Positions 1 through 64,000 are shown, counted from the stretch's first letter. The stretch is 64,000 nucleotides of DNA from Guillardia theta CCMP2712 (GCF_000315625.1 NW_005434593.1:254915-318914), one strand, 5' to 3'. Made by a program: numbers and translations. Notes: a model not told the origin generated them from the sequence alone.

Positions 1-11
1 CAAGAAACCCC

Positions 12-1901
12 CTAGATCGACTTTGAGTTCGAGCTCGAGCGTCGTCGTTGTTGCTTCGCCCTAGTCTTGGTCTTCTTCCCGACGGAGCTCGGGACTTCTT
101 CTGCCTCCTGCTCCTGCTCCTCCCCCTCCTCGCACTTCTCTGACATCACAGACGCCTCGTCTTCGTTTCTTCCTTGTTCAACACAAACGTCGCTCCAGAC
201 CTTGACGAGTCTCTGTCAGCTCGTCGGAGTCTCAGCACAAACCTACTTGTCTCTCTTGCACACAGTCACTCATCGGCCTGAAATCTTCGTCGGGAGGATA
301 CCTGCGCATCGTCATGTCCTGCTCAACCATCATCTTCATCCTTCACTGACCGGAAGGTGGGGCCAAAGTTTGCCTTCGCTCCTCCACCGTAATAGAAGGA
401 GGCCGCCGGGTAATAGATCCCCTGCCACACATCGACAAACGCGTCTCCTGCTGCTGATCGTGACTAGAGGCGGAGGGAGAAGCAGATGGAGGATTAGAAG
501 TCGATCCCGACGAAGGCAACGAGGGGGCGTAGGAGGAGAGGAAGAACGAGGGGAGGAGAGGAGGAGGAGGGAAGGAGGAGAAGCAAGACCTTGTCGCTCT
601 CCGTTCTTGAAGAAAGATATCCTTGACCCTTGGCAAAGATTCGGTTCCTCGGGTATCCAGTAATGGCACCACAAAGGGCAGTGGTATCGACTTCCAACCT
701 AACCGGGACCAAGGCCAGTCAAGATGCGGCGAGGAGGAGGTAGGAGAGGCGATCTGACGCACATTCAAGAGCTTCGGATTGATGGGGCTGGGCGGCTTTG
801 ACGGCAGCTCGATCAGGCAGCCGATGACGTCTCCGTTGCCGTACTTGCTTCCGAACTCCCTCCCCCTGCTCCTGCGCACTTGTCAGTTCCCAGTGCAGAC
901 AGGGTGGGCTGCTCATGCAGACCTGTGATAGGCTGCTCCCTCTCGACTTCCGTAGGCATAGCTGAACCTGGACACTGACTTCACCTCCTGTCCTCCACTT
1001 CCTCCTTGCGATATCACCCGGCCTCGCCATCATCGCCCTCGGTCACCAGCGAGTACCTTCATTCGTGTCACCACCCCCCAGCGCCTGAGACTGTATCCCC
1101 TCTCACCCTATCGGAGCATCCATGTCCTCCCAGGGCACTCGATCCATGGCCCATCCAACACGGCAGTGGCACATGTCAGGAGGCCCTCTGTCAACCAACA
1201 CTTCAGCCATACAGCATAGCCACATGGGGATAGTGAAAGAACATTGCATGTTACTGCTGCATGCTTCGTCGACATAACAGCGCCTCGTACGGCTCATCGC
1301 ACGTGACATGCTCTGCCCCTCTCGCTTCTCACCTCGTCACGCTCGAGCTGTAGTCCACGATCTCGAGCTCGAAGAACCACGTCCCTTCGCTCACTCCGTG
1401 CGTCGCCCTCACTGACCGATGCCCACCGAGGCAGTAGGCCGTCTCTCCTCCTGGCTCCAGTCGCACGCTCTCATCCTTGTCCACGGAGCTCCAGCGCACT
1501 GGAAGTGCTGCTGATCCTGTCGTCCTCTCTTCCTCTATGGGCAGAACAACTTGAACGAGTTTCGTCTTAGCTAAGATGCTCTCGTCCACGAAGTCGAGGT
1601 GATACCGCCCTTTTCTTCTCTTCTTTACAGCTTCGTTCGCATTGTTCGACATGTGAAATAAGAGCTGAAACAAGAGCTGCGCGCGGCAAAAGTTTGTACT
1701 AACCTTCGATACTTCTCTCCTCTACCTGCTATACCTATCCTCCCTGCTCCTCCTCCTTCTCCCTCAACACATTCCTCCCCCCCTCCTCCTCATTCACTCT
1801 CCTCCCTTGCTCTGCTTGTCCCCAACGTCAACGTCGGGAAGTGAGAGGTCTGGCTTCAGAGCCCAGTGCACCACCGAGCTTCCACTCATCATCCCCGCCA
1901 T
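12..1901 (-). CDS. ASH2: ASH2/Bre2-like SPRY-domain protein (Set1/COMPASS subunit), multi-exon; start uncertain
   Basis: Spliced exons give RSVRATHGVSEGTWFFELEI...CRVGWA...APIG...FSYAYGSREG..YHRS...YGNGDVIGCLIELP...GSRISFFKNG...YYPAASFY...NFGPTFRYPP, the motif order of the ASH2L SPRY domain; stop at 12-14. Confidence 0.85.
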
Positions 1902-2572
1902 AGTCGCCCCTAGCAAAGCCGCTAGCTCCCTTACTCGCATGGTGCCGGGTGCGATCGCTAGTTGTGAGACCCGGCGCTCTAGGTATGGGACGTTGGAGTT
2001 CCGTTACAATAAAGGCTTCGCTGACCGTTACTTTATACGTTACAAACTGTAACGACATGGGTTGTTCGTTCCCAACAGGCACGATGCCGAGTGCAAGGCA
2101 GGGAGGAGGAGGAGAAGGAGAGGAGGAGGGGAGGGGAGGGGAGGAGAGGATGGTAGAGACGGGAGGAGAGACACATGAAGGAAAGAGGGGCGCAGAGGGG
2201 ACAGGAAGGGATAGTAAGGGACAGGTGGATCGGAGGGGAGTTGCGAGATAGTGAGGTAGACGAGTAGAAAGATGTAGATAAGGTGGAGACCAAGTCGAAA
2301 CAAGGGACCTGTAGCAAGAGAGACAGAGGAGGGAAAGATAGGAAAAAGGTAGTGGGAGGACGATAGCGAGGAGTAGACTCTCGGTCTGGCAATGAGAAGA
2401 TTTGGACCTATACTGTGTTTTGAAGGATTTTGGAATGTGGAAAGGGAAATTTTGTTACTTCATGTCCTTTCATGCCTCTATAGACATCGTCGATGACATG
2501 ATTCTATCAGGAGGTCTCAGGATGTGGCTGAGGAAGTCTTTTCTTCCCTCATCACTATCTCTGAGTGCATGG

Positions 2573-4959
2573 ATGCGAATTTTCCTGTGCTTACTCGCCA
2601 CAGCCTCTGTGAATGCCGATCCCTTCGGAGGAGATTTCAGGTACAGCATGCTTAGATGGGAGGAAGGATCGACGCCCTTCCAAGCTGTGATCACCCTCCA
2701 TACTTCATGGAGGAAGTCAGCGGTACAGCTGGCCCCAAAGTTCCTGCTGCTAGGGTATCAGAACCCAACGATCTCCATCATTTCAGCTGATTTCAATGTC
2801 TCTTTCTCTGACCTGGTTGCCGATACACGAAACTACAGCCAGGACGCCAACATGGAGACAGCATATAACGGCGGATGGATCATGGGGGAAACGAGAGTGG
2901 TGCAGCAGTTCAAGAGCAAGGGACCGCACAAAGTTACTTTCTCCGGATGTTGCTGGTATGGGAGCACCAACAACTTCTACCAAGAGATGTACATAGACTT
3001 CTCAACGGTGAAGATAGAGATTGTTCTTGTTGTTATCCTTCTCTGATGTCCTCGATTTGCAGAAATACTCTGCAAAGCTCTTCGGTCTACAGCACGTTAG
3101 CGTAGGGCCAGGTTCCTCTTTTATTATCCCAGCTCTTCGGCCATACCCCACTCAGCCGGAGTTGTACAAGTACTCTTGGTCGTTCTGCTCAGATTCTCTG
3201 GGATTGACTCTGGACGAAGCAACGGGGAAGCTGACTGTTCCGTCTTCTCCACCGCCATCGAAGCTGAATTCGTTGAACTATCTCTGCGTCAAGAACTCTC
3301 TCCAAGGATCAATGTCCTCCAGCTCTACCTTGTTCCTGCTGGCCTACGATGCGACCCAGGCGCCAGCCTTGGCGGTGCAGAGCCTGTACCCAATGTCAGA
3401 CTCCAGCCTCCCTGACGTCCTGGGGAACTATACCTTCTATACCGGGTTCCCTATCTTCCTTAACCTTTCAGTGCAAGTCGGAGGCGGAGACTTCATGGGA
3501 ATTCTTCAAGATTGGAGCGATCCTTCGCCATTCCAAATGGACTTTGATGGAAAGACCCTGAACCTGACCTGGACGAAGCCTTGCCTTGGCCAGCACAACG
3601 AGTTCATGCACTGCTACAGCTTCTATCGAGGCGTCGAAGTGTCGCGGCCATTCTGTGTGCACATCACACTGCTTGAGGACTCTGCGCCCGTCTTCCTGGT
3701 GACTAGATTGTCATCATGATCGTCCCAAGATTGACGTTTCCACCAGACCCCGAAGCCCTGGACGGAGTTCTACTGGCACATGGGCAAGAGAGGTATTGCG
3801 AGGGTGTTGGTTTCTCGTAGGGGTGGGGATTTGACTTTGTTGTTGAAAGCTTCCTTCGATGTTGTAGTACAAGACATGGCTCCACTCGACCTTATCTCAG
3901 TGCTGGAAATATACACCAAAACGATATTGCCGCCCGAATTTCATGTCGACAGTTATGCGAGGGTGAATGTAGCAAACAATGCAAGGTGAGCAATTCGTCA
4001 GCTGATATCGTTGCCTTCAAACATCGTGCTGATTTTCTTGAACAGCATGTCTCTATCTCTCACAGCACCGCCTATCGCTGGTGGAGGCCGATATCTCGTA
4101 AGAACCTCCTGAATTTCTACGGCCTTGCTGATGCTAAAGACTTTTCCTAGGTTTGCTTCAACGCGTCAGATACTGCTGGCTCACGCTACAGGAACTGCAG
4201 AAGGGTCAGGACTACTTTGTGTCATTGCACAACCAAGTCTTTTGATCCATTGATCAGGGGACAAGGGACTCAAGTCTCTGTGTATATATCAACGTGGAAA
4301 GGTAGAGAATGCTGGTGCGGGAGGTTGAATGCTAATCCATCTACTCTAACAGATGTCGATACGTTGTAAGACCGCGGGAAACCTTGCAAGATATCGCAGG
4401 CTTGTTCTGGACGGACTGGGTACAACTGTGGGCTGTCAATCCAGGTTTGATCCCGCCCCTGCTCTTTCTCTTTGTTCTGCCTATGCTCCTGCTCCTGCCC
4501 CTGCCTATACTCTTGTTCCTGCTCTTGCACTCTTCACTGCAAGTGAACGCTTGCAACAGACATCAGAAATCCAGACACACAAATAGGCTTCAATCCAGAC
4601 TCTAACGCCTTCGGGGCGACGATAAACATCGGTTGCTTCTCACTCTTGGACTTGATCTGCCTTGAGCTGACTCGAACATGGTGCTGCAGGCCACTTGTAC
4701 CAGGTGTCGGTCGGAGACACAGTCGCGAGCGTAGCGTTCAAGGTGATGTGTGTGTGTGCTACTGTACCGTCCCAGCTGACGGTCGGGCTCAGTTCGGGAC
4801 CACCATCAAGAAGCTGCTGCAAACAAACGCGGACATTATCGATCAGGTGGACTCAATCACCTTGAAGGTGCGTTAGAGCAGGAGGAGCCTACGGGTGCTG
4901 ACCGGGCTGCGCAGGAGGCGAGTACACTGTGCGTGATCCCGGACTCGTGCCGACGCTAG
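2573..4959 (+). CDS. Secreted multi-exon protein with two C-terminal LysM domains
   Basis: Signal peptide MRIFLCLLATASVNA (upstream in-frame ATGs at 2498/2522 also possible). Spliced C-terminus CRYVVRPRETLQDIAGLFWTDWVQLWAVNP..NPD...INIGHLYQVSVGDTVASVAFKFGTTIKKLLQTNADI..TLCVIPDSCRR*. Confidence 0.8.
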
Positions 4960-5129
4960 TGGGGGACGCAGTCTTGGTCCTGTGCTGGAGGATGCAGCTG
5001 TCTGAAGCCAGACTACGATGCATGTTAACGGAATAGTCCGCCGAAGCTCTCGATGGCCCGGGAGGGCCACGGGCGATGTATGTTATAGATTCTTTCTACC
5101 GCGATATCAACAAAGCGTTAATCAAGCTG

Positions 5130-5805
5130 TCAGACTGTCGTCTTCTTGGTGAAAGGCTTGATGAACACCCACTTCTTCTTGTCGCTATACTCCTCCTCCC
5201 AAGTCTCTGCACACTCCATCATCTCGCATTCAACACTGCTCTTCCTCTCCTACCTGGATGTTCCTTCTTTAACTTCTCAAACGTCTTGTAGGCTGTGGTA
5301 CTCTGCAGAAACACTTCAAACGATCGAAAAGTCATGCATATGTATACCATGCACACAGCTGTGGGGTCGTCAGGGCTCCTGCCATCGTCGAAATGGTATC
5401 GCCCGTCCAATCGCATGTCAATCAGCGCACCTGAGGGTAGTGCAGTGAGAGAAGGATCATGGTGGCATGTAAGAATGAACATGTAGCCACTGATACATGA
5501 CAGTATGATTCAGAAACACTTGTTGATGTGAATTCAATGTGAATGTCAAGTCAATGTGAATGGCAAGTCAAGGTGGATGAGAAGAGCTGAGGGCGTTGAA
5601 GAGCGGAGGAAGATGAGTCATGGAGTTACCTGTAATGTCGCACACGAAGGGATCCTCGTCCAAGTCATCGGGCTCTTCATGCACATCCTCGACTTCGCCC
5701 TTGTCTACATCATCCACGTTCTTCTCTCCCTCCTCCTTCCTCGCCTCCTCCTTCTCTCCCCTCCTCTCCCCTCCTCCTCCATGGTTGCTGGTTGCTGTCT
5801 GCATG
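5130..5805 (-). CDS. Small acidic hypothetical protein with a degenerate ZZ-finger-like segment
   Basis: Manual splicing gives ...DDLDEDPFVCDITGALIDMRLDGRYHFDDG...AVCMSTTAYKTFEKLKKEHPETWEEEYSDKKKWVFIKPFTKKTTV*, with GT-AG introns. Confidence 0.5.
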
Positions 5806-5822
5806 TGCAAAACGAGACTGGC

Positions 5823-5935
5823 CCGGATACTCCCCGGTCCGGATACTCCCGGATACTCCCCGGTCCGGATACTCCCGGATACTCCACGGTCCGGATACTC
5901 CCGGATACTCCACGGTCCGCCGGATACTCCCGGAG
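5823..5935. repeat. Tandem CCGGATACTC repeat with a 26-bp higher-order unit
   Basis: About 8 copies of CCGGATACTC, alternating with and without a CCCGGT/CACGGT extension; further copies near 6055 and 6247. Confidence 0.9.
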
Positions 5936-6413
5936 TCACGGCGGATCGCTGACTGAGACGGTCCGAGGTCACGGTTGAACCGAAAACGGTACTACTCCCG
6001 CCGGGCCAGTCCGACTCGGACGTCCGATCCGAGTGTCGGATATACGACTGAGTCCCGGATACTCCGGGCCCGGCCAGATCTTCGGCGTTCACCGTGAGTA
6101 TCACGGCGGCGCCGACAGGCCGCTTCAAGTCCGGCCCTCCGGGACTCGCCGGGAGTCCCCGCCGGGCCGGGCCCCCCGCATCAGTACTCCGGACACGGTA
6201 CTAAGGTAGGTAGTAACCGTGAGTTCCCGGCCGCGGCCCGTACGGTCGGATACTACTCGCCGCCCGGTTGAAATCAGTGTTGCAGAACTTCGGAATGGGC
6301 AAAGAGGGTCGGAGTTTGATAAGGATCAGTTTACTTTTTCAACAAGATGCGACTGAAACAGTGACCTTGTCAGTTACACCAGCTAACTTGATGACTGCCT
6401 CCAACGGACGCCG

Positions 6414-7637
6414 TTATCTCGCCAGACTCATTCCGAGAAAGGCAAGGACATTCTCGTTCCCTCCATTCATCTCACAACCCAAACTCGATTGTGAAACCTG
6501 CACAATTTCCGTATCAGTCTGCTGAGAGGGCAAAACCTCACGAAGCACCTCGACATTGGAGAGGCCAGGAAGGCGCAGCGGAGGAAGCACCAACTGAAGA
6601 CGCGAAGTCTGCTGTTTATCTTGGGACCACAGGGACGACAACGGAGGATGAAGCAGAGACCGCGATTGCGCCTGGAACGTCTGCAACACACTTGAGTACA
6701 GATCTGAGCTCCAGGTGTTTGCAGGATTCGCTGGTGAGGCGTCGAGGCTGTACTGCAACCCATGCGCATGCTGATCGCCCAGAGGAGTATGAAGAAGGCT
6801 GACGCTGTCCGACCTCATGCTGCGAAGCTGCGGGGTGACTTCCCCACCGCCGTCATGGTGGAGCACTGCTGAGCATTGCCTCTTGCTGGCTTCCTCGACC
6901 CCGAACCCATCGCTGTGTAGTAACGGAACGGGCCGTTTCACTCCCGCCGTCAGTAGGGTTGACACAGTTGGGAGCGCGAGAGGGTTCCCCAGGGAGGAAG
7001 GAGACAAACTCGACACTAACGCGTCATACCCTCTATCCCGCTGTTCCTCGTCTCCTTGCTGACCCGCATCTTGTCTCCTCGGCCTTCCTGGGCCTGCCGG
7101 CCGCGAAGGCCGCCTGGCTCGTTCCCAGCTGTACCGACTCTCCTGAACAAGCACCTGTGCCTTCAAGATTCTCTCTTCGTCGCATCCTAGCTTCCTCATG
7201 ATCTTGGCACAGTGCACTTTATCTTCCTCGTCGTCCATCGTGTCCCTCCACCTTGCCCGCTTGAACCCATAGCCAGGATTCCCGGGCTTCGCTCGCAGCG
7301 ACGGGACCCGCCGACTCTGTTCCTTTCCATAGATTTGATAGCCAATCTTGTTGAAATGCAATCTCATCCTCTTGTTCTTGACTGCCAGGAGAGAATATGT
7401 CAGAAGGAGAGCATCAGGGTTTATCATCTCATCACCTCCAGCACCGTCCTCCCCCACAATCTCCGGGAAGATTCGCGCGAAGACATGAAACACAGAGTGA
7501 TCGGCGTCCTCCCCACACTCTTGAGGCAGGATGTCTTCGCAGTCAGTGCTTTGTTTGGTTGTGGCTTTGAAGAAACATCTCGCAATGTACGCGTTCTCCT
7601 TGTCCTCGAACCCAACATGGCCGCTCCAGCGCAGCAT
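6414..7637 (-). CDS. Putative lineage-specific DNA-binding protein (globular basic N-terminal domain, low-complexity tail)
   Basis: 407-aa ORF with ATG start. Basic segment HFNKIGYQIYGKEQSRRVPSLRAKPGNPGYGFKRARWRD, followed by an NLS-like RARRPSRP and a S/P/Q-rich disordered tail. Confidence 0.65.
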   Translation of the reverse strand: MLRWSGHVGFEDKENAYIARCFFKATTKQSTDCEDILPQECGEDADHSVFHVFARIFPEIVGEDGAGGDEMINPDALLLTYSLLAVKNKRMRLHFNKIGYQIYGKEQSRRVPSLRAKPGNPGYGFKRARWRDTMDDEEDKVHCAKIMRKLGCDEERILKAQVLVQESRYSWERARRPSRPAGPGRPRRQDAGQQGDEEQRDRGYDALVSSLSPSSLGNPLALPTVSTLLTAGVKRPVPLLHSDGFGVEEASKRQCSAVLHHDGGGEVTPQLRSMRSDSVSLLHTPLGDQHAHGLQYSLDASPANPANTWSSDLYSSVLQTFQAQSRSLLHPPLSSLWSQDKQQTSRLQLVLPPLRLPGLSNVEVLREVLPSQQTDTEIVQVSQSSLGCEMNGGNENVLAFLGMSLAR

Positions 7638-8189
7638 AGTCAGTCGGCAAGTTCAGTTTGCGTCTTTGCTGCAGTGTATGATTCAAAATGCACTCCAAGT
7701 GTCGGAAAGTTTGGACAGTTTCCTGTACAAACAAGATATGTTCATTAATGCAGTCATCATTCGTTGCATTCAAGTGTTGCCCATTCTGTCTTCTGCAAGT
7801 CGTACTGGTAACGAATCGTCCGTTCAAAACAAGCTTCTTTTCCCTCTACACTATTGGGTTGCACTTTCCATCCATGACACACAAACCCTACATTATCTTT
7901 CTATGTATCGTTACATCTTTCATCTATTACCGCAAAGTGTATCCATGTATCTCCGATCAAACCCCTATTGTTTCCCCGTCCCACCACCTTTCATTTTCTG
8001 TTCTGACTGCCTCAATCATTTTTTTGCTCGCCTCGCTTCTTCCACATGGACCTCTGACTTCCTTTCACAGTCTACAAACCCAACATTCTCCTCTCTGTCC
8101 CTTCCGCCATTCTCCTCCCCCCCCCTCCCTTCCAATGCCTTCGTCTCCTCCTGCTTCCTGCCCTAGGCATTCTTTAGGCATCGGCCACC

Positions 8190-8980
8190 AATCGAGAAGG
8201 TTCACCACCCCCTTTGTAAGGACCTTGCAACCTTCTATGTGTGTACCCCTCCACACCAAAGCACAGAGGTAGCACCCTACGACAAATGCACTACCCCCCG
8301 TCCGCCAACGTCCAAATGTTGCGCTGAAGAGATGGTCAGTAGGTGGGGTCATTCTGTGGGGGAATCAATAGAGGATCCTAGAGGGTGGGGGTGATAAAAT
8401 GAAGGGGTTATTATATCTGCTCAACAAGCTAAAATGTGTGCTCATGAGGGTAGGGTACTATTGGATAAGGGGTATAGGGACTGCAGGGGTGGTGTGCGTT
8501 TACAAGTTGGAGGCATTTTACATAGTAAAAAGTCTCCACCCCTTCAAGTACAGAGGAAACGGGGGTCATCATCAAGAAGGGTCAGTTTCGAAGGTCTTAA
8601 TGGTGGGTACTGAAATGGGATTTACGGGGGTGGGGGTGATTGTTTTGAAAACACGTGGAGGTAAATAAAAAACTGAATTTATCTCGAGATCGGACTGACC
8701 ACCCTACCCGTTTCTGGCATGTTAGTACCCTACCCCTCCTTTTCCGAAAGGGAGTACATGAAAAGTCCCAACAATCACCCCACCCACTCTTACACTAGAA
8801 CTTGGTATGATCGCAGGGGTACTCGACCGAAACAGCGACGGTCTCAGGCTCGCGGCCCGGCCCAGCTGGGCCGAGCCCGTACGAGCCTAACAGCGCCGCG
8901 GCTACCGTACAGTTCCCAGAGATGATGGAGGCGGCCGCCGCTGGCCTCGTCCCGACGGTGCCACCGGATTGATCGACGCT
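8190..8980. promoter_or_regulatory. Intergenic module: ACCCC/GGGGT(AC) block plus GC-rich block upstream of the 7637 gene
   Basis: Dense CACCCC/TACCC/GGGGTA words at 8190-8825, then CCGG/GGCC-rich sequence at 8830-8980; non-coding. Confidence 0.45.
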
Positions 8981-9144
8981 ACCCAGAAGTCTGAGTGCAA
9001 ATGTCCCCTGATCGCCACTAGCTTACACCCAGTGCTCAGCATCAGTGCCACGTGTGAAAGTCATGTCACAGAATAAATGTTCTTGAGTAGAATGAACAAC
9101 ATAAATACATCTCTTTAATGCCGACTAAGAAACGAACTTCGGAT

Positions 9145-11460
9145 TCAAATTGAGCCTGCGCGGCATCTCTCCCCGCAGTCCCCATAGCACTCCATCCCTT
9201 CCTCCTTCGCCCGCGGCCGATGCTCCTCGCACCTCGTCTCCCCCGTGTACGGCCTCGACAGCGTCTGCAGGTCCTCGTACACGCGGTACCCCAGGGCTCC
9301 CTCCAGCTCCTCGTCAAGCCAGGCCCCCACCTGCTTCAGCGTCGTAGGGGAGAAGGCGCGAGCGTACTCGCCATGCGTGTAGTAGCGGCGCTTGGACGCC
9401 GACTGCGGGGAGTCCCACTCGTACTTGGCGTGGCGGAAGCCGTTGGGGCAGCTGGCGACGCCGAAGTGCATCATGCACTGGGAGAGCTGCCAGGAGCTAT
9501 GCTTCCTGACGAGCTTGAAGTCTCGCTCCAGCCTGGCCAGGACCTTGATGGGGTCGATGAAGAAGTCTCGGCAGGCGACATGGGAGCTGAAGTCCAGCTT
9601 CTCGTCCGCGACCAGGAACCAGTCTCGCAGCTTCGCGGCCCGCATGGCGAGGATGTTGGGGAACCGCCTCTTCGTGTCCGGGTCTCGGTCCTCCCACTTC
9701 TCACTCATCGTCAGCGGAGGGTCGTACGCTTGGGCCCCGGGCATCCGGCGCTGCACGGACAGCGAGGCGAGCTGCAGCTGGCGCCTCATCGCCTCCCACG
9801 CCTGAGGAGAGACGTCCCAATGCCGCGGCGTCTTGGCGTGGCACAGGAACTTCCCCTCCCTGCATCGCCCCCACGAGCCCTCGCCGTCGTAGCAGCTCGG
9901 CGACGGCGCGAGCTCAAGCCTGGTCTGCACCTGGTAGTTGCTGACGGCCAAGCACTCGAGATCGGGCGAGCTCAAGCCCGGCAAGCCGACGCCAGCCTCG
10001 CGTGCTCGGCTGACCTCTCCGGCGCTCTCAAGGATGTAGTCGGACACGCTCCTCCTCCAGCGCCTCGCGTCCTCGTCGCCGCTCAGCCAGTCGCTGTCCA
10101 GCCCCGTACACAGGAACCTCTCCCCGCACACGGCGCTGCTGTGCGACGGAGGCAAGCAGCTCTCGTGGGGGCTGACGGAGAGGCCGGCGAGCAAGGGAGC
10201 GTTAGCCCTCAGCCCAGGCAGCTCCACGCACGTGTACTCCCTCCCTTGATGCGCACAAGCCGCCCCCGGTACCAAGCGACTCCGGGCGCGATCGCACGGG
10301 ACCACGTTGTCCCCGCGTCCCCATCGCCCCTGACCGTCGTAGGAGGCGGAGACGATGCCGCTGGAGTCCTCGAAGGTCACCCACTCTCGCGCGAGGAAGG
10401 TGGACATGTCGAGGTTATTGTGCACCTCGGCGTAGAAGGGGTGGCGATGCATGGACTCGACCCACTCGTAGGGGCTGCGGGTGACGAGGAGGTTGAGGGT
10501 CTGGGCCTGGTGCCTGACGTCTGCGGAAGGAAGCAAGTCACCGCCAGCCCTCCTCCTCGACCTCGTTCTGCTGCATCTACGCTCTTCATCTTCACTCTGG
10601 TCTCTTGTCTCTTCCTCTCTCGTCTCGCTACTCTCGAGCGCGTGGATACAAGTAACGGGCGTACCTGCATGCCGCAAGTATCCGTGCTTCCATGGTAGGC
10701 CTCCGATGACGCACTCGTCGCCTCCCGGGTCGCCGCAGCCGAGGCGGAAGTTCTGTCGGATCAGCTCCGTCATCAACGTAGTGCAGCTGCTGCGCTCGCC
10801 CCAGATCCAGATCTTGTTGATCCGACGCGGGTCGGTGCCGGGCTTGACGCGGCTGCCGCGCCAGTACCTGCCTCCCTTGCTCTTGAAGCGCTGCCGGTCC
10901 CAGGCCACGTACGCCAGGCCGGTAGGGGCGATGTCCTCCTCCATCATCTCGCGTAGCCGCGTCATGAAGGGGGGGCGGAGGACGAGTCGCTTGTGCCTGG
11001 AGGGGTAGAGGAACTTGGCTTGGAGGGACCTGAAGGGCGAGCTGAGGAAAGGGGAAGGAGGGGGAGGGGAGGAGGAGTTACGGACGGGAGGAGGAGGCTT
11101 TATCTCCTCTGTCAAGCTTATGTCTGTGGACATTTGATCAGACTTGTGCTCGTTTAGTCCCTTTTGGTTTTCTTGCGTCTGTGATTGCACAAAGCTTCTG
11201 GCAGACACATTACTGTCGTGACTTCTGTGATGAGCGTGTTTTGTCGTCTGAATCAAAGAATGGTTTGTCAATGTCGCTGGGTTTTGTTTTTGTTCCATGG
11301 AGTTGAAAGTGTTGAATGTCATCAATGATCGCAACATGGAACGAGGGTACTTGTCCGTCGCGTGTTTGTTTTCCTGGTGCAGCACTACTTGATGGATAGG
11401 TATCATAAGCACCTGGAAGGCCAGACAGAGATACACCATGAACATGCCCCTTGTACGCAT
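9145..11460 (-). CDS. Type II membrane sulfotransferase-like protein, copy A
   Basis: N-terminal hydrophobic anchor, stem, then IWIWGERSSCTTLM (5'-PSB-like loop), PWKHG, LLVTRSPYEWVESM (3'-PB-like) and NILAMRAAKL; likely in-frame intron at ~10521-10663. Confidence 0.75.
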   Translation of the reverse strand: MRTRGMFMVYLCLAFQVLMIPIHQVVLHQENKHATDKYPRSMLRSLMTFNTFNSMEQKQNPATLTNHSLIQTTKHAHHRSHDSNVSARSFVQSQTQENQKGLNEHKSDQMSTDISLTEEIKPPPPVRNSSSPPPPSPFLSSPFRSLQAKFLYPSRHKRLVLRPPFMTRLREMMEEDIAPTGLAYVAWDRQRFKSKGGRYWRGSRVKPGTDPRRINKIWIWGERSSCTTLMTELIRQNFRLGCGDPGGDECVIGGLPWKHGYLRHAGTPVTCIHALESSETREEETRDQSEDEERRCSRTRSRRRAGGDLLPSADVRHQAQTLNLLVTRSPYEWVESMHRHPFYAEVHNNLDMSTFLAREWVTFEDSSGIVSASYDGQGRWGRGDNVVPCDRARSRLVPGAACAHQGREYTCVELPGLRANAPLLAGLSVSPHESCLPPSHSSAVCGERFLCTGLDSDWLSGDEDARRWRRSVSDYILESAGEVSRAREAGVGLPGLSSPDLECLAVSNYQVQTRLELAPSPSCYDGEGSWGRCREGKFLCHAKTPRHWDVSPQAWEAMRRQLQLASLSVQRRMPGAQAYDPPLTMSEKWEDRDPDTKRRFPNILAMRAAKLRDWFLVADEKLDFSSHVACRDFFIDPIKVLARLERDFKLVRKHSSWQLSQCMMHFGVASCPNGFRHAKYEWDSPQSASKRRYYTHGEYARAFSPTTLKQVGAWLDEELEGALGYRVYEDLQTLSRPYTGETRCEEHRPRAKEEGMECYGDCGERCRAGSI

Positions 11461-12019
11461 CTTGCTGACCTGGTACCAGTTGTAGCAGATTGAACAAGTT
11501 GGAAGTTGTGTTTCTTTACGAGATTTTGAAATTCATTGAGCGACGAAAATCTGCTCGCAGCATCTCAGTGGAACGACAGAGACGAAGAAAGAAAAAGCAT
11601 GAAAAATCTTGCAGAAGACTGAAGGGAAAGGGAGGAAGACCCAAAAGGCCATGATGTATGAAATGACTCCCAAGATTATGGGGTTAGGAGCTGAAGCTGG
11701 TTGATAGGGAGAGCAGGAATGCTCATATCAAGATGATATTATTATGATGGAGACAGGGAGAGTTGGAAAGATGGAGAGACTTGAATCAAAAGGAAAGGGA
11801 GGAAGGGAAGGAGAAAACATGAGTGGAGTATTTGAGGAAATGGTTGAGAGAGTCAGAGAGGATATCAGATCAGTCAAGTCTCACAGGGGGAGAACTTGAG
11901 GACCCCAAGAGAGAGGGAAGAAGTAGAAGAGGGAGAGGAAACGGTTGAAGCGGGGGAAGGGCTTGCAGCCGTGTAGGATGAGGCAGGAGGAGGAGATAAC
12001 GATGGGGGAATGGCAAAGA

Positions 12020-12420
12020 GGGGGTGCAAAAGATGAGGGAAAGCCACCCCACCCCTGGTAAAAGCTCAGTCTATGACAACCAGGGGTCATCCATACCACC
12101 CCTGCCTGCCTGGATGATTTCCCTGAAGGGGTTCCTGATTGTGCCCCACCCCCACTTTCCCCAGATCACGACCCCTTTGTCCGATGTAACCCACCCTTGT
12201 CGCCCCGATAAAGATAAAGGAACCCACCACGTCACAGCCCTGTACACCCTTGATAGACCACCCCCTACTCTGATCAGGTGTGAAACCACCCCACCCTGTT
12301 GAAGTGCCTCCTATAATGGAACAGCCCTGAAAGTCACCTTGTGCCCCCTAGGAACTGAAGTCCTAGGCCTCTAGTCCGCGGGGTCCTATGGTGTACAGAA
12401 AAGGATAAAAGGTCACCATC
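12020..12420. promoter_or_regulatory. ACCCC-rich block upstream of copy A
   Basis: Dense CACCCC/ACCCT words, adjacent to a purine tract at ~11580-12000. Confidence 0.4.
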
Positions 12421-12658
12421 ATCCGATTAACTGCTAATGGTGCCCCATGTCGAAAGCCTCTCAACTCAGAGCAAACAGTAGAGGCGACTTTGCTGTCCTG
12501 CACTAGTTTTTGATTGAAGGTCCGAGGTGGGCTCAAGTAAAAGCCGTCGCCCATCATGATGACGATTGATCGTCGTAAAGATAAAGTCACACAGGCTGTC
12601 ACATTCATAGATAAACTCTAAAATGAATCAATAAGATACTCCTTAGCGACCATCCCTA

Positions 12659-15022
12659 TCAGCCTGCGCGGCATCTCTCCCTGCAGTCCCCATAGCACTC
12701 CATCCCTTCCTCCTTCGCCCGCGGCCGATGCTCCTCGCACCTCGTCTCCCCCGTGTACGGCCTCGACAGCGTCTGCAGGTCCTCGTACACGCGGTACCCC
12801 AGGGCTCCCTCCAGCTCCTCGTCAAGCCAGGCCCCCACCTGCTTCAGCGTCGTCGGGGAGAAGGCGCGAGCGTACTCGCCATGCGTGTAGTAGCGGCGCT
12901 TGGACGCCGACTGCGGGGAGTCCCACTCGTACTTGGCGTGGCGGAAGCCGTTGGGGCAGCTGGCGACGCCGAAGTGCATCATGCACTGGGAGAGCTGCCA
13001 GGAGCTGTGCTTCCTGACGAGCTTGAAGTCTCGCTCCAGCCTGGCCAGGACCTTGATGGGGTCGATGAAGAAGTCTCGGCAGGCGACGTGGGAGCTGAAG
13101 TCCAGCTTCTCGTCCGCGACCAGGAACCAGTCTCGCAGCTTCGCGGCCCGCATGGCGAGGATGTTGGGGAACCGCCGCTTCGTGTCCGGGTCTCGGTCCT
13201 CCCACTTCTCACTCATCGTCAGCGGAGGGTCGTACGCTTGGGCCCCGGGCATCCGGCGCTGCACGGACAGCGAGGCAAGCTGCAGCTGGCGCCTCATCGC
13301 CTCCCACGCCTGAGGAGAGACGTCCCAATGCCGCGGCGTCTTGGCGTGGCACAGGAACTTCCCCTCCCTGCATCGCCCCCACGAGCCCTCGCCGTCGTAG
13401 CAGCTCGGCGACGGCGCGAGCTCAAGCCTGGTCTGCACCTGGTAGTTGCTGACGGCCAAGCACTCGAGATCGGGCGAGCTCAAGCCCGGCAAGCCGACGC
13501 CAGCCTCGCGTGCTCGGCTGACCTCTCCGGCGCTCTCAAGGATGTAGTCGGACACGCTCCTCCTCCAGCGCCTCGCGTCCTCGTCGCCGCTCAGCCAGTC
13601 GCTGTCCAGCCCCGTACACAGGAACCTCTCCCCGCACACGGCGCTGCTGTGCGACGGAGGCAAGCAGCTCTCGTGGGGGCTGACGGAGAGGCCGGCGAGC
13701 AAGGGAGCGTTGGCCCTCAGCCCAGGCAGCTCCACGCACGTGTACTCCCTCCCTTGATGCGCACAAGCCGCCCCCGGTACAAAGCGACTCCGGGCGCGAT
13801 CGCACGGGACCACGTTGTCCCCGCGTCCCCATCGCCCCTGACCGTCGTAGGAGGCGGAGACGATGCCGCTGGAGTCCTCGAAGGTCACCCACTCTCGCGC
13901 GAGGAAGGTGGACATGTCGAGGTTGTTGTGCACCTCGGCGTAGAAGGGGTGGCGATGCATGGACTCGACCCACTCGTAGGGGCTGCGGGTGACGAGGAGG
14001 TTGAGGGTCTGGGCCTGGTGCCTGACGTCTGCGGAAGGAAGCAAGTCACCGCCAGCCCTCCTCCTCGACCTCGTTCTGCTGCATCTACGCTCTTCATCTT
14101 CACTCTGGTCTCTTGTCTCTTCCTCTCTCGTCTCGCTACTCTCGAGCGCGTGGATACAAGTAACGGGCGTACCTGCATGCCGCAAGTATCCGTGCTTCCA
14201 TGGTAGGCCTCCGATGACGCACTCGTCGCCTCCCGGGTCGCCGCAGCCGAGGCGGAAGTTCTGTCGGATCAGCTCCGTCATCAACGTAGTGCAGCTGCTG
14301 CGCTCGCCCCAGATCCAGATCTTGTTGATCCGACGCGGGTCGGTGCCGGGCTTGACGCGGCTGCCGCGCCAGTACCTGCCTCCCTTGCTCTTGAAGCGCT
14401 GCCGGTCCCAGGCCACGTACGCCAGGCCGGTAGGGGCGATGTCCTCCTCCATCATCTCGCGTAGCCGCGTCATGAAGGGGGGGCGGAGGACGAGTCGCTT
14501 GTGCCTGGAGGGGTAGAGGAACTTGGCTTGGAGGGACCTGAAGGGCGAGCTGAGGAAAGGGGAAGGAGGGGGAGGGGAGGAGGAGTTACGGACGGGAGGA
14601 GAAGGACTGTTTGAGGCATTTTGGAGAGGGATCTTCAAAGGAATAAGGCTGACGTTTGTCAAGCTGTTGTGGGCATTATGGCTAAATGATGTTTTGTTTG
14701 TCTGATTCTTGGTGGAGATGGTGATTTCATGCCGTGATTCCTGTTTTGCTTCAAGTGTTTGCGTTCCCTGATGTGCCATGGAGCTAGAGGTCGTTTTCTT
14801 CTTGTTTTGGTAGGATGACTTCAGGATCCCTACAGGCAGTATCGTTCCACTCGAGCTTCTGCTTGGACGCATGGCGGTATGTCGGAGCGGAATAATCACA
14901 ACCTGCATGCTTACACAAAAGAACAATACATACAATGCCCTCGAACGCGTTCGGATGTTGAACATCATCTTCATCACCTCAAACTTGTCGCTTGTGGGAG
15001 ATAGGTTTCCACCTTCAGGCAC
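12659..15022 (-). CDS. Type II membrane sulfotransferase-like protein, copy B
   Basis: 12661-14601 is nearly identical to 9153-11093; the anchor and stem are divergent but weakly homologous. Confidence 0.75.
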   Translation of the reverse strand: MPEGGNLSPTSDKFEVMKMMFNIRTRSRALYVLFFCVSMQVVIIPLRHTAMRPSRSSSGTILPVGILKSSYQNKKKTTSSSMAHQGTQTLEAKQESRHEITISTKNQTNKTSFSHNAHNSLTNVSLIPLKIPLQNASNSPSPPVRNSSSPPPPSPFLSSPFRSLQAKFLYPSRHKRLVLRPPFMTRLREMMEEDIAPTGLAYVAWDRQRFKSKGGRYWRGSRVKPGTDPRRINKIWIWGERSSCTTLMTELIRQNFRLGCGDPGGDECVIGGLPWKHGYLRHAGTPVTCIHALESSETREEETRDQSEDEERRCSRTRSRRRAGGDLLPSADVRHQAQTLNLLVTRSPYEWVESMHRHPFYAEVHNNLDMSTFLAREWVTFEDSSGIVSASYDGQGRWGRGDNVVPCDRARSRFVPGAACAHQGREYTCVELPGLRANAPLLAGLSVSPHESCLPPSHSSAVCGERFLCTGLDSDWLSGDEDARRWRRSVSDYILESAGEVSRAREAGVGLPGLSSPDLECLAVSNYQVQTRLELAPSPSCYDGEGSWGRCREGKFLCHAKTPRHWDVSPQAWEAMRRQLQLASLSVQRRMPGAQAYDPPLTMSEKWEDRDPDTKRRFPNILAMRAAKLRDWFLVADEKLDFSSHVACRDFFIDPIKVLARLERDFKLVRKHSSWQLSQCMMHFGVASCPNGFRHAKYEWDSPQSASKRRYYTHGEYARAFSPTTLKQVGAWLDEELEGALGYRVYEDLQTLSRPYTGETRCEEHRPRAKEEGMECYGDCRERCRAG

Positions 15023-15259
15023 ACACAGTGATCTTCAAGTTTGAGGAGGGCAGACTCTGCATCAGGGATGCTCGAATTTCACCTTCATCCGAGGTGACAC
15101 GGGGGACGCAAGATGGAAGGGAGAGACCGATCGAGGGAGGGGAGGGGATGAGAGGGGATGAGAGGAGGGAGGGGAGAGGAGGGGAAGGGGATGAGAGGAG
15201 GGAGGGGAGGCAGGACAGTGGAAAGCAAGACTCGGAGGCTCAAGAGTATGAGGAGGGAG

Positions 15260-16120
15260 ATAGGGGTGTGGGGTGTGGGTAGACAGGGTGGAGGGGGTGG
15301 AGGGGAGCGGAGCAGGGGGGGGGGGGGGGGCGAACAAGGAGGAGACTGTGAAGGATTCGGAAACTCGGTGGACTTGTTGCCTGCCCACCCCCTACCCCCC
15401 TTGCCCCCAAGGTCATGCGTGACTGGAGCACCCCACCACCCCCTCTCCCAATCAGGGGCATCACGTCCCTTATTGGCCGCATCTCCAAGGATACATCCGT
15501 CATCTGAACCAGCCCAGTGTACTGTTCTCACTGAAGATTTGACTTAACTTTGAGTAAAATGTTGAAAGGTTGCTGCACCAGAAAACCGTTGAACCGGGCT
15601 ACAGCAACTTGGCAAGCCTTCGGAAGCCTGCGCCGGTGCCCGGCGGCGGGCCAGTCACGGTGTATCGCCGGGGCACCCGGTACTTGCGGGGACGTATCAT
15701 GGGTGCAGTACTACTTTCCGAGTTCATTAGCGGCTCTGAACTCTGAGTCATCACCGAGTCACGCCACAGAGTCGTGTCAGATCTTTACTGGCAGAGTCTG
15801 ACTCGGCCCGGACTCGAGAGTCCGGGCCTCCCACGGACCGGTCACCAGTGACTGCCGCAGTGGCACCGCCGGGGCCCGGCGGCCGGGCGGCGTGACACTG
15901 ACTCCCGACGGGTGACGCCCGGCGCCCGGGCCGGGCCGCGTACTGAACGCCGTAGTACCGTACGACTCCGGGTCGCCCGCACTGCAGCGCCACAGGCTGA
16001 GTGCCACCCGGGAGCCTGGATCTGATCGCCATGATCGGCGGCCCGGCGCACCACCGTCAGTGGCACGGTGCCCTCGGAGTCCCGGCGGGCAGGCAGCCTG
16101 GGGTTCACAGTGATGAACCT
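15260..16120. promoter_or_regulatory. Full intergenic module upstream of copy B
   Basis: GGGT/ACCC block at 15260-15450; GACTTAACTTTGAGTAAA at 15541-15558; CCGG/GAGTC/GTAC-rich GC block at 15620-16100. Confidence 0.5.
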
Positions 16121-16237
16121 CACTAAATTGTAGACGCCTTTGCTTGTTTGAATATTAATACAACATTAAGACAAGATGATGTCTCTATCACATCGCTGAA
16201 TGGAAAGGAAGCGGCGGCAGATCGGACGGTCAGACGC

Positions 16238-16974
16238 TCACGGGCATTCTCCGGGGGGAAGCATGCAAGGCTCGTTCCCTCCATTGTTGTTGCCCCCATT
16301 CTTGGTCCAGGCGTCCGCCTCGTCGTTGGCGTGTGAGATCTGCGACAAGGCTGAGCGCAAGCAGCGAAGACCTTCAGATCGCCTCACCTCATCTTGGTGC
16401 ATGTCGTCCAGATGCACCATCCTCGCCTGAGCCTCGAGGCCTTTCTTGATGTATTCACTGAGCTTAGGAGACATGTCTTGCCCTGCGTCTCCTCGTCAAG
16501 CCACACTCGACATACAAATCCGTGAGAGCAAACACAGAGTCATTCACAACGAGAGTATAACCATCAAGGAGAGAAAAGGTAAGATCAGGGCTGACATGTT
16601 CGGCATACCTATTCTGACCATTCTGTTCAAATCATCAGCAATTCCTGGGCCAAACCAAAGTTCCTGTAAGCAAAGGAAATTAATATCCTCACAACAGAAA
16701 CGTCAATGCTTCAGAAACCTGCGTTCTGGCAGGCTTCATCATCAGATAGTAAGGACGTTCAGCCCTCAACGTCGTGCTTGAAACCTGGAAAGGATCTTAC
16801 CAAGCGAAAGCCAAAAACAGATAATTACCAGGAAAAAAATAGAAACAATACCAAAACCGATGATCCCAGCAACTATAAAAAAGAGTTGAGAAAACTGTCA
16901 TAGCGTGCAACAGACAGAAATGTTTTGATTGGACAACAGGTTGGAATTTTTTCTATGCCACTGGCTAGGTTCAT
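16238..16974 (-). CDS. Small secretory/type II membrane precursor, multi-exon; start uncertain
   Basis: Splicing gives ..AGIIGFGIVSIFFLVSSTTLRAERPYYLMMKPARTQELWFGPGIADDLNRMVRIGQDMSPKLSEYIKKGLEAQARMVHLDDMHQDEISHANDEADAWTKNGGNNNGGNEPCMLPPGECP*, with consistent intron phases. Confidence 0.65.
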
Positions 16975-17158
16975 AATACTACTTGATATTCCAAGAACGA
17001 AGTATCACGTTAGAGCGCATCTTGGCACCTGACCCTGGCTCCGTACTTACTATCATCCTCCTCTATCCTCCTCACGCTCCTCCTGCTCCCTCTGATCTTG
17101 ATCTCGCTCCCTCTCAAACTTTCCTGCTCTTGATCCTGTTCCTGCTCCTCCCTCCTGA

Positions 17159-17198
<40 letters not shown>

Positions 17199-17865
17199 CC
17201 ATCCTGCTCTGCTCCTCCCTCCTGCTCCTGTTCTCCTCCACCTCCTTCACCTGCTGTCGCCGCCTTCCGCTCCATTGCCGCGACACTTCGTACGTGTACC
17301 ACATCCCCACTCAATCAACTAGTTCCTCAAAGTTTAGTTCAAAGCTACTCTAGTGTTGCTATTGGGGAGTACCCCACCGTACTAACTTGCCATGTACCCC
17401 CCCTTTATACTCATTTTAACCTACCTATTCCAAATATGGGATACTACCCCTACCCCTCCGTGTTGTGGAAGGTGCCTCGTTTCTTTTCCGTTGATTCAAC
17501 GCTCAATGCTGAGATTTTTCCTCCTCCTCTCGTGTTCTTCTTACCCGCTGCTACCCCTGCAGAGCTTCTCACGATCATGATAATGACCATCCCAGGAACT
17601 CATGGCAACATACACTGCTATCGTCCGAAGTTCCATCTTCCTTTTATGTTTGTACTCTCATTGATTCCTTTTTTCTCACACTTTTCCTCTTATACCATCT
17701 TGCCTTCTCCCTCATGGTCATTTTCTCTTCTGAATCTGCTCTACAAATCCATGTATTAATCCTGCATCCTACATCATCCCCTCTGTGCCCGATCCTATGG
17801 GTCCACATCAAAATCTTAGCATGATTGAGCTGTACTGAAGTCTTTCCCCTTGACAGGTTGCAATC

Positions 17866-18176
17866 ATGAGCGACAAGGACGAATTCAAGAGACTCAACGA
17901 TGATCTGTCTCGATTGCTGCGAGCGTCTGTCTTTCCTGGAGCCGTCTCCTCCTTTCCCAAGTCGTCGGTTACCCACGAGATGCTATCGCAAGCGGACCCT
18001 ATGAACGAAGAGTTCCGGTGAGTACCGGCGTATGTCTGCGAGGTGTTCGACTGAGTGAGTGCATCAGCGTTGAGAAGACGCACTTCAGCAAGAAGTACGA
18101 CCTCAAAAACTTCATGGAGGCAGAGTTTGCTAGAAGGAATCTGTTCAAACAGGTTGCCAAGGAGAGCAAGCAATAG
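17866..18176 (+). CDS. Small hypothetical protein absent from the ORF track
   Basis: MSDKDEFKRLNDDLSRLLR...DPMNEEFR | intron GTGAGT..CATCAG | VEKTHFSKKYDLKNFMEAEFARRNLFKQVAKESKQ*; an acceptor-like TTGACAG lies just before the ATG. Confidence 0.6.
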
Positions 18177-18441
18177 CCGGGATATTCTTTTTGTACATAA
18201 TCTTCACCCTAGTGACAACATCTAATTTCTAACAATTTTGTTTGACGGAGCGAATCCTGCCAACCAGAAGCGTCTCTCCACCACCACTCCCCTTAATCTC
18301 GCGAAGAAACGCACAGAAATTCTACAAGTAATACCTACCAAGACCCGCTATGAGACCCAAACGCTGCAATCTCCCTATATGTACATTCTCTCTTCACTTG
18401 ACGACGTGCCCCATCATCTTCGTCAGGATCTTCACACGAAG

Positions 18442-20905
18442 TCAACAACCCTTGTGCTCTGCAAAGAACATTCTTACATGCTCGGGGTTTTCTCCGTGCT
18501 TCCTCCTCGGCACACCACCTGCTCCAAAGTTGTCAAGTTTGACGCATCGAGTGACTCGCTAGCGCTCACTCCACTTCGAGCTGCGGCTGAGCTGGTCAGC
18601 CTGTAGCTGTCTGGCCTCCAGCTTCATCTCATCCAAATTCCGAGAAATCTGCATGACGGCAACCCACTTCTCCTGCGGGAGTGTTGAGCAGGGGAGCAGG
18701 GAGGGCGTGCAAGATGTCAGGCTCACCCCTTTCGTCACAGGCAGAGAGGAGGACAAGGACGAGGAATCAAAATCGTGCTGCCGTTGCCTGCAGCTTGGTC
18801 ACCTTCAAGTCAGGGAGATAGGACTGTACCTGTGAGCAAGGACGTTGTACAGGATGAGAACTGAATTAGAAGGAGGCTTCATCGACAGTGCTGACTGCGT
18901 TTTTCCTTCGACCCCTGTGCCTGTGCCTGTGCCTGGCCTTGCACTTCCCAACCCAATCCCTGTTTCCCTTCCAGATTCTGTTGAAGCTCCCCTTGAATTT
19001 CCTGCTGCCGACCCCTGACCCGCCTCTCCTCCCACGTAAGCCCCTTCGCCTGCCCCTGCTGCCCCTGCTGCCCCTGCTGCCCCTGCTGCTCTTGTCAAAG
19101 TATCAGATTTATCACTTCCGACTCCAGCCTGAGCTCCACTGCTGCGACTTTCACTGTGCATACCAGACCCCTTCGCACCAGGGAATTCAAAGCCCCCCCC
19201 TTCAAAATCTTCGTCTGTGAGAAGACATCAGTGGTGTTAAGCCCATCTTGGCATATCTACTTAGAATGAAGAAGATCGTTGCAAACACGTACTCTCGACT
19301 CTGGTGAGGCCCTTCCGCTCCATGTTTCTTCGACTGCTCGAAAACGTCAGCATCGACCCCAGTCTACTTCATCGAGCTGATCACCTTCGATATCGTCGTG
19401 TCAAAATCCACTCTAGAGCACCCTTCCTCAAACTTCTGCACCTTCAAGGCAAGTTGAGCATCCCCCTTGCAGACTGCAACATCAACTCACCGTAAAAGAT
19501 GCAACGTACTCCCTGGCGACGCTCAGCAGTTCACAAGTACGAGCTGCGAGCAACCCTTCAGCGCTTGCTAGGAGAGGATTGCAACTTCACCGATCCAACG
19601 GGACACAGCTTTGTCTGTCATTGGCAGCTCCGCTATCAGATGTTTCTTCGGATCACGCGTGTCCCCCGGCCGTAACACTCCCCGTTTCAGAAGGGGCCTG
19701 GCAATCTGCTGGCGATCAGAAAGGCAGGTCGCAGGGGCAAAGGACCTTGATAATGTCTGCAACTTCTCCATCTCTCATGAAGTTCAAGACTCTGAGGGAG
19801 CACAACTTAGCCCTCTCCTCTCCCCACCAGCCTTTCATCGTTACCGATGCAACCTAGGTATTGTGGACACAGTCTCTACCTGCGACTGACAGTGACGAAC
19901 GAACATTCTCCTCAAAGGAGCAAGGAAACTCTCCTACCTGTACCCTCCTCTCCAGGTGAGGCACAGGAATCTCAACGAGGAACCCAGGAGGCTCCGCTGG
20001 AAGCACAAAGTGCTCACCGTAGCACACAACATAGACCTGTGAACCCGTTACTGACCGGAACGCCAGAGTGCTGGTCGGACCTTCTCAGGCAGCATGCCGT
20101 ATATCCTCTGACCATTGGGACGAACGAAGTGGGAGACAATGCATCCAAGAGCCGTGCTCAGCTCCTCCCTCATGAGATCTCCGTTGGCCATGTACACGGA
20201 ATGAGGAACTACGGGTAGGGTCTCGGCCGGCCAGCAGAGCAAAGACGCTGGGCACTGCCGGGAGGTCAGGCCCATGCTAGAGCCGACGCTGTAGATCTCG
20301 ACAGCATGAGCGTGTGCCCCGTCGTCTTGGATGCTGATGGAGTAGACGACGTCATTGAATCGCATTCCAATGAAAGAGACGTCGTTGTCTATTGCTATCT
20401 CAGCGCCCTTCCAGCTCCTGTTGGAGAACAGAGTGACCACCACTCCCTTGCTGACTCTCAACGACGAGATATCGGTGAAGTGGAGTGCGTCCAGATCGGA
20501 TATGTTCCCGTAGATCGGCATGCTCCACCCCAGAAAGTTCGAATCTTGGTAGATCACCGCCGGAGCTTTCACGGCACGCCTCCCAAGGAAGAACGTCTTC
20601 CAGTGCGGAGGGATCGGGTCATCTTGATCAGGTCTTGTAATTATGATCATCAGCTGGATCGAGAACGCACAGATCGAGAGAGTGAGAAGCAGGCACATCA
20701 TCCTCGCATCCGATCTTGTCCACCATCCAGCAGTTTCCCTCCCTCGCTTCCTCCTTCCTGACCCCCCCGGCAAGTTCCCCGCCACCTCTGTCCCATCAAA
20801 CCTGCTACCAGCAGCATGGCTGCCAGCATCTCTCCTGCTTCCTCCTCCCGAGCCATCCCCTCCCCCTCCCCCTCCCCCGCCAACGCAGCCATGACGGGGC
20901 AGCAT
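18442..20905 (-). CDS. Type II membrane protein: beta/gamma-crystallin domain plus prolyl-4-hydroxylase-like 2OG-Fe(II) fold
   Basis: TM segment LLLTLSICAFSIQLMIII. Crystallin motif VIYQDSNFLG...ISSLRVSKGVVVTLFSNRSWKG...FNDVVYSI. Spliced P4H-like blocks VETVSTIPRLHRVLNFM..IARPLLKR, VFATIFFILS, EGGGFEFP, LSMKPPSNSVLILYN, LPVTKGEKWVA. Confidence 0.75.
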
Positions 20906-20929
20906 GTCGGGAGACCTGTCCTTCACGGT

Positions 20930-21575
20930 CCGATCCGGCTGTAGCCGCATAAAATTTGAGTGCTCGCTCCGAGGCCCGGGCCGATCATATCCGAGTCGAT
21001 GACAGTGAGCCGGCTCCGAGTCCACCCGGAGTCTTCCCGCCGGCCCGCTCGGGCCCGGGCCCAAGCTCAAGCTCCTGAAATAGATATCGCCACCCTTGAA
21101 ATAAATATTCCGTCTCGGACACTACCAGGGGTCATGACCCCTACCCTCCGAGACCCATCATCCTACCACTGAGCCGAGACTCTCTGCCCCCACCCTACCC
21201 TATCCCTGCGCTGTCCAACTTGGATTCAAGTTGGGTCAGACCGGTTCAGGTCAAGTACCCCCATTTTAGTACCCCTGTCATTCCTATACAAACTACCCCC
21301 CTTATGCAGAAGCAGACCGGTTTCTGGACTGACTCGCTGATAGAGCATGAGGATTCACTGATGGAGAAACCTAAATGGGGTGGGTGATTTTTGGTCAGGA
21401 GGGGGTGAAGGTACTCCAAGGGTGGGTACTTCTCTACATAATGAATTATCAAATTAGGGGTACTGTGAGAAATGGGTAGGGTGCTTTGCAGGAGTCAGTG
21501 AAAGTAAGGGGTGGTGCGATTGTGTTGGGTTGGGGTCTTGTTTTTTTTTTGTTCTATTTCAGGCACGGGGGTTTA
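20930..21575. promoter_or_regulatory. Divergent promoter region: GC block, then an ACCCC-to-GGGGT strand-switching block
   Basis: CCGG/GAGTC-rich 20930-21065; AGTACCCC near 21254 and 21269; GGGTACT near 21424 and 21458. Confidence 0.45.
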
Positions 21576-21965
21576 AAAGGAAGAGGAGCGGCAGGGGACG
21601 ATCAAGAAAGGTGAGCCAATGCACGCCAAGCAAACCTGTCAAACAAAGTGATGTTGTGCGATTATGGCCGGAGCTAAGCGTTGAACGCGCTTGATCGTAC
21701 AAGCATGATGTGTGTAGTAGGAAAGGTTTGAGCGTTCACGATCATATGTTCAAAACACATTATAGAAGTATTGTTGAGTTTCAAGTCATGAACCAAGGCT
21801 CATTAAGGGTCGATGGTCAGATGATTTACGATACGGTGCACAGAGATATTAGACAGAATAAGGTAGAGTCATATGGAAGAATGAGCCTTTGTATGCTATG
21901 TCTGTTGTATGCTGTGTCCATTCATTGAGATCTTTCATGTGATTGATCGTCATTTGCAGGGAAAG

Positions 21966-22127
21966 ATGTTCGCTCTCCTCGCCATGACCATGCTCGATGA
22001 CGTCAACACCATCAACACCTGGGCTGAGCCTCACAACGCCAACGGCATCACCCCCAACACCATCATCGACTCCAACGATGAGCCCCCCTGCAACAACCAG
22101 CAGCGCATGGCTGCCCGTGGCTACTAA
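21966..22127 (+). CDS. 53-aa peptide with strongly biased codon usage
   Basis: MFALLAMTMLDDVNTINTWAEPHNANGITPNTIIDSNDEPPCNNQQRMAARGY*. Codons are mostly C-ending (AAC, ATC, ACC, CCC) in an AT-rich context; TTTGCAG acceptor 6 nt before the ATG. Confidence 0.75.
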   Translation: MFALLAMTMLDDVNTINTWAEPHNANGITPNTIIDSNDEPPCNNQQRMAARGY

Positions 22128-22525
22128 GCGTTCTGGCTAAGTAAAGTCTGAAATTTAGGATCCTGCCCCTGCACCCCACTCTGATCGCTTCTTTTTCTCT
22201 ATCTCTTTCCTTTCGAGAGTCTTCCTCACAAACTGGACCTTATCATCTTGTCAAACTTGCGTCCAGGATGAGCGTGTTGAATTCATGTTGGCTGTTGAAC
22301 TTCCTGCTCAAGACGGAAAATATCAACTTGCACAGCAGTGTGTTATCGATGATATCGAGAACAACAGTATTTGTCTGTTAAACATTTAGACAGTATTATG
22401 TCCAATTGTGTATGATACTTGTAAAAACTTTTATTCAAGACATTTTGCGAACTTACAGTTCTTCAACAGACTGGTGTGCCATTAGCAACAAACAAAAACT
22501 GTACAAAAGACAAAACTACAGATGA

Positions 22526-23910
22526 TTAACTAATGGTACAATTCTTGCCCTCCAAATGAGACTTCTTGTTCATCCACTCAACTCGCACCTGGAATGAGGT
22601 TTAGATTTCTTGCAAGAATAATACAATCCTTTAGGAATACCTTGCCCTCGGGGGAGATATCCAACAGAGTAGTGCATGCAAGGGATATTCTAAACTTCTG
22701 ATATACACTTGGTGCGTCGTGTGCCATCAATCCCTGTTTGACAAGCCTCGGTCAAGGCAAAGGAGAAATCAACTGATGAAGACATTGACGTTACCTGAAG
22801 CGTTGCTTCAGTGATTCCGTGCGCAGAGACGTCGATGTCCGGATTGTTTTCATGTCCAGAGGTGGAGTGATTGGCTGCTTGGTTGTTAGAAGAACAAGGA
22901 GCCCCAAATCAAAGCGCTCACTCAGGACAGCCATCAGCAGGGCGAGAAAATCTGCATGAGACACCTGTAGAGCAATGAGATCCCAGAATGGGACAAGTTG
23001 CACCTTCACACTCACCAGCAGCAACATTCCGTCTTGACCCATCTCATTGTGAAGGTACGCGCTTTTCAACCAAGATGAAAGCCTTTCCGCTCTGAATTCA
23101 AGACAAGTAAACCAAGGGTTCTTTTCCATTGATATCTTGCTAACCGCTGGATAGCCTCCGTTGTCCCTTCGAATCCTCTCCCAGAGTCCCATGGGCCAGA
23201 AGGGGCAAGCTTGACACATCGAATCCAAATTGCTGTAACAAGTCGTCAGATGGGAAGCTCAGTGCAGGGAGATGTCGTCAAGACCTGCTTGATCGTCATT
23301 GCTTCCATTGCTCTTCCCGTGACCTTGTTGAACTGTAGATTTCGACTGTTAGCCGTCGAGCGCAGATAGGTCAAAAGGCTGTCTACCTGGCCATTTGGCG
23401 ACCGCTGGGCTGTGTAGATCCCTCCAACTTCGCAAAGATCTCCTCTCACCTCCGCTGTCTGTTGTGACTGTGTCATCAAACCCTCCCGATCGTCAGCATC
23501 ACAACACTCACGGGGAGATTGAGCGCCCCGACGATCACCTTCGCAGTTTCACATGCTCGTCTCATGGGAGACGTCAAGACGCGGAACCTTAGCAGCGGAC
23601 CTTTTCAGTGCCTTCAAGCTTCAACAAATATGCTTACCTCTTGCATCCTGATTTTTTCGGCAGTTTCTTTGCGTGCTCCATCAACCTCTTCAGCTGCTCT
23701 TTCCCCGCGGGTGAAAGTTCGGGGTCGTCTTGGCGCATCGAGCTGGTTGGAGTGTGAGGAGGCGAAGCATTGCACATGCATCGTGCGAACTCACAGCCAT
23801 TCGTCTTGAGCCTGTTGCTCGCTTGCCTTCCCTGATGTGATTTTGGTATGGACCTGAGCTTGGACGATGTTGTTCATGGATTGTGCATGGCGGATGAGGA
23901 GAATTTTCAT
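22526..23910 (-). CDS. Histidine phosphatase superfamily (phosphoglycerate mutase-like) protein, multi-exon
   Basis: MKILLIRHAQSMNN...DPELSPAG...TSPMRRACETA...LCEVGG...VSHADF...VRVEWMNKKSHL. Confidence 0.85.
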
Positions 23911-24352
23911 GTTTCCAGAGCTTGCTGAAACCACAGAACATCAGAATTGGCCACGTGCTCGTGAGCAAAACTAACTTTTCCTTCTCAATCTTTCTGTTTA
24001 CCTACAATTACAAAGAGACACACGCGAAAGAAAAGTGCGTGAGGGAGGAGAGAAGCATTCTATAGATCTCATTGTGATGATATGCACGATCAAAAATCGG
24101 ACAGGAGGGTATAGCTAGAGAACAACGTAAGGAAATAGAAGACGAAGTTGCGATACAAGATGTTGAAAAGAGGAGAACAAGTTGGCAAGCGCGAAGCTCG
24201 GTAAGTTGCAAGCAGTTGTCGAACATAAGACAAAGTAACAAGAGGTTTGGGTAAGTAAAGAAAGGGCTCGTTGAGTACAAAGGAGCAGGTGTGAACGAGT
24301 CAAGAAGGACAAGTAAGAAAACAAAGGAGCAAGAAGAGAAGAATGAGGGCAG

Positions 24353-24353
24353 G

Positions 24354-24385
<32 letters not shown>

Positions 24386-24394
24386 TGTTTTGTT

Positions 24395-24444
<50 letters not shown>

Positions 24445-24603
24445 GGTGGTGGTGGTGGAGGTGGAGGAGGAGGGAAGGGGAGGAGGAGGAGGAGGAGGAG
24501 GAGGAGGTGGAGGTGGTGGTGGTGATGGAGGAGGAGGAGGAGGAGGAGCAGGAGGAGCAGGAGGAGCAGGAGGAGCAGGAGGAGAAGGTGGAGGAGGAGG
24601 AGC
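24353..24603. repeat. Compound microsatellite (GTT)n-(GGT)n-(GGA)n-(GGAGGAGCA)n
   Basis: Directly visible. Confidence 0.95.
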
Positions 24604-24839
24604 ATGTGTGGCATCGGAGTTGGGGGATATTCGTGTTGCGCATGCTTGAAAGGGACGATCATTTAGTCCGACAAACTGATATTTGGGAGGGGGGGTATAA
24701 ATTATTATCGTGACAACATAATTCATGACATATTTTGAAAATATGTTTGATAAATATCAAAATAACAAACAAATATTGATGATAATAGTTCATATTGATG
24801 CCCTTGAAGGAAAGATCACAGCTCCCTGGAGCAAGGCAC

Positions 24840-25850
24840 AAACCCATACCACTTCGTTTCAAGGGTGGGTTTCACAAAACATGGGTAGGGTAATTATGAT
24901 AGGGGTGGGGGGTACTTTTTATTTTTAAAATTATGCAGATTTGACTGTCCACCAAACTTCTCATTGAAATAAGAACTAATTTACATTTGCTGTCTTAGAT
25001 TCTTTTCATAAGGACATAGAAATCAATTTCAACAGGAGGGGTGGTGTTAGTAATTCTGGAGGTGGTGGTGGTGATAATGGATTGTAGTGGGTAGGGTGAT
25101 AGTTCGAAACGTTCCAATATCGTGACTGTTTTGATTCCAAACTTGTGGCCTTTTGAAAGGTTGCGTTTTGTTTATGTACCCATTCACCCACCCTTGGGTT
25201 CTCGTCCACATTCAAAGTACCCCCACCTACACAGAATTTCATGATGACCCCTACTTTCCGCACAATTCAGTATTAAAGTACCCCTCATAGAATCACCTCT
25301 ACCCCAGCATTCTTCACATGCTATGACCACCACCCACCTCCACCTTCAACCTTCAGCACCCTTCCTATCGGGGGAGCACAAGGATTTAAAAGCATATTCC
25401 CCGGGCCCGGCTGCCCCTGTCATCCGATTACGTACCGCCCCGGCCCGGGCCATGACCGTACACCCGGTGCCACGCGGCCGCCGGAGGCACCGGGTGGATT
25501 GAAGTTGGCACGGACACTGAGTACCCGGTACCCGGCCCGTACTAACTTTCAGCTTATTCAACTGAGCGTAACTTCTTTGAGTAACTCAGTGACTAGCATC
25601 ATTGAACTCCGAACTCTTGAACTTGATCATAGGTGGATGATCAGCCGTTACCGCTGCGCGTTGCCAAGTTGAACTTGTTACTTTGAGTGAAATGGCTGGC
25701 TCAGTCAGCTTCCGATCAAACTTTGAAAGTTGAAGCGCCGTGAGAGTCAAGCCTCCTCGACGGGAGTCTCCTGATTGTATCCTCGTACTGTTTTTTGAAT
25801 TCACTTTGAGTCAAGGATTACATACATCTAAACTTAACTGAAGGCTGAAT
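24840..25850. promoter_or_regulatory. Intergenic module with several CTTTGAGT-type copies
   Basis: GGGT/ACCC block at 24840-25370; CCGG/GTAC block at 25400-25545; CTTTGAGT copies at ~25575, ~25681 and ~25804. Confidence 0.5.
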
Positions 25851-26139
25851 AGTAAAGAGGAGGAACTGAACCTGGAATCAGAAGCCTCGGAATGACACTT
25901 GGAGGAAGTTTCGGCAGTGCACAAAAAGGAACTTGAATAAAGGCTCCCTCGAATCAGTCACTCGGATGGAAAATTTCAGTGGCGGTGCCCTTGTGTACAG
26001 ATAAATTGCACATGGTCGTATGATTAGCAGAGCTACGCATTGAATAAATTCTCCATCTTCACATAAAGGCTATTCCCACCCTGGGTAATCATTCGACGTC
26101 GACAAGTCAGTGTAAGCCTTCTCCACGAATCGCACACTC

Positions 26140-27159
26140 TCAAGACAACCTCAGGGTTTGAATCCATGGACCGGAAAGGATCGTTACCAAAGTCAATCTG
26201 AGGGAATAGCCATAAGTGATCTGGGGGCGCATTGAAACAGGCATTACCTGTACATCATCCCTCAACAAGAACCAGAATGACCTGGCCATCATGGTGGCGT
26301 AAATATTGAATAGCGACGTGAAGACCTGAATAAACAAAGTAAAAACTCCTTAGAATGCTCAAAGAAATGTTGGACACCATAGACAGCGAAGAATACAGGT
26401 ATGCGAAGGATTTGAAGCGTGAAACGTCGTACTTTGTGCACGACATCACCTGTGTAAATTCACATGATCAATGGTGGTAAGGCAGCGATTTTCAGATGCA
26501 AACCTTTGGATCTTGACATGATGTGGCGTTAGGAAACAGTTCTCTGCATTTGTCGCATGATTGATTCTCAATGGCAAGGGCATCCGTTTCACTAGCAAAG
26601 TTACAAAGTTCAGCAAAAACACGTCTGCTCAGAAAATGTATACATGGTCGACAAACGAATGATCTCGAAGATCAGGTACAAGAACGCAAAAACCATCCAT
26701 CCGATGAAGACGATCTTAGCCAGAGAGGAGTTTCTCTTGCTGTGCGCGAGCATGCCAACAATCTATATGACAATTAGCTCTGCAGGACTGTAGCGACATG
26801 CATGCCTGGGCGGCGCCCAAGAAAATGAAAAGTAAGATTCGGTAGACACCCAGGCCGTAGGTGTTGAATGATCCTACTTCTTCCCAAACGTTCTGCTTCC
26901 TGAGCAGGCTCAATCCCTCATAGAACACCCCGAGCACGCAGAGTCCAAGAACAAACTTGCAGAAACTCCTGTAGCCAGCTCAGAGAACTTGTAGAGGAAG
27001 AGTCAGAAGGGGAACCGGAAGCCCTTGTCCAAGTCATAGCATCCACAGATGAGCCTGGTGGGTCTCAGCAGGACCAGGAGGAGCGGAGGCAGGTGCATGC
27101 CCTCTTGACCTTGCTGCTAGCAGTTTGGCATGGCAGCCAAGCCTTCGTCGGTGGGCCAT
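26140..27159 (-). CDS. Hypothetical multi-pass membrane protein, multi-exon
   Basis: Exons with hydrophobic segments: LICGCYDL, KFVLGLCVLGVFYEG, VYRILLFIFLGAAQ, KIVFIGWMVFAFLYLIFEII, ISLSILRSFYFVYSGL; not every splice phase resolved. Confidence 0.5.
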
Positions 27160-27696
27160 CTAATTTTTGGGGGTAGGGGTACTCAAGTACCCCTCCGATT
27201 TACAGTCAAAAGACGGGTATAATGAGGGTTTCAAATGAGGGACGTAGGACAGAAGTCCGCCTCAGGGCATGTAATCAGGCGGGCCCCGGGGATGCCCAGT
27301 GTCCGGATCATCACTGAACTGAAATTGAGATGACAATGCCTATCAACCACCTGTTGGTACATTCCTAGGACCACCTCTAGTGCAGGTATAGAATACCCTA
27401 GGACCACCTCCCGCTGTCAAGCGCCATGCTTTGAGTAAGCTAACCTGATACCCATAATGGCGGGGAAAGTTTGGCGGGGCGAGGGAAAGGAAGTGCATGG
27501 GCGGCAATGTGCAAGAGACGCTGGGAGAGGGCACACCATGCTGGAAGGATGATGATGCTTCTAAGGAGGAGAATTGTGCAGGTACCAAGGACGTTGACTC
27601 TTGGAAGGTGCCAGGAGAGGAAGGCAGCGCTAATATTGACTTAGTGCTTGGTTGACACAGAGGATTTTGGTGTGAGCGACTACCTGTCGGGACAGC

Positions 27697-30600
27697 ATGG
27701 GGAGTTCCAGATCTCTGCTGTTCTTGATCATGGCAATCCTGCAGGTTCGGAAGTTCGAGGGTTCGTTGGTGAGCTCCTGGAGCTTCAATGGTGACCTGAG
27801 TGACTCTTCAGTCTATTCCAACACTCTGCAAGGAAACAATGTAGAGTTCTTGACTACCACAGCATTCCAATCGATTCTTTGGGGACAATACGCACATGTC
27901 GCTGGAGACAACTCATACGCCAGACGTGTTGACTTTGACTTCATGGTTTCTAATGGGGAGTTCACTGTGGAGTTCTGGGTCAAGATCGATTCGCAGCAGT
28001 ACAACATCTTCACATTTGCGAATCTGACAACTACCTTCCTGCAATTTTGGAATGTTGGATCACAAGCTGGCTGCCAATTTGAAATCGGGGGAGAGTTCCC
28101 AGTCATTCCCGACGCTTTATGCACTGCACTGCAGAGCAATTCTTGGCACCATGTCGCGATAGTTGGAAATTTTACAGAGATCTTATGGTATCTTGATGGC
28201 AACTTTGAAGGATCAAGCTCTTTGCAGTCCAATCATTCCATCCCAGGTGTAGGAAACCTCACCATCGGTTTCAATTCAGACCTGGCAAACTTTTCAGCAG
28301 GGACATCTCAAAGCATGTCTGATTTTCGAATGTGGAACACAGCTAGGTCAGCAGCCAGCATCCAAGAGTTCCTTTTCACTCGCGTGCCGTACTTAAATTG
28401 CTCTGCAGGATACGAGGGGTTGGTACAAGCAAGCGGATTTGACTGTTCGCAATGCAGCCAGGGCATGTACAAATCCTCTGCTGGTATCCAGCTCTGTAGT
28501 ACCTGTCCAGCGAACAGCTCTTCAACGACAAACCGAGAGAATTGCTTGTGCAACCAAGGATACGAACAAACCGACCAATCAAGTCTCCAGTGTACTATGT
28601 GCCAACGAGGAACATACAAAGAAAATATTTCAGATCAAAGCTGCAAACCATGCGATGCCGGCACCTACGCAGACCAGGAGGGCTCGACCTACTGCACGGC
28701 CTGCACGGGGAACGCAAGCTCGCCGGTAGCAAGCGACAACATCACAGCATGCCTGTGCTTGCCGGGGTACACGGGCAGCTACGCGGAGGGGTGCAGGGCT
28801 TGCGAAGTCGGGAAGTACAAGCTTGTCAACGGGACGGACACCTGTACGCCATGCGCGATCGGGACATACAAGAACATGTCCGGGCCGGGGGCTTGCTACG
28901 AGTGTCCGGCGCACTCGTCGACGGCCAACACGAGCAGCGTGTACTTGACGGACTGCGAGTGCAACGTAGGGTACAGCGGGGAGAAGGGAGGACCGTGCAC
29001 GATCTGCTCGGCCGGGTACTACGCCGACGTCCCTGGACAGACGCAGTGTATGGCATGCGACGCCGGCACCTACGCAGACCAGGAGGGCTCGACCTACTGC
29101 ACGGCCTGCACGGGGAACGCAAGCTCGCCGGTAGCAAGCGACAACATCACAGCATGCCTGTGCTTGCCGGGGTACACGGGCAGCTACGCGGAGGGGTGCA
29201 GGGCTTGCGAAGTCGGGAAGTACAAGCTTGTCAACGGGACGGACACCTGTACGCCATGCGCGATCGGGACATACAAGAACATGTCCGGGCCGGGGGCTTG
29301 CTACGAGTGTCCTCCCTTGACTGGGACACCTCAAATTGGAAGTTTTTCAATAGAGGATTGCATTTGTATTGCCGGGTACTATCAATCGAATGTCTCGAAT
29401 TGTACCATTTGTCCAACGGGAATGTACAGTTCGATTGCTGGAAGCACAGCCTGCACTGCATGCGACGCCGGCACCTACGCAGACCAGGAGGGCTCGACCT
29501 ACTGCACGGCCTGCACGGGGAACGCAAGCTCGCCGGTAGCAAGCGACAACATCACAGCATGCCTGTGCTTGCCGGGGTACACGGGCAGCTACGCGGAGGG
29601 GTGCAGGGCTTGCGAAGTCGGGAAGTACAAGCTTGTCAACGGGACGGACACCTGTACGCCATGCGCGATCGGGACATACAAGAACATGTCCGGGCCGGGG
29701 GCTTGCTACGAGTGTCCGGCGCACTCGTCGACGGCCAACACGAGCAGCGTGTACTTGACGGACTGCGAGTGCAACGTAGGGTACAGCGGGGAGAAGGGAG
29801 GACCGTGCACGATCTGCTCGGCCGGGTACTACGCCGACGTCCCTGGAAAGCCGCAGTGTACGGCATGCGACGCCGGCACCTACGCAGACCAGGAGGGCTC
29901 GACCTACTGCACGGCCTGCACGGGGAACGCAAGCTCGCCGGTAGCAAGCGACAACATCACAGCATGCCTGTGCTTGCCGGGGTACACGGGCAGCTACGCG
30001 GAGGGGTGCAGGGCTTGCGAAGTCGGGAAGTACAAGCTTGTCAACGGGACGGACACCTGTACGCCATGCGCGATCGGGACATACAAGAACATGTCCGGGC
30101 CGGGGGCTTGCTACGAGTGTCCGGCGCACTCGTCGACGGCCAACACGAGCAGCGTGTACTTGACGGACTGCGAGTGCAACGTAGGGTACAGCGGGGAGAA
30201 GGGAGGACCGTGCACGATCTGCTCGGCCGGGTACTACGCCGACGTCCCTGGACAGACGCAGTGTACGGCATGCGACGCCGGCACCTACGCAGACCAGGAG
30301 GGCTCGACCTACTGCACGGCCTGCACGGGGAACGCAAGCTCGCCGGTAGCAAGCGACAACATCACAGCATGCCTGTGCTTGCCGGGGTACACGGGCAGCT
30401 ACGCGGAGGGGTGCAGGGCTTGCGAAGTCGGGAAGTACAAGCTTGTCAACGGGACGGACACCTGTACGCCATGCGCGATCGGGACATACAAGAACATGTC
30501 CGGGCCGGGGGCTTGCTACGAGTGTCCGGCGCACTCGTCGACGGCCAACACGAGCAGCGTGTACTTGACGGACTGCGAGTGTATCCCTGGATACTGGGGT

Positions 30601-33600
30601 CGCAACGGTCACGCTTGTGATGCCTGCATTCCAGGGCAGTACAAGGAGGAGCTTGGGTCGCACAACTGCAGCTCGTGCCCAGCAGACACCTACCTCAACT
30701 TCTCTGCCTCGAATACGCGACAAGACTGCGCCGTGTGTCCTGCGCATTCGAGCTCTCCAGTAGGGAGCGACAACATCGTAGACTGCCGGTGCAACAAGGG
30801 GTACACAGGTCCAGACGGGGGTCCATGCGAGGCCTGCCCGACGGGGAAGTACAAGAGCGTACTGGGGTCTTCGGGTTGTCAAACGTGTCCGAGATATTCG
30901 GATTCTCCCTTGGCAAGCATCGTTTTGTGGAATTGTTCTTGCAATCAAGGATATTTTGGTCCCTTTGGTGACTCTGGCATCACGTTCACTTTTATCTTTG
31001 GTCATCAGTGTACGGCATGTGCAGTGGGCAAGTACAAAAATACTTCTGGATCAAGCCTGTGCACTGATTGTCCGACATATTCCACTACGCCCTCACCAGC
31101 CAGTCCCAATAGGACGGATTGTACATGCAACGTAGGGTACAGCGGAAACGATGGAGAGAAATGTACGATCTGCTCGGCCGGGTACTACGCCGACGTCCCT
31201 GGACAGACGCAGTGTACGGCATGCGACGCCGGCACCTACTCAGACCAGGAGGGCTCGACCTACTGCACGGCCTGCACGGGGAACGCAAGCTCGCCGGTAG
31301 CAAGCGACAACATCACAGCGTGCCTGTGCTTGCCGGGGTACACGGGCAGCTACGCGGAGGGTTGCAGGGCTTGCGAAGTCGGGAAGTACAAGCTTGTCAA
31401 CGGGACGGACACCTGTACGCCATGCGCGGTCGGGACATACAAGAACATGTCCGGGCCGGGGGCTTGCTACGAGTGTCCGGCGCACTCGTCGACGGCCAAC
31501 ACGAGCAGCGTGTACTTGACGGACTGCCAGTGTATCCCTGGATACTGGGGTCGCAACGGTCACGCTTGTGATGCCTGCATTCCAGGGCAGTACAAGGAGG
31601 AGCTTGGGTCGCACAACTGCAGCTCGTGCCCAGCAGACACCTACCTCAACTTCTCTGCCTCGAATACGCGACAAGACTGCGCCGTGTGTCCTGCGCATTC
31701 GAGCTCTCCAGTAGGGAGCGACAACATCGTAGACTGCCGGTGCAACAAGGGGTACACAGGTCCAGACGGGGGTCCATGCGAGGCCTGCCCGACGGGGAAG
31801 TACAAGAGCGTACTGGGATCGTCGGGTTGCGTCAGCTGCAGTCCAAACTTCTACGTCAACACCTCCGCTGCTACTGTTTGCCTTGCCTGCCTGTCAGGGA
31901 GCGTCTCTAACGAGGGAGACTTCGGATGCATCTGCGACAGGGGGTACGAGACTACTAGCGACCTCCTCAACCCATGCAGAGCCTGCACTTCCGGCTCGTT
32001 CAAGCCTTTGAACGGCTCAGGTCAGTGTGTCCTCTGTAGCCCAGGCACATACAACAACGTGAGCGCCGCCAGCTCTTGTGCGCAGTGCGACCCTGCGATG
32101 AAGATGTCGGAAAATCTTCTACTGGCCTGTCAGTGCGATCCCAGTTGTAAAGTGGCATGCGACAGGAACCAGCACGCATGTTTCCTCAGTCAGAGGGGAG
32201 GCTACAATCAGTCTGTGAACGTGTGTGCGCTGAGAGGAGGGATTTTGATTGAGAGAGGTAACCAGGCCGATCACTGCTGAAACGTGAACTAATCTTGTTT
32301 CTGCAGGAAACCTCTCCGTGTATCCTGTGGACATATCCCGAGTCCTGGCGTTGATCTCTGCCTTTGAAGGCTACTACTGGACTGGAACGACCCAGCAGGC
32401 AGACTCGCTGGGGAGGGACTGGTGCTCGCTGTCGCGCTGGATCGCGGGCTCCCTCGATGTCGGGCCTCGCGGCTTTAACACTTACATGGCCGAATGCGAC
32501 TCATCTCACTACTCGGTGTGCATGATCTGCGAAGAGAACTACTGGCTGGAAGTCCAGGGATCCACGTTTTCCTGCAAGCTCTGCCAGTGTGAAGCCGGCT
32601 CCTATAAGAACTCGAAGTGCTATGGCAGAGACAATGGATGCGCTTTGTGCCCCGGCGGCACCTATGCTGTGGGACAGACGACAACCTGCCTGTCGTGTAC
32701 AGCTGGGAAGTACGTGGGCACTGACGCATGCAAACATTCTCTGACTCTCGCTGACAGGTACAGCCTTGCTGGTGCAACCTCATGCTCCTCGTGTGCCAAC
32801 GGCACGTCGACCAAGCTCGGGGACTCAGTCTGCTATGACTGCGCTGCAGGATGGTTTAGTGTCGGCGACGGTTGCGAGAGGTGCCCTGTCGGGCAGACAT
32901 CTGTCAGGAAATCTTCCTCGTGCGCTCCCTGTGCCCCTGGCTATGTGACGCCCTTCTCCACCTTCTGCGAGCCCTGTCCAGCTGGGAAGTTCTCTCCCAA
33001 CTCGACTCAGCTCTGCCAGCTCTGCCCCAACGGAACTTTCTCGGAAGCCGGTTGGTCAGTCTGTCAAGCTTGTCCAGTTGGAAAATTCGCTGGATCGAGT
33101 GGAAGAAGTTCCTGTACCAACTGCGAGATCGGCAAAAGTTCTACCTCCGGCCAATCCACATGCTCGGGATGTGTCCCTGGAAAGTTCTACCGGGCCAGCG
33201 ACTTGACTTGCGCGTCATGTGCCACGGGGACGTACTCGAACTCTTCTCAGTCTACGTTCTGCTGGTGATGAGGAGGAGGTCGAGTCGCTAGTCAAGCTGA
33301 CTGTGTTGTTAGGTTGTGTTCTCCTGGTTTCTCCTCGGACACCGACTCGAGCACCTGTTACTCCTGCCCATCTGGGAAATATTCTCAGCTCGGATTTGCC
33401 GCCTGCCGTAATTGTGAAGCAGGAAAGTTTGGGGTGGAGGTCAATGCCACCACCTGCATCCTTTGTGCTGCTGGGAATTACTCCAACATCTCGGGAGCCA
33501 GCTCACCAGAGGCTTGTTCTACTTGCAGTCAGGGATACTTCTCGCTGGTTGGGAGCTCGTCCTGTGCAGCTTGTGCGGTTGGAAAGATCTCTAACGTACC

Positions 33601-34638
33601 AGGAGCAACGTACTGCACCGACTGTCCCGCAGGCAAGACGTCAGTCAGCGGGTCCTCTAGCTGCTCCGCTTGCCCAAAAGGGAAGTACTCGACAGGGGGA
33701 GGCGACTGCAGCCAGTGCGAAGCAGGGAAATATTTCTCAGATACAGGGGCTACGTCATCTACTTTCTGTCTGGCCTGTTCGCAAGGATCATACTCGCCCC
33801 GGGGGTCAGCGACGTGCACCTTTTGCAAGGAAGGACAGATTGTGTCAGCTTCCAAGGATGGGTGCACGTCCTGCAATCTACCAGTGAAGGACGTCAAGTG
33901 GACCAATGCTGGTGTGGACTGTAGTTGGACATGCCCGGAAAAGAAGTATGACGCATGGCTGTGCTGTGTCCCAGCTTGAAGGTTCTGACCTCTTCGCAGC
34001 TTCAGGTGGGTACGTGACAAGTACTTCGTCCAGTGCTTCCCTTGTCCCTTCGACGCACCGATACCTGGTAGAGCGAGGCAGTACCGGACTTGAAGGACCT
34101 GACTACGTGCTCAGACGGTGAAACCTGCACCTGCCCACCCTCTGCCCCCTTCCTACGTGTCTACGTGAAGGCAGATCCAAGTGACAAGGTTAGAAGGTTT
34201 CTGACTTGACGTCTGATCCCATTCCGCAGGGTTCCTCGTTCCTTCTATCGTCTCTGTCCAGTGTGTGTCCGAGGACAAGGGAATACCGCAAGTAATGTGC
34301 TCCTTCCCTTCTCCTTTCCTCGTCCACCCCTCCTCCCTGATTCTCTCTCTCCTCTTCTCCTTCTTGCCCTTCTCTCCTTCTCCCCTACTCTATCCTCTCT
34401 CTCTCTCGCTCTCCTCCCTTCTCTTGCTCTCCATCCTCCTTATCCTGCTCCTTTCAGCCCATTGGAGACATGCCTCCCTCCAAGCCTGCCAAGTGGTGCT
34501 GCTCCACCAACAACGCTACCTGCAGCACCCAGAGGTCAGTTGGGGAGCTGCTGAGGACGACACTGAAGGAGATGGCTGTGCAGGTGCAGCGAATGTTGGG
34601 TTCCTTACAACAACCCTCCTGACATTCCAGTCTGCTGA
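27697..34638 (+). CDS. Giant secreted Cys-rich protein: signal peptide, LamG/ConA-like domain, many GCC2/GCC3 (ephrin-receptor-like/TNFR-like) repeats, central C-type-lectin-like domain
   Basis: LamG motifs FTVEFWVK, WHHVAIV, YLDG, DFRMWNTARS; CxxCxxGxY repeats; CTLD-like CFL..YNQSVNVCALRGGIL..YWTG..CDSSHYSVC across the intron at ~32257-32306; last exon CSECWVPYNNPPDIPVC*; no C-terminal TM seen. Confidence 0.85.
28651..31830 (+). repeat. Near-identical 405-bp coding tandem repeats plus a 951-bp-period duplication
   Basis: Unit TGCGA(C/T)GCCGGCACCTAC... starts at 28651, 29056, 29461, 29866, 30271 and 31222. Confidence 0.95.
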
Positions 34639-34799
34639 AGGGAAAGTTGAATTTGAAAAATGTTATGTTACATGTTTCTTCCTGTCCTCCTACAACTTCC
34701 TGCATGCCCGGCTGCCTGTCTGCCTCATACAGACATTGACAGACTCTGACGGCTCCTGCCGGTCCTGGCTCGCATCGATCGCTGCGCGTCGTCGAATGT

Positions 34800-36385
34800 A
34801 GCGAAAGTCACGTTACCAACCGGAGTCTGCGGTAGGAGTGAGAAGGGAAGGGATACGAGCGACTATACTGAAGGGTCTTGACCGACGATAGAAGCAGTCC
34901 AAACACCTATAGAGAGGTTGTTTCCTATTCGCTCCACAGTCAGTCACCCCGGACTGAGTTGAGGCAGTGGAAGTTACGGCTGTTTGGGGAGAGAGCCTTT
35001 GGTGACCTCCGCACCTCCTGTTGACGAAACATTATGACCCGTTGCAGCTCTACAAACAAGTCGAGGAATGTTTGAGAAACATGTTGAAGACATCATCATC
35101 AACATCAAGGACAACACTTCAAGGAATATCACGGAAACCAACTCGTCAGTTTTCAGCGAATGTCTCCAACCTTGAAGTTGTAAGAAATCTCTTCAGGTCG
35201 TATGCTGCTCTGTACATCTGCTCGACAATTCTCTATCTCACGCTCTATCATCTCCAAAATTTTTGCCGCATGATCTTCGGTAGCAGAGCTCTGGTCCAAC
35301 AATCTGATCTTTTCCTTCACGCTTCCCATTGCCTTCAACGCTCGTCATGTCATGTATGTGAACTCGTTAACTCACCTTAAATCCAACGACGTAATGTAAC
35401 GAACGCAACAATCTGTGATGATGTGCAGAGCTTGCAAAGCAGTGTAACGTAGCAAACAGTAACTTCTTGTCCACACTGAACGAGAGCAGAAAGTCAGCTC
35501 TTGTTGCTGTCATCGTGAACGAGTACTCACTTGACCTCGTCAAACGTCAAAAACTGACATAGCTCTTCGATGAGACCGAGGGTGACAGTAAATGACAAAA
35601 GTCTGCAAATCAACGGAGGCGTCACCAGCCCCAAACTTCAACTCCTCTTACCTTTCAATCCTTGTTCTCTCCATGTTCGCTCTCGTGGAGATGAGTTGCA
35701 GAAAGATACCGATCGCTTGATCTGTGATCTTGAGCAACAACATGTCAAACTTTCATCTTCAATCAGTCAGGCTCACTTCGACGTCCCTTCCTTTCAACAG
35801 TGTGAGACACAGGGAAAGGAAACCTTTCTCTGATGCGCATTCCCAACCTACTCGTGAACTTCATCATCTTCATCCCACCACGCTCACTTGACCTCGTTCA
35901 CAGTCGCTCGACAGCCGCACTGAGGCCAAGAGGTTGGCAAGCACGTGACCCCTGACCTGCTCTTGGGAGGATGAAAATTCCTCTATAACATCAATCTACA
36001 TTCATCACCAACAGAATATGACGTTGCAAAATGTCTCACCAAGACTTTTACTCTGTCAGGATGCTCCGCAAAAGCCTTCCTTGCGGGAATGGAACCCGAG
36101 AGCAGGTTTCGAAAGCAAGCACACGCAGAGGAGAGGAGAAGAGGGTCGCGGTCTGCGAAGCTGCGCAGGTAGTGCTGCGAGACTAACTATCAGCTGGTCG
36201 AGAGCTGAAGGAGGGGAGGTTACCTGAATGACTAGAAACACTTGCTGTACCAGGTCGGCTTCAAGTAGCAGGCTCTGGAGTAGAGTCGGTACACTATGTG
36301 ACATGTTCACACAAAGTAACGAGAATCTCGCTTGATGACGTGGCAAGGGAGGCGCAAGCTCCGAGGACCTGAGAGAAAATTTCAA
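34800..36385 (-). CDS. Hypothetical coiled-coil protein, multi-exon; boundaries uncertain
   Basis: Exon-like segments such as MKAMGSVKEKIRLLDQSSATEDHAAKILEMIEREIENCRADVQ, flanked by GT/AG sites. Confidence 0.4.
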
Positions 36386-36419
36386 TGGAGGAAGACGAGA
36401 AGATGGAGAGATGGAGTAA

Positions 36420-36712
36420 GGAGAGGAGGAGGAGGAGGAGGAGGAAGAGGAAAAATGAGGATGAGGGTGAGGGAGATCAAAACGGAGAGAACGAGAAAAA
36501 GGAAGACGAAAATGGAGAAGTAGGAAGAAGAACAGGAAAAGGAAGAGGAAGAGGAGGAAGAGGAGGAAGAAGAAGAGGAAGAGGAAGAAGAGGAGGAAGA
36601 GGAGGAAGAGGAGGAAGAGGAAGAGGAAGAAGAGGAGGGGGGGGGGAGGAGGAGGAGGAGGTGAAGGGAAGGAAGAGGAAGAATAAGGGAAGAGGAGGAG
36701 GAGCAGGGATAT
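36420..36712. repeat. GGA/GAA purine microsatellite tract
   Basis: Directly visible. Confidence 0.9.
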
Positions 36713-36896
36713 GAGAAAAGAGGAACCTGGGTTCTAGTGGCGGATGTGCCTCGATGAAGCAGCCAGTCAAACACAGAAACAATCCCCTGGCGTTGTTATA
36801 TGTAAGGAGTGAGAGAGCAATGAGGAAGTCTGACTAGTTGAACGCTGAGCTTCCTGGATTCGGGGACATCTAAGACAAGTGTGAGAGGCAGGCAAA

Positions 36897-36943
36897 GTCA
36901 GTCGGTCAGTCAGTCAGTCAGTCAGTCAGTCAGTCAGTCAGTC
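36897..36943. repeat. (CAGT)n tetranucleotide microsatellite
   Basis: About 11 copies, one interrupted. Confidence 0.95.
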
Positions 36944-36961
36944 AAGTAGCTCCAGAGTTCT

Positions 36962-38526
36962 TCACCTGCAAGTAGCATGCGGATACATGAGACTGCGTTT
37001 GGGACATAACCCTCTTCCCCGTTGGACCTTTCGCACGCTGAGGAAACTCAAACCACACGAGCAGCAGCTGCACCTGTAGTTGTGCGGGTCTGACAGCAGA
37101 GATTGCTCGACGTCGCTGGATTCGAGCTCATGCTTGGCATAGGGAAGTTTGAACGTCTTGACGTTGCAAAGAAACCATGTTCCTATTACATGCAAGGTCA
37201 GTGCAGAGTTGCATGAGCCCTGTCTGCTCTCGCCTGTAATGAGCTGCAGAAATATTCGCAGCCCACCACTTGTGAAGAAAATTCGCTTCAGGAAAGCTTC
37301 AGGAACAAGAACTCAGAGAGCTATAGTCTTCTTACTTTTCCATCTACATTGTTGACAAGAAGATTTCTCATTGCTGTCACAACAAACTCTGATGTTCTTG
37401 TACAACTTTCATCACAAAGAGACGACAATCCCTCCTGATTGCTAATCAAACGCTGTAGAACATCTAGTCTACAAACGACCTTGAACGTGATCTTCAGACG
37501 AGTTATCAGCGCTCCAATGGCGCCGCTCACTGTCAGCTGTCTTTGTGCATACTCGTTCTGGAAGCTCAGATTTTGTACAGCAATAATCGCTTGCAGGACA
37601 ACATGTCCTGACACTTTCGCATCGTCTGCAGAATGTCAGGGTAGCGTTTGACACGTAAATAGCAAGTGACCGATGACGCGAACGATTTCTTTGTGACCAC
37701 TCGCATTGATGATTCTCTCTCCACGCTGTTCAGGATGACACCTGCATTTGTTTTTCAATCGTTTCCATCATTCCTACTGCGCAAAACGACATACATTGCA
37801 AGATTGCAAAGAATTCCTACACAACACTCGGCGACTTCAGGTGTTGCATACCTGTTCAGAAGTTCAGCATGAAAGCATCTAACAACATACACGTTATCAG
37901 TCTACTTGCTCCTCTCTGCCAGCGTTCTACAAACTTCCTCTACACTCCTGTTCTCCTTCAACGTAGCGAGCTGTAAACACATCGTCAGTTGAAGTTGAGG
38001 GAAGTTATTGTACAACCCTTCCAGTCTCTGAAGTCGAGCAGTTGTAGACTAGCCTGACCGTCACCTCGGCCAACTTTCTCCAATGCACTTCAAACGATCT
38101 TTCATTGATGATGCGCAGCAGCCGCAAGAATCTCCCGAGCAGCCCTGAACGGCTCTGATCACAACTAGCTCCTCCTCCTTCATCTGCTACTCCTCACCAC
38201 TGCTGACAACATGGTGTACCCCGGTCTCCGACGTCACCTACGGCAAGCACTCTTACACGCTCGATCGTCCCCATCTCAACCCCAACAACGGACATGTCGC
38301 AGAGCTCGAAGGCGATGGGTGGCTGCAGAGAGGTAGGCTGGTTTGAACCCTGCTCTGCTGTCACTCCCTCACATGATAGCCGCAAGCCCTCATCGTGTCA
38401 TGTTACCGCTTATCGTCAGCTTCTTGTCTACTTCCATCTGCTAGATCAGTCATGGGACTGCACCAGGGAGCAACAGGAGCGAACCAGCTCGAAGACTAAG
38501 TCAACTTCGCGGATTGCTTCTGCCAT
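36962..38526 (-). CDS. Hypothetical protein with armadillo-like repeats, multi-exon
   Basis: VVLQAIIAVQNLSFQNEYAQRQLTVSGAIGALITRLK and FVVTAMRNLLVNN are ARM-like; putative first exon MAEAIREVDLVFEL; 3' end uncertain. Confidence 0.55.
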
Positions 38527-38717
38527 GTTGATGGTGAGGAGAGGAGGAGACACGGAGGAGATAAAGTTCGTACGATCCTCCCCCTCCTCCCCCCTTACCT
38601 CCTCCTCCCTCCTCTCCCCTTCCCTGTTCTCCCCTCCTTATCCATCCCATCCCATCCCATCCCATCCCATCCTATCGTCCATTTGGCGACTTTTCTTTCT
38701 CAGTCTCCTACCTCACC

Positions 38718-38842
38718 TCTCCTGCTCTCTCCTGCTCTCTCCTGCTCCCTCCTGCTCCCTCCTGCTCTCTCCTGCTCTCTCCTGCTCTCTCCTGCTCCCT
38801 CCTGCTCTCTCCTGCTCTCTCCTGCTCCATCCTGCTCCCTCC
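38718..38842. repeat. (CTCCTGCTC[T/C])n 10-bp minisatellite
   Basis: About 12 copies. Confidence 0.95.
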
Positions 38843-39650
38843 TCTTCTCTCACCATCGCATAGCTCCTCCAAGGAGCCGTACGCCGCCATTGCGCCCGAT
38901 CGCCCCCTTTCCATGGGAACCCGCAGAAAGAAAATTTTGAAAAGTTGAGCCGGGGTATCGGAGTAGGGAGGGAGGGACCGCGTGGAAGGAGGAGGAGGAG
39001 CAGGAGGAGGAGGGGGAGGAGGAGGAGGAGGAGGAGGAGGAGGAGGAGGGAGGGAAGGAGGGAGGAGGTGCCAGAGGGCAGGGAAGAAGTAGCAGGGAGC
39101 CAGGGGGGGGGAGGAGGGGGAAGAGAAAAGCCAGGGGGGGGCGGGGGGAGGAGGGGGGAAGCCAACGTTCAGAGGAAGGGCGGCAGACAACTGCGGCGAG
39201 ATGGAGCAAGAAGCATGTTCACAAAAATGGCGGGAAACGGAGGGAAGGGACGAGGAGAAGGTGAGGAGAGAGAGAGGGAGAGGGGAGAGAGGAGGCGAAG
39301 GGAGGGAGGGGAAAGAAAGGGAGTGAAGGGCGGGAAGGGAAGGGGAGGGGAGGAGGGGAGGAGGGGAGCGGGGGACGAGATTTGCGTGGTTTCCTTCCTC
39401 CATACCCTTCTAGCCTACAAAGCAATCTCTTCCTCACCTATTCTTTCCCTTCCCTTCTACTCCCTCCCCTTCTCTCACAGCTTCTACCCTCACCACTTCT
39501 CCCCCACATTCTACCTCTTCACATGAAACCATAAGGAAAACTCTCGTTGCGCACGGGTAGACTTGTGTCAAGATAGCACGAAAGGAGAAGTTCTTATTCA
39601 AGATCTCAGAGAAGTAAGAAATACACGGGAGGAGACAACAACAGCCGCTA

Positions 39651-40717
39651 TCAAGCCTTGAGCACGCTTTGTATATCCTCAGAATTCATCGATCCAATCA
39701 TCTGCCCCACCATTTCACCCTTGCAGCCAACAAGACAATATCGAGCTCACCGTCATAAACTCAGCATCCCTGTAGTCTTTGATCAACATCTTACAACCAA
39801 CCTGCCCAGCCCGTCACCGCCATACCCGCCAGCAGGCAGCAACTCTTACCGATGTCAGTGTGTCCGCATGCTGACTTGTCAAAATCCCAACTGTGAAGGC
39901 TCCCGACTTGACGCCAGCCGTCGCTCCTGACGGCGAGTCTTCCACCACCACTGTCTCCTCCGGCTTCAGCCCCAGTCGCTCCATCGCGATCTGGTAGGGC
40001 ATCGGGTCGGGCTTGGCCTTCTTGCACTCGTCCCCGATGACGATGGTGTCAAACCAGTCCAGCCTTCCCAGCACTGACAGCATGAACTCTGCGTTCTTGC
40101 GCGGGGCGTTGGTGACAGCAGCCTTTTTGATCCCTGCCTGGTCGAGGAAGTGGAAAATCTCCTGCAGGCCTAGGATAGGATCAGCACACAGGAGGAGGGG
40201 GCATGCAAGGGAAGATCGGGGGACCTTCAATGGGTTTCAGCTTGCCTACTGCCATCTCTCTGAATCTCGCTTCCTTCATCTCACTCCATCGCTCGGCCTG
40301 CTCCACCGTCCAGTGCGGGAAGAGGTCCTTGCAGATAAGCGCGTTCTGCCGTCCTGCTATCATGGTGCGAAAGAAGTGCTCGTCGATGGGTTTGCCGCCA
40401 TTGATCCCCTCCTTCATCAACAGCTCCTGGAAGACTTCAAAGTGCACAGGATCAGAGTCGCACAGCGTCCCATCCACGTCGAACAGGATGCCTCGGACGG
40501 CTCCAGGACCTGAAGCAGCTTGAACCGCCGTTCGGGTCATCTTGAACCAGGGATGCCGCAGGGAGGGCGGCGGCTGCAAGGAAGGAGGAGAGGACCTGAG
40601 AGAGTGGGGAGGAGGAGGAGGAGGAGACTGAGGAACGAAGCTCTCTACAGCTGCCAGGCTGGCGCATAGCAGCAGCAGCACCCGGCCCCTCCGTGCACCG
40701 CCTGCATTCCCCGACAT
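39651..40717 (-). CDS. HAD-superfamily phosphatase (subfamily IA, plant Sgpp-like) with a bipartite plastid-targeting leader
   Basis: GILFDVDGTLCDSDPVH, AAVTNAP, KPDPMPY, VEDSPSG..AG motifs; signal peptide ending AVES-F followed by a S/P/R-rich transit-like segment; last exon ...EDIQSVLKA*. Confidence 0.9.
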
Positions 40718-40759
40718 ATAAAGGTGGGTGAACCCTCATCCCCACCTAGTTTGGAGTTT

Positions 40760-40865
40760 CACTGAGTCAGCTGTGAGTCAGTAGCAGGCCAGAGCAGGCC
40801 AGGTAGCAGGCCAGAGCAGGCCTGGTACCAGGCCAGTAGTCTGAGTCAGTTCACGGATGAGTCCT
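40760..40865. promoter_or_regulatory. Proximal promoter with three TGAGTCA sites and AGCAGGCC repeats
   Basis: TGAGTCA at 40763, 40774 and 40842; four AGCAGGCC copies; palindrome GGCCTGGTACCAGGCC; 45-150 bp upstream of the HAD ATG. Confidence 0.55.
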
Positions 40866-41018
40866 CCCCGACGGACGCTGATCGGAGCGGCCAGAGCCTT
40901 GGCCAACACTCAGTTTTTCCTGCAGAAGTTCCTGTGCAGAGTGAGTCCGATCCAACAGCTTCCATGTTTCTTCATTGATTAATATTTCTTAAACAACAGT
41001 ACAGGAGGGGCTTGACCT

Positions 41019-43609
41019 CTATTGGTTGGAACTCTCGCTCCACTCTATTCCTGGCACGCTCTGCCTAGCGACTTGACAGGCTCTCATGATCGGAGTCAGG
41101 ACAGTCAGCGCCTGCAACGACGGAACAAGTCAGTGTCCATTGAACAACAGCCAGACACAGCGAGGAAGGCGGAGGGATGTTTTGTCAGAACGATGAGGTA
41201 TTGGAGAAGGACGAGGTATTTGAGGAGGAGGAGGAGGAGGACACATACCTTCTCTTTGGCAAAGTCGAGCCTCCTGGATCCCTCGAGAGAACGTCTGAGC
41301 TGCGATATCTTACCCATGACATGCACATCCTTCCGATGGGACTTGAGCATGCTCTGGAAGTCTGACTTTGAACCACCCTTGTGACAGGGCCAGAGCGAAG
41401 GCCGAGATCGCATGTCCTCGTTGAACTCGTCCTCTTGCGCAAAGTCGTAGACAAAGATGACTCGCTCCAGCCTTCCCCACTCGTCGAAATCTCGGATCGT
41501 GGTGACTTTGACTATCATTCCGTCCACTTTCCCGCCCACTCTCCCGATGATGGGCCAGTACCGCACGGTGTTCTTGGAGGTGCAGGACGAGCAGATGTCC
41601 AGGAGGATAGTCAGGTAGTCCAGCTCAGACCAAGGGAGGTCGACCTCGTTGCGCAGGAAACGGCATTTGAACTCTTCATGGTGGAGCCCAAAGAGGTGAC
41701 TGAGCGTTGGCCCGAACCGACATCCAGCTCTGTCCCCTGTGCTCTTGTTAGTCTCGAAGGCGATCCATCGGTCGTGCCCGAATCTTGATTGGAAGCTGTT
41801 GTAGATGTCTTGGGAGGACTCCTCCAAGTCACCGGGCTTCGCCGAGGATTGAGTGAGGAGCTTGTTGTTGGCTCGGGTGGACTGCAAGCGAACGAGAAAG
41901 CTCAGATCTGAGATCCCATCGTTGAGAACCTTGAGGAGATCGTTGGGCAGGTTCTTGAACAGTTTGAGCAGAGTGCTCGAGTGGCATCCGAACTCCCAAG
42001 ACCGTTTCATCATCATCGGGTTGATGCCGATGACCGTCGAAGCTTGCAAAAGTGCTTGAAAGTCCGGACTCTTGGCGTCCTCAAACGTCATCGAGCAATC
42101 AAGTGACAGCGGGCACTCGATACTCTCCGGGGTGAGGAAGCTCACGTTTCCGTTAACCTTCGCGTCGCACTTCGATCCAACTCCCCGCAGCAAACAGTTC
42201 CCACAGGGCAGCAAGCCGTTGCATCTCTGCTTCTTCCTCCTACACTCACTGCATGCTCCGTTGGTCAGCCTTGACGGCCTCGTCCTCGCCTTGGAGCTTG
42301 TCAACGTTGGAGGTGGTCCAAGCAGCAAATCGAAGTTAGAATGAGGCTGCATTGCAGATTCGTGCAATACATTCAAATTATTCCAAGAGTTTTCAAGTCC
42401 CCTGACACCAACAGGATAGCCGACAGTTTGATGATAGGTGACGTCACCATATTCCACCATCTGAGCAGCATTCGAGAAATGCCCGTTTGAGACTGCAGAG
42501 TGTTTGATCAGACAAGCCTCGAAAGTGTTGGGTGCCCCACTCTCGAGAGAGGTGGAGAAACGTAGAGCAGGATTTGTCCCGGTGAAGAACTGATCCGAGT
42601 GGCCATAGTTTTCAACACACTGCTGGTCAAGCCCTTGAAATCCATCCTCATTTTCGTTGGCCACAGGCGTGAAGATTGAGCTGAGGCCGACCTGGTTCAA
42701 TTCTTGACAAGCATGAAATGGCGAAACGGAGAGGGGAGAGGCTGAAGGTGGCGCGTTGAGGGAGGAGCCGCTGCCAGAACAAGAACTGATGCTCGCAGAA
42801 CTCTGAGAGCCTTGCATGAGAGAGCTCGGCGTAGACTGACGCTCGAAAGATTCTTCCGTACACGAAGAGAGCCAATCTGAAGAAGGACTCGAGCGACAGT
42901 CGACAGGTCGGGCGATCTCCGAAGCGCCAACGTAACTGGTTTTGGTGTAGCTAGAAGCATTGTCGTTCGCTGATATCGAAAATGTCGTGAGCGCTGAGCT
43001 GTGCGGTGGTTCTGAAACATGGTCGAAATGGAATTGCGATGAACTGTTGGGTACATTATTTCCATCTGGCACGGCGAAGGGAAGCGGGCCAGGCTCGAAA
43101 ATCGCGGGGGTGTACGTTGGAGCAGGGACGGCAACAGAGGAAGAGGAGGAGAAATATTGATCGTTTGCAAATGGTTGATTCATCGGTTGTGGGGAGGGAT
43201 CCTCGTCGGCAGTGATCTGTCCGGGCACAAACTGAGTTGTAGGGACTTGCTGGGGAAAGGGGTAATTTGCTCCGAACTGGTACGGTGCTCCATACAAACC
43301 ATGCTGGACAGGGTCTGATGCTGCGAGTGGCTCATGGTAAAATGGTGGTGCCAGTGAGAAATTCGCACCATTTTGTGATGAAACTTCGAACGCCGTGGCA
43401 TTGTTCGTCGGCATATGCGGTATATTCCCATCATGATTGTTCTGGCAGGGATTCCATTGATCTGGCTGTGTCTCTGGCCACTGCAACCCTTGGTAGAGGT
43501 TTGGTTCAAGCACTTGAGAGTGAGTTTCAAGGTAGGGTAAGTTGGCTCGATGTACAACATTATCTTCATCAGTGCTTGGATAAACTGTGGGATGAACGTT
43601 GGTGTTCAT
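41019..43609 (-). CDS. Zn(II)2Cys6 (GAL4-type) binuclear cluster transcription factor
   Basis: ACSECRRKKQRCNGLLPCGNCLLRGVGSKC fits CX2CX6CX5CX2CX8C; long P/Q/S-rich N-terminus; terminal intron and last exon ALTVLTP...SSNQ*. Confidence 0.9.
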
Positions 43610-44079
43610 CTCAATCTGTTGCAATTATACTGTATGATTCCTTGTATGCATGCGAGCAAGAATACTGTTGTGAATTCCTGAGGTAAAAACATTTCAGACA
43701 AACTCTACAGATAAATCAAGCATTCAAAGGATAACAACTGCACGATGGCTAAGCGACAGCAAACCATGTTCCCTCCCTGACACTAGGGGCACTTCCTGGT
43801 TCAGTTCTCCTTTTCCATCTCTTGATGCACTTTAACCGAATCTCGAAAGCTCGTCTAAACATCATCCCTCCTCTTCCTCAGCCCCTTTGACCTAGCTGAT
43901 CATTCTAACTCTCCTCCCTCCTCCCTCCTCCCTACTCCCTCCTCCCTCCTCCCTCCTCCCTCCTCCATGTGACCCTCGCTATTGATGTAACTTTCGCCAT
44001 ACCCACTATTTTATCTTGACAACACTGAAATAATGGACCAAGATTTGAAAATTAATGGATATCGTCCAAAATGGTTCAA

Positions 44080-44410
44080 ATATCTGTGGGTGCCTCCCTT
44101 ATTATTGTACCCCTTCTTTCTCCACGTTTCCGAACAAAAAAGCTAGAGGGGGGGTGGGGGTCCCAGATATCTATCTTCAGAGTCACTTATCAATCCGTAC
44201 CCTACCCCACTTATTCCATGCTACCTGCCTATGAAAGGTACCCCTACCACCGGTCAGTCCCGCTTTTTACTACAGCCGTTTCCGATGAGTGACCAACCGA
44301 GTTGTCCTCGTACTGATTTTTAACTTAACTTTGAGTAAAGTAGGTCTGAGACTGTCACTGAAACCGGGCCCGGGGGGACAGGCCCCGGGGATATGCCTGA
44401 GGCGGGCTAG
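44080..44410. promoter_or_regulatory. Divergent promoter module between the Zn2Cys6 and fucosyltransferase-like genes
   Basis: GTACCC(C) three times at 44105-44245; TCCTCGTACTGATTTTTAACTTAACTTTGAGTAAAG at 44305-44340; CCGGGCCCGG block. Confidence 0.55.
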
Positions 44411-44414
44411 CGCC

Positions 44415-45841
44415 ATGGTGCGAACAACATCCACCAGCGCCCTGCTGATATGCTGCCTGCTGCTGGCGATGCCAGGAGGAGGAGCGAGGGGGGAAGAGAC
44501 TGATCTCCTGCTCGCAGCTACTTCTAGCTCCAGCCTCTTCGAGCTGTACTCGCAGCATCATCGTGCGGCCCTGGAGGAGGCTCGAACGAACCCTCGCGCT
44601 GCAAGGATCCTGGTGTGCCAGCCATTGTACGGGCTAGCAAACCGGCTGAGGGCGATGATGAGCTGCTTTGTGATTGCTCTTGCAACCAACCGCATCATGT
44701 TTGTAGACTGGGAGCACCAGCACACGAAGTTCTACGAGAAGGAGATCCGAGACATGCCTGGCGGGCAGCCAGCCCGACTAGGAGATCTGCTGGAACCCCC
44801 CGGGTTTGCGTGGGATGCGCAAGATGCACGAGGTCTCATCTCGGAGCGCTTTTCCAGTGGGAAAGTGCTCCACCTTGCGGATGACGTGGAGAGGGACGAG
44901 ACGCTCTTGTGCCGGAACATATCGTCCGCCCTGTCGCAGTATGACGTGGTCACCTTGAAGACCTACTTCTGGTGGGAGCTTGCCCTTCACAACCCTCTGT
45001 ATGAGGAGAAGTTTGCGAGGATAGCGGGAAGGGACGAGATCGGTGTGATAAACATCTGGAAGGAACTTGGCCCGAGGCTGTTCCGACCTGTGAAGGAAGT
45101 GCGAGTGATGATGTCAGGTATGGACTTGTACTGAGGTGCTGCTGCTGCCGCTCTGACACATTGTTCGATGACTGACTGGGCAGCGTTGGAAAAGCTCTTC
45201 CTCCCCGACCGGCTCAAGGTCGGGCTCCACATCCGCATGGGAGGGAACTGGTTCGACCAGGCGGACAAGCATCCAAGGGGAGACAAACTACCAGTTGAAA
45301 TCGCCAAGTGCTCGATCGCTGTCATACCAAGGGAGCGCCGGGAGGAGCCAGTGACTTACTTCCTTGTGCGGCTGATCTTGTCCGTGTGCTCTCTGCCTTG
45401 ACTGATTGGCAGGTCTCTGACAACTCGACAGCAAAGTCGATGGCGAGATACGTGCTGGCCAGCGGGGAGAGAGGAGAAAGAGCTCGCTGCTCCTTGCTGG
45501 AGGACGACTGTCTGGCGAGCATCCCAATGAGCAGGGAGGAGAGGACGGCCGTTGCTCTCCTCAACGTCCGATCGCATGCTCATGGCCACGGCCCTCTCGA
45601 GCATGACGCCTGCAGCAGGTGAGGGTCTTTGACTATCGCAGCGGCTCCAGGATCGTCATGCTGGGTGAGGAGCGGGAGAAGGAAGAGGGGGCTCTGATAG
45701 AAAGGCAGATGGGCAGGTCAACCGAGAGTCAGTGTTCGACGTGAAGATCGCAATGGCAGAAGTAGCTCTTCCTCTCCCTCTGTGCTCCCATGTCCTCCTG
45801 TTCGCTGATGACTTTCTGCAAGCCCCTCAACAACATCACAC

Positions 45842-45891
<50 letters not shown>

Positions 45892-46701
45892 TCTTCCTCT
45901 CGATCTTGTCCTCACTTTCCTCACCCTCCTCGCCCTCGTCCTCCTGGACCTTGTCCTCCTCTGCATCCTCCTCGTCCACTTCCCTCTCTTCCTTCTCACT
46001 CACTGCAATGCCTCTCTTTCTCTTCACCTGCCTCACGACTTTCGCAGATGTTTGCTATGTCCAAGGTGGACAGGCTGGTACGCAGCACGGGCTCAACCTT
46101 CATGACTGTAGCGTACTCCTTCCTCCCAAAACCAACTTGGTAAAAAGAAGCCCTCCTGCCCCTGCCCCTGCCCCTGCCCCTGCTCCTGCCCCTGCCCCTG
46201 CCCCTGCCCCTGCCCCTGCTCCTGCCCCTGCCCCTGCCCCTGCCCCTGCCCCTGCCCCTGCCCCTGCTCCTGCCCCTGCCCCTGCCCCTGCTCCTGCCCC
46301 TGCTCCTGCTCCCTCCTCGGCCCCTGCTCCCTCTTGCTCCCCTCCTCTTGCCACGGCCCCTGCTGCTCGTGCTAAGACGAGGAGGAGGTACGTCGAGGAA
46401 AGGAGCCTCAACTGCCACAAACAAGCGACAAACGAGCCCATGGCGCTCGGCAACAGCGATGCGATCATCAACCAAGTGGCAACGTGAGGAGGAGGGGGAG
46501 GTGGAGGAGAAAGGGGACCGGGAGGAAGAGGAGGAGCACGAGGCGAAGGAGGGAGGAGGAGGAGGAGCGCGAGGAGGAGGAGGAAGAGGAGGAAGGAGCA
46601 GGAGGGAGGAGGAGGAGATAGCTGAGCGTGTAAACAGGTCAACAAGCTGTTTCAACCCCAAGACCATGATCACCTTTCCGTGGATTGCTAGCCCGACATA
46701 G
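44415..46701 (+). CDS. Fucosyltransferase-like glycosyltransferase (GT37/GT23-type), multi-exon
   Basis: Signal/anchor; YGLANRL..FVIALATNRIMFVDW, VGLHIRMG, YFL.SDN, MFAMSKVDRLVRSTGSTFMTVA, C..ATNEP. Confidence 0.8.
46153..46312. repeat. Intronic (CCTGC[C/T])n hexamer repeat
   Basis: About 26 copies. Confidence 0.95.
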
Positions 46702-46798
46702 CGGGAAAGCGCCAGGAATGGGAGCTAGATCAGGGCAAGGGCATCGGGCGGCTTTAGGAGCAAAAACAGGAGGTTTGGCAGCAGCAGGATAGACGAAT

Positions 46799-46852
<54 letters not shown>

Positions 46853-46896
46853 ATAGAGCAGGAGCAGGACTTAGAGCAGGAGCAGGAGCAGGAGCA
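46799..46896. repeat. (GGAGCA)n hexamer repeat between convergent genes
   Basis: About 15 copies with two interruptions. Confidence 0.9.
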
Positions 46897-47205
46897 GCAT
46901 GGGGAGGAAGAGTTGTACAATAGAATGATTGCCTATGATTGGGAAGCCTTGGGCTCAATCCCATGATGGGATCAGGAAAGTCTGAGAAACAGGAGGAGGA
47001 GGAGGAGGAGAAGAGCTGGAGGAGGAGGAGGAGGAGGAGGAGGAGAAGGAGGAGGAGGAGGAGGAAGAGTGATTGTATCGGTAGCAGCAGGACGGGATCG
47101 CAGAGGGGGGAGGAGGAAGGAGGAGATCGACACTGGGAGATTACATGAAACTTTACATGGCAAAACAATAAGACATGAAGACAAAACCCCCAACAGCCCC
47201 CTCCC

Positions 47206-50200
47206 CTAGTTCTCAGCCATGATGTTGCGGATAGCAGCAGCAGCATGTTCCTGCACCTCTGCGTCTGCGTTGTTGAGAAGCCCCACCAGCGACGCTATGG
47301 CGCCATCCTCTACCAGCCGGACCTTCACCTCGGGGTGGAACGAGAGGTTGCGGATGATGGCGACGGCGTTCTGGAGCACGACCTTCTCCCGGGACCTGAG
47401 CAGCTGGACGGCAGGTGGGAGGCAGCCGGACTCGAACGCCCGCATCTTGATCTCGGCGTTGTAGGCGGTCAGGTTGCGGAGGAGAGCGGACGAGTGCTCC
47501 GAGATGACAAGACTCGGGGAGAGCACCAGCTTGGCCAGAGCTGGGAGGGCCCCGGCCTGCACGATCCTGGCGTCATGGTCGGAGAAGGAGGAGAGGTTGG
47601 CAAGAGCTCCTGACGCTGCGTCCTGTACCAGCGGGTCCTCAGAGGTCAGCAGGGGCACCAGGCCCTGTATGGCCCCCGCCTGAACGATCGCTGCCTCGTT
47701 GCCGCTGAGCATGGAGAGGTTCTGCAGCGCCACCGCAGCTTCCACGACCACTCTTTCCTCCTCGCACGACAGGAGCTCCACGAGAGGAGGAAGCCCTCCG
47801 TCCTTGACGATCTGTGCTCGGTTCTCGTCCGCCGAGCTCAGGTTGCGGAGCGCGACGGTGCAGTGCTCGCGCACGACTAGGTCGGGGGAGTGGAGCAGCT
47901 GGACCAGAGCGGAGAGGCCTCCCTTCTGCACGATCTTGACCTTGATCTCTGGGTTGCAAGAAAGGTTCCGCAGGCAGATCGCCGCGTGCTCTTGCGTCCT
48001 GATCGACTGGTCCTTCAGGAGCGAGACGAGGAGAGGAAGGGCCCCGGCAGCTACGATGCTCGAGTCGTTGGCCGTGTCCATGGTCAGGTTCGCCAGCGCC
48101 GCTACCACATGCTCTCTCGTCATGGCCTCGTTCACGCTCATCAGCTGGATAAGCGGCGCCAGCCCTCCCTCTTCGATGAACTTCACTTTGATGACGTCAT
48201 CAGCACTCAGGTTCCGAATGGTGGCAGCCGCCTGCTCCTGGAGGTTCTTGAGAGGGGAGCGGAGGAGGACGACGAGCGGCGAAAGCCCTCCCTCCCTCAC
48301 CACGTCCTGCCTTCCTCCAGGGTTAGCCGAGATGTTCCTCAGGGTAACTAGCGCTTCCTCCTGGACGATGGGGTCGGGGGATCGCATCAGAGCGATCAGG
48401 GGCAGGAGGCCTCCTGCCTGGATGACGCGCGTACAGTTGTCAGCGTGCACGGAGAGGTTGCGGAGGATGCCGCAGGAGTGCTGCTGGATCAGCTTGTCGG
48501 GGGACTTGAGGAGCGAGACGAGGAGGGGTATCCCTCCCTCCTGCACGATCTTGAACTTGTTCTCGTCGTGCACCGAGAGGTTTCGCAGAGTGATCGTCCC
48601 CTGCCGCTGGAAGCTCTCGCTGTTGTAGCGGAGCAGCGCGAGGAGGGGAGGAATTCCTCCCTCCTCCATGATCTTGATCTCGTTCGCCGGCTCCACCGAG
48701 AGGTTCCTGATCGCAACCGCCGCCTGCTCCTGCACCCGCTCGTTGGGGGAGCGGAGCAGGCCTATCAGCAGCGGCATCCCCCCCTCCTCCACGATCTTCT
48801 CCGCGTTGTCTGCGTTTACACTCAAGTTCGCCAGCGTCCCTGCCGCATGTTCCTGCACGTCCTCGTTGAACGACCACAGGAGGGCGATCAGCGGCGGCAA
48901 GCATCCTTCCTCCACCATCCTGTACCGGTTGTCCACGTTCTTGGACAGGTTCTGCAGCACCATGGCGACCTGCGCCTGAATCTCCTCATGCGGGGAGCTG
49001 AGCAGGGCGATCAGCGGGGGAATACCTCCCAGCGCTGCCATCCTTTGCTTGTTGACGTTGGACACGCTCAGGTTCCTCAGGCAGCCCGCCACCTGCTCCT
49101 GGACCCTCTGCTCGGGGGAGGAGAGCAGGCGGATCAAGGGCTCTAGAGCTCCCTCCTGCACTATCATCTGATCGTTCTCTGTGTTGACGGAGATGTTGCG
49201 CAAGACGGCAGCGGCATGTTCTTGCAGATCGCGATCGTCGATGGAAAGGAGGGCGATCAGGGGAGGAAGCCCTCCTTCCATCACCACCTTGAGCTCGTTG
49301 GGCCCGTTCCCTGTGATGTTGCGCAGCGCTAGGCACGCGTTCTCCTGGATCTTCTTGGAGGGGGAGCGAAGCAGCTGGACGAGGGGAGGTATCCCTCCCT
49401 CCTCTATCACCCTCGCTGAGTTCTCAGCGTTGACGGCCAGGTTGCGGATCGCAGCGCACGCCTGCTCCTGTACCGCCTGCTGGTTGGTTCGGATGAGGCC
49501 GATGAGCGGCGCTAGCCCTCCCTCCAGCACGATCCTCCTCTTGTTCTCTGCGTTGGCGCTCAGGTTGCGGATGGCGCCAGCCGCGTGCTCCTGGACGCTC
49601 TCGTTGGTGGAGCGGAGAAGGGCGACGAGGGGAGCCAGGATCCCGCGCTCGACCATGAGGGAGTCATGTGCTGACTTGGTGGAGATGTTGCGGATGGCGA
49701 CAACGCTGGAGAGAAGAGTGAGAGAGGAGAGGAGAGGAGAGGAGAGGAGAGGAGAGGAGAGGAGAGGAGAGAAGGGAAGGGGAGTGAGGAGCGGAATGGC
49801 AGGACAATCGATAGCGGGGCAGGTGTATGAGGAGAGGGGAGGGAGGAAAATAAAGGAGGAGGAAAAGGGGAGGGAGGAAGAAGAGGAGGAGGGAGAAGCG
49901 AGGAGGAGAGGGAAGGGAGATAGATAAGGGAAAAGGAGGAGCCATGACGATGGAGGGAGGTAGAGGAAGAAGGTAAACCAGGAGGAAGGAAGGAGGGGAA
50001 CAAAAAGGGAGGGAAAGGAGGACTGAGGGAGGGAGGGAGGGAAGGAGGAACAGAGGGAGAGAACAAAGGATAGAAGCAGCAGGGAGGGTGTCAGGTAAGA
50101 AGGGGAGGGAGTGGAGCAGAGTGTTCCTCCTTACCTCAAGCTCGAACGCCTCGTTCGCCGAGATGTTCCGCAGCGCCACGAGCGCCTGCTCCTGCACCAG

Positions 50201-53200
50201 AGGCTCGTCTGAGGTGCAGAGGGCGACGAGGGGCCCGACGACTGCAGCCTCAACAAGGGAGCCATGGTTGTTGGAGTTGACGGAGAGGTTGCGGATGCAG
50301 CCAGCCGCCTGCTGCTGGATGGCCTTGTAGGGGGACCGGAGGCTCTCGCAGATGGGGGGGAGGCGCGAGCATCGATGATTTTGGCCTCGTTGTCTGCGTT
50401 GGCCGCCAGGTTGCGCAGGCAGACGAGCACGTGCTCCTTGATCTTGTCGCTTTCCGAAGTGAGGAGGTCGACGAGAGGAGGAAGTCCTCCCTCCTTCACG
50501 ATCCTGACCTTGCTCTGCACGTTGACGGACAGGTTGCGGAGGATGACAGCTGCCTGCTCCTGGATCCTCGGCTCGAGGGAGCGGATCAGCGCAATCAGCG
50601 GCGGCATACCTCCTTCCCGCACGAACTTGACCTTGTTCTCAGGGTGCAGAGTGATGTTCCTCAAGATCGCCATGACGCAATCGCGCAGGAAGTCGTCGGT
50701 GGTGGTCATGGTAGCAATGAGGACGGGGAGCGCTCCTTCTTGGACAATCGCCAGCTCGTTCTCAGGGTTCACCGACAGGTTCTGCAGCGCGCTGGCAGCA
50801 TGGATGCGGACTTTGTCGTTCTGGGAGCGGAGGAGCGCGATGAGAGGCGGGAGCCCTCCCTCCCTCGCGATCTTCACTTGGTTGGTGCTGTCCATGGACA
50901 GGTTCTGCATCAGCACTGCTGCGTGCTCCTGAGCTTGCTCGTTGGTGGAGGAGCGGAGCAGCGCGATGAAGTAGGGCAGTCCTCCCTCCCGCACCATGTC
51001 TGCCTTGTTCTGCGCGTTGATGGAGAGGTGGCGGAGGACGATGGCGGCATGCTCGTAGATGATCTCGTGTGGGGAGCGGAGCAGCGCAAAGAGAGGAACG
51101 AGGGCGCTTTCCCGCACTATCGCCTCCTCGTTCTCCGGGTCGGTGGAGAGGTTACGAAGGGTGATCACGGCGCTCTCCTGGACCTTGAGATTGACCGAGC
51201 GCAGGAGGCCGACGATAGGGATGAGTCCTCCCTCCTTGACGATCCTGACCTTGTTCTGCGGGTTGATGCTCAGGTTGCGGATCGCGACGATCGCCTGCTC
51301 CTGGACGGAGGGGTTGGGGGAGCGGAGGAGGTGGACGAGAGGAGGGACTACCCCGTCCCTGACCAGCTTCACGTCCAGGGAGGGGTTGGCGGAGAGGTTG
51401 CGGATGGTAGTCACGGCCTGCTCTGCCACGTCATCCTCCGGGTTCGACATAAGGGCGATGAGGGGAGGGAGGGCCCCGTCGCGCACGATCTGGATCTGGT
51501 AGGCGTCGATGACCGTCAGGTTGCGCAGGACGCCAGCGACGTGCGGGAGGACAAGCTCGTGCTTGGAGCTCAGCAGGTCCACGCACGCCGCGAGTCCTCC
51601 CTCCTTGGCGATCTTGTCCTTGTTGTTGGCGGGGACGGAGAGGTTGCGGAGGAGGACGGAGGCGTGCTCTAGCGTCCCGGCGTCGGTGGACTTGAGGAGG
51701 AGGATGACAGCAGAGAGTCCTCCCTCGTCCACGATGTCCTCCCTCGCCTCCTCGTTGACCGAGATGTTTCTCAGGGCCCCGCAGGCCTGGCGAGCGATGA
51801 GGACGTTGCGGGAGCGGAGGAGCTTGATCAGAGGGGGAAGAGCACCCTCTTGAACGATCTTCAGCTCGTTCTCAGGATGCGTCGACAGATTCCACACCGT
51901 CCCTGTAGCATGCTCCTGTATCGCCTCTCTGTCGAAGCGGAGGAGCGTCAGGACAGGCAGGAGGCCGCCCTCCGCCACGAGCTTCAGCTTGTTCTCGTCC
52001 ACGAGCGTGATGTTCCTGAGCGCCCCGATCGCCTGCTCCACCGTCGACTCGTTTCGGGAGCTGAGCAGGGAGATCAGAGGGACGAGCCCACCGTCCCGCA
52101 CGATGTTGTGCTGATTGACGATGCTCCCTGCCGACAGGTTATGGATAGAGAAGGCCGCGAGCTCCTGGATCTTGTCAACGTTGGACTTGAGGAGGAGGAT
52201 GAGTGGGGGTATCCCTCCCTCCTTGGAGATCCTGTTCTTGTTCTCGGGTATCACTGACAGGTTCCGGAGGGCCCCGACCGCCTGCTCCTGCACGGTCTTG
52301 ATCTCGTGGCGGAGGAGGTAGATGAGGGGAGGAAGGGCTCCCTCTGCCACCACCTTCGCCTCGCACTCATCGTGGACGGAGAGGTTGCGGATGGCAACGG
52401 CAGCATGCTCCTGGATCTTGGGGTCATGGTGGCGCAGCATGCCGATCAGTGGAGGAAGAGCGTCGTTCTCCATGATGGTGATGACGTTGTCGAGCGCCAT
52501 GGACAGGTTCCGGATGCAGACCACCGTGTGCTCTTGGATGATCTGGAGCGGGGAGCGCATAAGGCCAACCAGCGGCTCCATCACTCCGTCCTGCACCATC
52601 TGCAGTTTGCAGCGAGGGTGCATGGAGAGGTTGCGGAGGGCAACGGCGGCATGCTCCTGGATTCTCTCGTTGAGAGAGCGGAGGAGCTCGATCAGAGGAG
52701 GAAGTACCCCCTCCTCCATCATCGGGATCTCGTTGGCCTCGTTCATGGACAGGTTCCGGATGATCCCGACGCACTGCTCCTGCACCTTCTTGTTTGGGCT
52801 GCGCAGACAGTCCTTAAGGGGAGCTATACCTCCCTCGGACACGATCTTCCCCTGGTTCCTCTCGTTCGTGCTCAGGCTCCACAGGGCCGACGCCGCCTGC
52901 TCCTGGGTGCTCTCGCTGGTGGAGCGGAGGAGGGCGATAAGCAGCGCAATCCCTCCCTCCCCAGCGACGGAGTCCTCGTTCTCCCCGGAGAGGTTGCGGA
53001 TCGCTCCTGCCGCTGCTTCCTGGATCTTGTCGACGGGGGAGCGGAGGAGGGAGGTCAGGCGAGGAAGGGCTCCCTCTGCAACGATCCTCGCTCTGTTCTC
53101 CGGGCTGGCGGAGAGGTTGCGCATACACATGACGGCCTGCTCGACGACCAGCTCGTCGGGAGAGCGGAGGAGAGCGATAAGAGGAGGAAGGGCCCCGTCG

Positions 53201-56200
53201 TTGACGATCCTTATCTTGTTCATGGGGTTCGAGGACAAGTTGGCCAGCGCACCCGCTGCATGCTCCTGCAAGTCCTCGTTGGGGACGCGGAGGAGGTTGA
53301 TGATAGGAGCAAGAGCTCCTTCTGCCACGATGTCGACCTCGTTCTGCTCGTTGACGGACAGGTTGCGGATGGCGACGACGGCATGCTCCTGGAGCCGCTC
53401 GTTCTGAGTGAGCATGAGGTCGACCAGGGGAGGAAGCCCTCCCTCCTGCACGATCATGACTTCGTTCTCCGCGTTGAGCGACAAGTTGCGAAGGGTGACG
53501 ACCGCGTGCTCCTGGATGCGCTCGTAGGGGGAGCGGAGGAGGGAGATGAGAGGGGGGAGGGCCCCCTCCCCGACGATCATGACCTTGTTGTCGCTGTTGA
53601 CTGACAGGTTGCGCAGCGTGACGACGGCATGCTCCTGGATGTTAGGATCGGGGTAGCCAAGGAGGTAGATGAGCGGAGGAAGCCCTCCCTCCCTGACGAC
53701 CTTGATGTCGTTCTCGTCGTTCATGGACAGGTTCCTGATACATCCCGCCGCCTGCTCCACGACGTTCTCGTTGGGGGAGCGGAGGAGGGAGACTAGGAGC
53801 TGAAGCCCATCCTCCTGTACGATCTTGATCTGGTTCTCCTCCGACACACTGAGCGACCAGAGTGTCCCCGCCGCCTGCTCGACGACCCGCATGTTGGTGG
53901 AGCGGAGGATGCCGATGAGGGGAGGAAGGCCTCCCAGCCTGACGATCTTGATCTTGTTCTCGTCCGTGGTTGAGATGTTGCGGATGGCGAGCACGGCAAG
54001 TTCCTGTATCTTCTCGTTGGCGTGGCGGAGGAGCGTGATCAGGGAGGGAAGTCCTCCTTCCTGCACGATCCTAGGGCGGTTGTCGGCGTTGACTGACAGC
54101 GACCAGATGGTCCCACACGCCTGCTCCTGGATGTTCTCGTCCTGGGAGCGGAGGAGCGCGATGAGGGGCGGGAGGGCTCCTTCGTCGACGATGTAGACCT
54201 TGTTGTCCGCGTTCACCGAAAGGTTACGCAGCGCGACTACCCCCTGGGCCTGGACCTTCTTGTTTCTTGATCGGAGCAGCTCGATGAGAGCTGGGAGTCC
54301 TCCCACCTGAACGATCCTGATCTTGTTGTTGGCGTTCACCGAGAGGTTCTGCAGGCAGACCGCCACGTGCTCCTGGACCTCGTCGATGGGGCAGGAGAGG
54401 AGCTCGACGAGGAGGGGAAGGGCACCAGCCCTTTCGATCTCCTCCTTGTTCTGCGCGTTCATGGACAGGTGCCGTAGGGCCTCGGACGCGTAGATTAGCG
54501 TCTGCTCGTTGGGGGACTTGAGGAGGGAGATTATGGACCCAAGCGCTCCCTCCTGCTGGATCTTGACCTTGTTCTCAGCGTTCATGGCCAGCTGACAGAT
54601 CGCACCCATCGACTGTTCCTGCACGAGGTCGTTGGAGGAGGACAGGAGGCCGATCAGGGGCGCGATGCCTCCCCGCTGCGCTATCCTCACTTTGTTCTCA
54701 GGGTTGGTCGCCAAGTTCATGATGGCAGCAGTGGCGAGCTCGAGCAGGCGGAGGTTGAAGCAGCTTAGGAGCGCAATCAGCGGAGGGAGCCCGCCCTCTC
54801 GCACGATCTTGACCTTGTTCTCAGCGTTCTCGGACAGGTTGTGGACGACGACGGCCGAGTGCTCCTGCAGCTCCTCGTCGGGGCTGGAGAGTAGGGCGAT
54901 GAGGGGCGGTAGACCTCCCTCCCTCACCACCGCCACCTCGTTCTCGTCGTTGACCGCGATGTTCTGCAGAGTTTGACACGCCTGGACTTGAACTCTCTTG
55001 TCCCTCGAGCGGAGGAGAGCGATAAGATGAGGCAGGGCCCCTTCGATCACGATCTTGACCTTGTTGTCATTGTTGACCGACAGGTTCCTCAGAGCTCCGG
55101 CCGCGTGCTCTTGGATCCGCTCGACCGGGCTCTGGAGCAGCTTGATGAGGGGAGGAAGCGCTCCCTCCTGCACGATCTTGATCTCGTTCTCGTCGTTGAC
55201 GGACAAGTTGCGTATGCAAACTACCGCCTGCTCCTGCACCGCCGCGTTCTGGCTGTGGAGGAGGGCGACGAGAGGCGGGAGGCCGAGGTTCTGAACGATA
55301 AGGTTCTGGTTCTCGGCATTGACCGACAAACTTCGCAGCGCACCAGCCGCATGCTCTTGTGCCCGCTCGTTCATCGAGTGTAGCAGGGCGATGAGGGGGA
55401 CCAGCCCTCCCTCCTCTACGATCAGCACCTTGTTCTCCGCGTTGACCGCCAGGTTCCTCAGCGTCCATCCCGCCAGCTCCCTGATGCTCTCCTCCCTCGA
55501 CCGCAGCAGCGCTATGATGTGAGGCAGTCCTCCCTCCTGCACAACCCTGACCTTGTTGTCAGGGTTGACGGAGAGGTCGCGGATACATCCCAGCGCCTGC
55601 TCCTGAACCCGACGCTCGGAGGAGCGGAGGAGTGTAATGCAAGGGTGTAGAGCCCCTGCCTGCACGATCTTGACACGGTTCTCGGCGTTCATCGAGAGGT
55701 TCCACAAGGCCCCAGCCGCTTGCTCGTCCACATCGTCGTTGCTGAAGCAGAGGAGCGAAACCAGCGGCTGGATCGCACCCTCCTGTGCTATCCTCACCTT
55801 GTTCTCTACGTTCATGGCCAAGTTGCGTACGGCTCCTGCCGCCTGCGCCTGGATCTTGTGGTCCGAAGAGCGGAGGAGCGCGATGATAGGAGCAAGACCT
55901 CCGTCCTGCACGATGTTGACCTGGTTGTCGCTGTTCTCCGCGCAGAACCTCAGGGCAGCGCACGCCTGCTCCTGCATCTTGGGGTCGAAGCTCCGGAGGA
56001 GGGCGATCAGGGGAGGGAGTCCTCCCTCCTGGGAGATCTTGACCTGGTTCGTGGAGTTGGTGGAGAGGTTGCGGATGGCGATGACGGCGCTGGCCTGGAT
56101 CTTGCTGTCGCCAGAGCGGAGGAGGGCGATAAGGGGAGGGAGTCCTCCCTCCTGCACTATCCTGACCTCGTTCTCGCTGTTCATCGAGCAATTTCTCAGC

Positions 56201-57290
56201 GTAATGGCCGAGGCTTCCTGCAACTTGGCATTCGCCGAGTGTAGGAGGCCGATCAGAGCCGGTAGAGCTCCACGCTGAACGATCTTGACCTGGTTGTCTG
56301 TGTTTGAGGACAAGTTCCTGAGTGTGATACATGACTCCTCCTGGACCCTCTTGTTAGTCGATCGCAGCAGGTTGATCAGCGGCGTCAGCCCTCCCTCCTC
56401 CACCACCAGCGCCTTGTTCTCTGCGTTGGCAGAGGAGAGGGTGTTGATAATAGCCGTCGCCTGCTCCTGGATCTTATCGTCCCTGCTGCGCAGCAGCGAC
56501 ACCAGAGGGCCGATCACTCCCTCCTCCACCATCCTCTCGCAGTTGGACTGGATCACCGACAGGTTCCGCAAGCACATGGCCGCCTGCTCCACCACCTTCT
56601 TATCCTGAGAGGTGAGCAGGTCGATGAGGGGGATCAGAACTCCGGCGTCCACCATCTTCAGCCCGATCGCCTCGTTCACCGCCAAGTTTCTCAGCGCCGA
56701 GGCCCCGAGCTCCTGCGTCTTGGGGTCGTCGGACTCGAGGAGGTTGATGAGGGAGGGTAGCGCATTCTCCTGTAAGATCTTCTCCTTGTTGAGAGGGTTG
56801 ACGGCAAGGTTCCTGATACACCCACATGCTTGCTTCGCTACCTCCGGGTTGGGGGAGTTCAGCAGCCCTATGAGCGGAGAGAGCCCTCCCTCCTGCACGA
56901 TGCTGAGCTTGTTCTCTGCAAGCACCGAGAGCGAGTACAAACACCCAGCAGCCTGCCAGCAGTTGTCAACTCCGATGTCGCTGCCAGTCATGCACGCACC
57001 TGCTCCTGGCTCCCTTCGTCGGCACTTCGCAGCATGCGAATGAGGAGGGGGAGGCCGCCCCTCTCCACGATCTTGATCTTGTTCTCGGTGGTCACCGAGA
57101 GAGACCATAGTGCTGCTGCTGCTCCTTGCTGGACCGTCTCCTCTGCCGATCGCAGCAGCTCCACCACGGGAGCGATGCCCTGGTCTTGCCCTACCTTGAT
57201 GAGATGCTCCGCTGTGCCAACGGCTCAGGGGAGGGAGAGCAGGAGGGTCGAGAGCTTACCGGACGCATTCTTGGAAGCTCTTCCAGCCAT
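47206..57290 (-). CDS. Giant armadillo-repeat protein (~3100 aa, roughly 75 repeats of ~41 aa, Vac8-like consensus)
   Basis: Repeats of EGGLPPLIALLRS....QEQAA.A(L/I)RNLS. First exon MAGRASKNAS; introns at ~57213-57260 and ~56955-57000; frame break at ~50362; discontinuity at 49707-50134. Confidence 0.9.
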
Positions 57291-57737
57291 CTTGAAGCTT
57301 CCTTACTTGGCAATCACAAGTCCTTCTTATCAGAGTCTAACTGTGTTGCACTCAAGTCTCGCCGACAGCATGGACAAAGTCATCTGAAGGAACGCTCAGC
57401 GTTTAGCTTGTGAGAAACGTTAGCATTCATGAAACCATGGAATGACTATCTTTGAATCGATTCCTCTCCTCACTTTTTCCTTCCGCTCCTGTTCTTCTTC
57501 CTGTTCTCCTCCACTCCTGCTTCTCTTGTACTCCTCCTCCTCCTCCAACACCGCAAATGCGTAATTATTTGGTCTCAGGGGGCAAAGCAGCGATAATGTT
57601 TGGCGTGTTGCCACTGGTCTCTTCATCTCCTATTGAGATCCCTTTTATCGTAGTCTTGCGATTCTTGCTTCTTACCCTTGATGTCTGGCCTTCCGACGGA
57701 GGGGAGACGCTACTTCCTTGGGGATATGGGAGATGTG

Positions 57738-57837
57738 NNNNNNNNNNNNNNNNNNNNNNNNNNNNNNNNNNNNNNNNNNNNNNNNNNNNNNNNNNNNNNN
57801 NNNNNNNNNNNNNNNNNNNNNNNNNNNNNNNNNNNNN
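57738..57837. other. Assembly gap (100 N) abutting a (TCC)n tract
   Basis: Run of N. Confidence 1.
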
Positions 57838-57959
57838 TCCTCCTCCTCCTCCTCCTCCTCCTCCTCCTCCTCCTCCTCCTCCTCCTCCTCCTCCTCCTCC
57901 TCCTCCTCCTCCTCCTCCTCCTCTTCCTCCTGTGCCATTGCTATGAGGCGCCTGCCATG

Positions 57960-58240
57960 CTGTTTGATTTTCAGTTGGGGGTCGAGGGTAGGGTACATTC
58001 GAAATTTTCAGGGTAGGGTGATCCTGTTTTGAATGTGGGGGGTTCTAGTTTGTGATTTTATGGGGTACTTAGTCCCTAAGAGTGTGAAGTACCCGGTTCT
58101 GAATCTCAAATTATTGGGGTATCTACGCAATTATGATCGACTCCTCTGTGGTAGGGTACAACGTGACGAGACCTTTCCAGTAGGTAGGGTACAAAGTGAA
58201 TGGTTGTGGGTCAAAGTGAGAGGGTAGGGGTGGTGGTCAG
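57960..58240. promoter_or_regulatory. GGGTA(C)-rich block between the divergent ARM and BRCT genes
   Basis: Multiple GGGTAC/GGGTAG words and AGTACCC. Confidence 0.4.
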
Positions 58241-58385
58241 TTGGAGACAGAGTGGGTGCAAAGGAGAACGAGAGCGAGAAAGCGAACGAGGACGGGACCG
58301 AAAGCGCAGAGTTCTGCCCTCCCTGCCATCGACATGCACGGAGAACAGCAAGGGCAAGCCTTACCATCCCACAGCCAACACTCCC

Positions 58386-59382
58386 ATGGCTCCAGGAAGC
58401 GGAAGAGAAGAGTTCGACTTACTATCAGCGGCGTCAACGAGGTTTCGATTGATTTCAAGGAGCCCGAAGCATCTGCTGAGCGAGGTCAACCACGAGACTC
58501 TCAAGCAAGGGAGCTCAGAGAGGAAGAAGAGGAGGAGGCGGAGCATGAAGGAATTCGGCGACGAGCAGACTGCGCGGAACACGAACTTCCCGGGTTGATC
58601 GACTCGGGAGGACATGTAAAACATGATGTACAAGAACATCTCGAGTCTAAGAGGAAGGTTGCGAACGACTTTCGAGCGCTGTTCTCCAAGGAAGGCTCGA
58701 CGAAAGAAATCAGCGGAGCGGGGCAGGAAACGACAAGAAGAGGATTTTTGCGATCAGGTTCAACGGAGTGGAGAACCAACATGGTCCGAGCATGTCCGAC
58801 CACATGGAAGAGAAGATGAGGTGGAAAGGAGGCGAGAGATGTTGTGAGGAGGACGATAAAGATGAGGAAGGGGGAGGAGGGAGGGGGAGGAGCAAGGGGG
58901 GAGGAGGGGGGGACGAAGGAAGGAAGGAGGAGGAAGAGAGTAGCGACTGAAGCTGCTCTCAGGTACAAGGGATATTTCGATATGCGGAACCAGAAGTTGA
59001 GGGAGAATCAGCATTCGTCGATAGGCAGCACTACTTTCCACCTCACCACCAAGCAGCACAAGATGGGTAAGGTGGTGAGCAGCGCACCCCCCCCCTCTCC
59101 CCCCGACGTCCGCCACAACACCACCAACGATGAGCGGCGCGTCCTCCTCCTCCTCCTCCTCCTCCTCCTCCTCCTCCTCCTCCTCCTCCTTTTCTCAACC
59201 CAAGCCCCTTTTCCTGCTCAAAAGTTTTGTTCTTCTCCTCTCTCCCTCCTTCTCACTCCTCGCGCGCAGGGCGTGGAAGGGTCCCATGCCTCCATCTACC
59301 GCAAGCTGTGCAAAGAAAAGATCTGCAATGAAGAGAAGAAAGAAGTCAATCCGAAAAATGCTCCACACGACAGAGAGTCACA

Positions 59383-59414
<32 letters not shown>

Positions 59415-59923
59415 AATCGAACAAAGTCTACGAAGCCCCGCCCATCTTTGCTGGAGTTGTTGCGTACCTCGATGGGAGAACAGGGCGGTACTCTGCTCTC
59501 CACCTTACCAAACTTGTTCAGCTACATGGTAAAGTGCAAACAAGTCTTGCATATCAACGAGTTGAGCAAGACTGCACAACAGGTGGTGAATGTAACATAT
59601 CCCTAGGAAAAAGAACAGTTACCCATGTGATCTGCGAGAATCTTTGCGGTGATGAGAGTGAAACGTTGACATGTTAGGAGGTGTGAGATGCGATGAACAG
59701 GCTCGAAGCTGCACAAGGCCATCAATGCAGGCCGTCATGCGCAGAAGCTGCAATTTGTTCGACCTGAATGGATTCTTGAATCTATCAGTGGTGAGTGTAT
59801 GGAATCTTTGAAAGATTGTGTTGTTGAGGAAGTTTTACAGCAAGAAAGAGATTACGGGAAGTGAATTTCTCCATTCTCAAAGATTCTTCAGCGCAGAAAC
59901 TTGAGAGCGTATGGAAGATATAA
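58386..59923 (+). CDS. Stand-alone REV1-type BRCT-domain protein, multi-exon
   Basis: GYFDMRNQKLREN; IFAGVVAYLDGRTG..LTKLVQLHGGE..VTHVICENL..SK..FVRPEWILESI..KRL. Confidence 0.8.
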
Positions 59924-60027
59924 TGGTGTATATGGTGATGCTGATGCTGATGTTGAGACAGCATGAGCTGTTTGTACGATAGTAGAGATATTCTTTCAAT
60001 GCTGTGAATAGATTTAACAAGCAATAG

Positions 60028-62788
60028 CTATTTCGCCCGTTCTCTGAAATCTTTGTCCTTTTCCAACCTGCAACCGCGAATGCGATCAACCGAAGTGCCG
60101 ACGATTTCACATTTCTACAAACCTCTCGAGAACTCCAAGATCGTCTGTATTGCCTTGCCTGCAATTTTATCCTTAGACATCAAAACAATGAAACCATTGA
60201 AACATCTCAACATCTCAACAATGAAACTCACTTTTTCTTCTCTTCCTCTTCTTTCCTGATCTCCTGCAAACATCATTATGGGTTGCAAGTGCAAACATGC
60301 AAAGTCTGACAATCATCCAGGGATGATCTTCAGGGAGCGGTTCGATCCATCCGTCGACAACCTGATGAAGAAATGTCAGACAGGGCAGAAAAACTTGGAA
60401 ACCAAAAGCACTTAGACGTTGGAGACAATCATAAAGTCACTACAAGAGAACATGAGGGAAGTATTGATAACATAGGCAGTGAGGTGTAAAACGATGAAAG
60501 GATTGCCAAATATTCAACTTTGCACATCATGCAGACAAGAAGAGCAATGCAACAAAAATGTTTCAGAGTTCTTACGTCAGGGACCGGCAAAGTTCCCCCA
60601 GTTTCCGGATCTGACAGCGGATCTTCCTGTATGGGGTATTGAGAACAGTTTGATATTGAGAGAATTCATTACCTTGAGCTCTTGCAGGACGGTTTGGATG
60701 TTTCCTCCGGCGCTGTGGTAGAAAGGAGAGTGAGGAGGAAGAGGAANNNNNNNNNNNNNNNNNNNNNNNNNNNNNNNNNNNNNNNNNNNNNNNNNNNNNN
60801 NNNNNNNNNNNNNNNNNNNNNNNNNNNNNNNNNNNNNNNNNNNNNNCGGCAAGGTTCCTGATACACCCACATGCTTGCTTCGATACCTCCGGGTTGGGGG
60901 AGTTCAGCAGCCCTATGAGCGGAGAGAGCCCTCCCTCCTGCACGATGCTGAGCTTGTTCTCTGCAAGCACCGAGAGCGAGTACAAACACCCAGCAGCCTG
61001 CCAGCAGTTGTCAACTCCGATGTCGCTGCCAGTCATGCACGCACCTGCTCCTGGCTCCCTTCGTCGGCACTTCGCAGCATGCGAATGAGGAGGGGGAGGC
61101 CGCCCCTCTCCACGATCTTGATCTTGTTCTCGGTGGTCACCGAGAGAGACCATAGTGCTGCTGCTGCTCCTTGCTGGGCCGTCTCCTCTGCCGATCGCAG
61201 CAGCTCCACCACGGGAGCGATGCCCTGGTCTTGCCCTACCTTGATGAGATGCTCCGCTGTGCCAACGGCTCAGGGGAGGGAGAGCAGGAGGGCGACAGCT
61301 TGGAGGAGGAGGAGGAGGAGGAGGAGGAGGCGAGAGACAATGGAGAATAAGGGGAGAAGAGGAGAAACAGGCAAAGGACGAGGAGGTGGAAAGGAGGAAG
61401 AGGAGCAACAGGAGGGAGGGGGAGTAAAATGACAACGAGGAGGGAAATGTGAAAGCACAAACCTGGAAACGTCATCGGAGTCAAAGTTCTTGGGCAACCC
61501 GAGCTTGTTCCTCTCTCCTGCACCAGATTTTCATACATCGACTTAGAGGGGAGGCGGTTGCAACAAACCAATCAGCTCGTTCAGAGCTGTCCCATCCTCC
61601 CAGTTGTCCTCCTCCTCCTGGGTATGTTTGAGCATCCGGGGTAAGAGCAACTAGAACATCGCTTCACCTTCTTCTCCATCCAACGAGGCACCGTCCCTCC
61701 CTTGATGACAGATTGCAACTGCACGGCATTAGAGGACACAACAGGACATGTTGGTTTGAATCACGTCAAAGAGTTTCTGCTCCGGATCCTCATCACTCCC
61801 TCGCTGCTCCTTCTCCACATCCTCCAACTCTCCTGAATCCTGTTCAACTTGCGCGGTTTGGCTGGCCCGACCCTCCGCGCCAAGCCCCAACATCGCCTTC
61901 TTCTTCTCGAATGCTGGGAAGAAACGTTCAACCTCCGTCTTTGAAAGCGATGAAAGCAAACGATGACAAGAGAAAGGAAGTACTCATGACAACAAGCGTT
62001 GGAACTACTCATAACAAGATTGAAATCAAACACGAGAACAAGAGTTTGAAATTGCTCATGACAACAAGACGTGAATGAGATCTCCATAACAACGGATTGG
62101 AAATCTTGGAAAACGAAGGGGTCTCTGTTTTCACCTTTTAGAATCTCTTCATCAGACGCTCCAGGTTTGATGTTCAGCGCCTGTTGCACAACATTGATCA
62201 AACAAACAAGCGACGATGAGGAAACTATTGTCTTGCCTCCCAGATGTTGTCATACTGATGTTTCTGCTCTTCTTTTTCTTCTTTTACTTCATCGGCGACC
62301 AATTTCCATATCATCTGTCAATCAGATGTCATTGACGTCTCAACTTGACCATTAACAGCACCTCCACCTCCAACCTCCCTCCAATATGTTCATCATCACC
62401 ATAGCTATCTCATCATCATCTCCATCATCATCTCCATCATCATCATCTCCATCATCATCATCATCATCATCATCTCCATCATCTCCATCATCATCATCAT
62501 CTCCTACACCATCTCCTCCACCATCATCTCCATCATCATCATCATCATCCCTCGATCATCATCTCCGTCACCTCTCGAGCGTCCACGTTTGTTTCTTCAG
62601 AATTTTCCATCTCGGGCCTGTTCCCTCCCTCTCTCAGCTTGACTCCCTCCTGCTTCCTCTTTTTCTCCTCTTCCTCCTCCTTCATGCTCTTGTAGACATC
62701 GTCCACCTCGTATGCTTTCGGCCGACCTCGGTTCCTCGGTCTCAGGACCTTGTCTAGGATCCTTTGATTTACCACCTCTTCATCCTCC

Positions 62789-62819
<31 letters not shown>

Positions 62820-64000
62820 TCTCCTCCTTCCCCTTTGCTTGCTCCTTTACTGTCCTCTCCTCCGCTGTCTCCTTAACTTTCCCATCTTCGTCATCATCCG
62901 GCATACCCTCCTCCTCCTCGGAAGATATCTCTTTCTGGAATTCTTCTGCTTTCTTTCGGACCACTTCCTCATCGTCTTCAAGATCCAGCAAGAAAGGAGC
63001 AGCGATGTTGCTTGGATCGAACGGAATTTGAGAGTTGAAGATGTCAGATGTCTTTTTGAAATTTTTCGCCAAGTACTGCTCGAAAGGTAAGAGGAGCAAG
63101 AACGACAAACATGCAAACAACTACACTCCAACCATGTCGTGACATCACAATCATAAGCATGATCATCATCATCATCATCTCGATCATCGCCATATCCATC
63201 ATCATCCCCATCCTCGTCCTCCGCATCGTCATCTTCTTCTTCTCTTCGTCATCTTCTTCTTCTCTTTCTCCATCATCATCTCCATCATCATCTCCATCTC
63301 TATCATCAGTTTCACATGCCCCTCACGTCAATGTTCGCAAATCCCATCGGAGCTTCATCTTCCTTGAGGTTGAAAAACTTCTCTCCCAGCGACCTCCGAG
63401 CTTTGAGCTGCTGGTCTGACAATTTTTTTCGAGCGCTCTCCTCTATCGCAACCCTCAACAGCTCCTTCATGGACTTGAGATTGTCATGCTCGCCCTCACG
63501 GCCATCGCTCTCGCCGGTGTTCAACGGCTTGTCAAAGAGTCCCATCTCTTTGACCGCCTGCTGGATGGCGGGAGGAAGGCTGTTCTCGACGTATTCCAAG
63601 ATCTCTTCTCTCGTCAAATCTCCCTCCTTCTGTGCTGGGTTCTCGTACTGCTCTGCTTCGGAGAACAACTCCCTCTCCCTTTCTTCGAACTTCATGTCCA
63701 TCTCCTTCAACTTGGAAGTGTTCAATGATATGCCATTCTCGTCCCTCAGTATGTAGTCTGACATGGAGCTCGAGAAAGTGATGTTCGGTACACCAGGTTT
63801 CTCTGTTGTGTCAAGCTGCTGCTGATGCTGCTGCTGATGCTGCTGCTGCTGCTGATGCTGCTGCTGAGTTTTCAGCTCCTCCATTTCTTTCGTCGCTTCC
63901 TCCGTTGCAAACTCATCCTTGAACTTCTCTCGGATCCAAGCGGCACATGGTCGGTGGGAACGGACTGCTCAGGGTAAAGCTGCCAACATTTAAATTAGCC
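60028..64000 (-). CDS. Large acidic hypothetical protein, multi-exon, 5' end probably beyond the window
   Basis: Exons at 63312-63884, 62545-63090 and downstream. The exon ending ...NFDSDDVS AG (61463) splices in phase to C GCC GGA GGA at 60712 (SAGGNIQTVLQELK); probable stop near 60028. Confidence 0.6.
60747..60846. other. Assembly gap (100 N)
   Basis: Run of N. Confidence 1.
60847..61292 (-). repeat. 446-bp copy of the 5' part of the ARM gene (56802-57247)
   Basis: Identical except for two substitutions seen (EVAKQ/EVSKQ and ETVQQ/ETAQQ); includes an intron. Confidence 0.95.

Follow-up and report, generated by a model that had tools for sequence, protein, structure and literature searches.

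Arrays of G-run words and GC-rich islands of odd palindromes on the 5′ side of Guillardia theta genes

The window and its genes

The window analysed here is a 64-kb stretch of Guillardia theta CCMP2712 nuclear DNA (scaffold JH993045.1). Arrays of G-run words lie upstream of many G. theta genes, often accompanied by a GC-rich island of odd palindromes (Table 1). Among the genes of the window are gene A (annotated span 7637-5130), gene B (ATG 11460), the divergent genes D and E, which are separated by 590 nt, and a His_Phos gene with its ATG at 23910. Four independent loci were added for comparison, giving five loci in total. Gene starts follow the draft annotation, which errs in at least one case (RNA does not support the start it places at 21788); our own ORFs differ from the annotated gene models for three proteins that we looked up, and gene calling by codon usage was too noisy for use. 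A sequence-only reading of the window had proposed that the upstream blocks recur as a single module directed at gene starts. As set out below, the blocks have a real, non-random vocabulary, are located at the gene start side and are not alignable copies of one repeat family, while the layers vary independently and form no single fixed module.

Table 1. Upstream blocks and related features of the window, with strand and supporting evidence
Feature	Position	Strand	Evidence or remark
GC odd-palindrome island with 26-nt CCGGATACTCC tandem array	5850..6172	.	Within annotated span of gene A; objective call
G/C-word zone (GGGTAGGGTAC, GGGGTACT, relatives) with polarity switches	8200..8820	.	
GC odd-palindrome island	8840..8961	.	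10 vs 3.6 expected, 0/200 shuffles; objective call
CCACCCC-type zone, 580-840 nt upstream of gene B	12040..12300	.	
Short G sub-zone, then C sub-zone	15260..15450	.	
AACTTTGAGT element adjoining GC island; faces 3′ end of minus-strand gene D	15519..15592	+	nhmmer E = 4.7e-12; alignment
Largest GC island of the window, odd palindromes centred on G/C	15587..16097	.	50 with arms >=3 vs 11.3 in shuffles, reached by 0/200; objective call
C-type zone, divergent region of genes D and E	17360..17560	.	
GC island, ~920 nt upstream of ATG 21966	20970..21044	.	Objective call; no RNA depth in four runs
C sub-zone, then G sub-zone, 400-900 nt upstream of ATG 21966	21080..21570	.	No RNA depth
Outron/unspliced 5′ region of His_Phos gene; SL acceptor sites 23917-23927	23911..24344	-	RNA contigs
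(GTT)n(GGT)n(GGA)n microsatellite	24354..24602	.	Tract kind at background density; not a specific module part
G sub-zone, then C sub-zone, 950-1430 nt upstream of ATG 23910	24860..25340	.	No RNA depth
GC odd-palindrome island	25402..25536	.	14 vs 3.6 expected, 0/200 shuffles; no RNA depth
AACTTTGAGT element; mRNA 3′ end of minus-strand gene inside, 25781-25791	25774..25848	+	nhmmer E = 1.9e-12; RNA contig ends
G/C-word zone	27165-27200		
Small GC island, divergent region of minus gene (start near 27100) and plus gene (ATG 27697)	27232..27314	.	Objective call
C-type zone, divergent region 43609-44416	44100..44260	.	
AACTTTGAGT element, sense orientation, 80 nt upstream of ATG 44416	44301..44373	+	nhmmer E = 8.9e-15; alignment
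Small GC island directly 5′ of ATG 44416	44324..44399	.	Odd palindromes 7 vs 1.2 expected; objective call
G-type zone adjoining assembly gap	57975..58240	+	

Word zones and palindromic islands at gene starts

The zones of G-run words (GGGT[AG]GGG, GGGGTACTT) and the GC islands are almost confined to intergenic DNA containing the 5′ end of a gene. The four independent loci hold 89 words in 26.7 kb of such DNA versus 1 in the 9.7 kb that separates convergent genes (Mann-Whitney p = 0.0005), and over all five loci the density per kb is 3.31 in tandem and 3.33 in divergent regions, 0.44 in genic and 0.10 in convergent DNA, a distribution shared by the GC words. This bears out the start-side location claimed from the sequence, together with a distance preference: across 28 upstream regions the words are close to absent at 0-400 nt and reach their maximum 400-900 nt from the ATG. 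The recurring vocabulary likewise holds up, as GGGT[AG]GGG occurs 35 times outside the window versus 3.3 expected from shuffles, GGGGTAC 28 times inside it versus 4.0 expected (28 being reached by no shuffle), and all 10 matches of GGGCCCGG in the window fall within GC islands, versus 2.7 expected. Enrichments of 4- to 90-fold are repeated in independent loci.

Within a zone, the words follow each other at about 1 per 37 nt in one-strand runs. A shared polarity toward the gene, as originally claimed, is not seen: G-rich and C-rich words on the sense strand stand at ~75:50 (about 60:40), and sub-zones switch in both orders. The purine/pyrimidine microsatellites that had been counted as a further layer occur at 0.7-1.4 per kb whether the DNA is genic, convergent or 5′, which is background density. 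A single oriented, ordered module finds no support; of the proposed block order, what stands is that the GC island is distal to the G-zone in all four tandem regions (three of them from the window). Upstream DNA cannot be aligned among five paralogues of one small gene; four of the five carry words 0.4-1.3 kb upstream and none in the proximal 400 nt, and in one copy a lone word stands ~280 nt ahead of the ATG. Several genes, for instance in loci L002 and L090, have no block at all. G-zones are also absent from two environmental cryptophyte contigs that carry the orthologous small gene, which makes the pattern either young or quick to change. A search for motif periodicity gave nothing beyond 5-6-nt dimers, the words differ from the telomere repeat of this alga (TTTAGGG), and a G-quadruplex reading was rejected, classical four-tract motifs being only 2-4-fold enriched.

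The GC islands range from 50 to 500 bp, and 16 of the 17 odd-palindrome islands found by objective call lie in intergenic DNA with a gene 5′ end. The islands exceed shuffles 3-4.5-fold in odd palindromes centred on G/C, whereas even palindromes show no enrichment; the islands tested combine this odd excess with a lack of transcription and a place upstream of genes. The largest island contains nested inverted repeats and has a fold z-score of -2.9. The island in gene A lies between an ORF stop at 6414 and a possible minus-strand ATG at 5783, with the local CCGGATACTCC array at 5822-5934. For the words of 44340-44700, RNA-like runs contain at most 0.80, matching the coding share of 0.77. CpG observed/expected is ~1.0-1.3 in islands, 0.85-0.93 in coding DNA, 0.75 over the window and 0.29-0.41 in G-zones. 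Assignment to the CpG-island class was rejected, as the genome, judged by its coding DNA, is not CpG-depleted; the islands are therefore defined by odd-palindrome tiling and not by CpG content. The blocks match no known structured RNA or tRNA-derived repeat: neither Rfam matches at gathering score nor tRNA genes were found. A full-text literature search returned nothing matching the odd-palindrome islands, and we know of no counterpart.

The conserved element and the transcripts

The AACTTTGAGT element is conserved over ~75 nt, with four solid copies in 148 kb. It had been described as read toward a gene start; of the four solid copies, two are directed at the 3′ end of a gene, and the other two lie in sense orientation 80-935 nt upstream of a gene. 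Copies pointing toward the next gene are the solid W44329 and L089-9777 and the weaker variants W27429, W20955 and L090-19445, and the order element, island, zone, ATG was found at L089-9777 and W20955. Element and island start can be aligned together at 3-4 loci. An instance reported at 17323 has only a weak element match (E = 2.7), and the gene start that had been placed at 15022 is annotated at 14872. Within the window, CTTTGAGT occurs on the + strand only, regardless of the direction of the neighbouring gene, and the 8-mer alone is marginal (7 vs 3.0 expected; 4 of 100 shuffles reach 7).

Several identities for the element were rejected. It is not the spliced leader (SL), as the known leader of G. 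theta has a different sequence and does not occur in the window; it is not a shared first exon ending TTTGA|GT, as no splice junction starts at 20961 and such an exon is not matched by the loose ends ahead of 21963; and it is not a general poly(A) signal, as nothing similar is present at the 3′ ends 22413 and 22481, the one mRNA 3′ end within a copy notwithstanding. A metagenome scan with its 17-mer core gave 85 matches, all of them chance hits with unrelated flanks by an automatic flank count, including one on a contig that bears the label human gut metagenome. An Armadillo protein search for further G. theta loci yielded no G. theta paralogues.

No mature RNA was seen over the blocks: depth is zero over 20900-21899, beside a gene with a depth of ~12,000, and over 24611-25500; the raw RNA run is 3′-biased with 60-nt reads. 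The outron idea of the sequence-only reading is supported for the one module-bearing gene examined, the His_Phos gene, whose mRNA receives the known SL by trans-splicing at 7-16 nt ahead of the ATG. Loose ends of RNA contigs at 23917/23926 carry the 17-nt G. theta leader CTCGGCGGCTGGTCAAG (Roy 2017, PMC5619915), and the X6 contig is colinear over 23795-24344, so that the outron of this gene measures at least 434 nt. One paralogue transcript contig extends at least 255 nt upstream. Genome-wide, some 7,100 SL acceptor sites have been mapped in G. theta.

Architecture, by-product or relic

What could these blocks be doing? Our preferred reading, held tentatively, is that they form a lineage-specific upstream regulatory or chromatin architecture in G. 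theta, a function to which their position points. The G-run word zone is centred 400-900 nt upstream of the ATG; in many cases an odd-palindrome island of 50-500 bp occupies the far upstream edge, next to the neighbouring gene, occasionally adjoined by the conserved element. The word-free proximal 300-400 nt would hold the core promoter and the outron, ending in a pyrimidine-AG acceptor at which the spliced leader would be added just before the ATG. Word arrays and islands would work as DNA, by binding proteins or as nucleosome-excluding and boundary sequence, and might establish promoters or insulate them within a compact genome, with selection acting on word density and not on exact sequence. 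Restriction to the 5′ side at a preferred distance is what a promoter region should show. Against the architecture stand the odd-palindrome tiling, which is unlike ordinary binding sites, the inconsistent word polarity relative to the gene, the several block-free genes and the zones missing from the two other cryptophyte contigs.

The main rival, which we consider possible though on the unlikely side, is that the blocks are by-products of a local mutational process and mark promoters without doing anything. While being repaired or replicated, open promoter DNA of this lineage would repeatedly acquire short insertions or template-switch copies, and these would write the odd palindromes and G-run words. 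The excess of odd over even palindromes, the variable island size and the local CCGGATACTCC array are consistent with such a process, as are the strand-homogeneous runs, which fit a directional one, the absence of the pattern from the other cryptophyte contigs and the lack of sequence conservation among paralogue promoters. However, no insertion event was caught (in the one near-identical pair compared, the 99% duplicates 56802-57257 / 60847-61301, homology ends abruptly and is uninformative), the 400-900 nt preference and the word-free proximal 400 nt require an extra assumption, and the ~75-nt element is conserved as sequence. Somewhat more doubtful is the specific proposal that a lineage-specific process at open promoter DNA could write islands and zones through repeated short templated insertions, such that promoter-side DNA is continually rewritten while word density is kept.

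The trans-spliced gene with its long outron and the paralogue contig reaching upstream would also suit blocks that act as transcribed outron RNA, with G-runs and GC hairpins as processing or trans-splicing signals and the outron beginning at or near the AACTTTGAGT element; the solid and weaker copies aimed at the next gene, and the order of blocks at L089-9777 and W20955, point the same way. We regard this as improbable: an RNA signal should be strand-fixed, yet the G-rich strand polarity is only ~60:40, the two block regions have zero RNA depth, and half of the solid elements face a gene 3′ end. An origin as decayed copies of a transposon or MITE family that targets promoters would explain recurrence in palindrome-rich 5′ regions, the alignable element and island start, and imperfect inverted repeats near island ends (e.g. 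15642-15677 with 16037-16072, 72%). Yet the window self-BLAST and an all-against-all word-7 BLAST of 22 zones from the five loci recovered only the ~75-nt element, in agreement with the earlier argument that the blocks are not alignable end to end, and did not reveal decayed copies of one repeat; no shared termini were found, the inverted repeats are imperfect and internal, and strand-homogeneous word runs are unlike paired terminal repeats, making this origin very unlikely. Chance co-occurrence of low-complexity sequence has in its favour the background purine/pyrimidine tracts and the marginal CTTTGAGT 8-mer, but has next to no credibility for the pattern as a whole and is already refuted for G-zones and GC islands by enrichments repeated in independent loci.

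Finally, we would like to place the blocks beside known systems. Like vertebrate CpG-island promoters, they combine GC-rich islands with strand-asymmetric G-runs on the promoter side; unlike them, they occur in a genome that is not CpG-depleted, their islands are defined by odd-palindrome tiling, and their G-zones are CpG-poor and placed 0.4-0.9 kb ahead of the ATG, with classical G4 motifs enriched only 2-4-fold. Homotypic clusters of G-rich boxes, such as GT/CACCC boxes or the plant telo-box with site II motifs, also repeat short words upstream of genes (here GGGTGG and GGGTAGGG), whereas G. theta has 5-25 copies over 200-1400 bp in one-strand runs, and we know of no binding factor for them. 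Protist lineages have their own core promoter elements (oomycete INR/FPR, Trichomonas Inr), which the AACTTTGAGT element resembles in being short and conserved with an AT-rich stretch and in its sense-oriented upstream copies, but not in the copies facing gene 3′ ends. MITEs and other promoter-preferring transposons share the recurrence in 5′ intergenic DNA and the palindromic content, whereas the G. theta copies are unalignable and have so far yielded neither terminal repeats nor target-site duplications. Mitochondrial GC clusters and palindromic repeats (papers on such elements include PMC4524435 and PMC7218506) are likewise short GC-rich palindromes scattered in intergenic DNA; there they are organellar families with a consensus, whereas the G. 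theta islands are nuclear, effectively single-copy and on the promoter side only. The outrons of G. theta have their acceptor just upstream of the ATG, as in the His_Phos gene; the word zones and GC islands are not described in that account (Roy 2017, PMC5619915).

Cryptophytes are a major algal lineage still without routine genetic tools. To our knowledge, almost nothing is known of their promoters. A start-side sequence signature would help to find gene starts that SL trans-splicing hides from RNA data and would guide the design of expression cassettes. If written by a mutational process, the odd-palindrome islands would amount to a new route of promoter turnover. The signature would also offer a concrete target for finding binding proteins or the responsible repair process; GGGTAGGGTACTT and CCGGGCCCGG are candidate sequences for capturing such proteins.

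Sequence layers upstream of gene starts

Intergenic DNA of G. theta carries real sequence layers, very probably not transposon copies, that lie on the gene-start side, with a distance preference. We recognised the blocks by reading the cited regions and by word counts in 200-nt bins; GC islands, G/C-word zones and a conserved ~75-nt element were recovered in this way and by k-mer contrast and profile search, as the sequence-only reading had led us to expect. For comparison, we used four other G. theta loci for which gene annotation exists (L002, L088, L089 and L090), three of which carry paralogues of the 53-aa small gene at 21966. Gene starts for the position tests come from a draft annotation, which is imperfect; the window belongs to scaffold JH993045.1, and its genes at 2.6-24.9 kb follow the annotation of the overlapping contig L001 (window coordinate = 24873 minus L001 coordinate).

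Over five loci (106 kb), the G-words GGGGTA/GGGTAC, counted on both strands, reach 3.31/kb in tandem and 3.33/kb in divergent intergenic DNA, with 0.44/kb in genic DNA and 0.10/kb between convergent genes; the corresponding densities of GC words are 1.47, 0.78, 0.27 and 0.10/kb. Taking the loci outside the window only, 89 words fall within 26.7 kb of 5' regions (4.1-fold over dinucleotide shuffles), versus 1 word in 9.7 kb of convergent regions (region-level Mann-Whitney p = 0.0005). Words are nearly absent at 0-400 nt from the ATG and peak at 400-900 nt (28 upstream regions), and 16 of 17 islands called by odd-palindrome density fall in intergenic DNA containing a gene 5' end. The proposed placement of the blocks toward gene starts is thus upheld.

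The small gene is very highly expressed and exists in five or more G. theta copies, of which the second in L088 is unannotated; cryptophyte and metagenome data contain 98 relatives of its protein, which matches no Pfam family. The upstream regions of the five paralogues do not align with one another. In four of these regions, G/C words lie 0.4-1.3 kb upstream and the proximal 400 nt contain none; one copy has a single word ~280 nt from the ATG. Zones are absent from two environmental cryptophyte contigs with small-gene orthologues (0.56 and 0.09 words/kb). Because the paralogue upstream regions are unalignable and these contigs lack zones, the pattern is lineage-specific, and what is kept or regenerated is word density, not sequence.

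Positions of the conserved element, the GC islands (strand not given) and the 53-aa gene copies; odd palindromes have arms of at least 3
Feature	Locus	Position	Basis	Observation
Conserved element	window	15519-15592	alignment	faces 3' end of a minus-strand gene
Conserved element	window	25774-25848	alignment	faces 3' end of a minus-strand gene; contains mRNA 3' end of gene 25781-27100 (RNA)
Conserved element	window	44301-44373	alignment	directed at gene start 80 nt off
Conserved element	L089 (another scaffold)	9806-9732	alignment	directed at gene start 935 nt off
GC island	window	5850-6172	reading, word counts	31 odd palindromes vs 11.8 expected (5800-6280)
GC island	window	8840-8961	reading, word counts	
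GC island	window	15587-16097	reading, word counts	50 odd palindromes vs 11.3 expected (15590-16105)
GC island	window	20970-21044	reading, word counts	
GC island	window	25402-25536	reading, word counts	14 odd palindromes vs 3.6 expected (25385-25545)
GC island	window	27232-27314	reading, word counts	
GC island	window	44324-44399	reading, word counts	7 odd palindromes vs 1.2 expected (44345-44405)
53-aa gene	window	21966-22127		
53-aa gene	L088	8146-8307		
53-aa gene	L088	10201-10362		
53-aa gene	L089	near 10463-10624		
53-aa gene	L090	near 10064-10225		

Composition, polarity and order of the blocks

The GC islands of the window share the core word CCGGGCC(C)GG, and all ten window matches of GGGCCCGG lie within them (shuffle expectation 2.7). 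Wherever the table gives a palindrome count, 0 of 200 dinucleotide shuffles were as high. The majority of these odd palindromes have G or C at the centre; the same test found no excess of even palindromes in the islands, and no odd-palindrome excess in GC-matched coding controls or in the G-zones. Two islands had folding z-scores of -2.9 and -1.1. CpG content is not what sets the islands apart, since coding DNA shows no CpG depletion either. One island, at 5850, is spanned by annotated gene A (5130-7637), where a 407-aa ORF has its stop at 6414 and another ORF, acidic, begins on the minus strand with an ATG at 5783; the model may represent two fused genes with the island between them.

In the zones, k-mer contrast of 5' intergenic DNA with genic plus convergent DNA (five loci) ranks four words highest: GGGTAGGG (27 vs 0.3), GGTAGGGT (21 vs 0.3), GGGTGGG (47 vs 2.5) and GGGGTACT (12 vs 0.3). 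Zone words occur about once per 37 nt, as 5-6-nt dimers followed by gaps of 15-50 nt, and spacing analysis found no periodicity. Locally, runs keep to a single strand. A divergent region between two genes holds a perfect small inverted pair, GGGGTACT-CA-AGTACCCC, at 27165-27200; similar palindromes, GGGGTACCCC, lie at L088 3885 and 5222.

The conserved element has the approximate consensus (C)TCGTACTGATTTTTAACTTAACTTTGAGTAAAGT, followed 10-14 nt further on by GTCACTGAA. Its profile, searched over 148 kb, retrieved four copies at E = 1e-12 to 1e-14 and gave weak partial matches only elsewhere. All seven window matches of CTTTGAGT are on the plus strand.

The blocks had also been described as oriented, ordered and followed by a purine/pyrimidine tract, and here the picture is looser. 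Two element copies face gene starts and two face gene 3' ends. For only ~60% of words (75:50) does the G-rich strand coincide with the sense strand of the gene, and G-then-C and C-then-G zone arrangements both occur, so that neither layer is consistently polarised toward the gene. Tracts of at least 20 nt are found in every class of DNA (per kb: genes 0.94, convergent 0.68, tandem 0.70, divergent 1.40); one between zone and ATG is expected by chance, which places them outside the module. As for a fixed order, every tandem region with both blocks (four in all) has the G-zone nearer the gene and the island beyond it; since three of the four are in this window, this part of the claim is suggestive only. 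Islands in tandem regions lie within 65-445 nt of the neighbouring gene's 3' end, as suits a location at the distal margin of the upstream DNA.

Transcripts, the spliced leader and rival explanations

The G. theta spliced leader is 17 nt long, CTCGGCGGCTGGTCAAG (PMC5619915). Among RNA contigs over 20900-26899, it is carried by loose ends that fall at 23917 and 23926, directly before the ATG (23910) of a minus-strand gene. This gene is trans-spliced, and its outron measures at least 434 nt because one contig runs unspliced over 23795-24344. The layers therefore lie upstream of at least one trans-spliced gene, and the suggested link to outrons holds for this one block-bearing gene. Inside the same (His_Phos) gene, three sets of RNA contigs differ from the window sequence by an additional G after window position 23201, either an assembly error or a frame-shifting strain difference.

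RNA depth is zero or near zero over 20900-21899 and 24611-25500 (four runs); the small gene beside the first of these reaches ~12,000. Its mRNA starts at 21963, immediately after a tttgcag acceptor, and RNA lends no support to the start annotated at 21788. For the gene at 44416, the share of sampled words from 44340-44700 that RNA-like runs contain is no higher than 0.80, in agreement with the coding share (0.77); the adjoining small GC island is therefore probably absent from the mature mRNA. The raw-read RNA run was 3'-biased, with 60-nt reads. Over 25500-25699, a handful of plus-strand reads (depth 0.69), too small a number for a reading, start near the first CTTTGAGT copy, and minus-strand depth is zero.

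What could such layers do? We tentatively favour an upstream regulatory or chromatin role at the level of DNA: the blocks keep strictly to the 5' side, words peak at a preferred distance and spare the proximal region, and the pattern persists across unalignable paralogue promoters. Less likely, by our estimate, but the main rival, is that local mutation produces the blocks as a neutral by-product, a reading that draws mainly on the tiling with odd palindromes, on the strand runs and on the lineage specificity. Outron signals acting at the RNA level are improbable: trans-splicing does occur at a block-bearing gene, but polarity is mixed and RNA is absent over the blocks.

Decayed transposons are more doubtful again. 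Self-BLAST of the window gave no match between blocks, word-7 BLAST of 22 zones and islands, taken together, across five loci aligned the ~75-nt element only, and Rfam and tRNA scans were both empty; the blocks thus do not appear to be copies of one repeat family, in agreement with the sequence-only reading, which had called them unalignable end to end and taken this to argue against a transposon. Chance, which predicts 4.0 copies of GGGGTAC in the window where 28 occur (15 in intergenic zones, the remainder mostly in a coding repeat), is scarcely credible. Full-text literature search did not find this upstream architecture described; Roy 2017 (PMC5619915) treats the spliced leader of G. theta but not upstream sequence.

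Other genes in the window

In a protein search, the 771-aa ORF of gene B (9148-11460) finds a product encoded in the window and the G. theta paralogue GUITHDRAFT_114055; a paralogue of B and C elsewhere in the genome bears the name sulfotransferase-domain protein. B and C are in tandem and share 1945 nt at 99.5% identity (9153-11097 and 12661-14605) with unlike ends and upstream regions, which suggests recent gene conversion. A 1527-aa ephrin-receptor-like/TNFR-like ORF contains, at 28649-30581, 4.8 tandem copies of a 405-nt unit that are 90-100% identical. A very long armadillo-repeat gene (47206-57290) is built of 123-nt units, its 2325-aa ORF containing 47 Arm repeats (Pfam); its upstream region is separated from a (TCC)n tract by a stretch of N that marks an assembly gap (57739-57837), and 456 nt from the 5' end of the gene recur at 60847-61301 with 99.1% identity.
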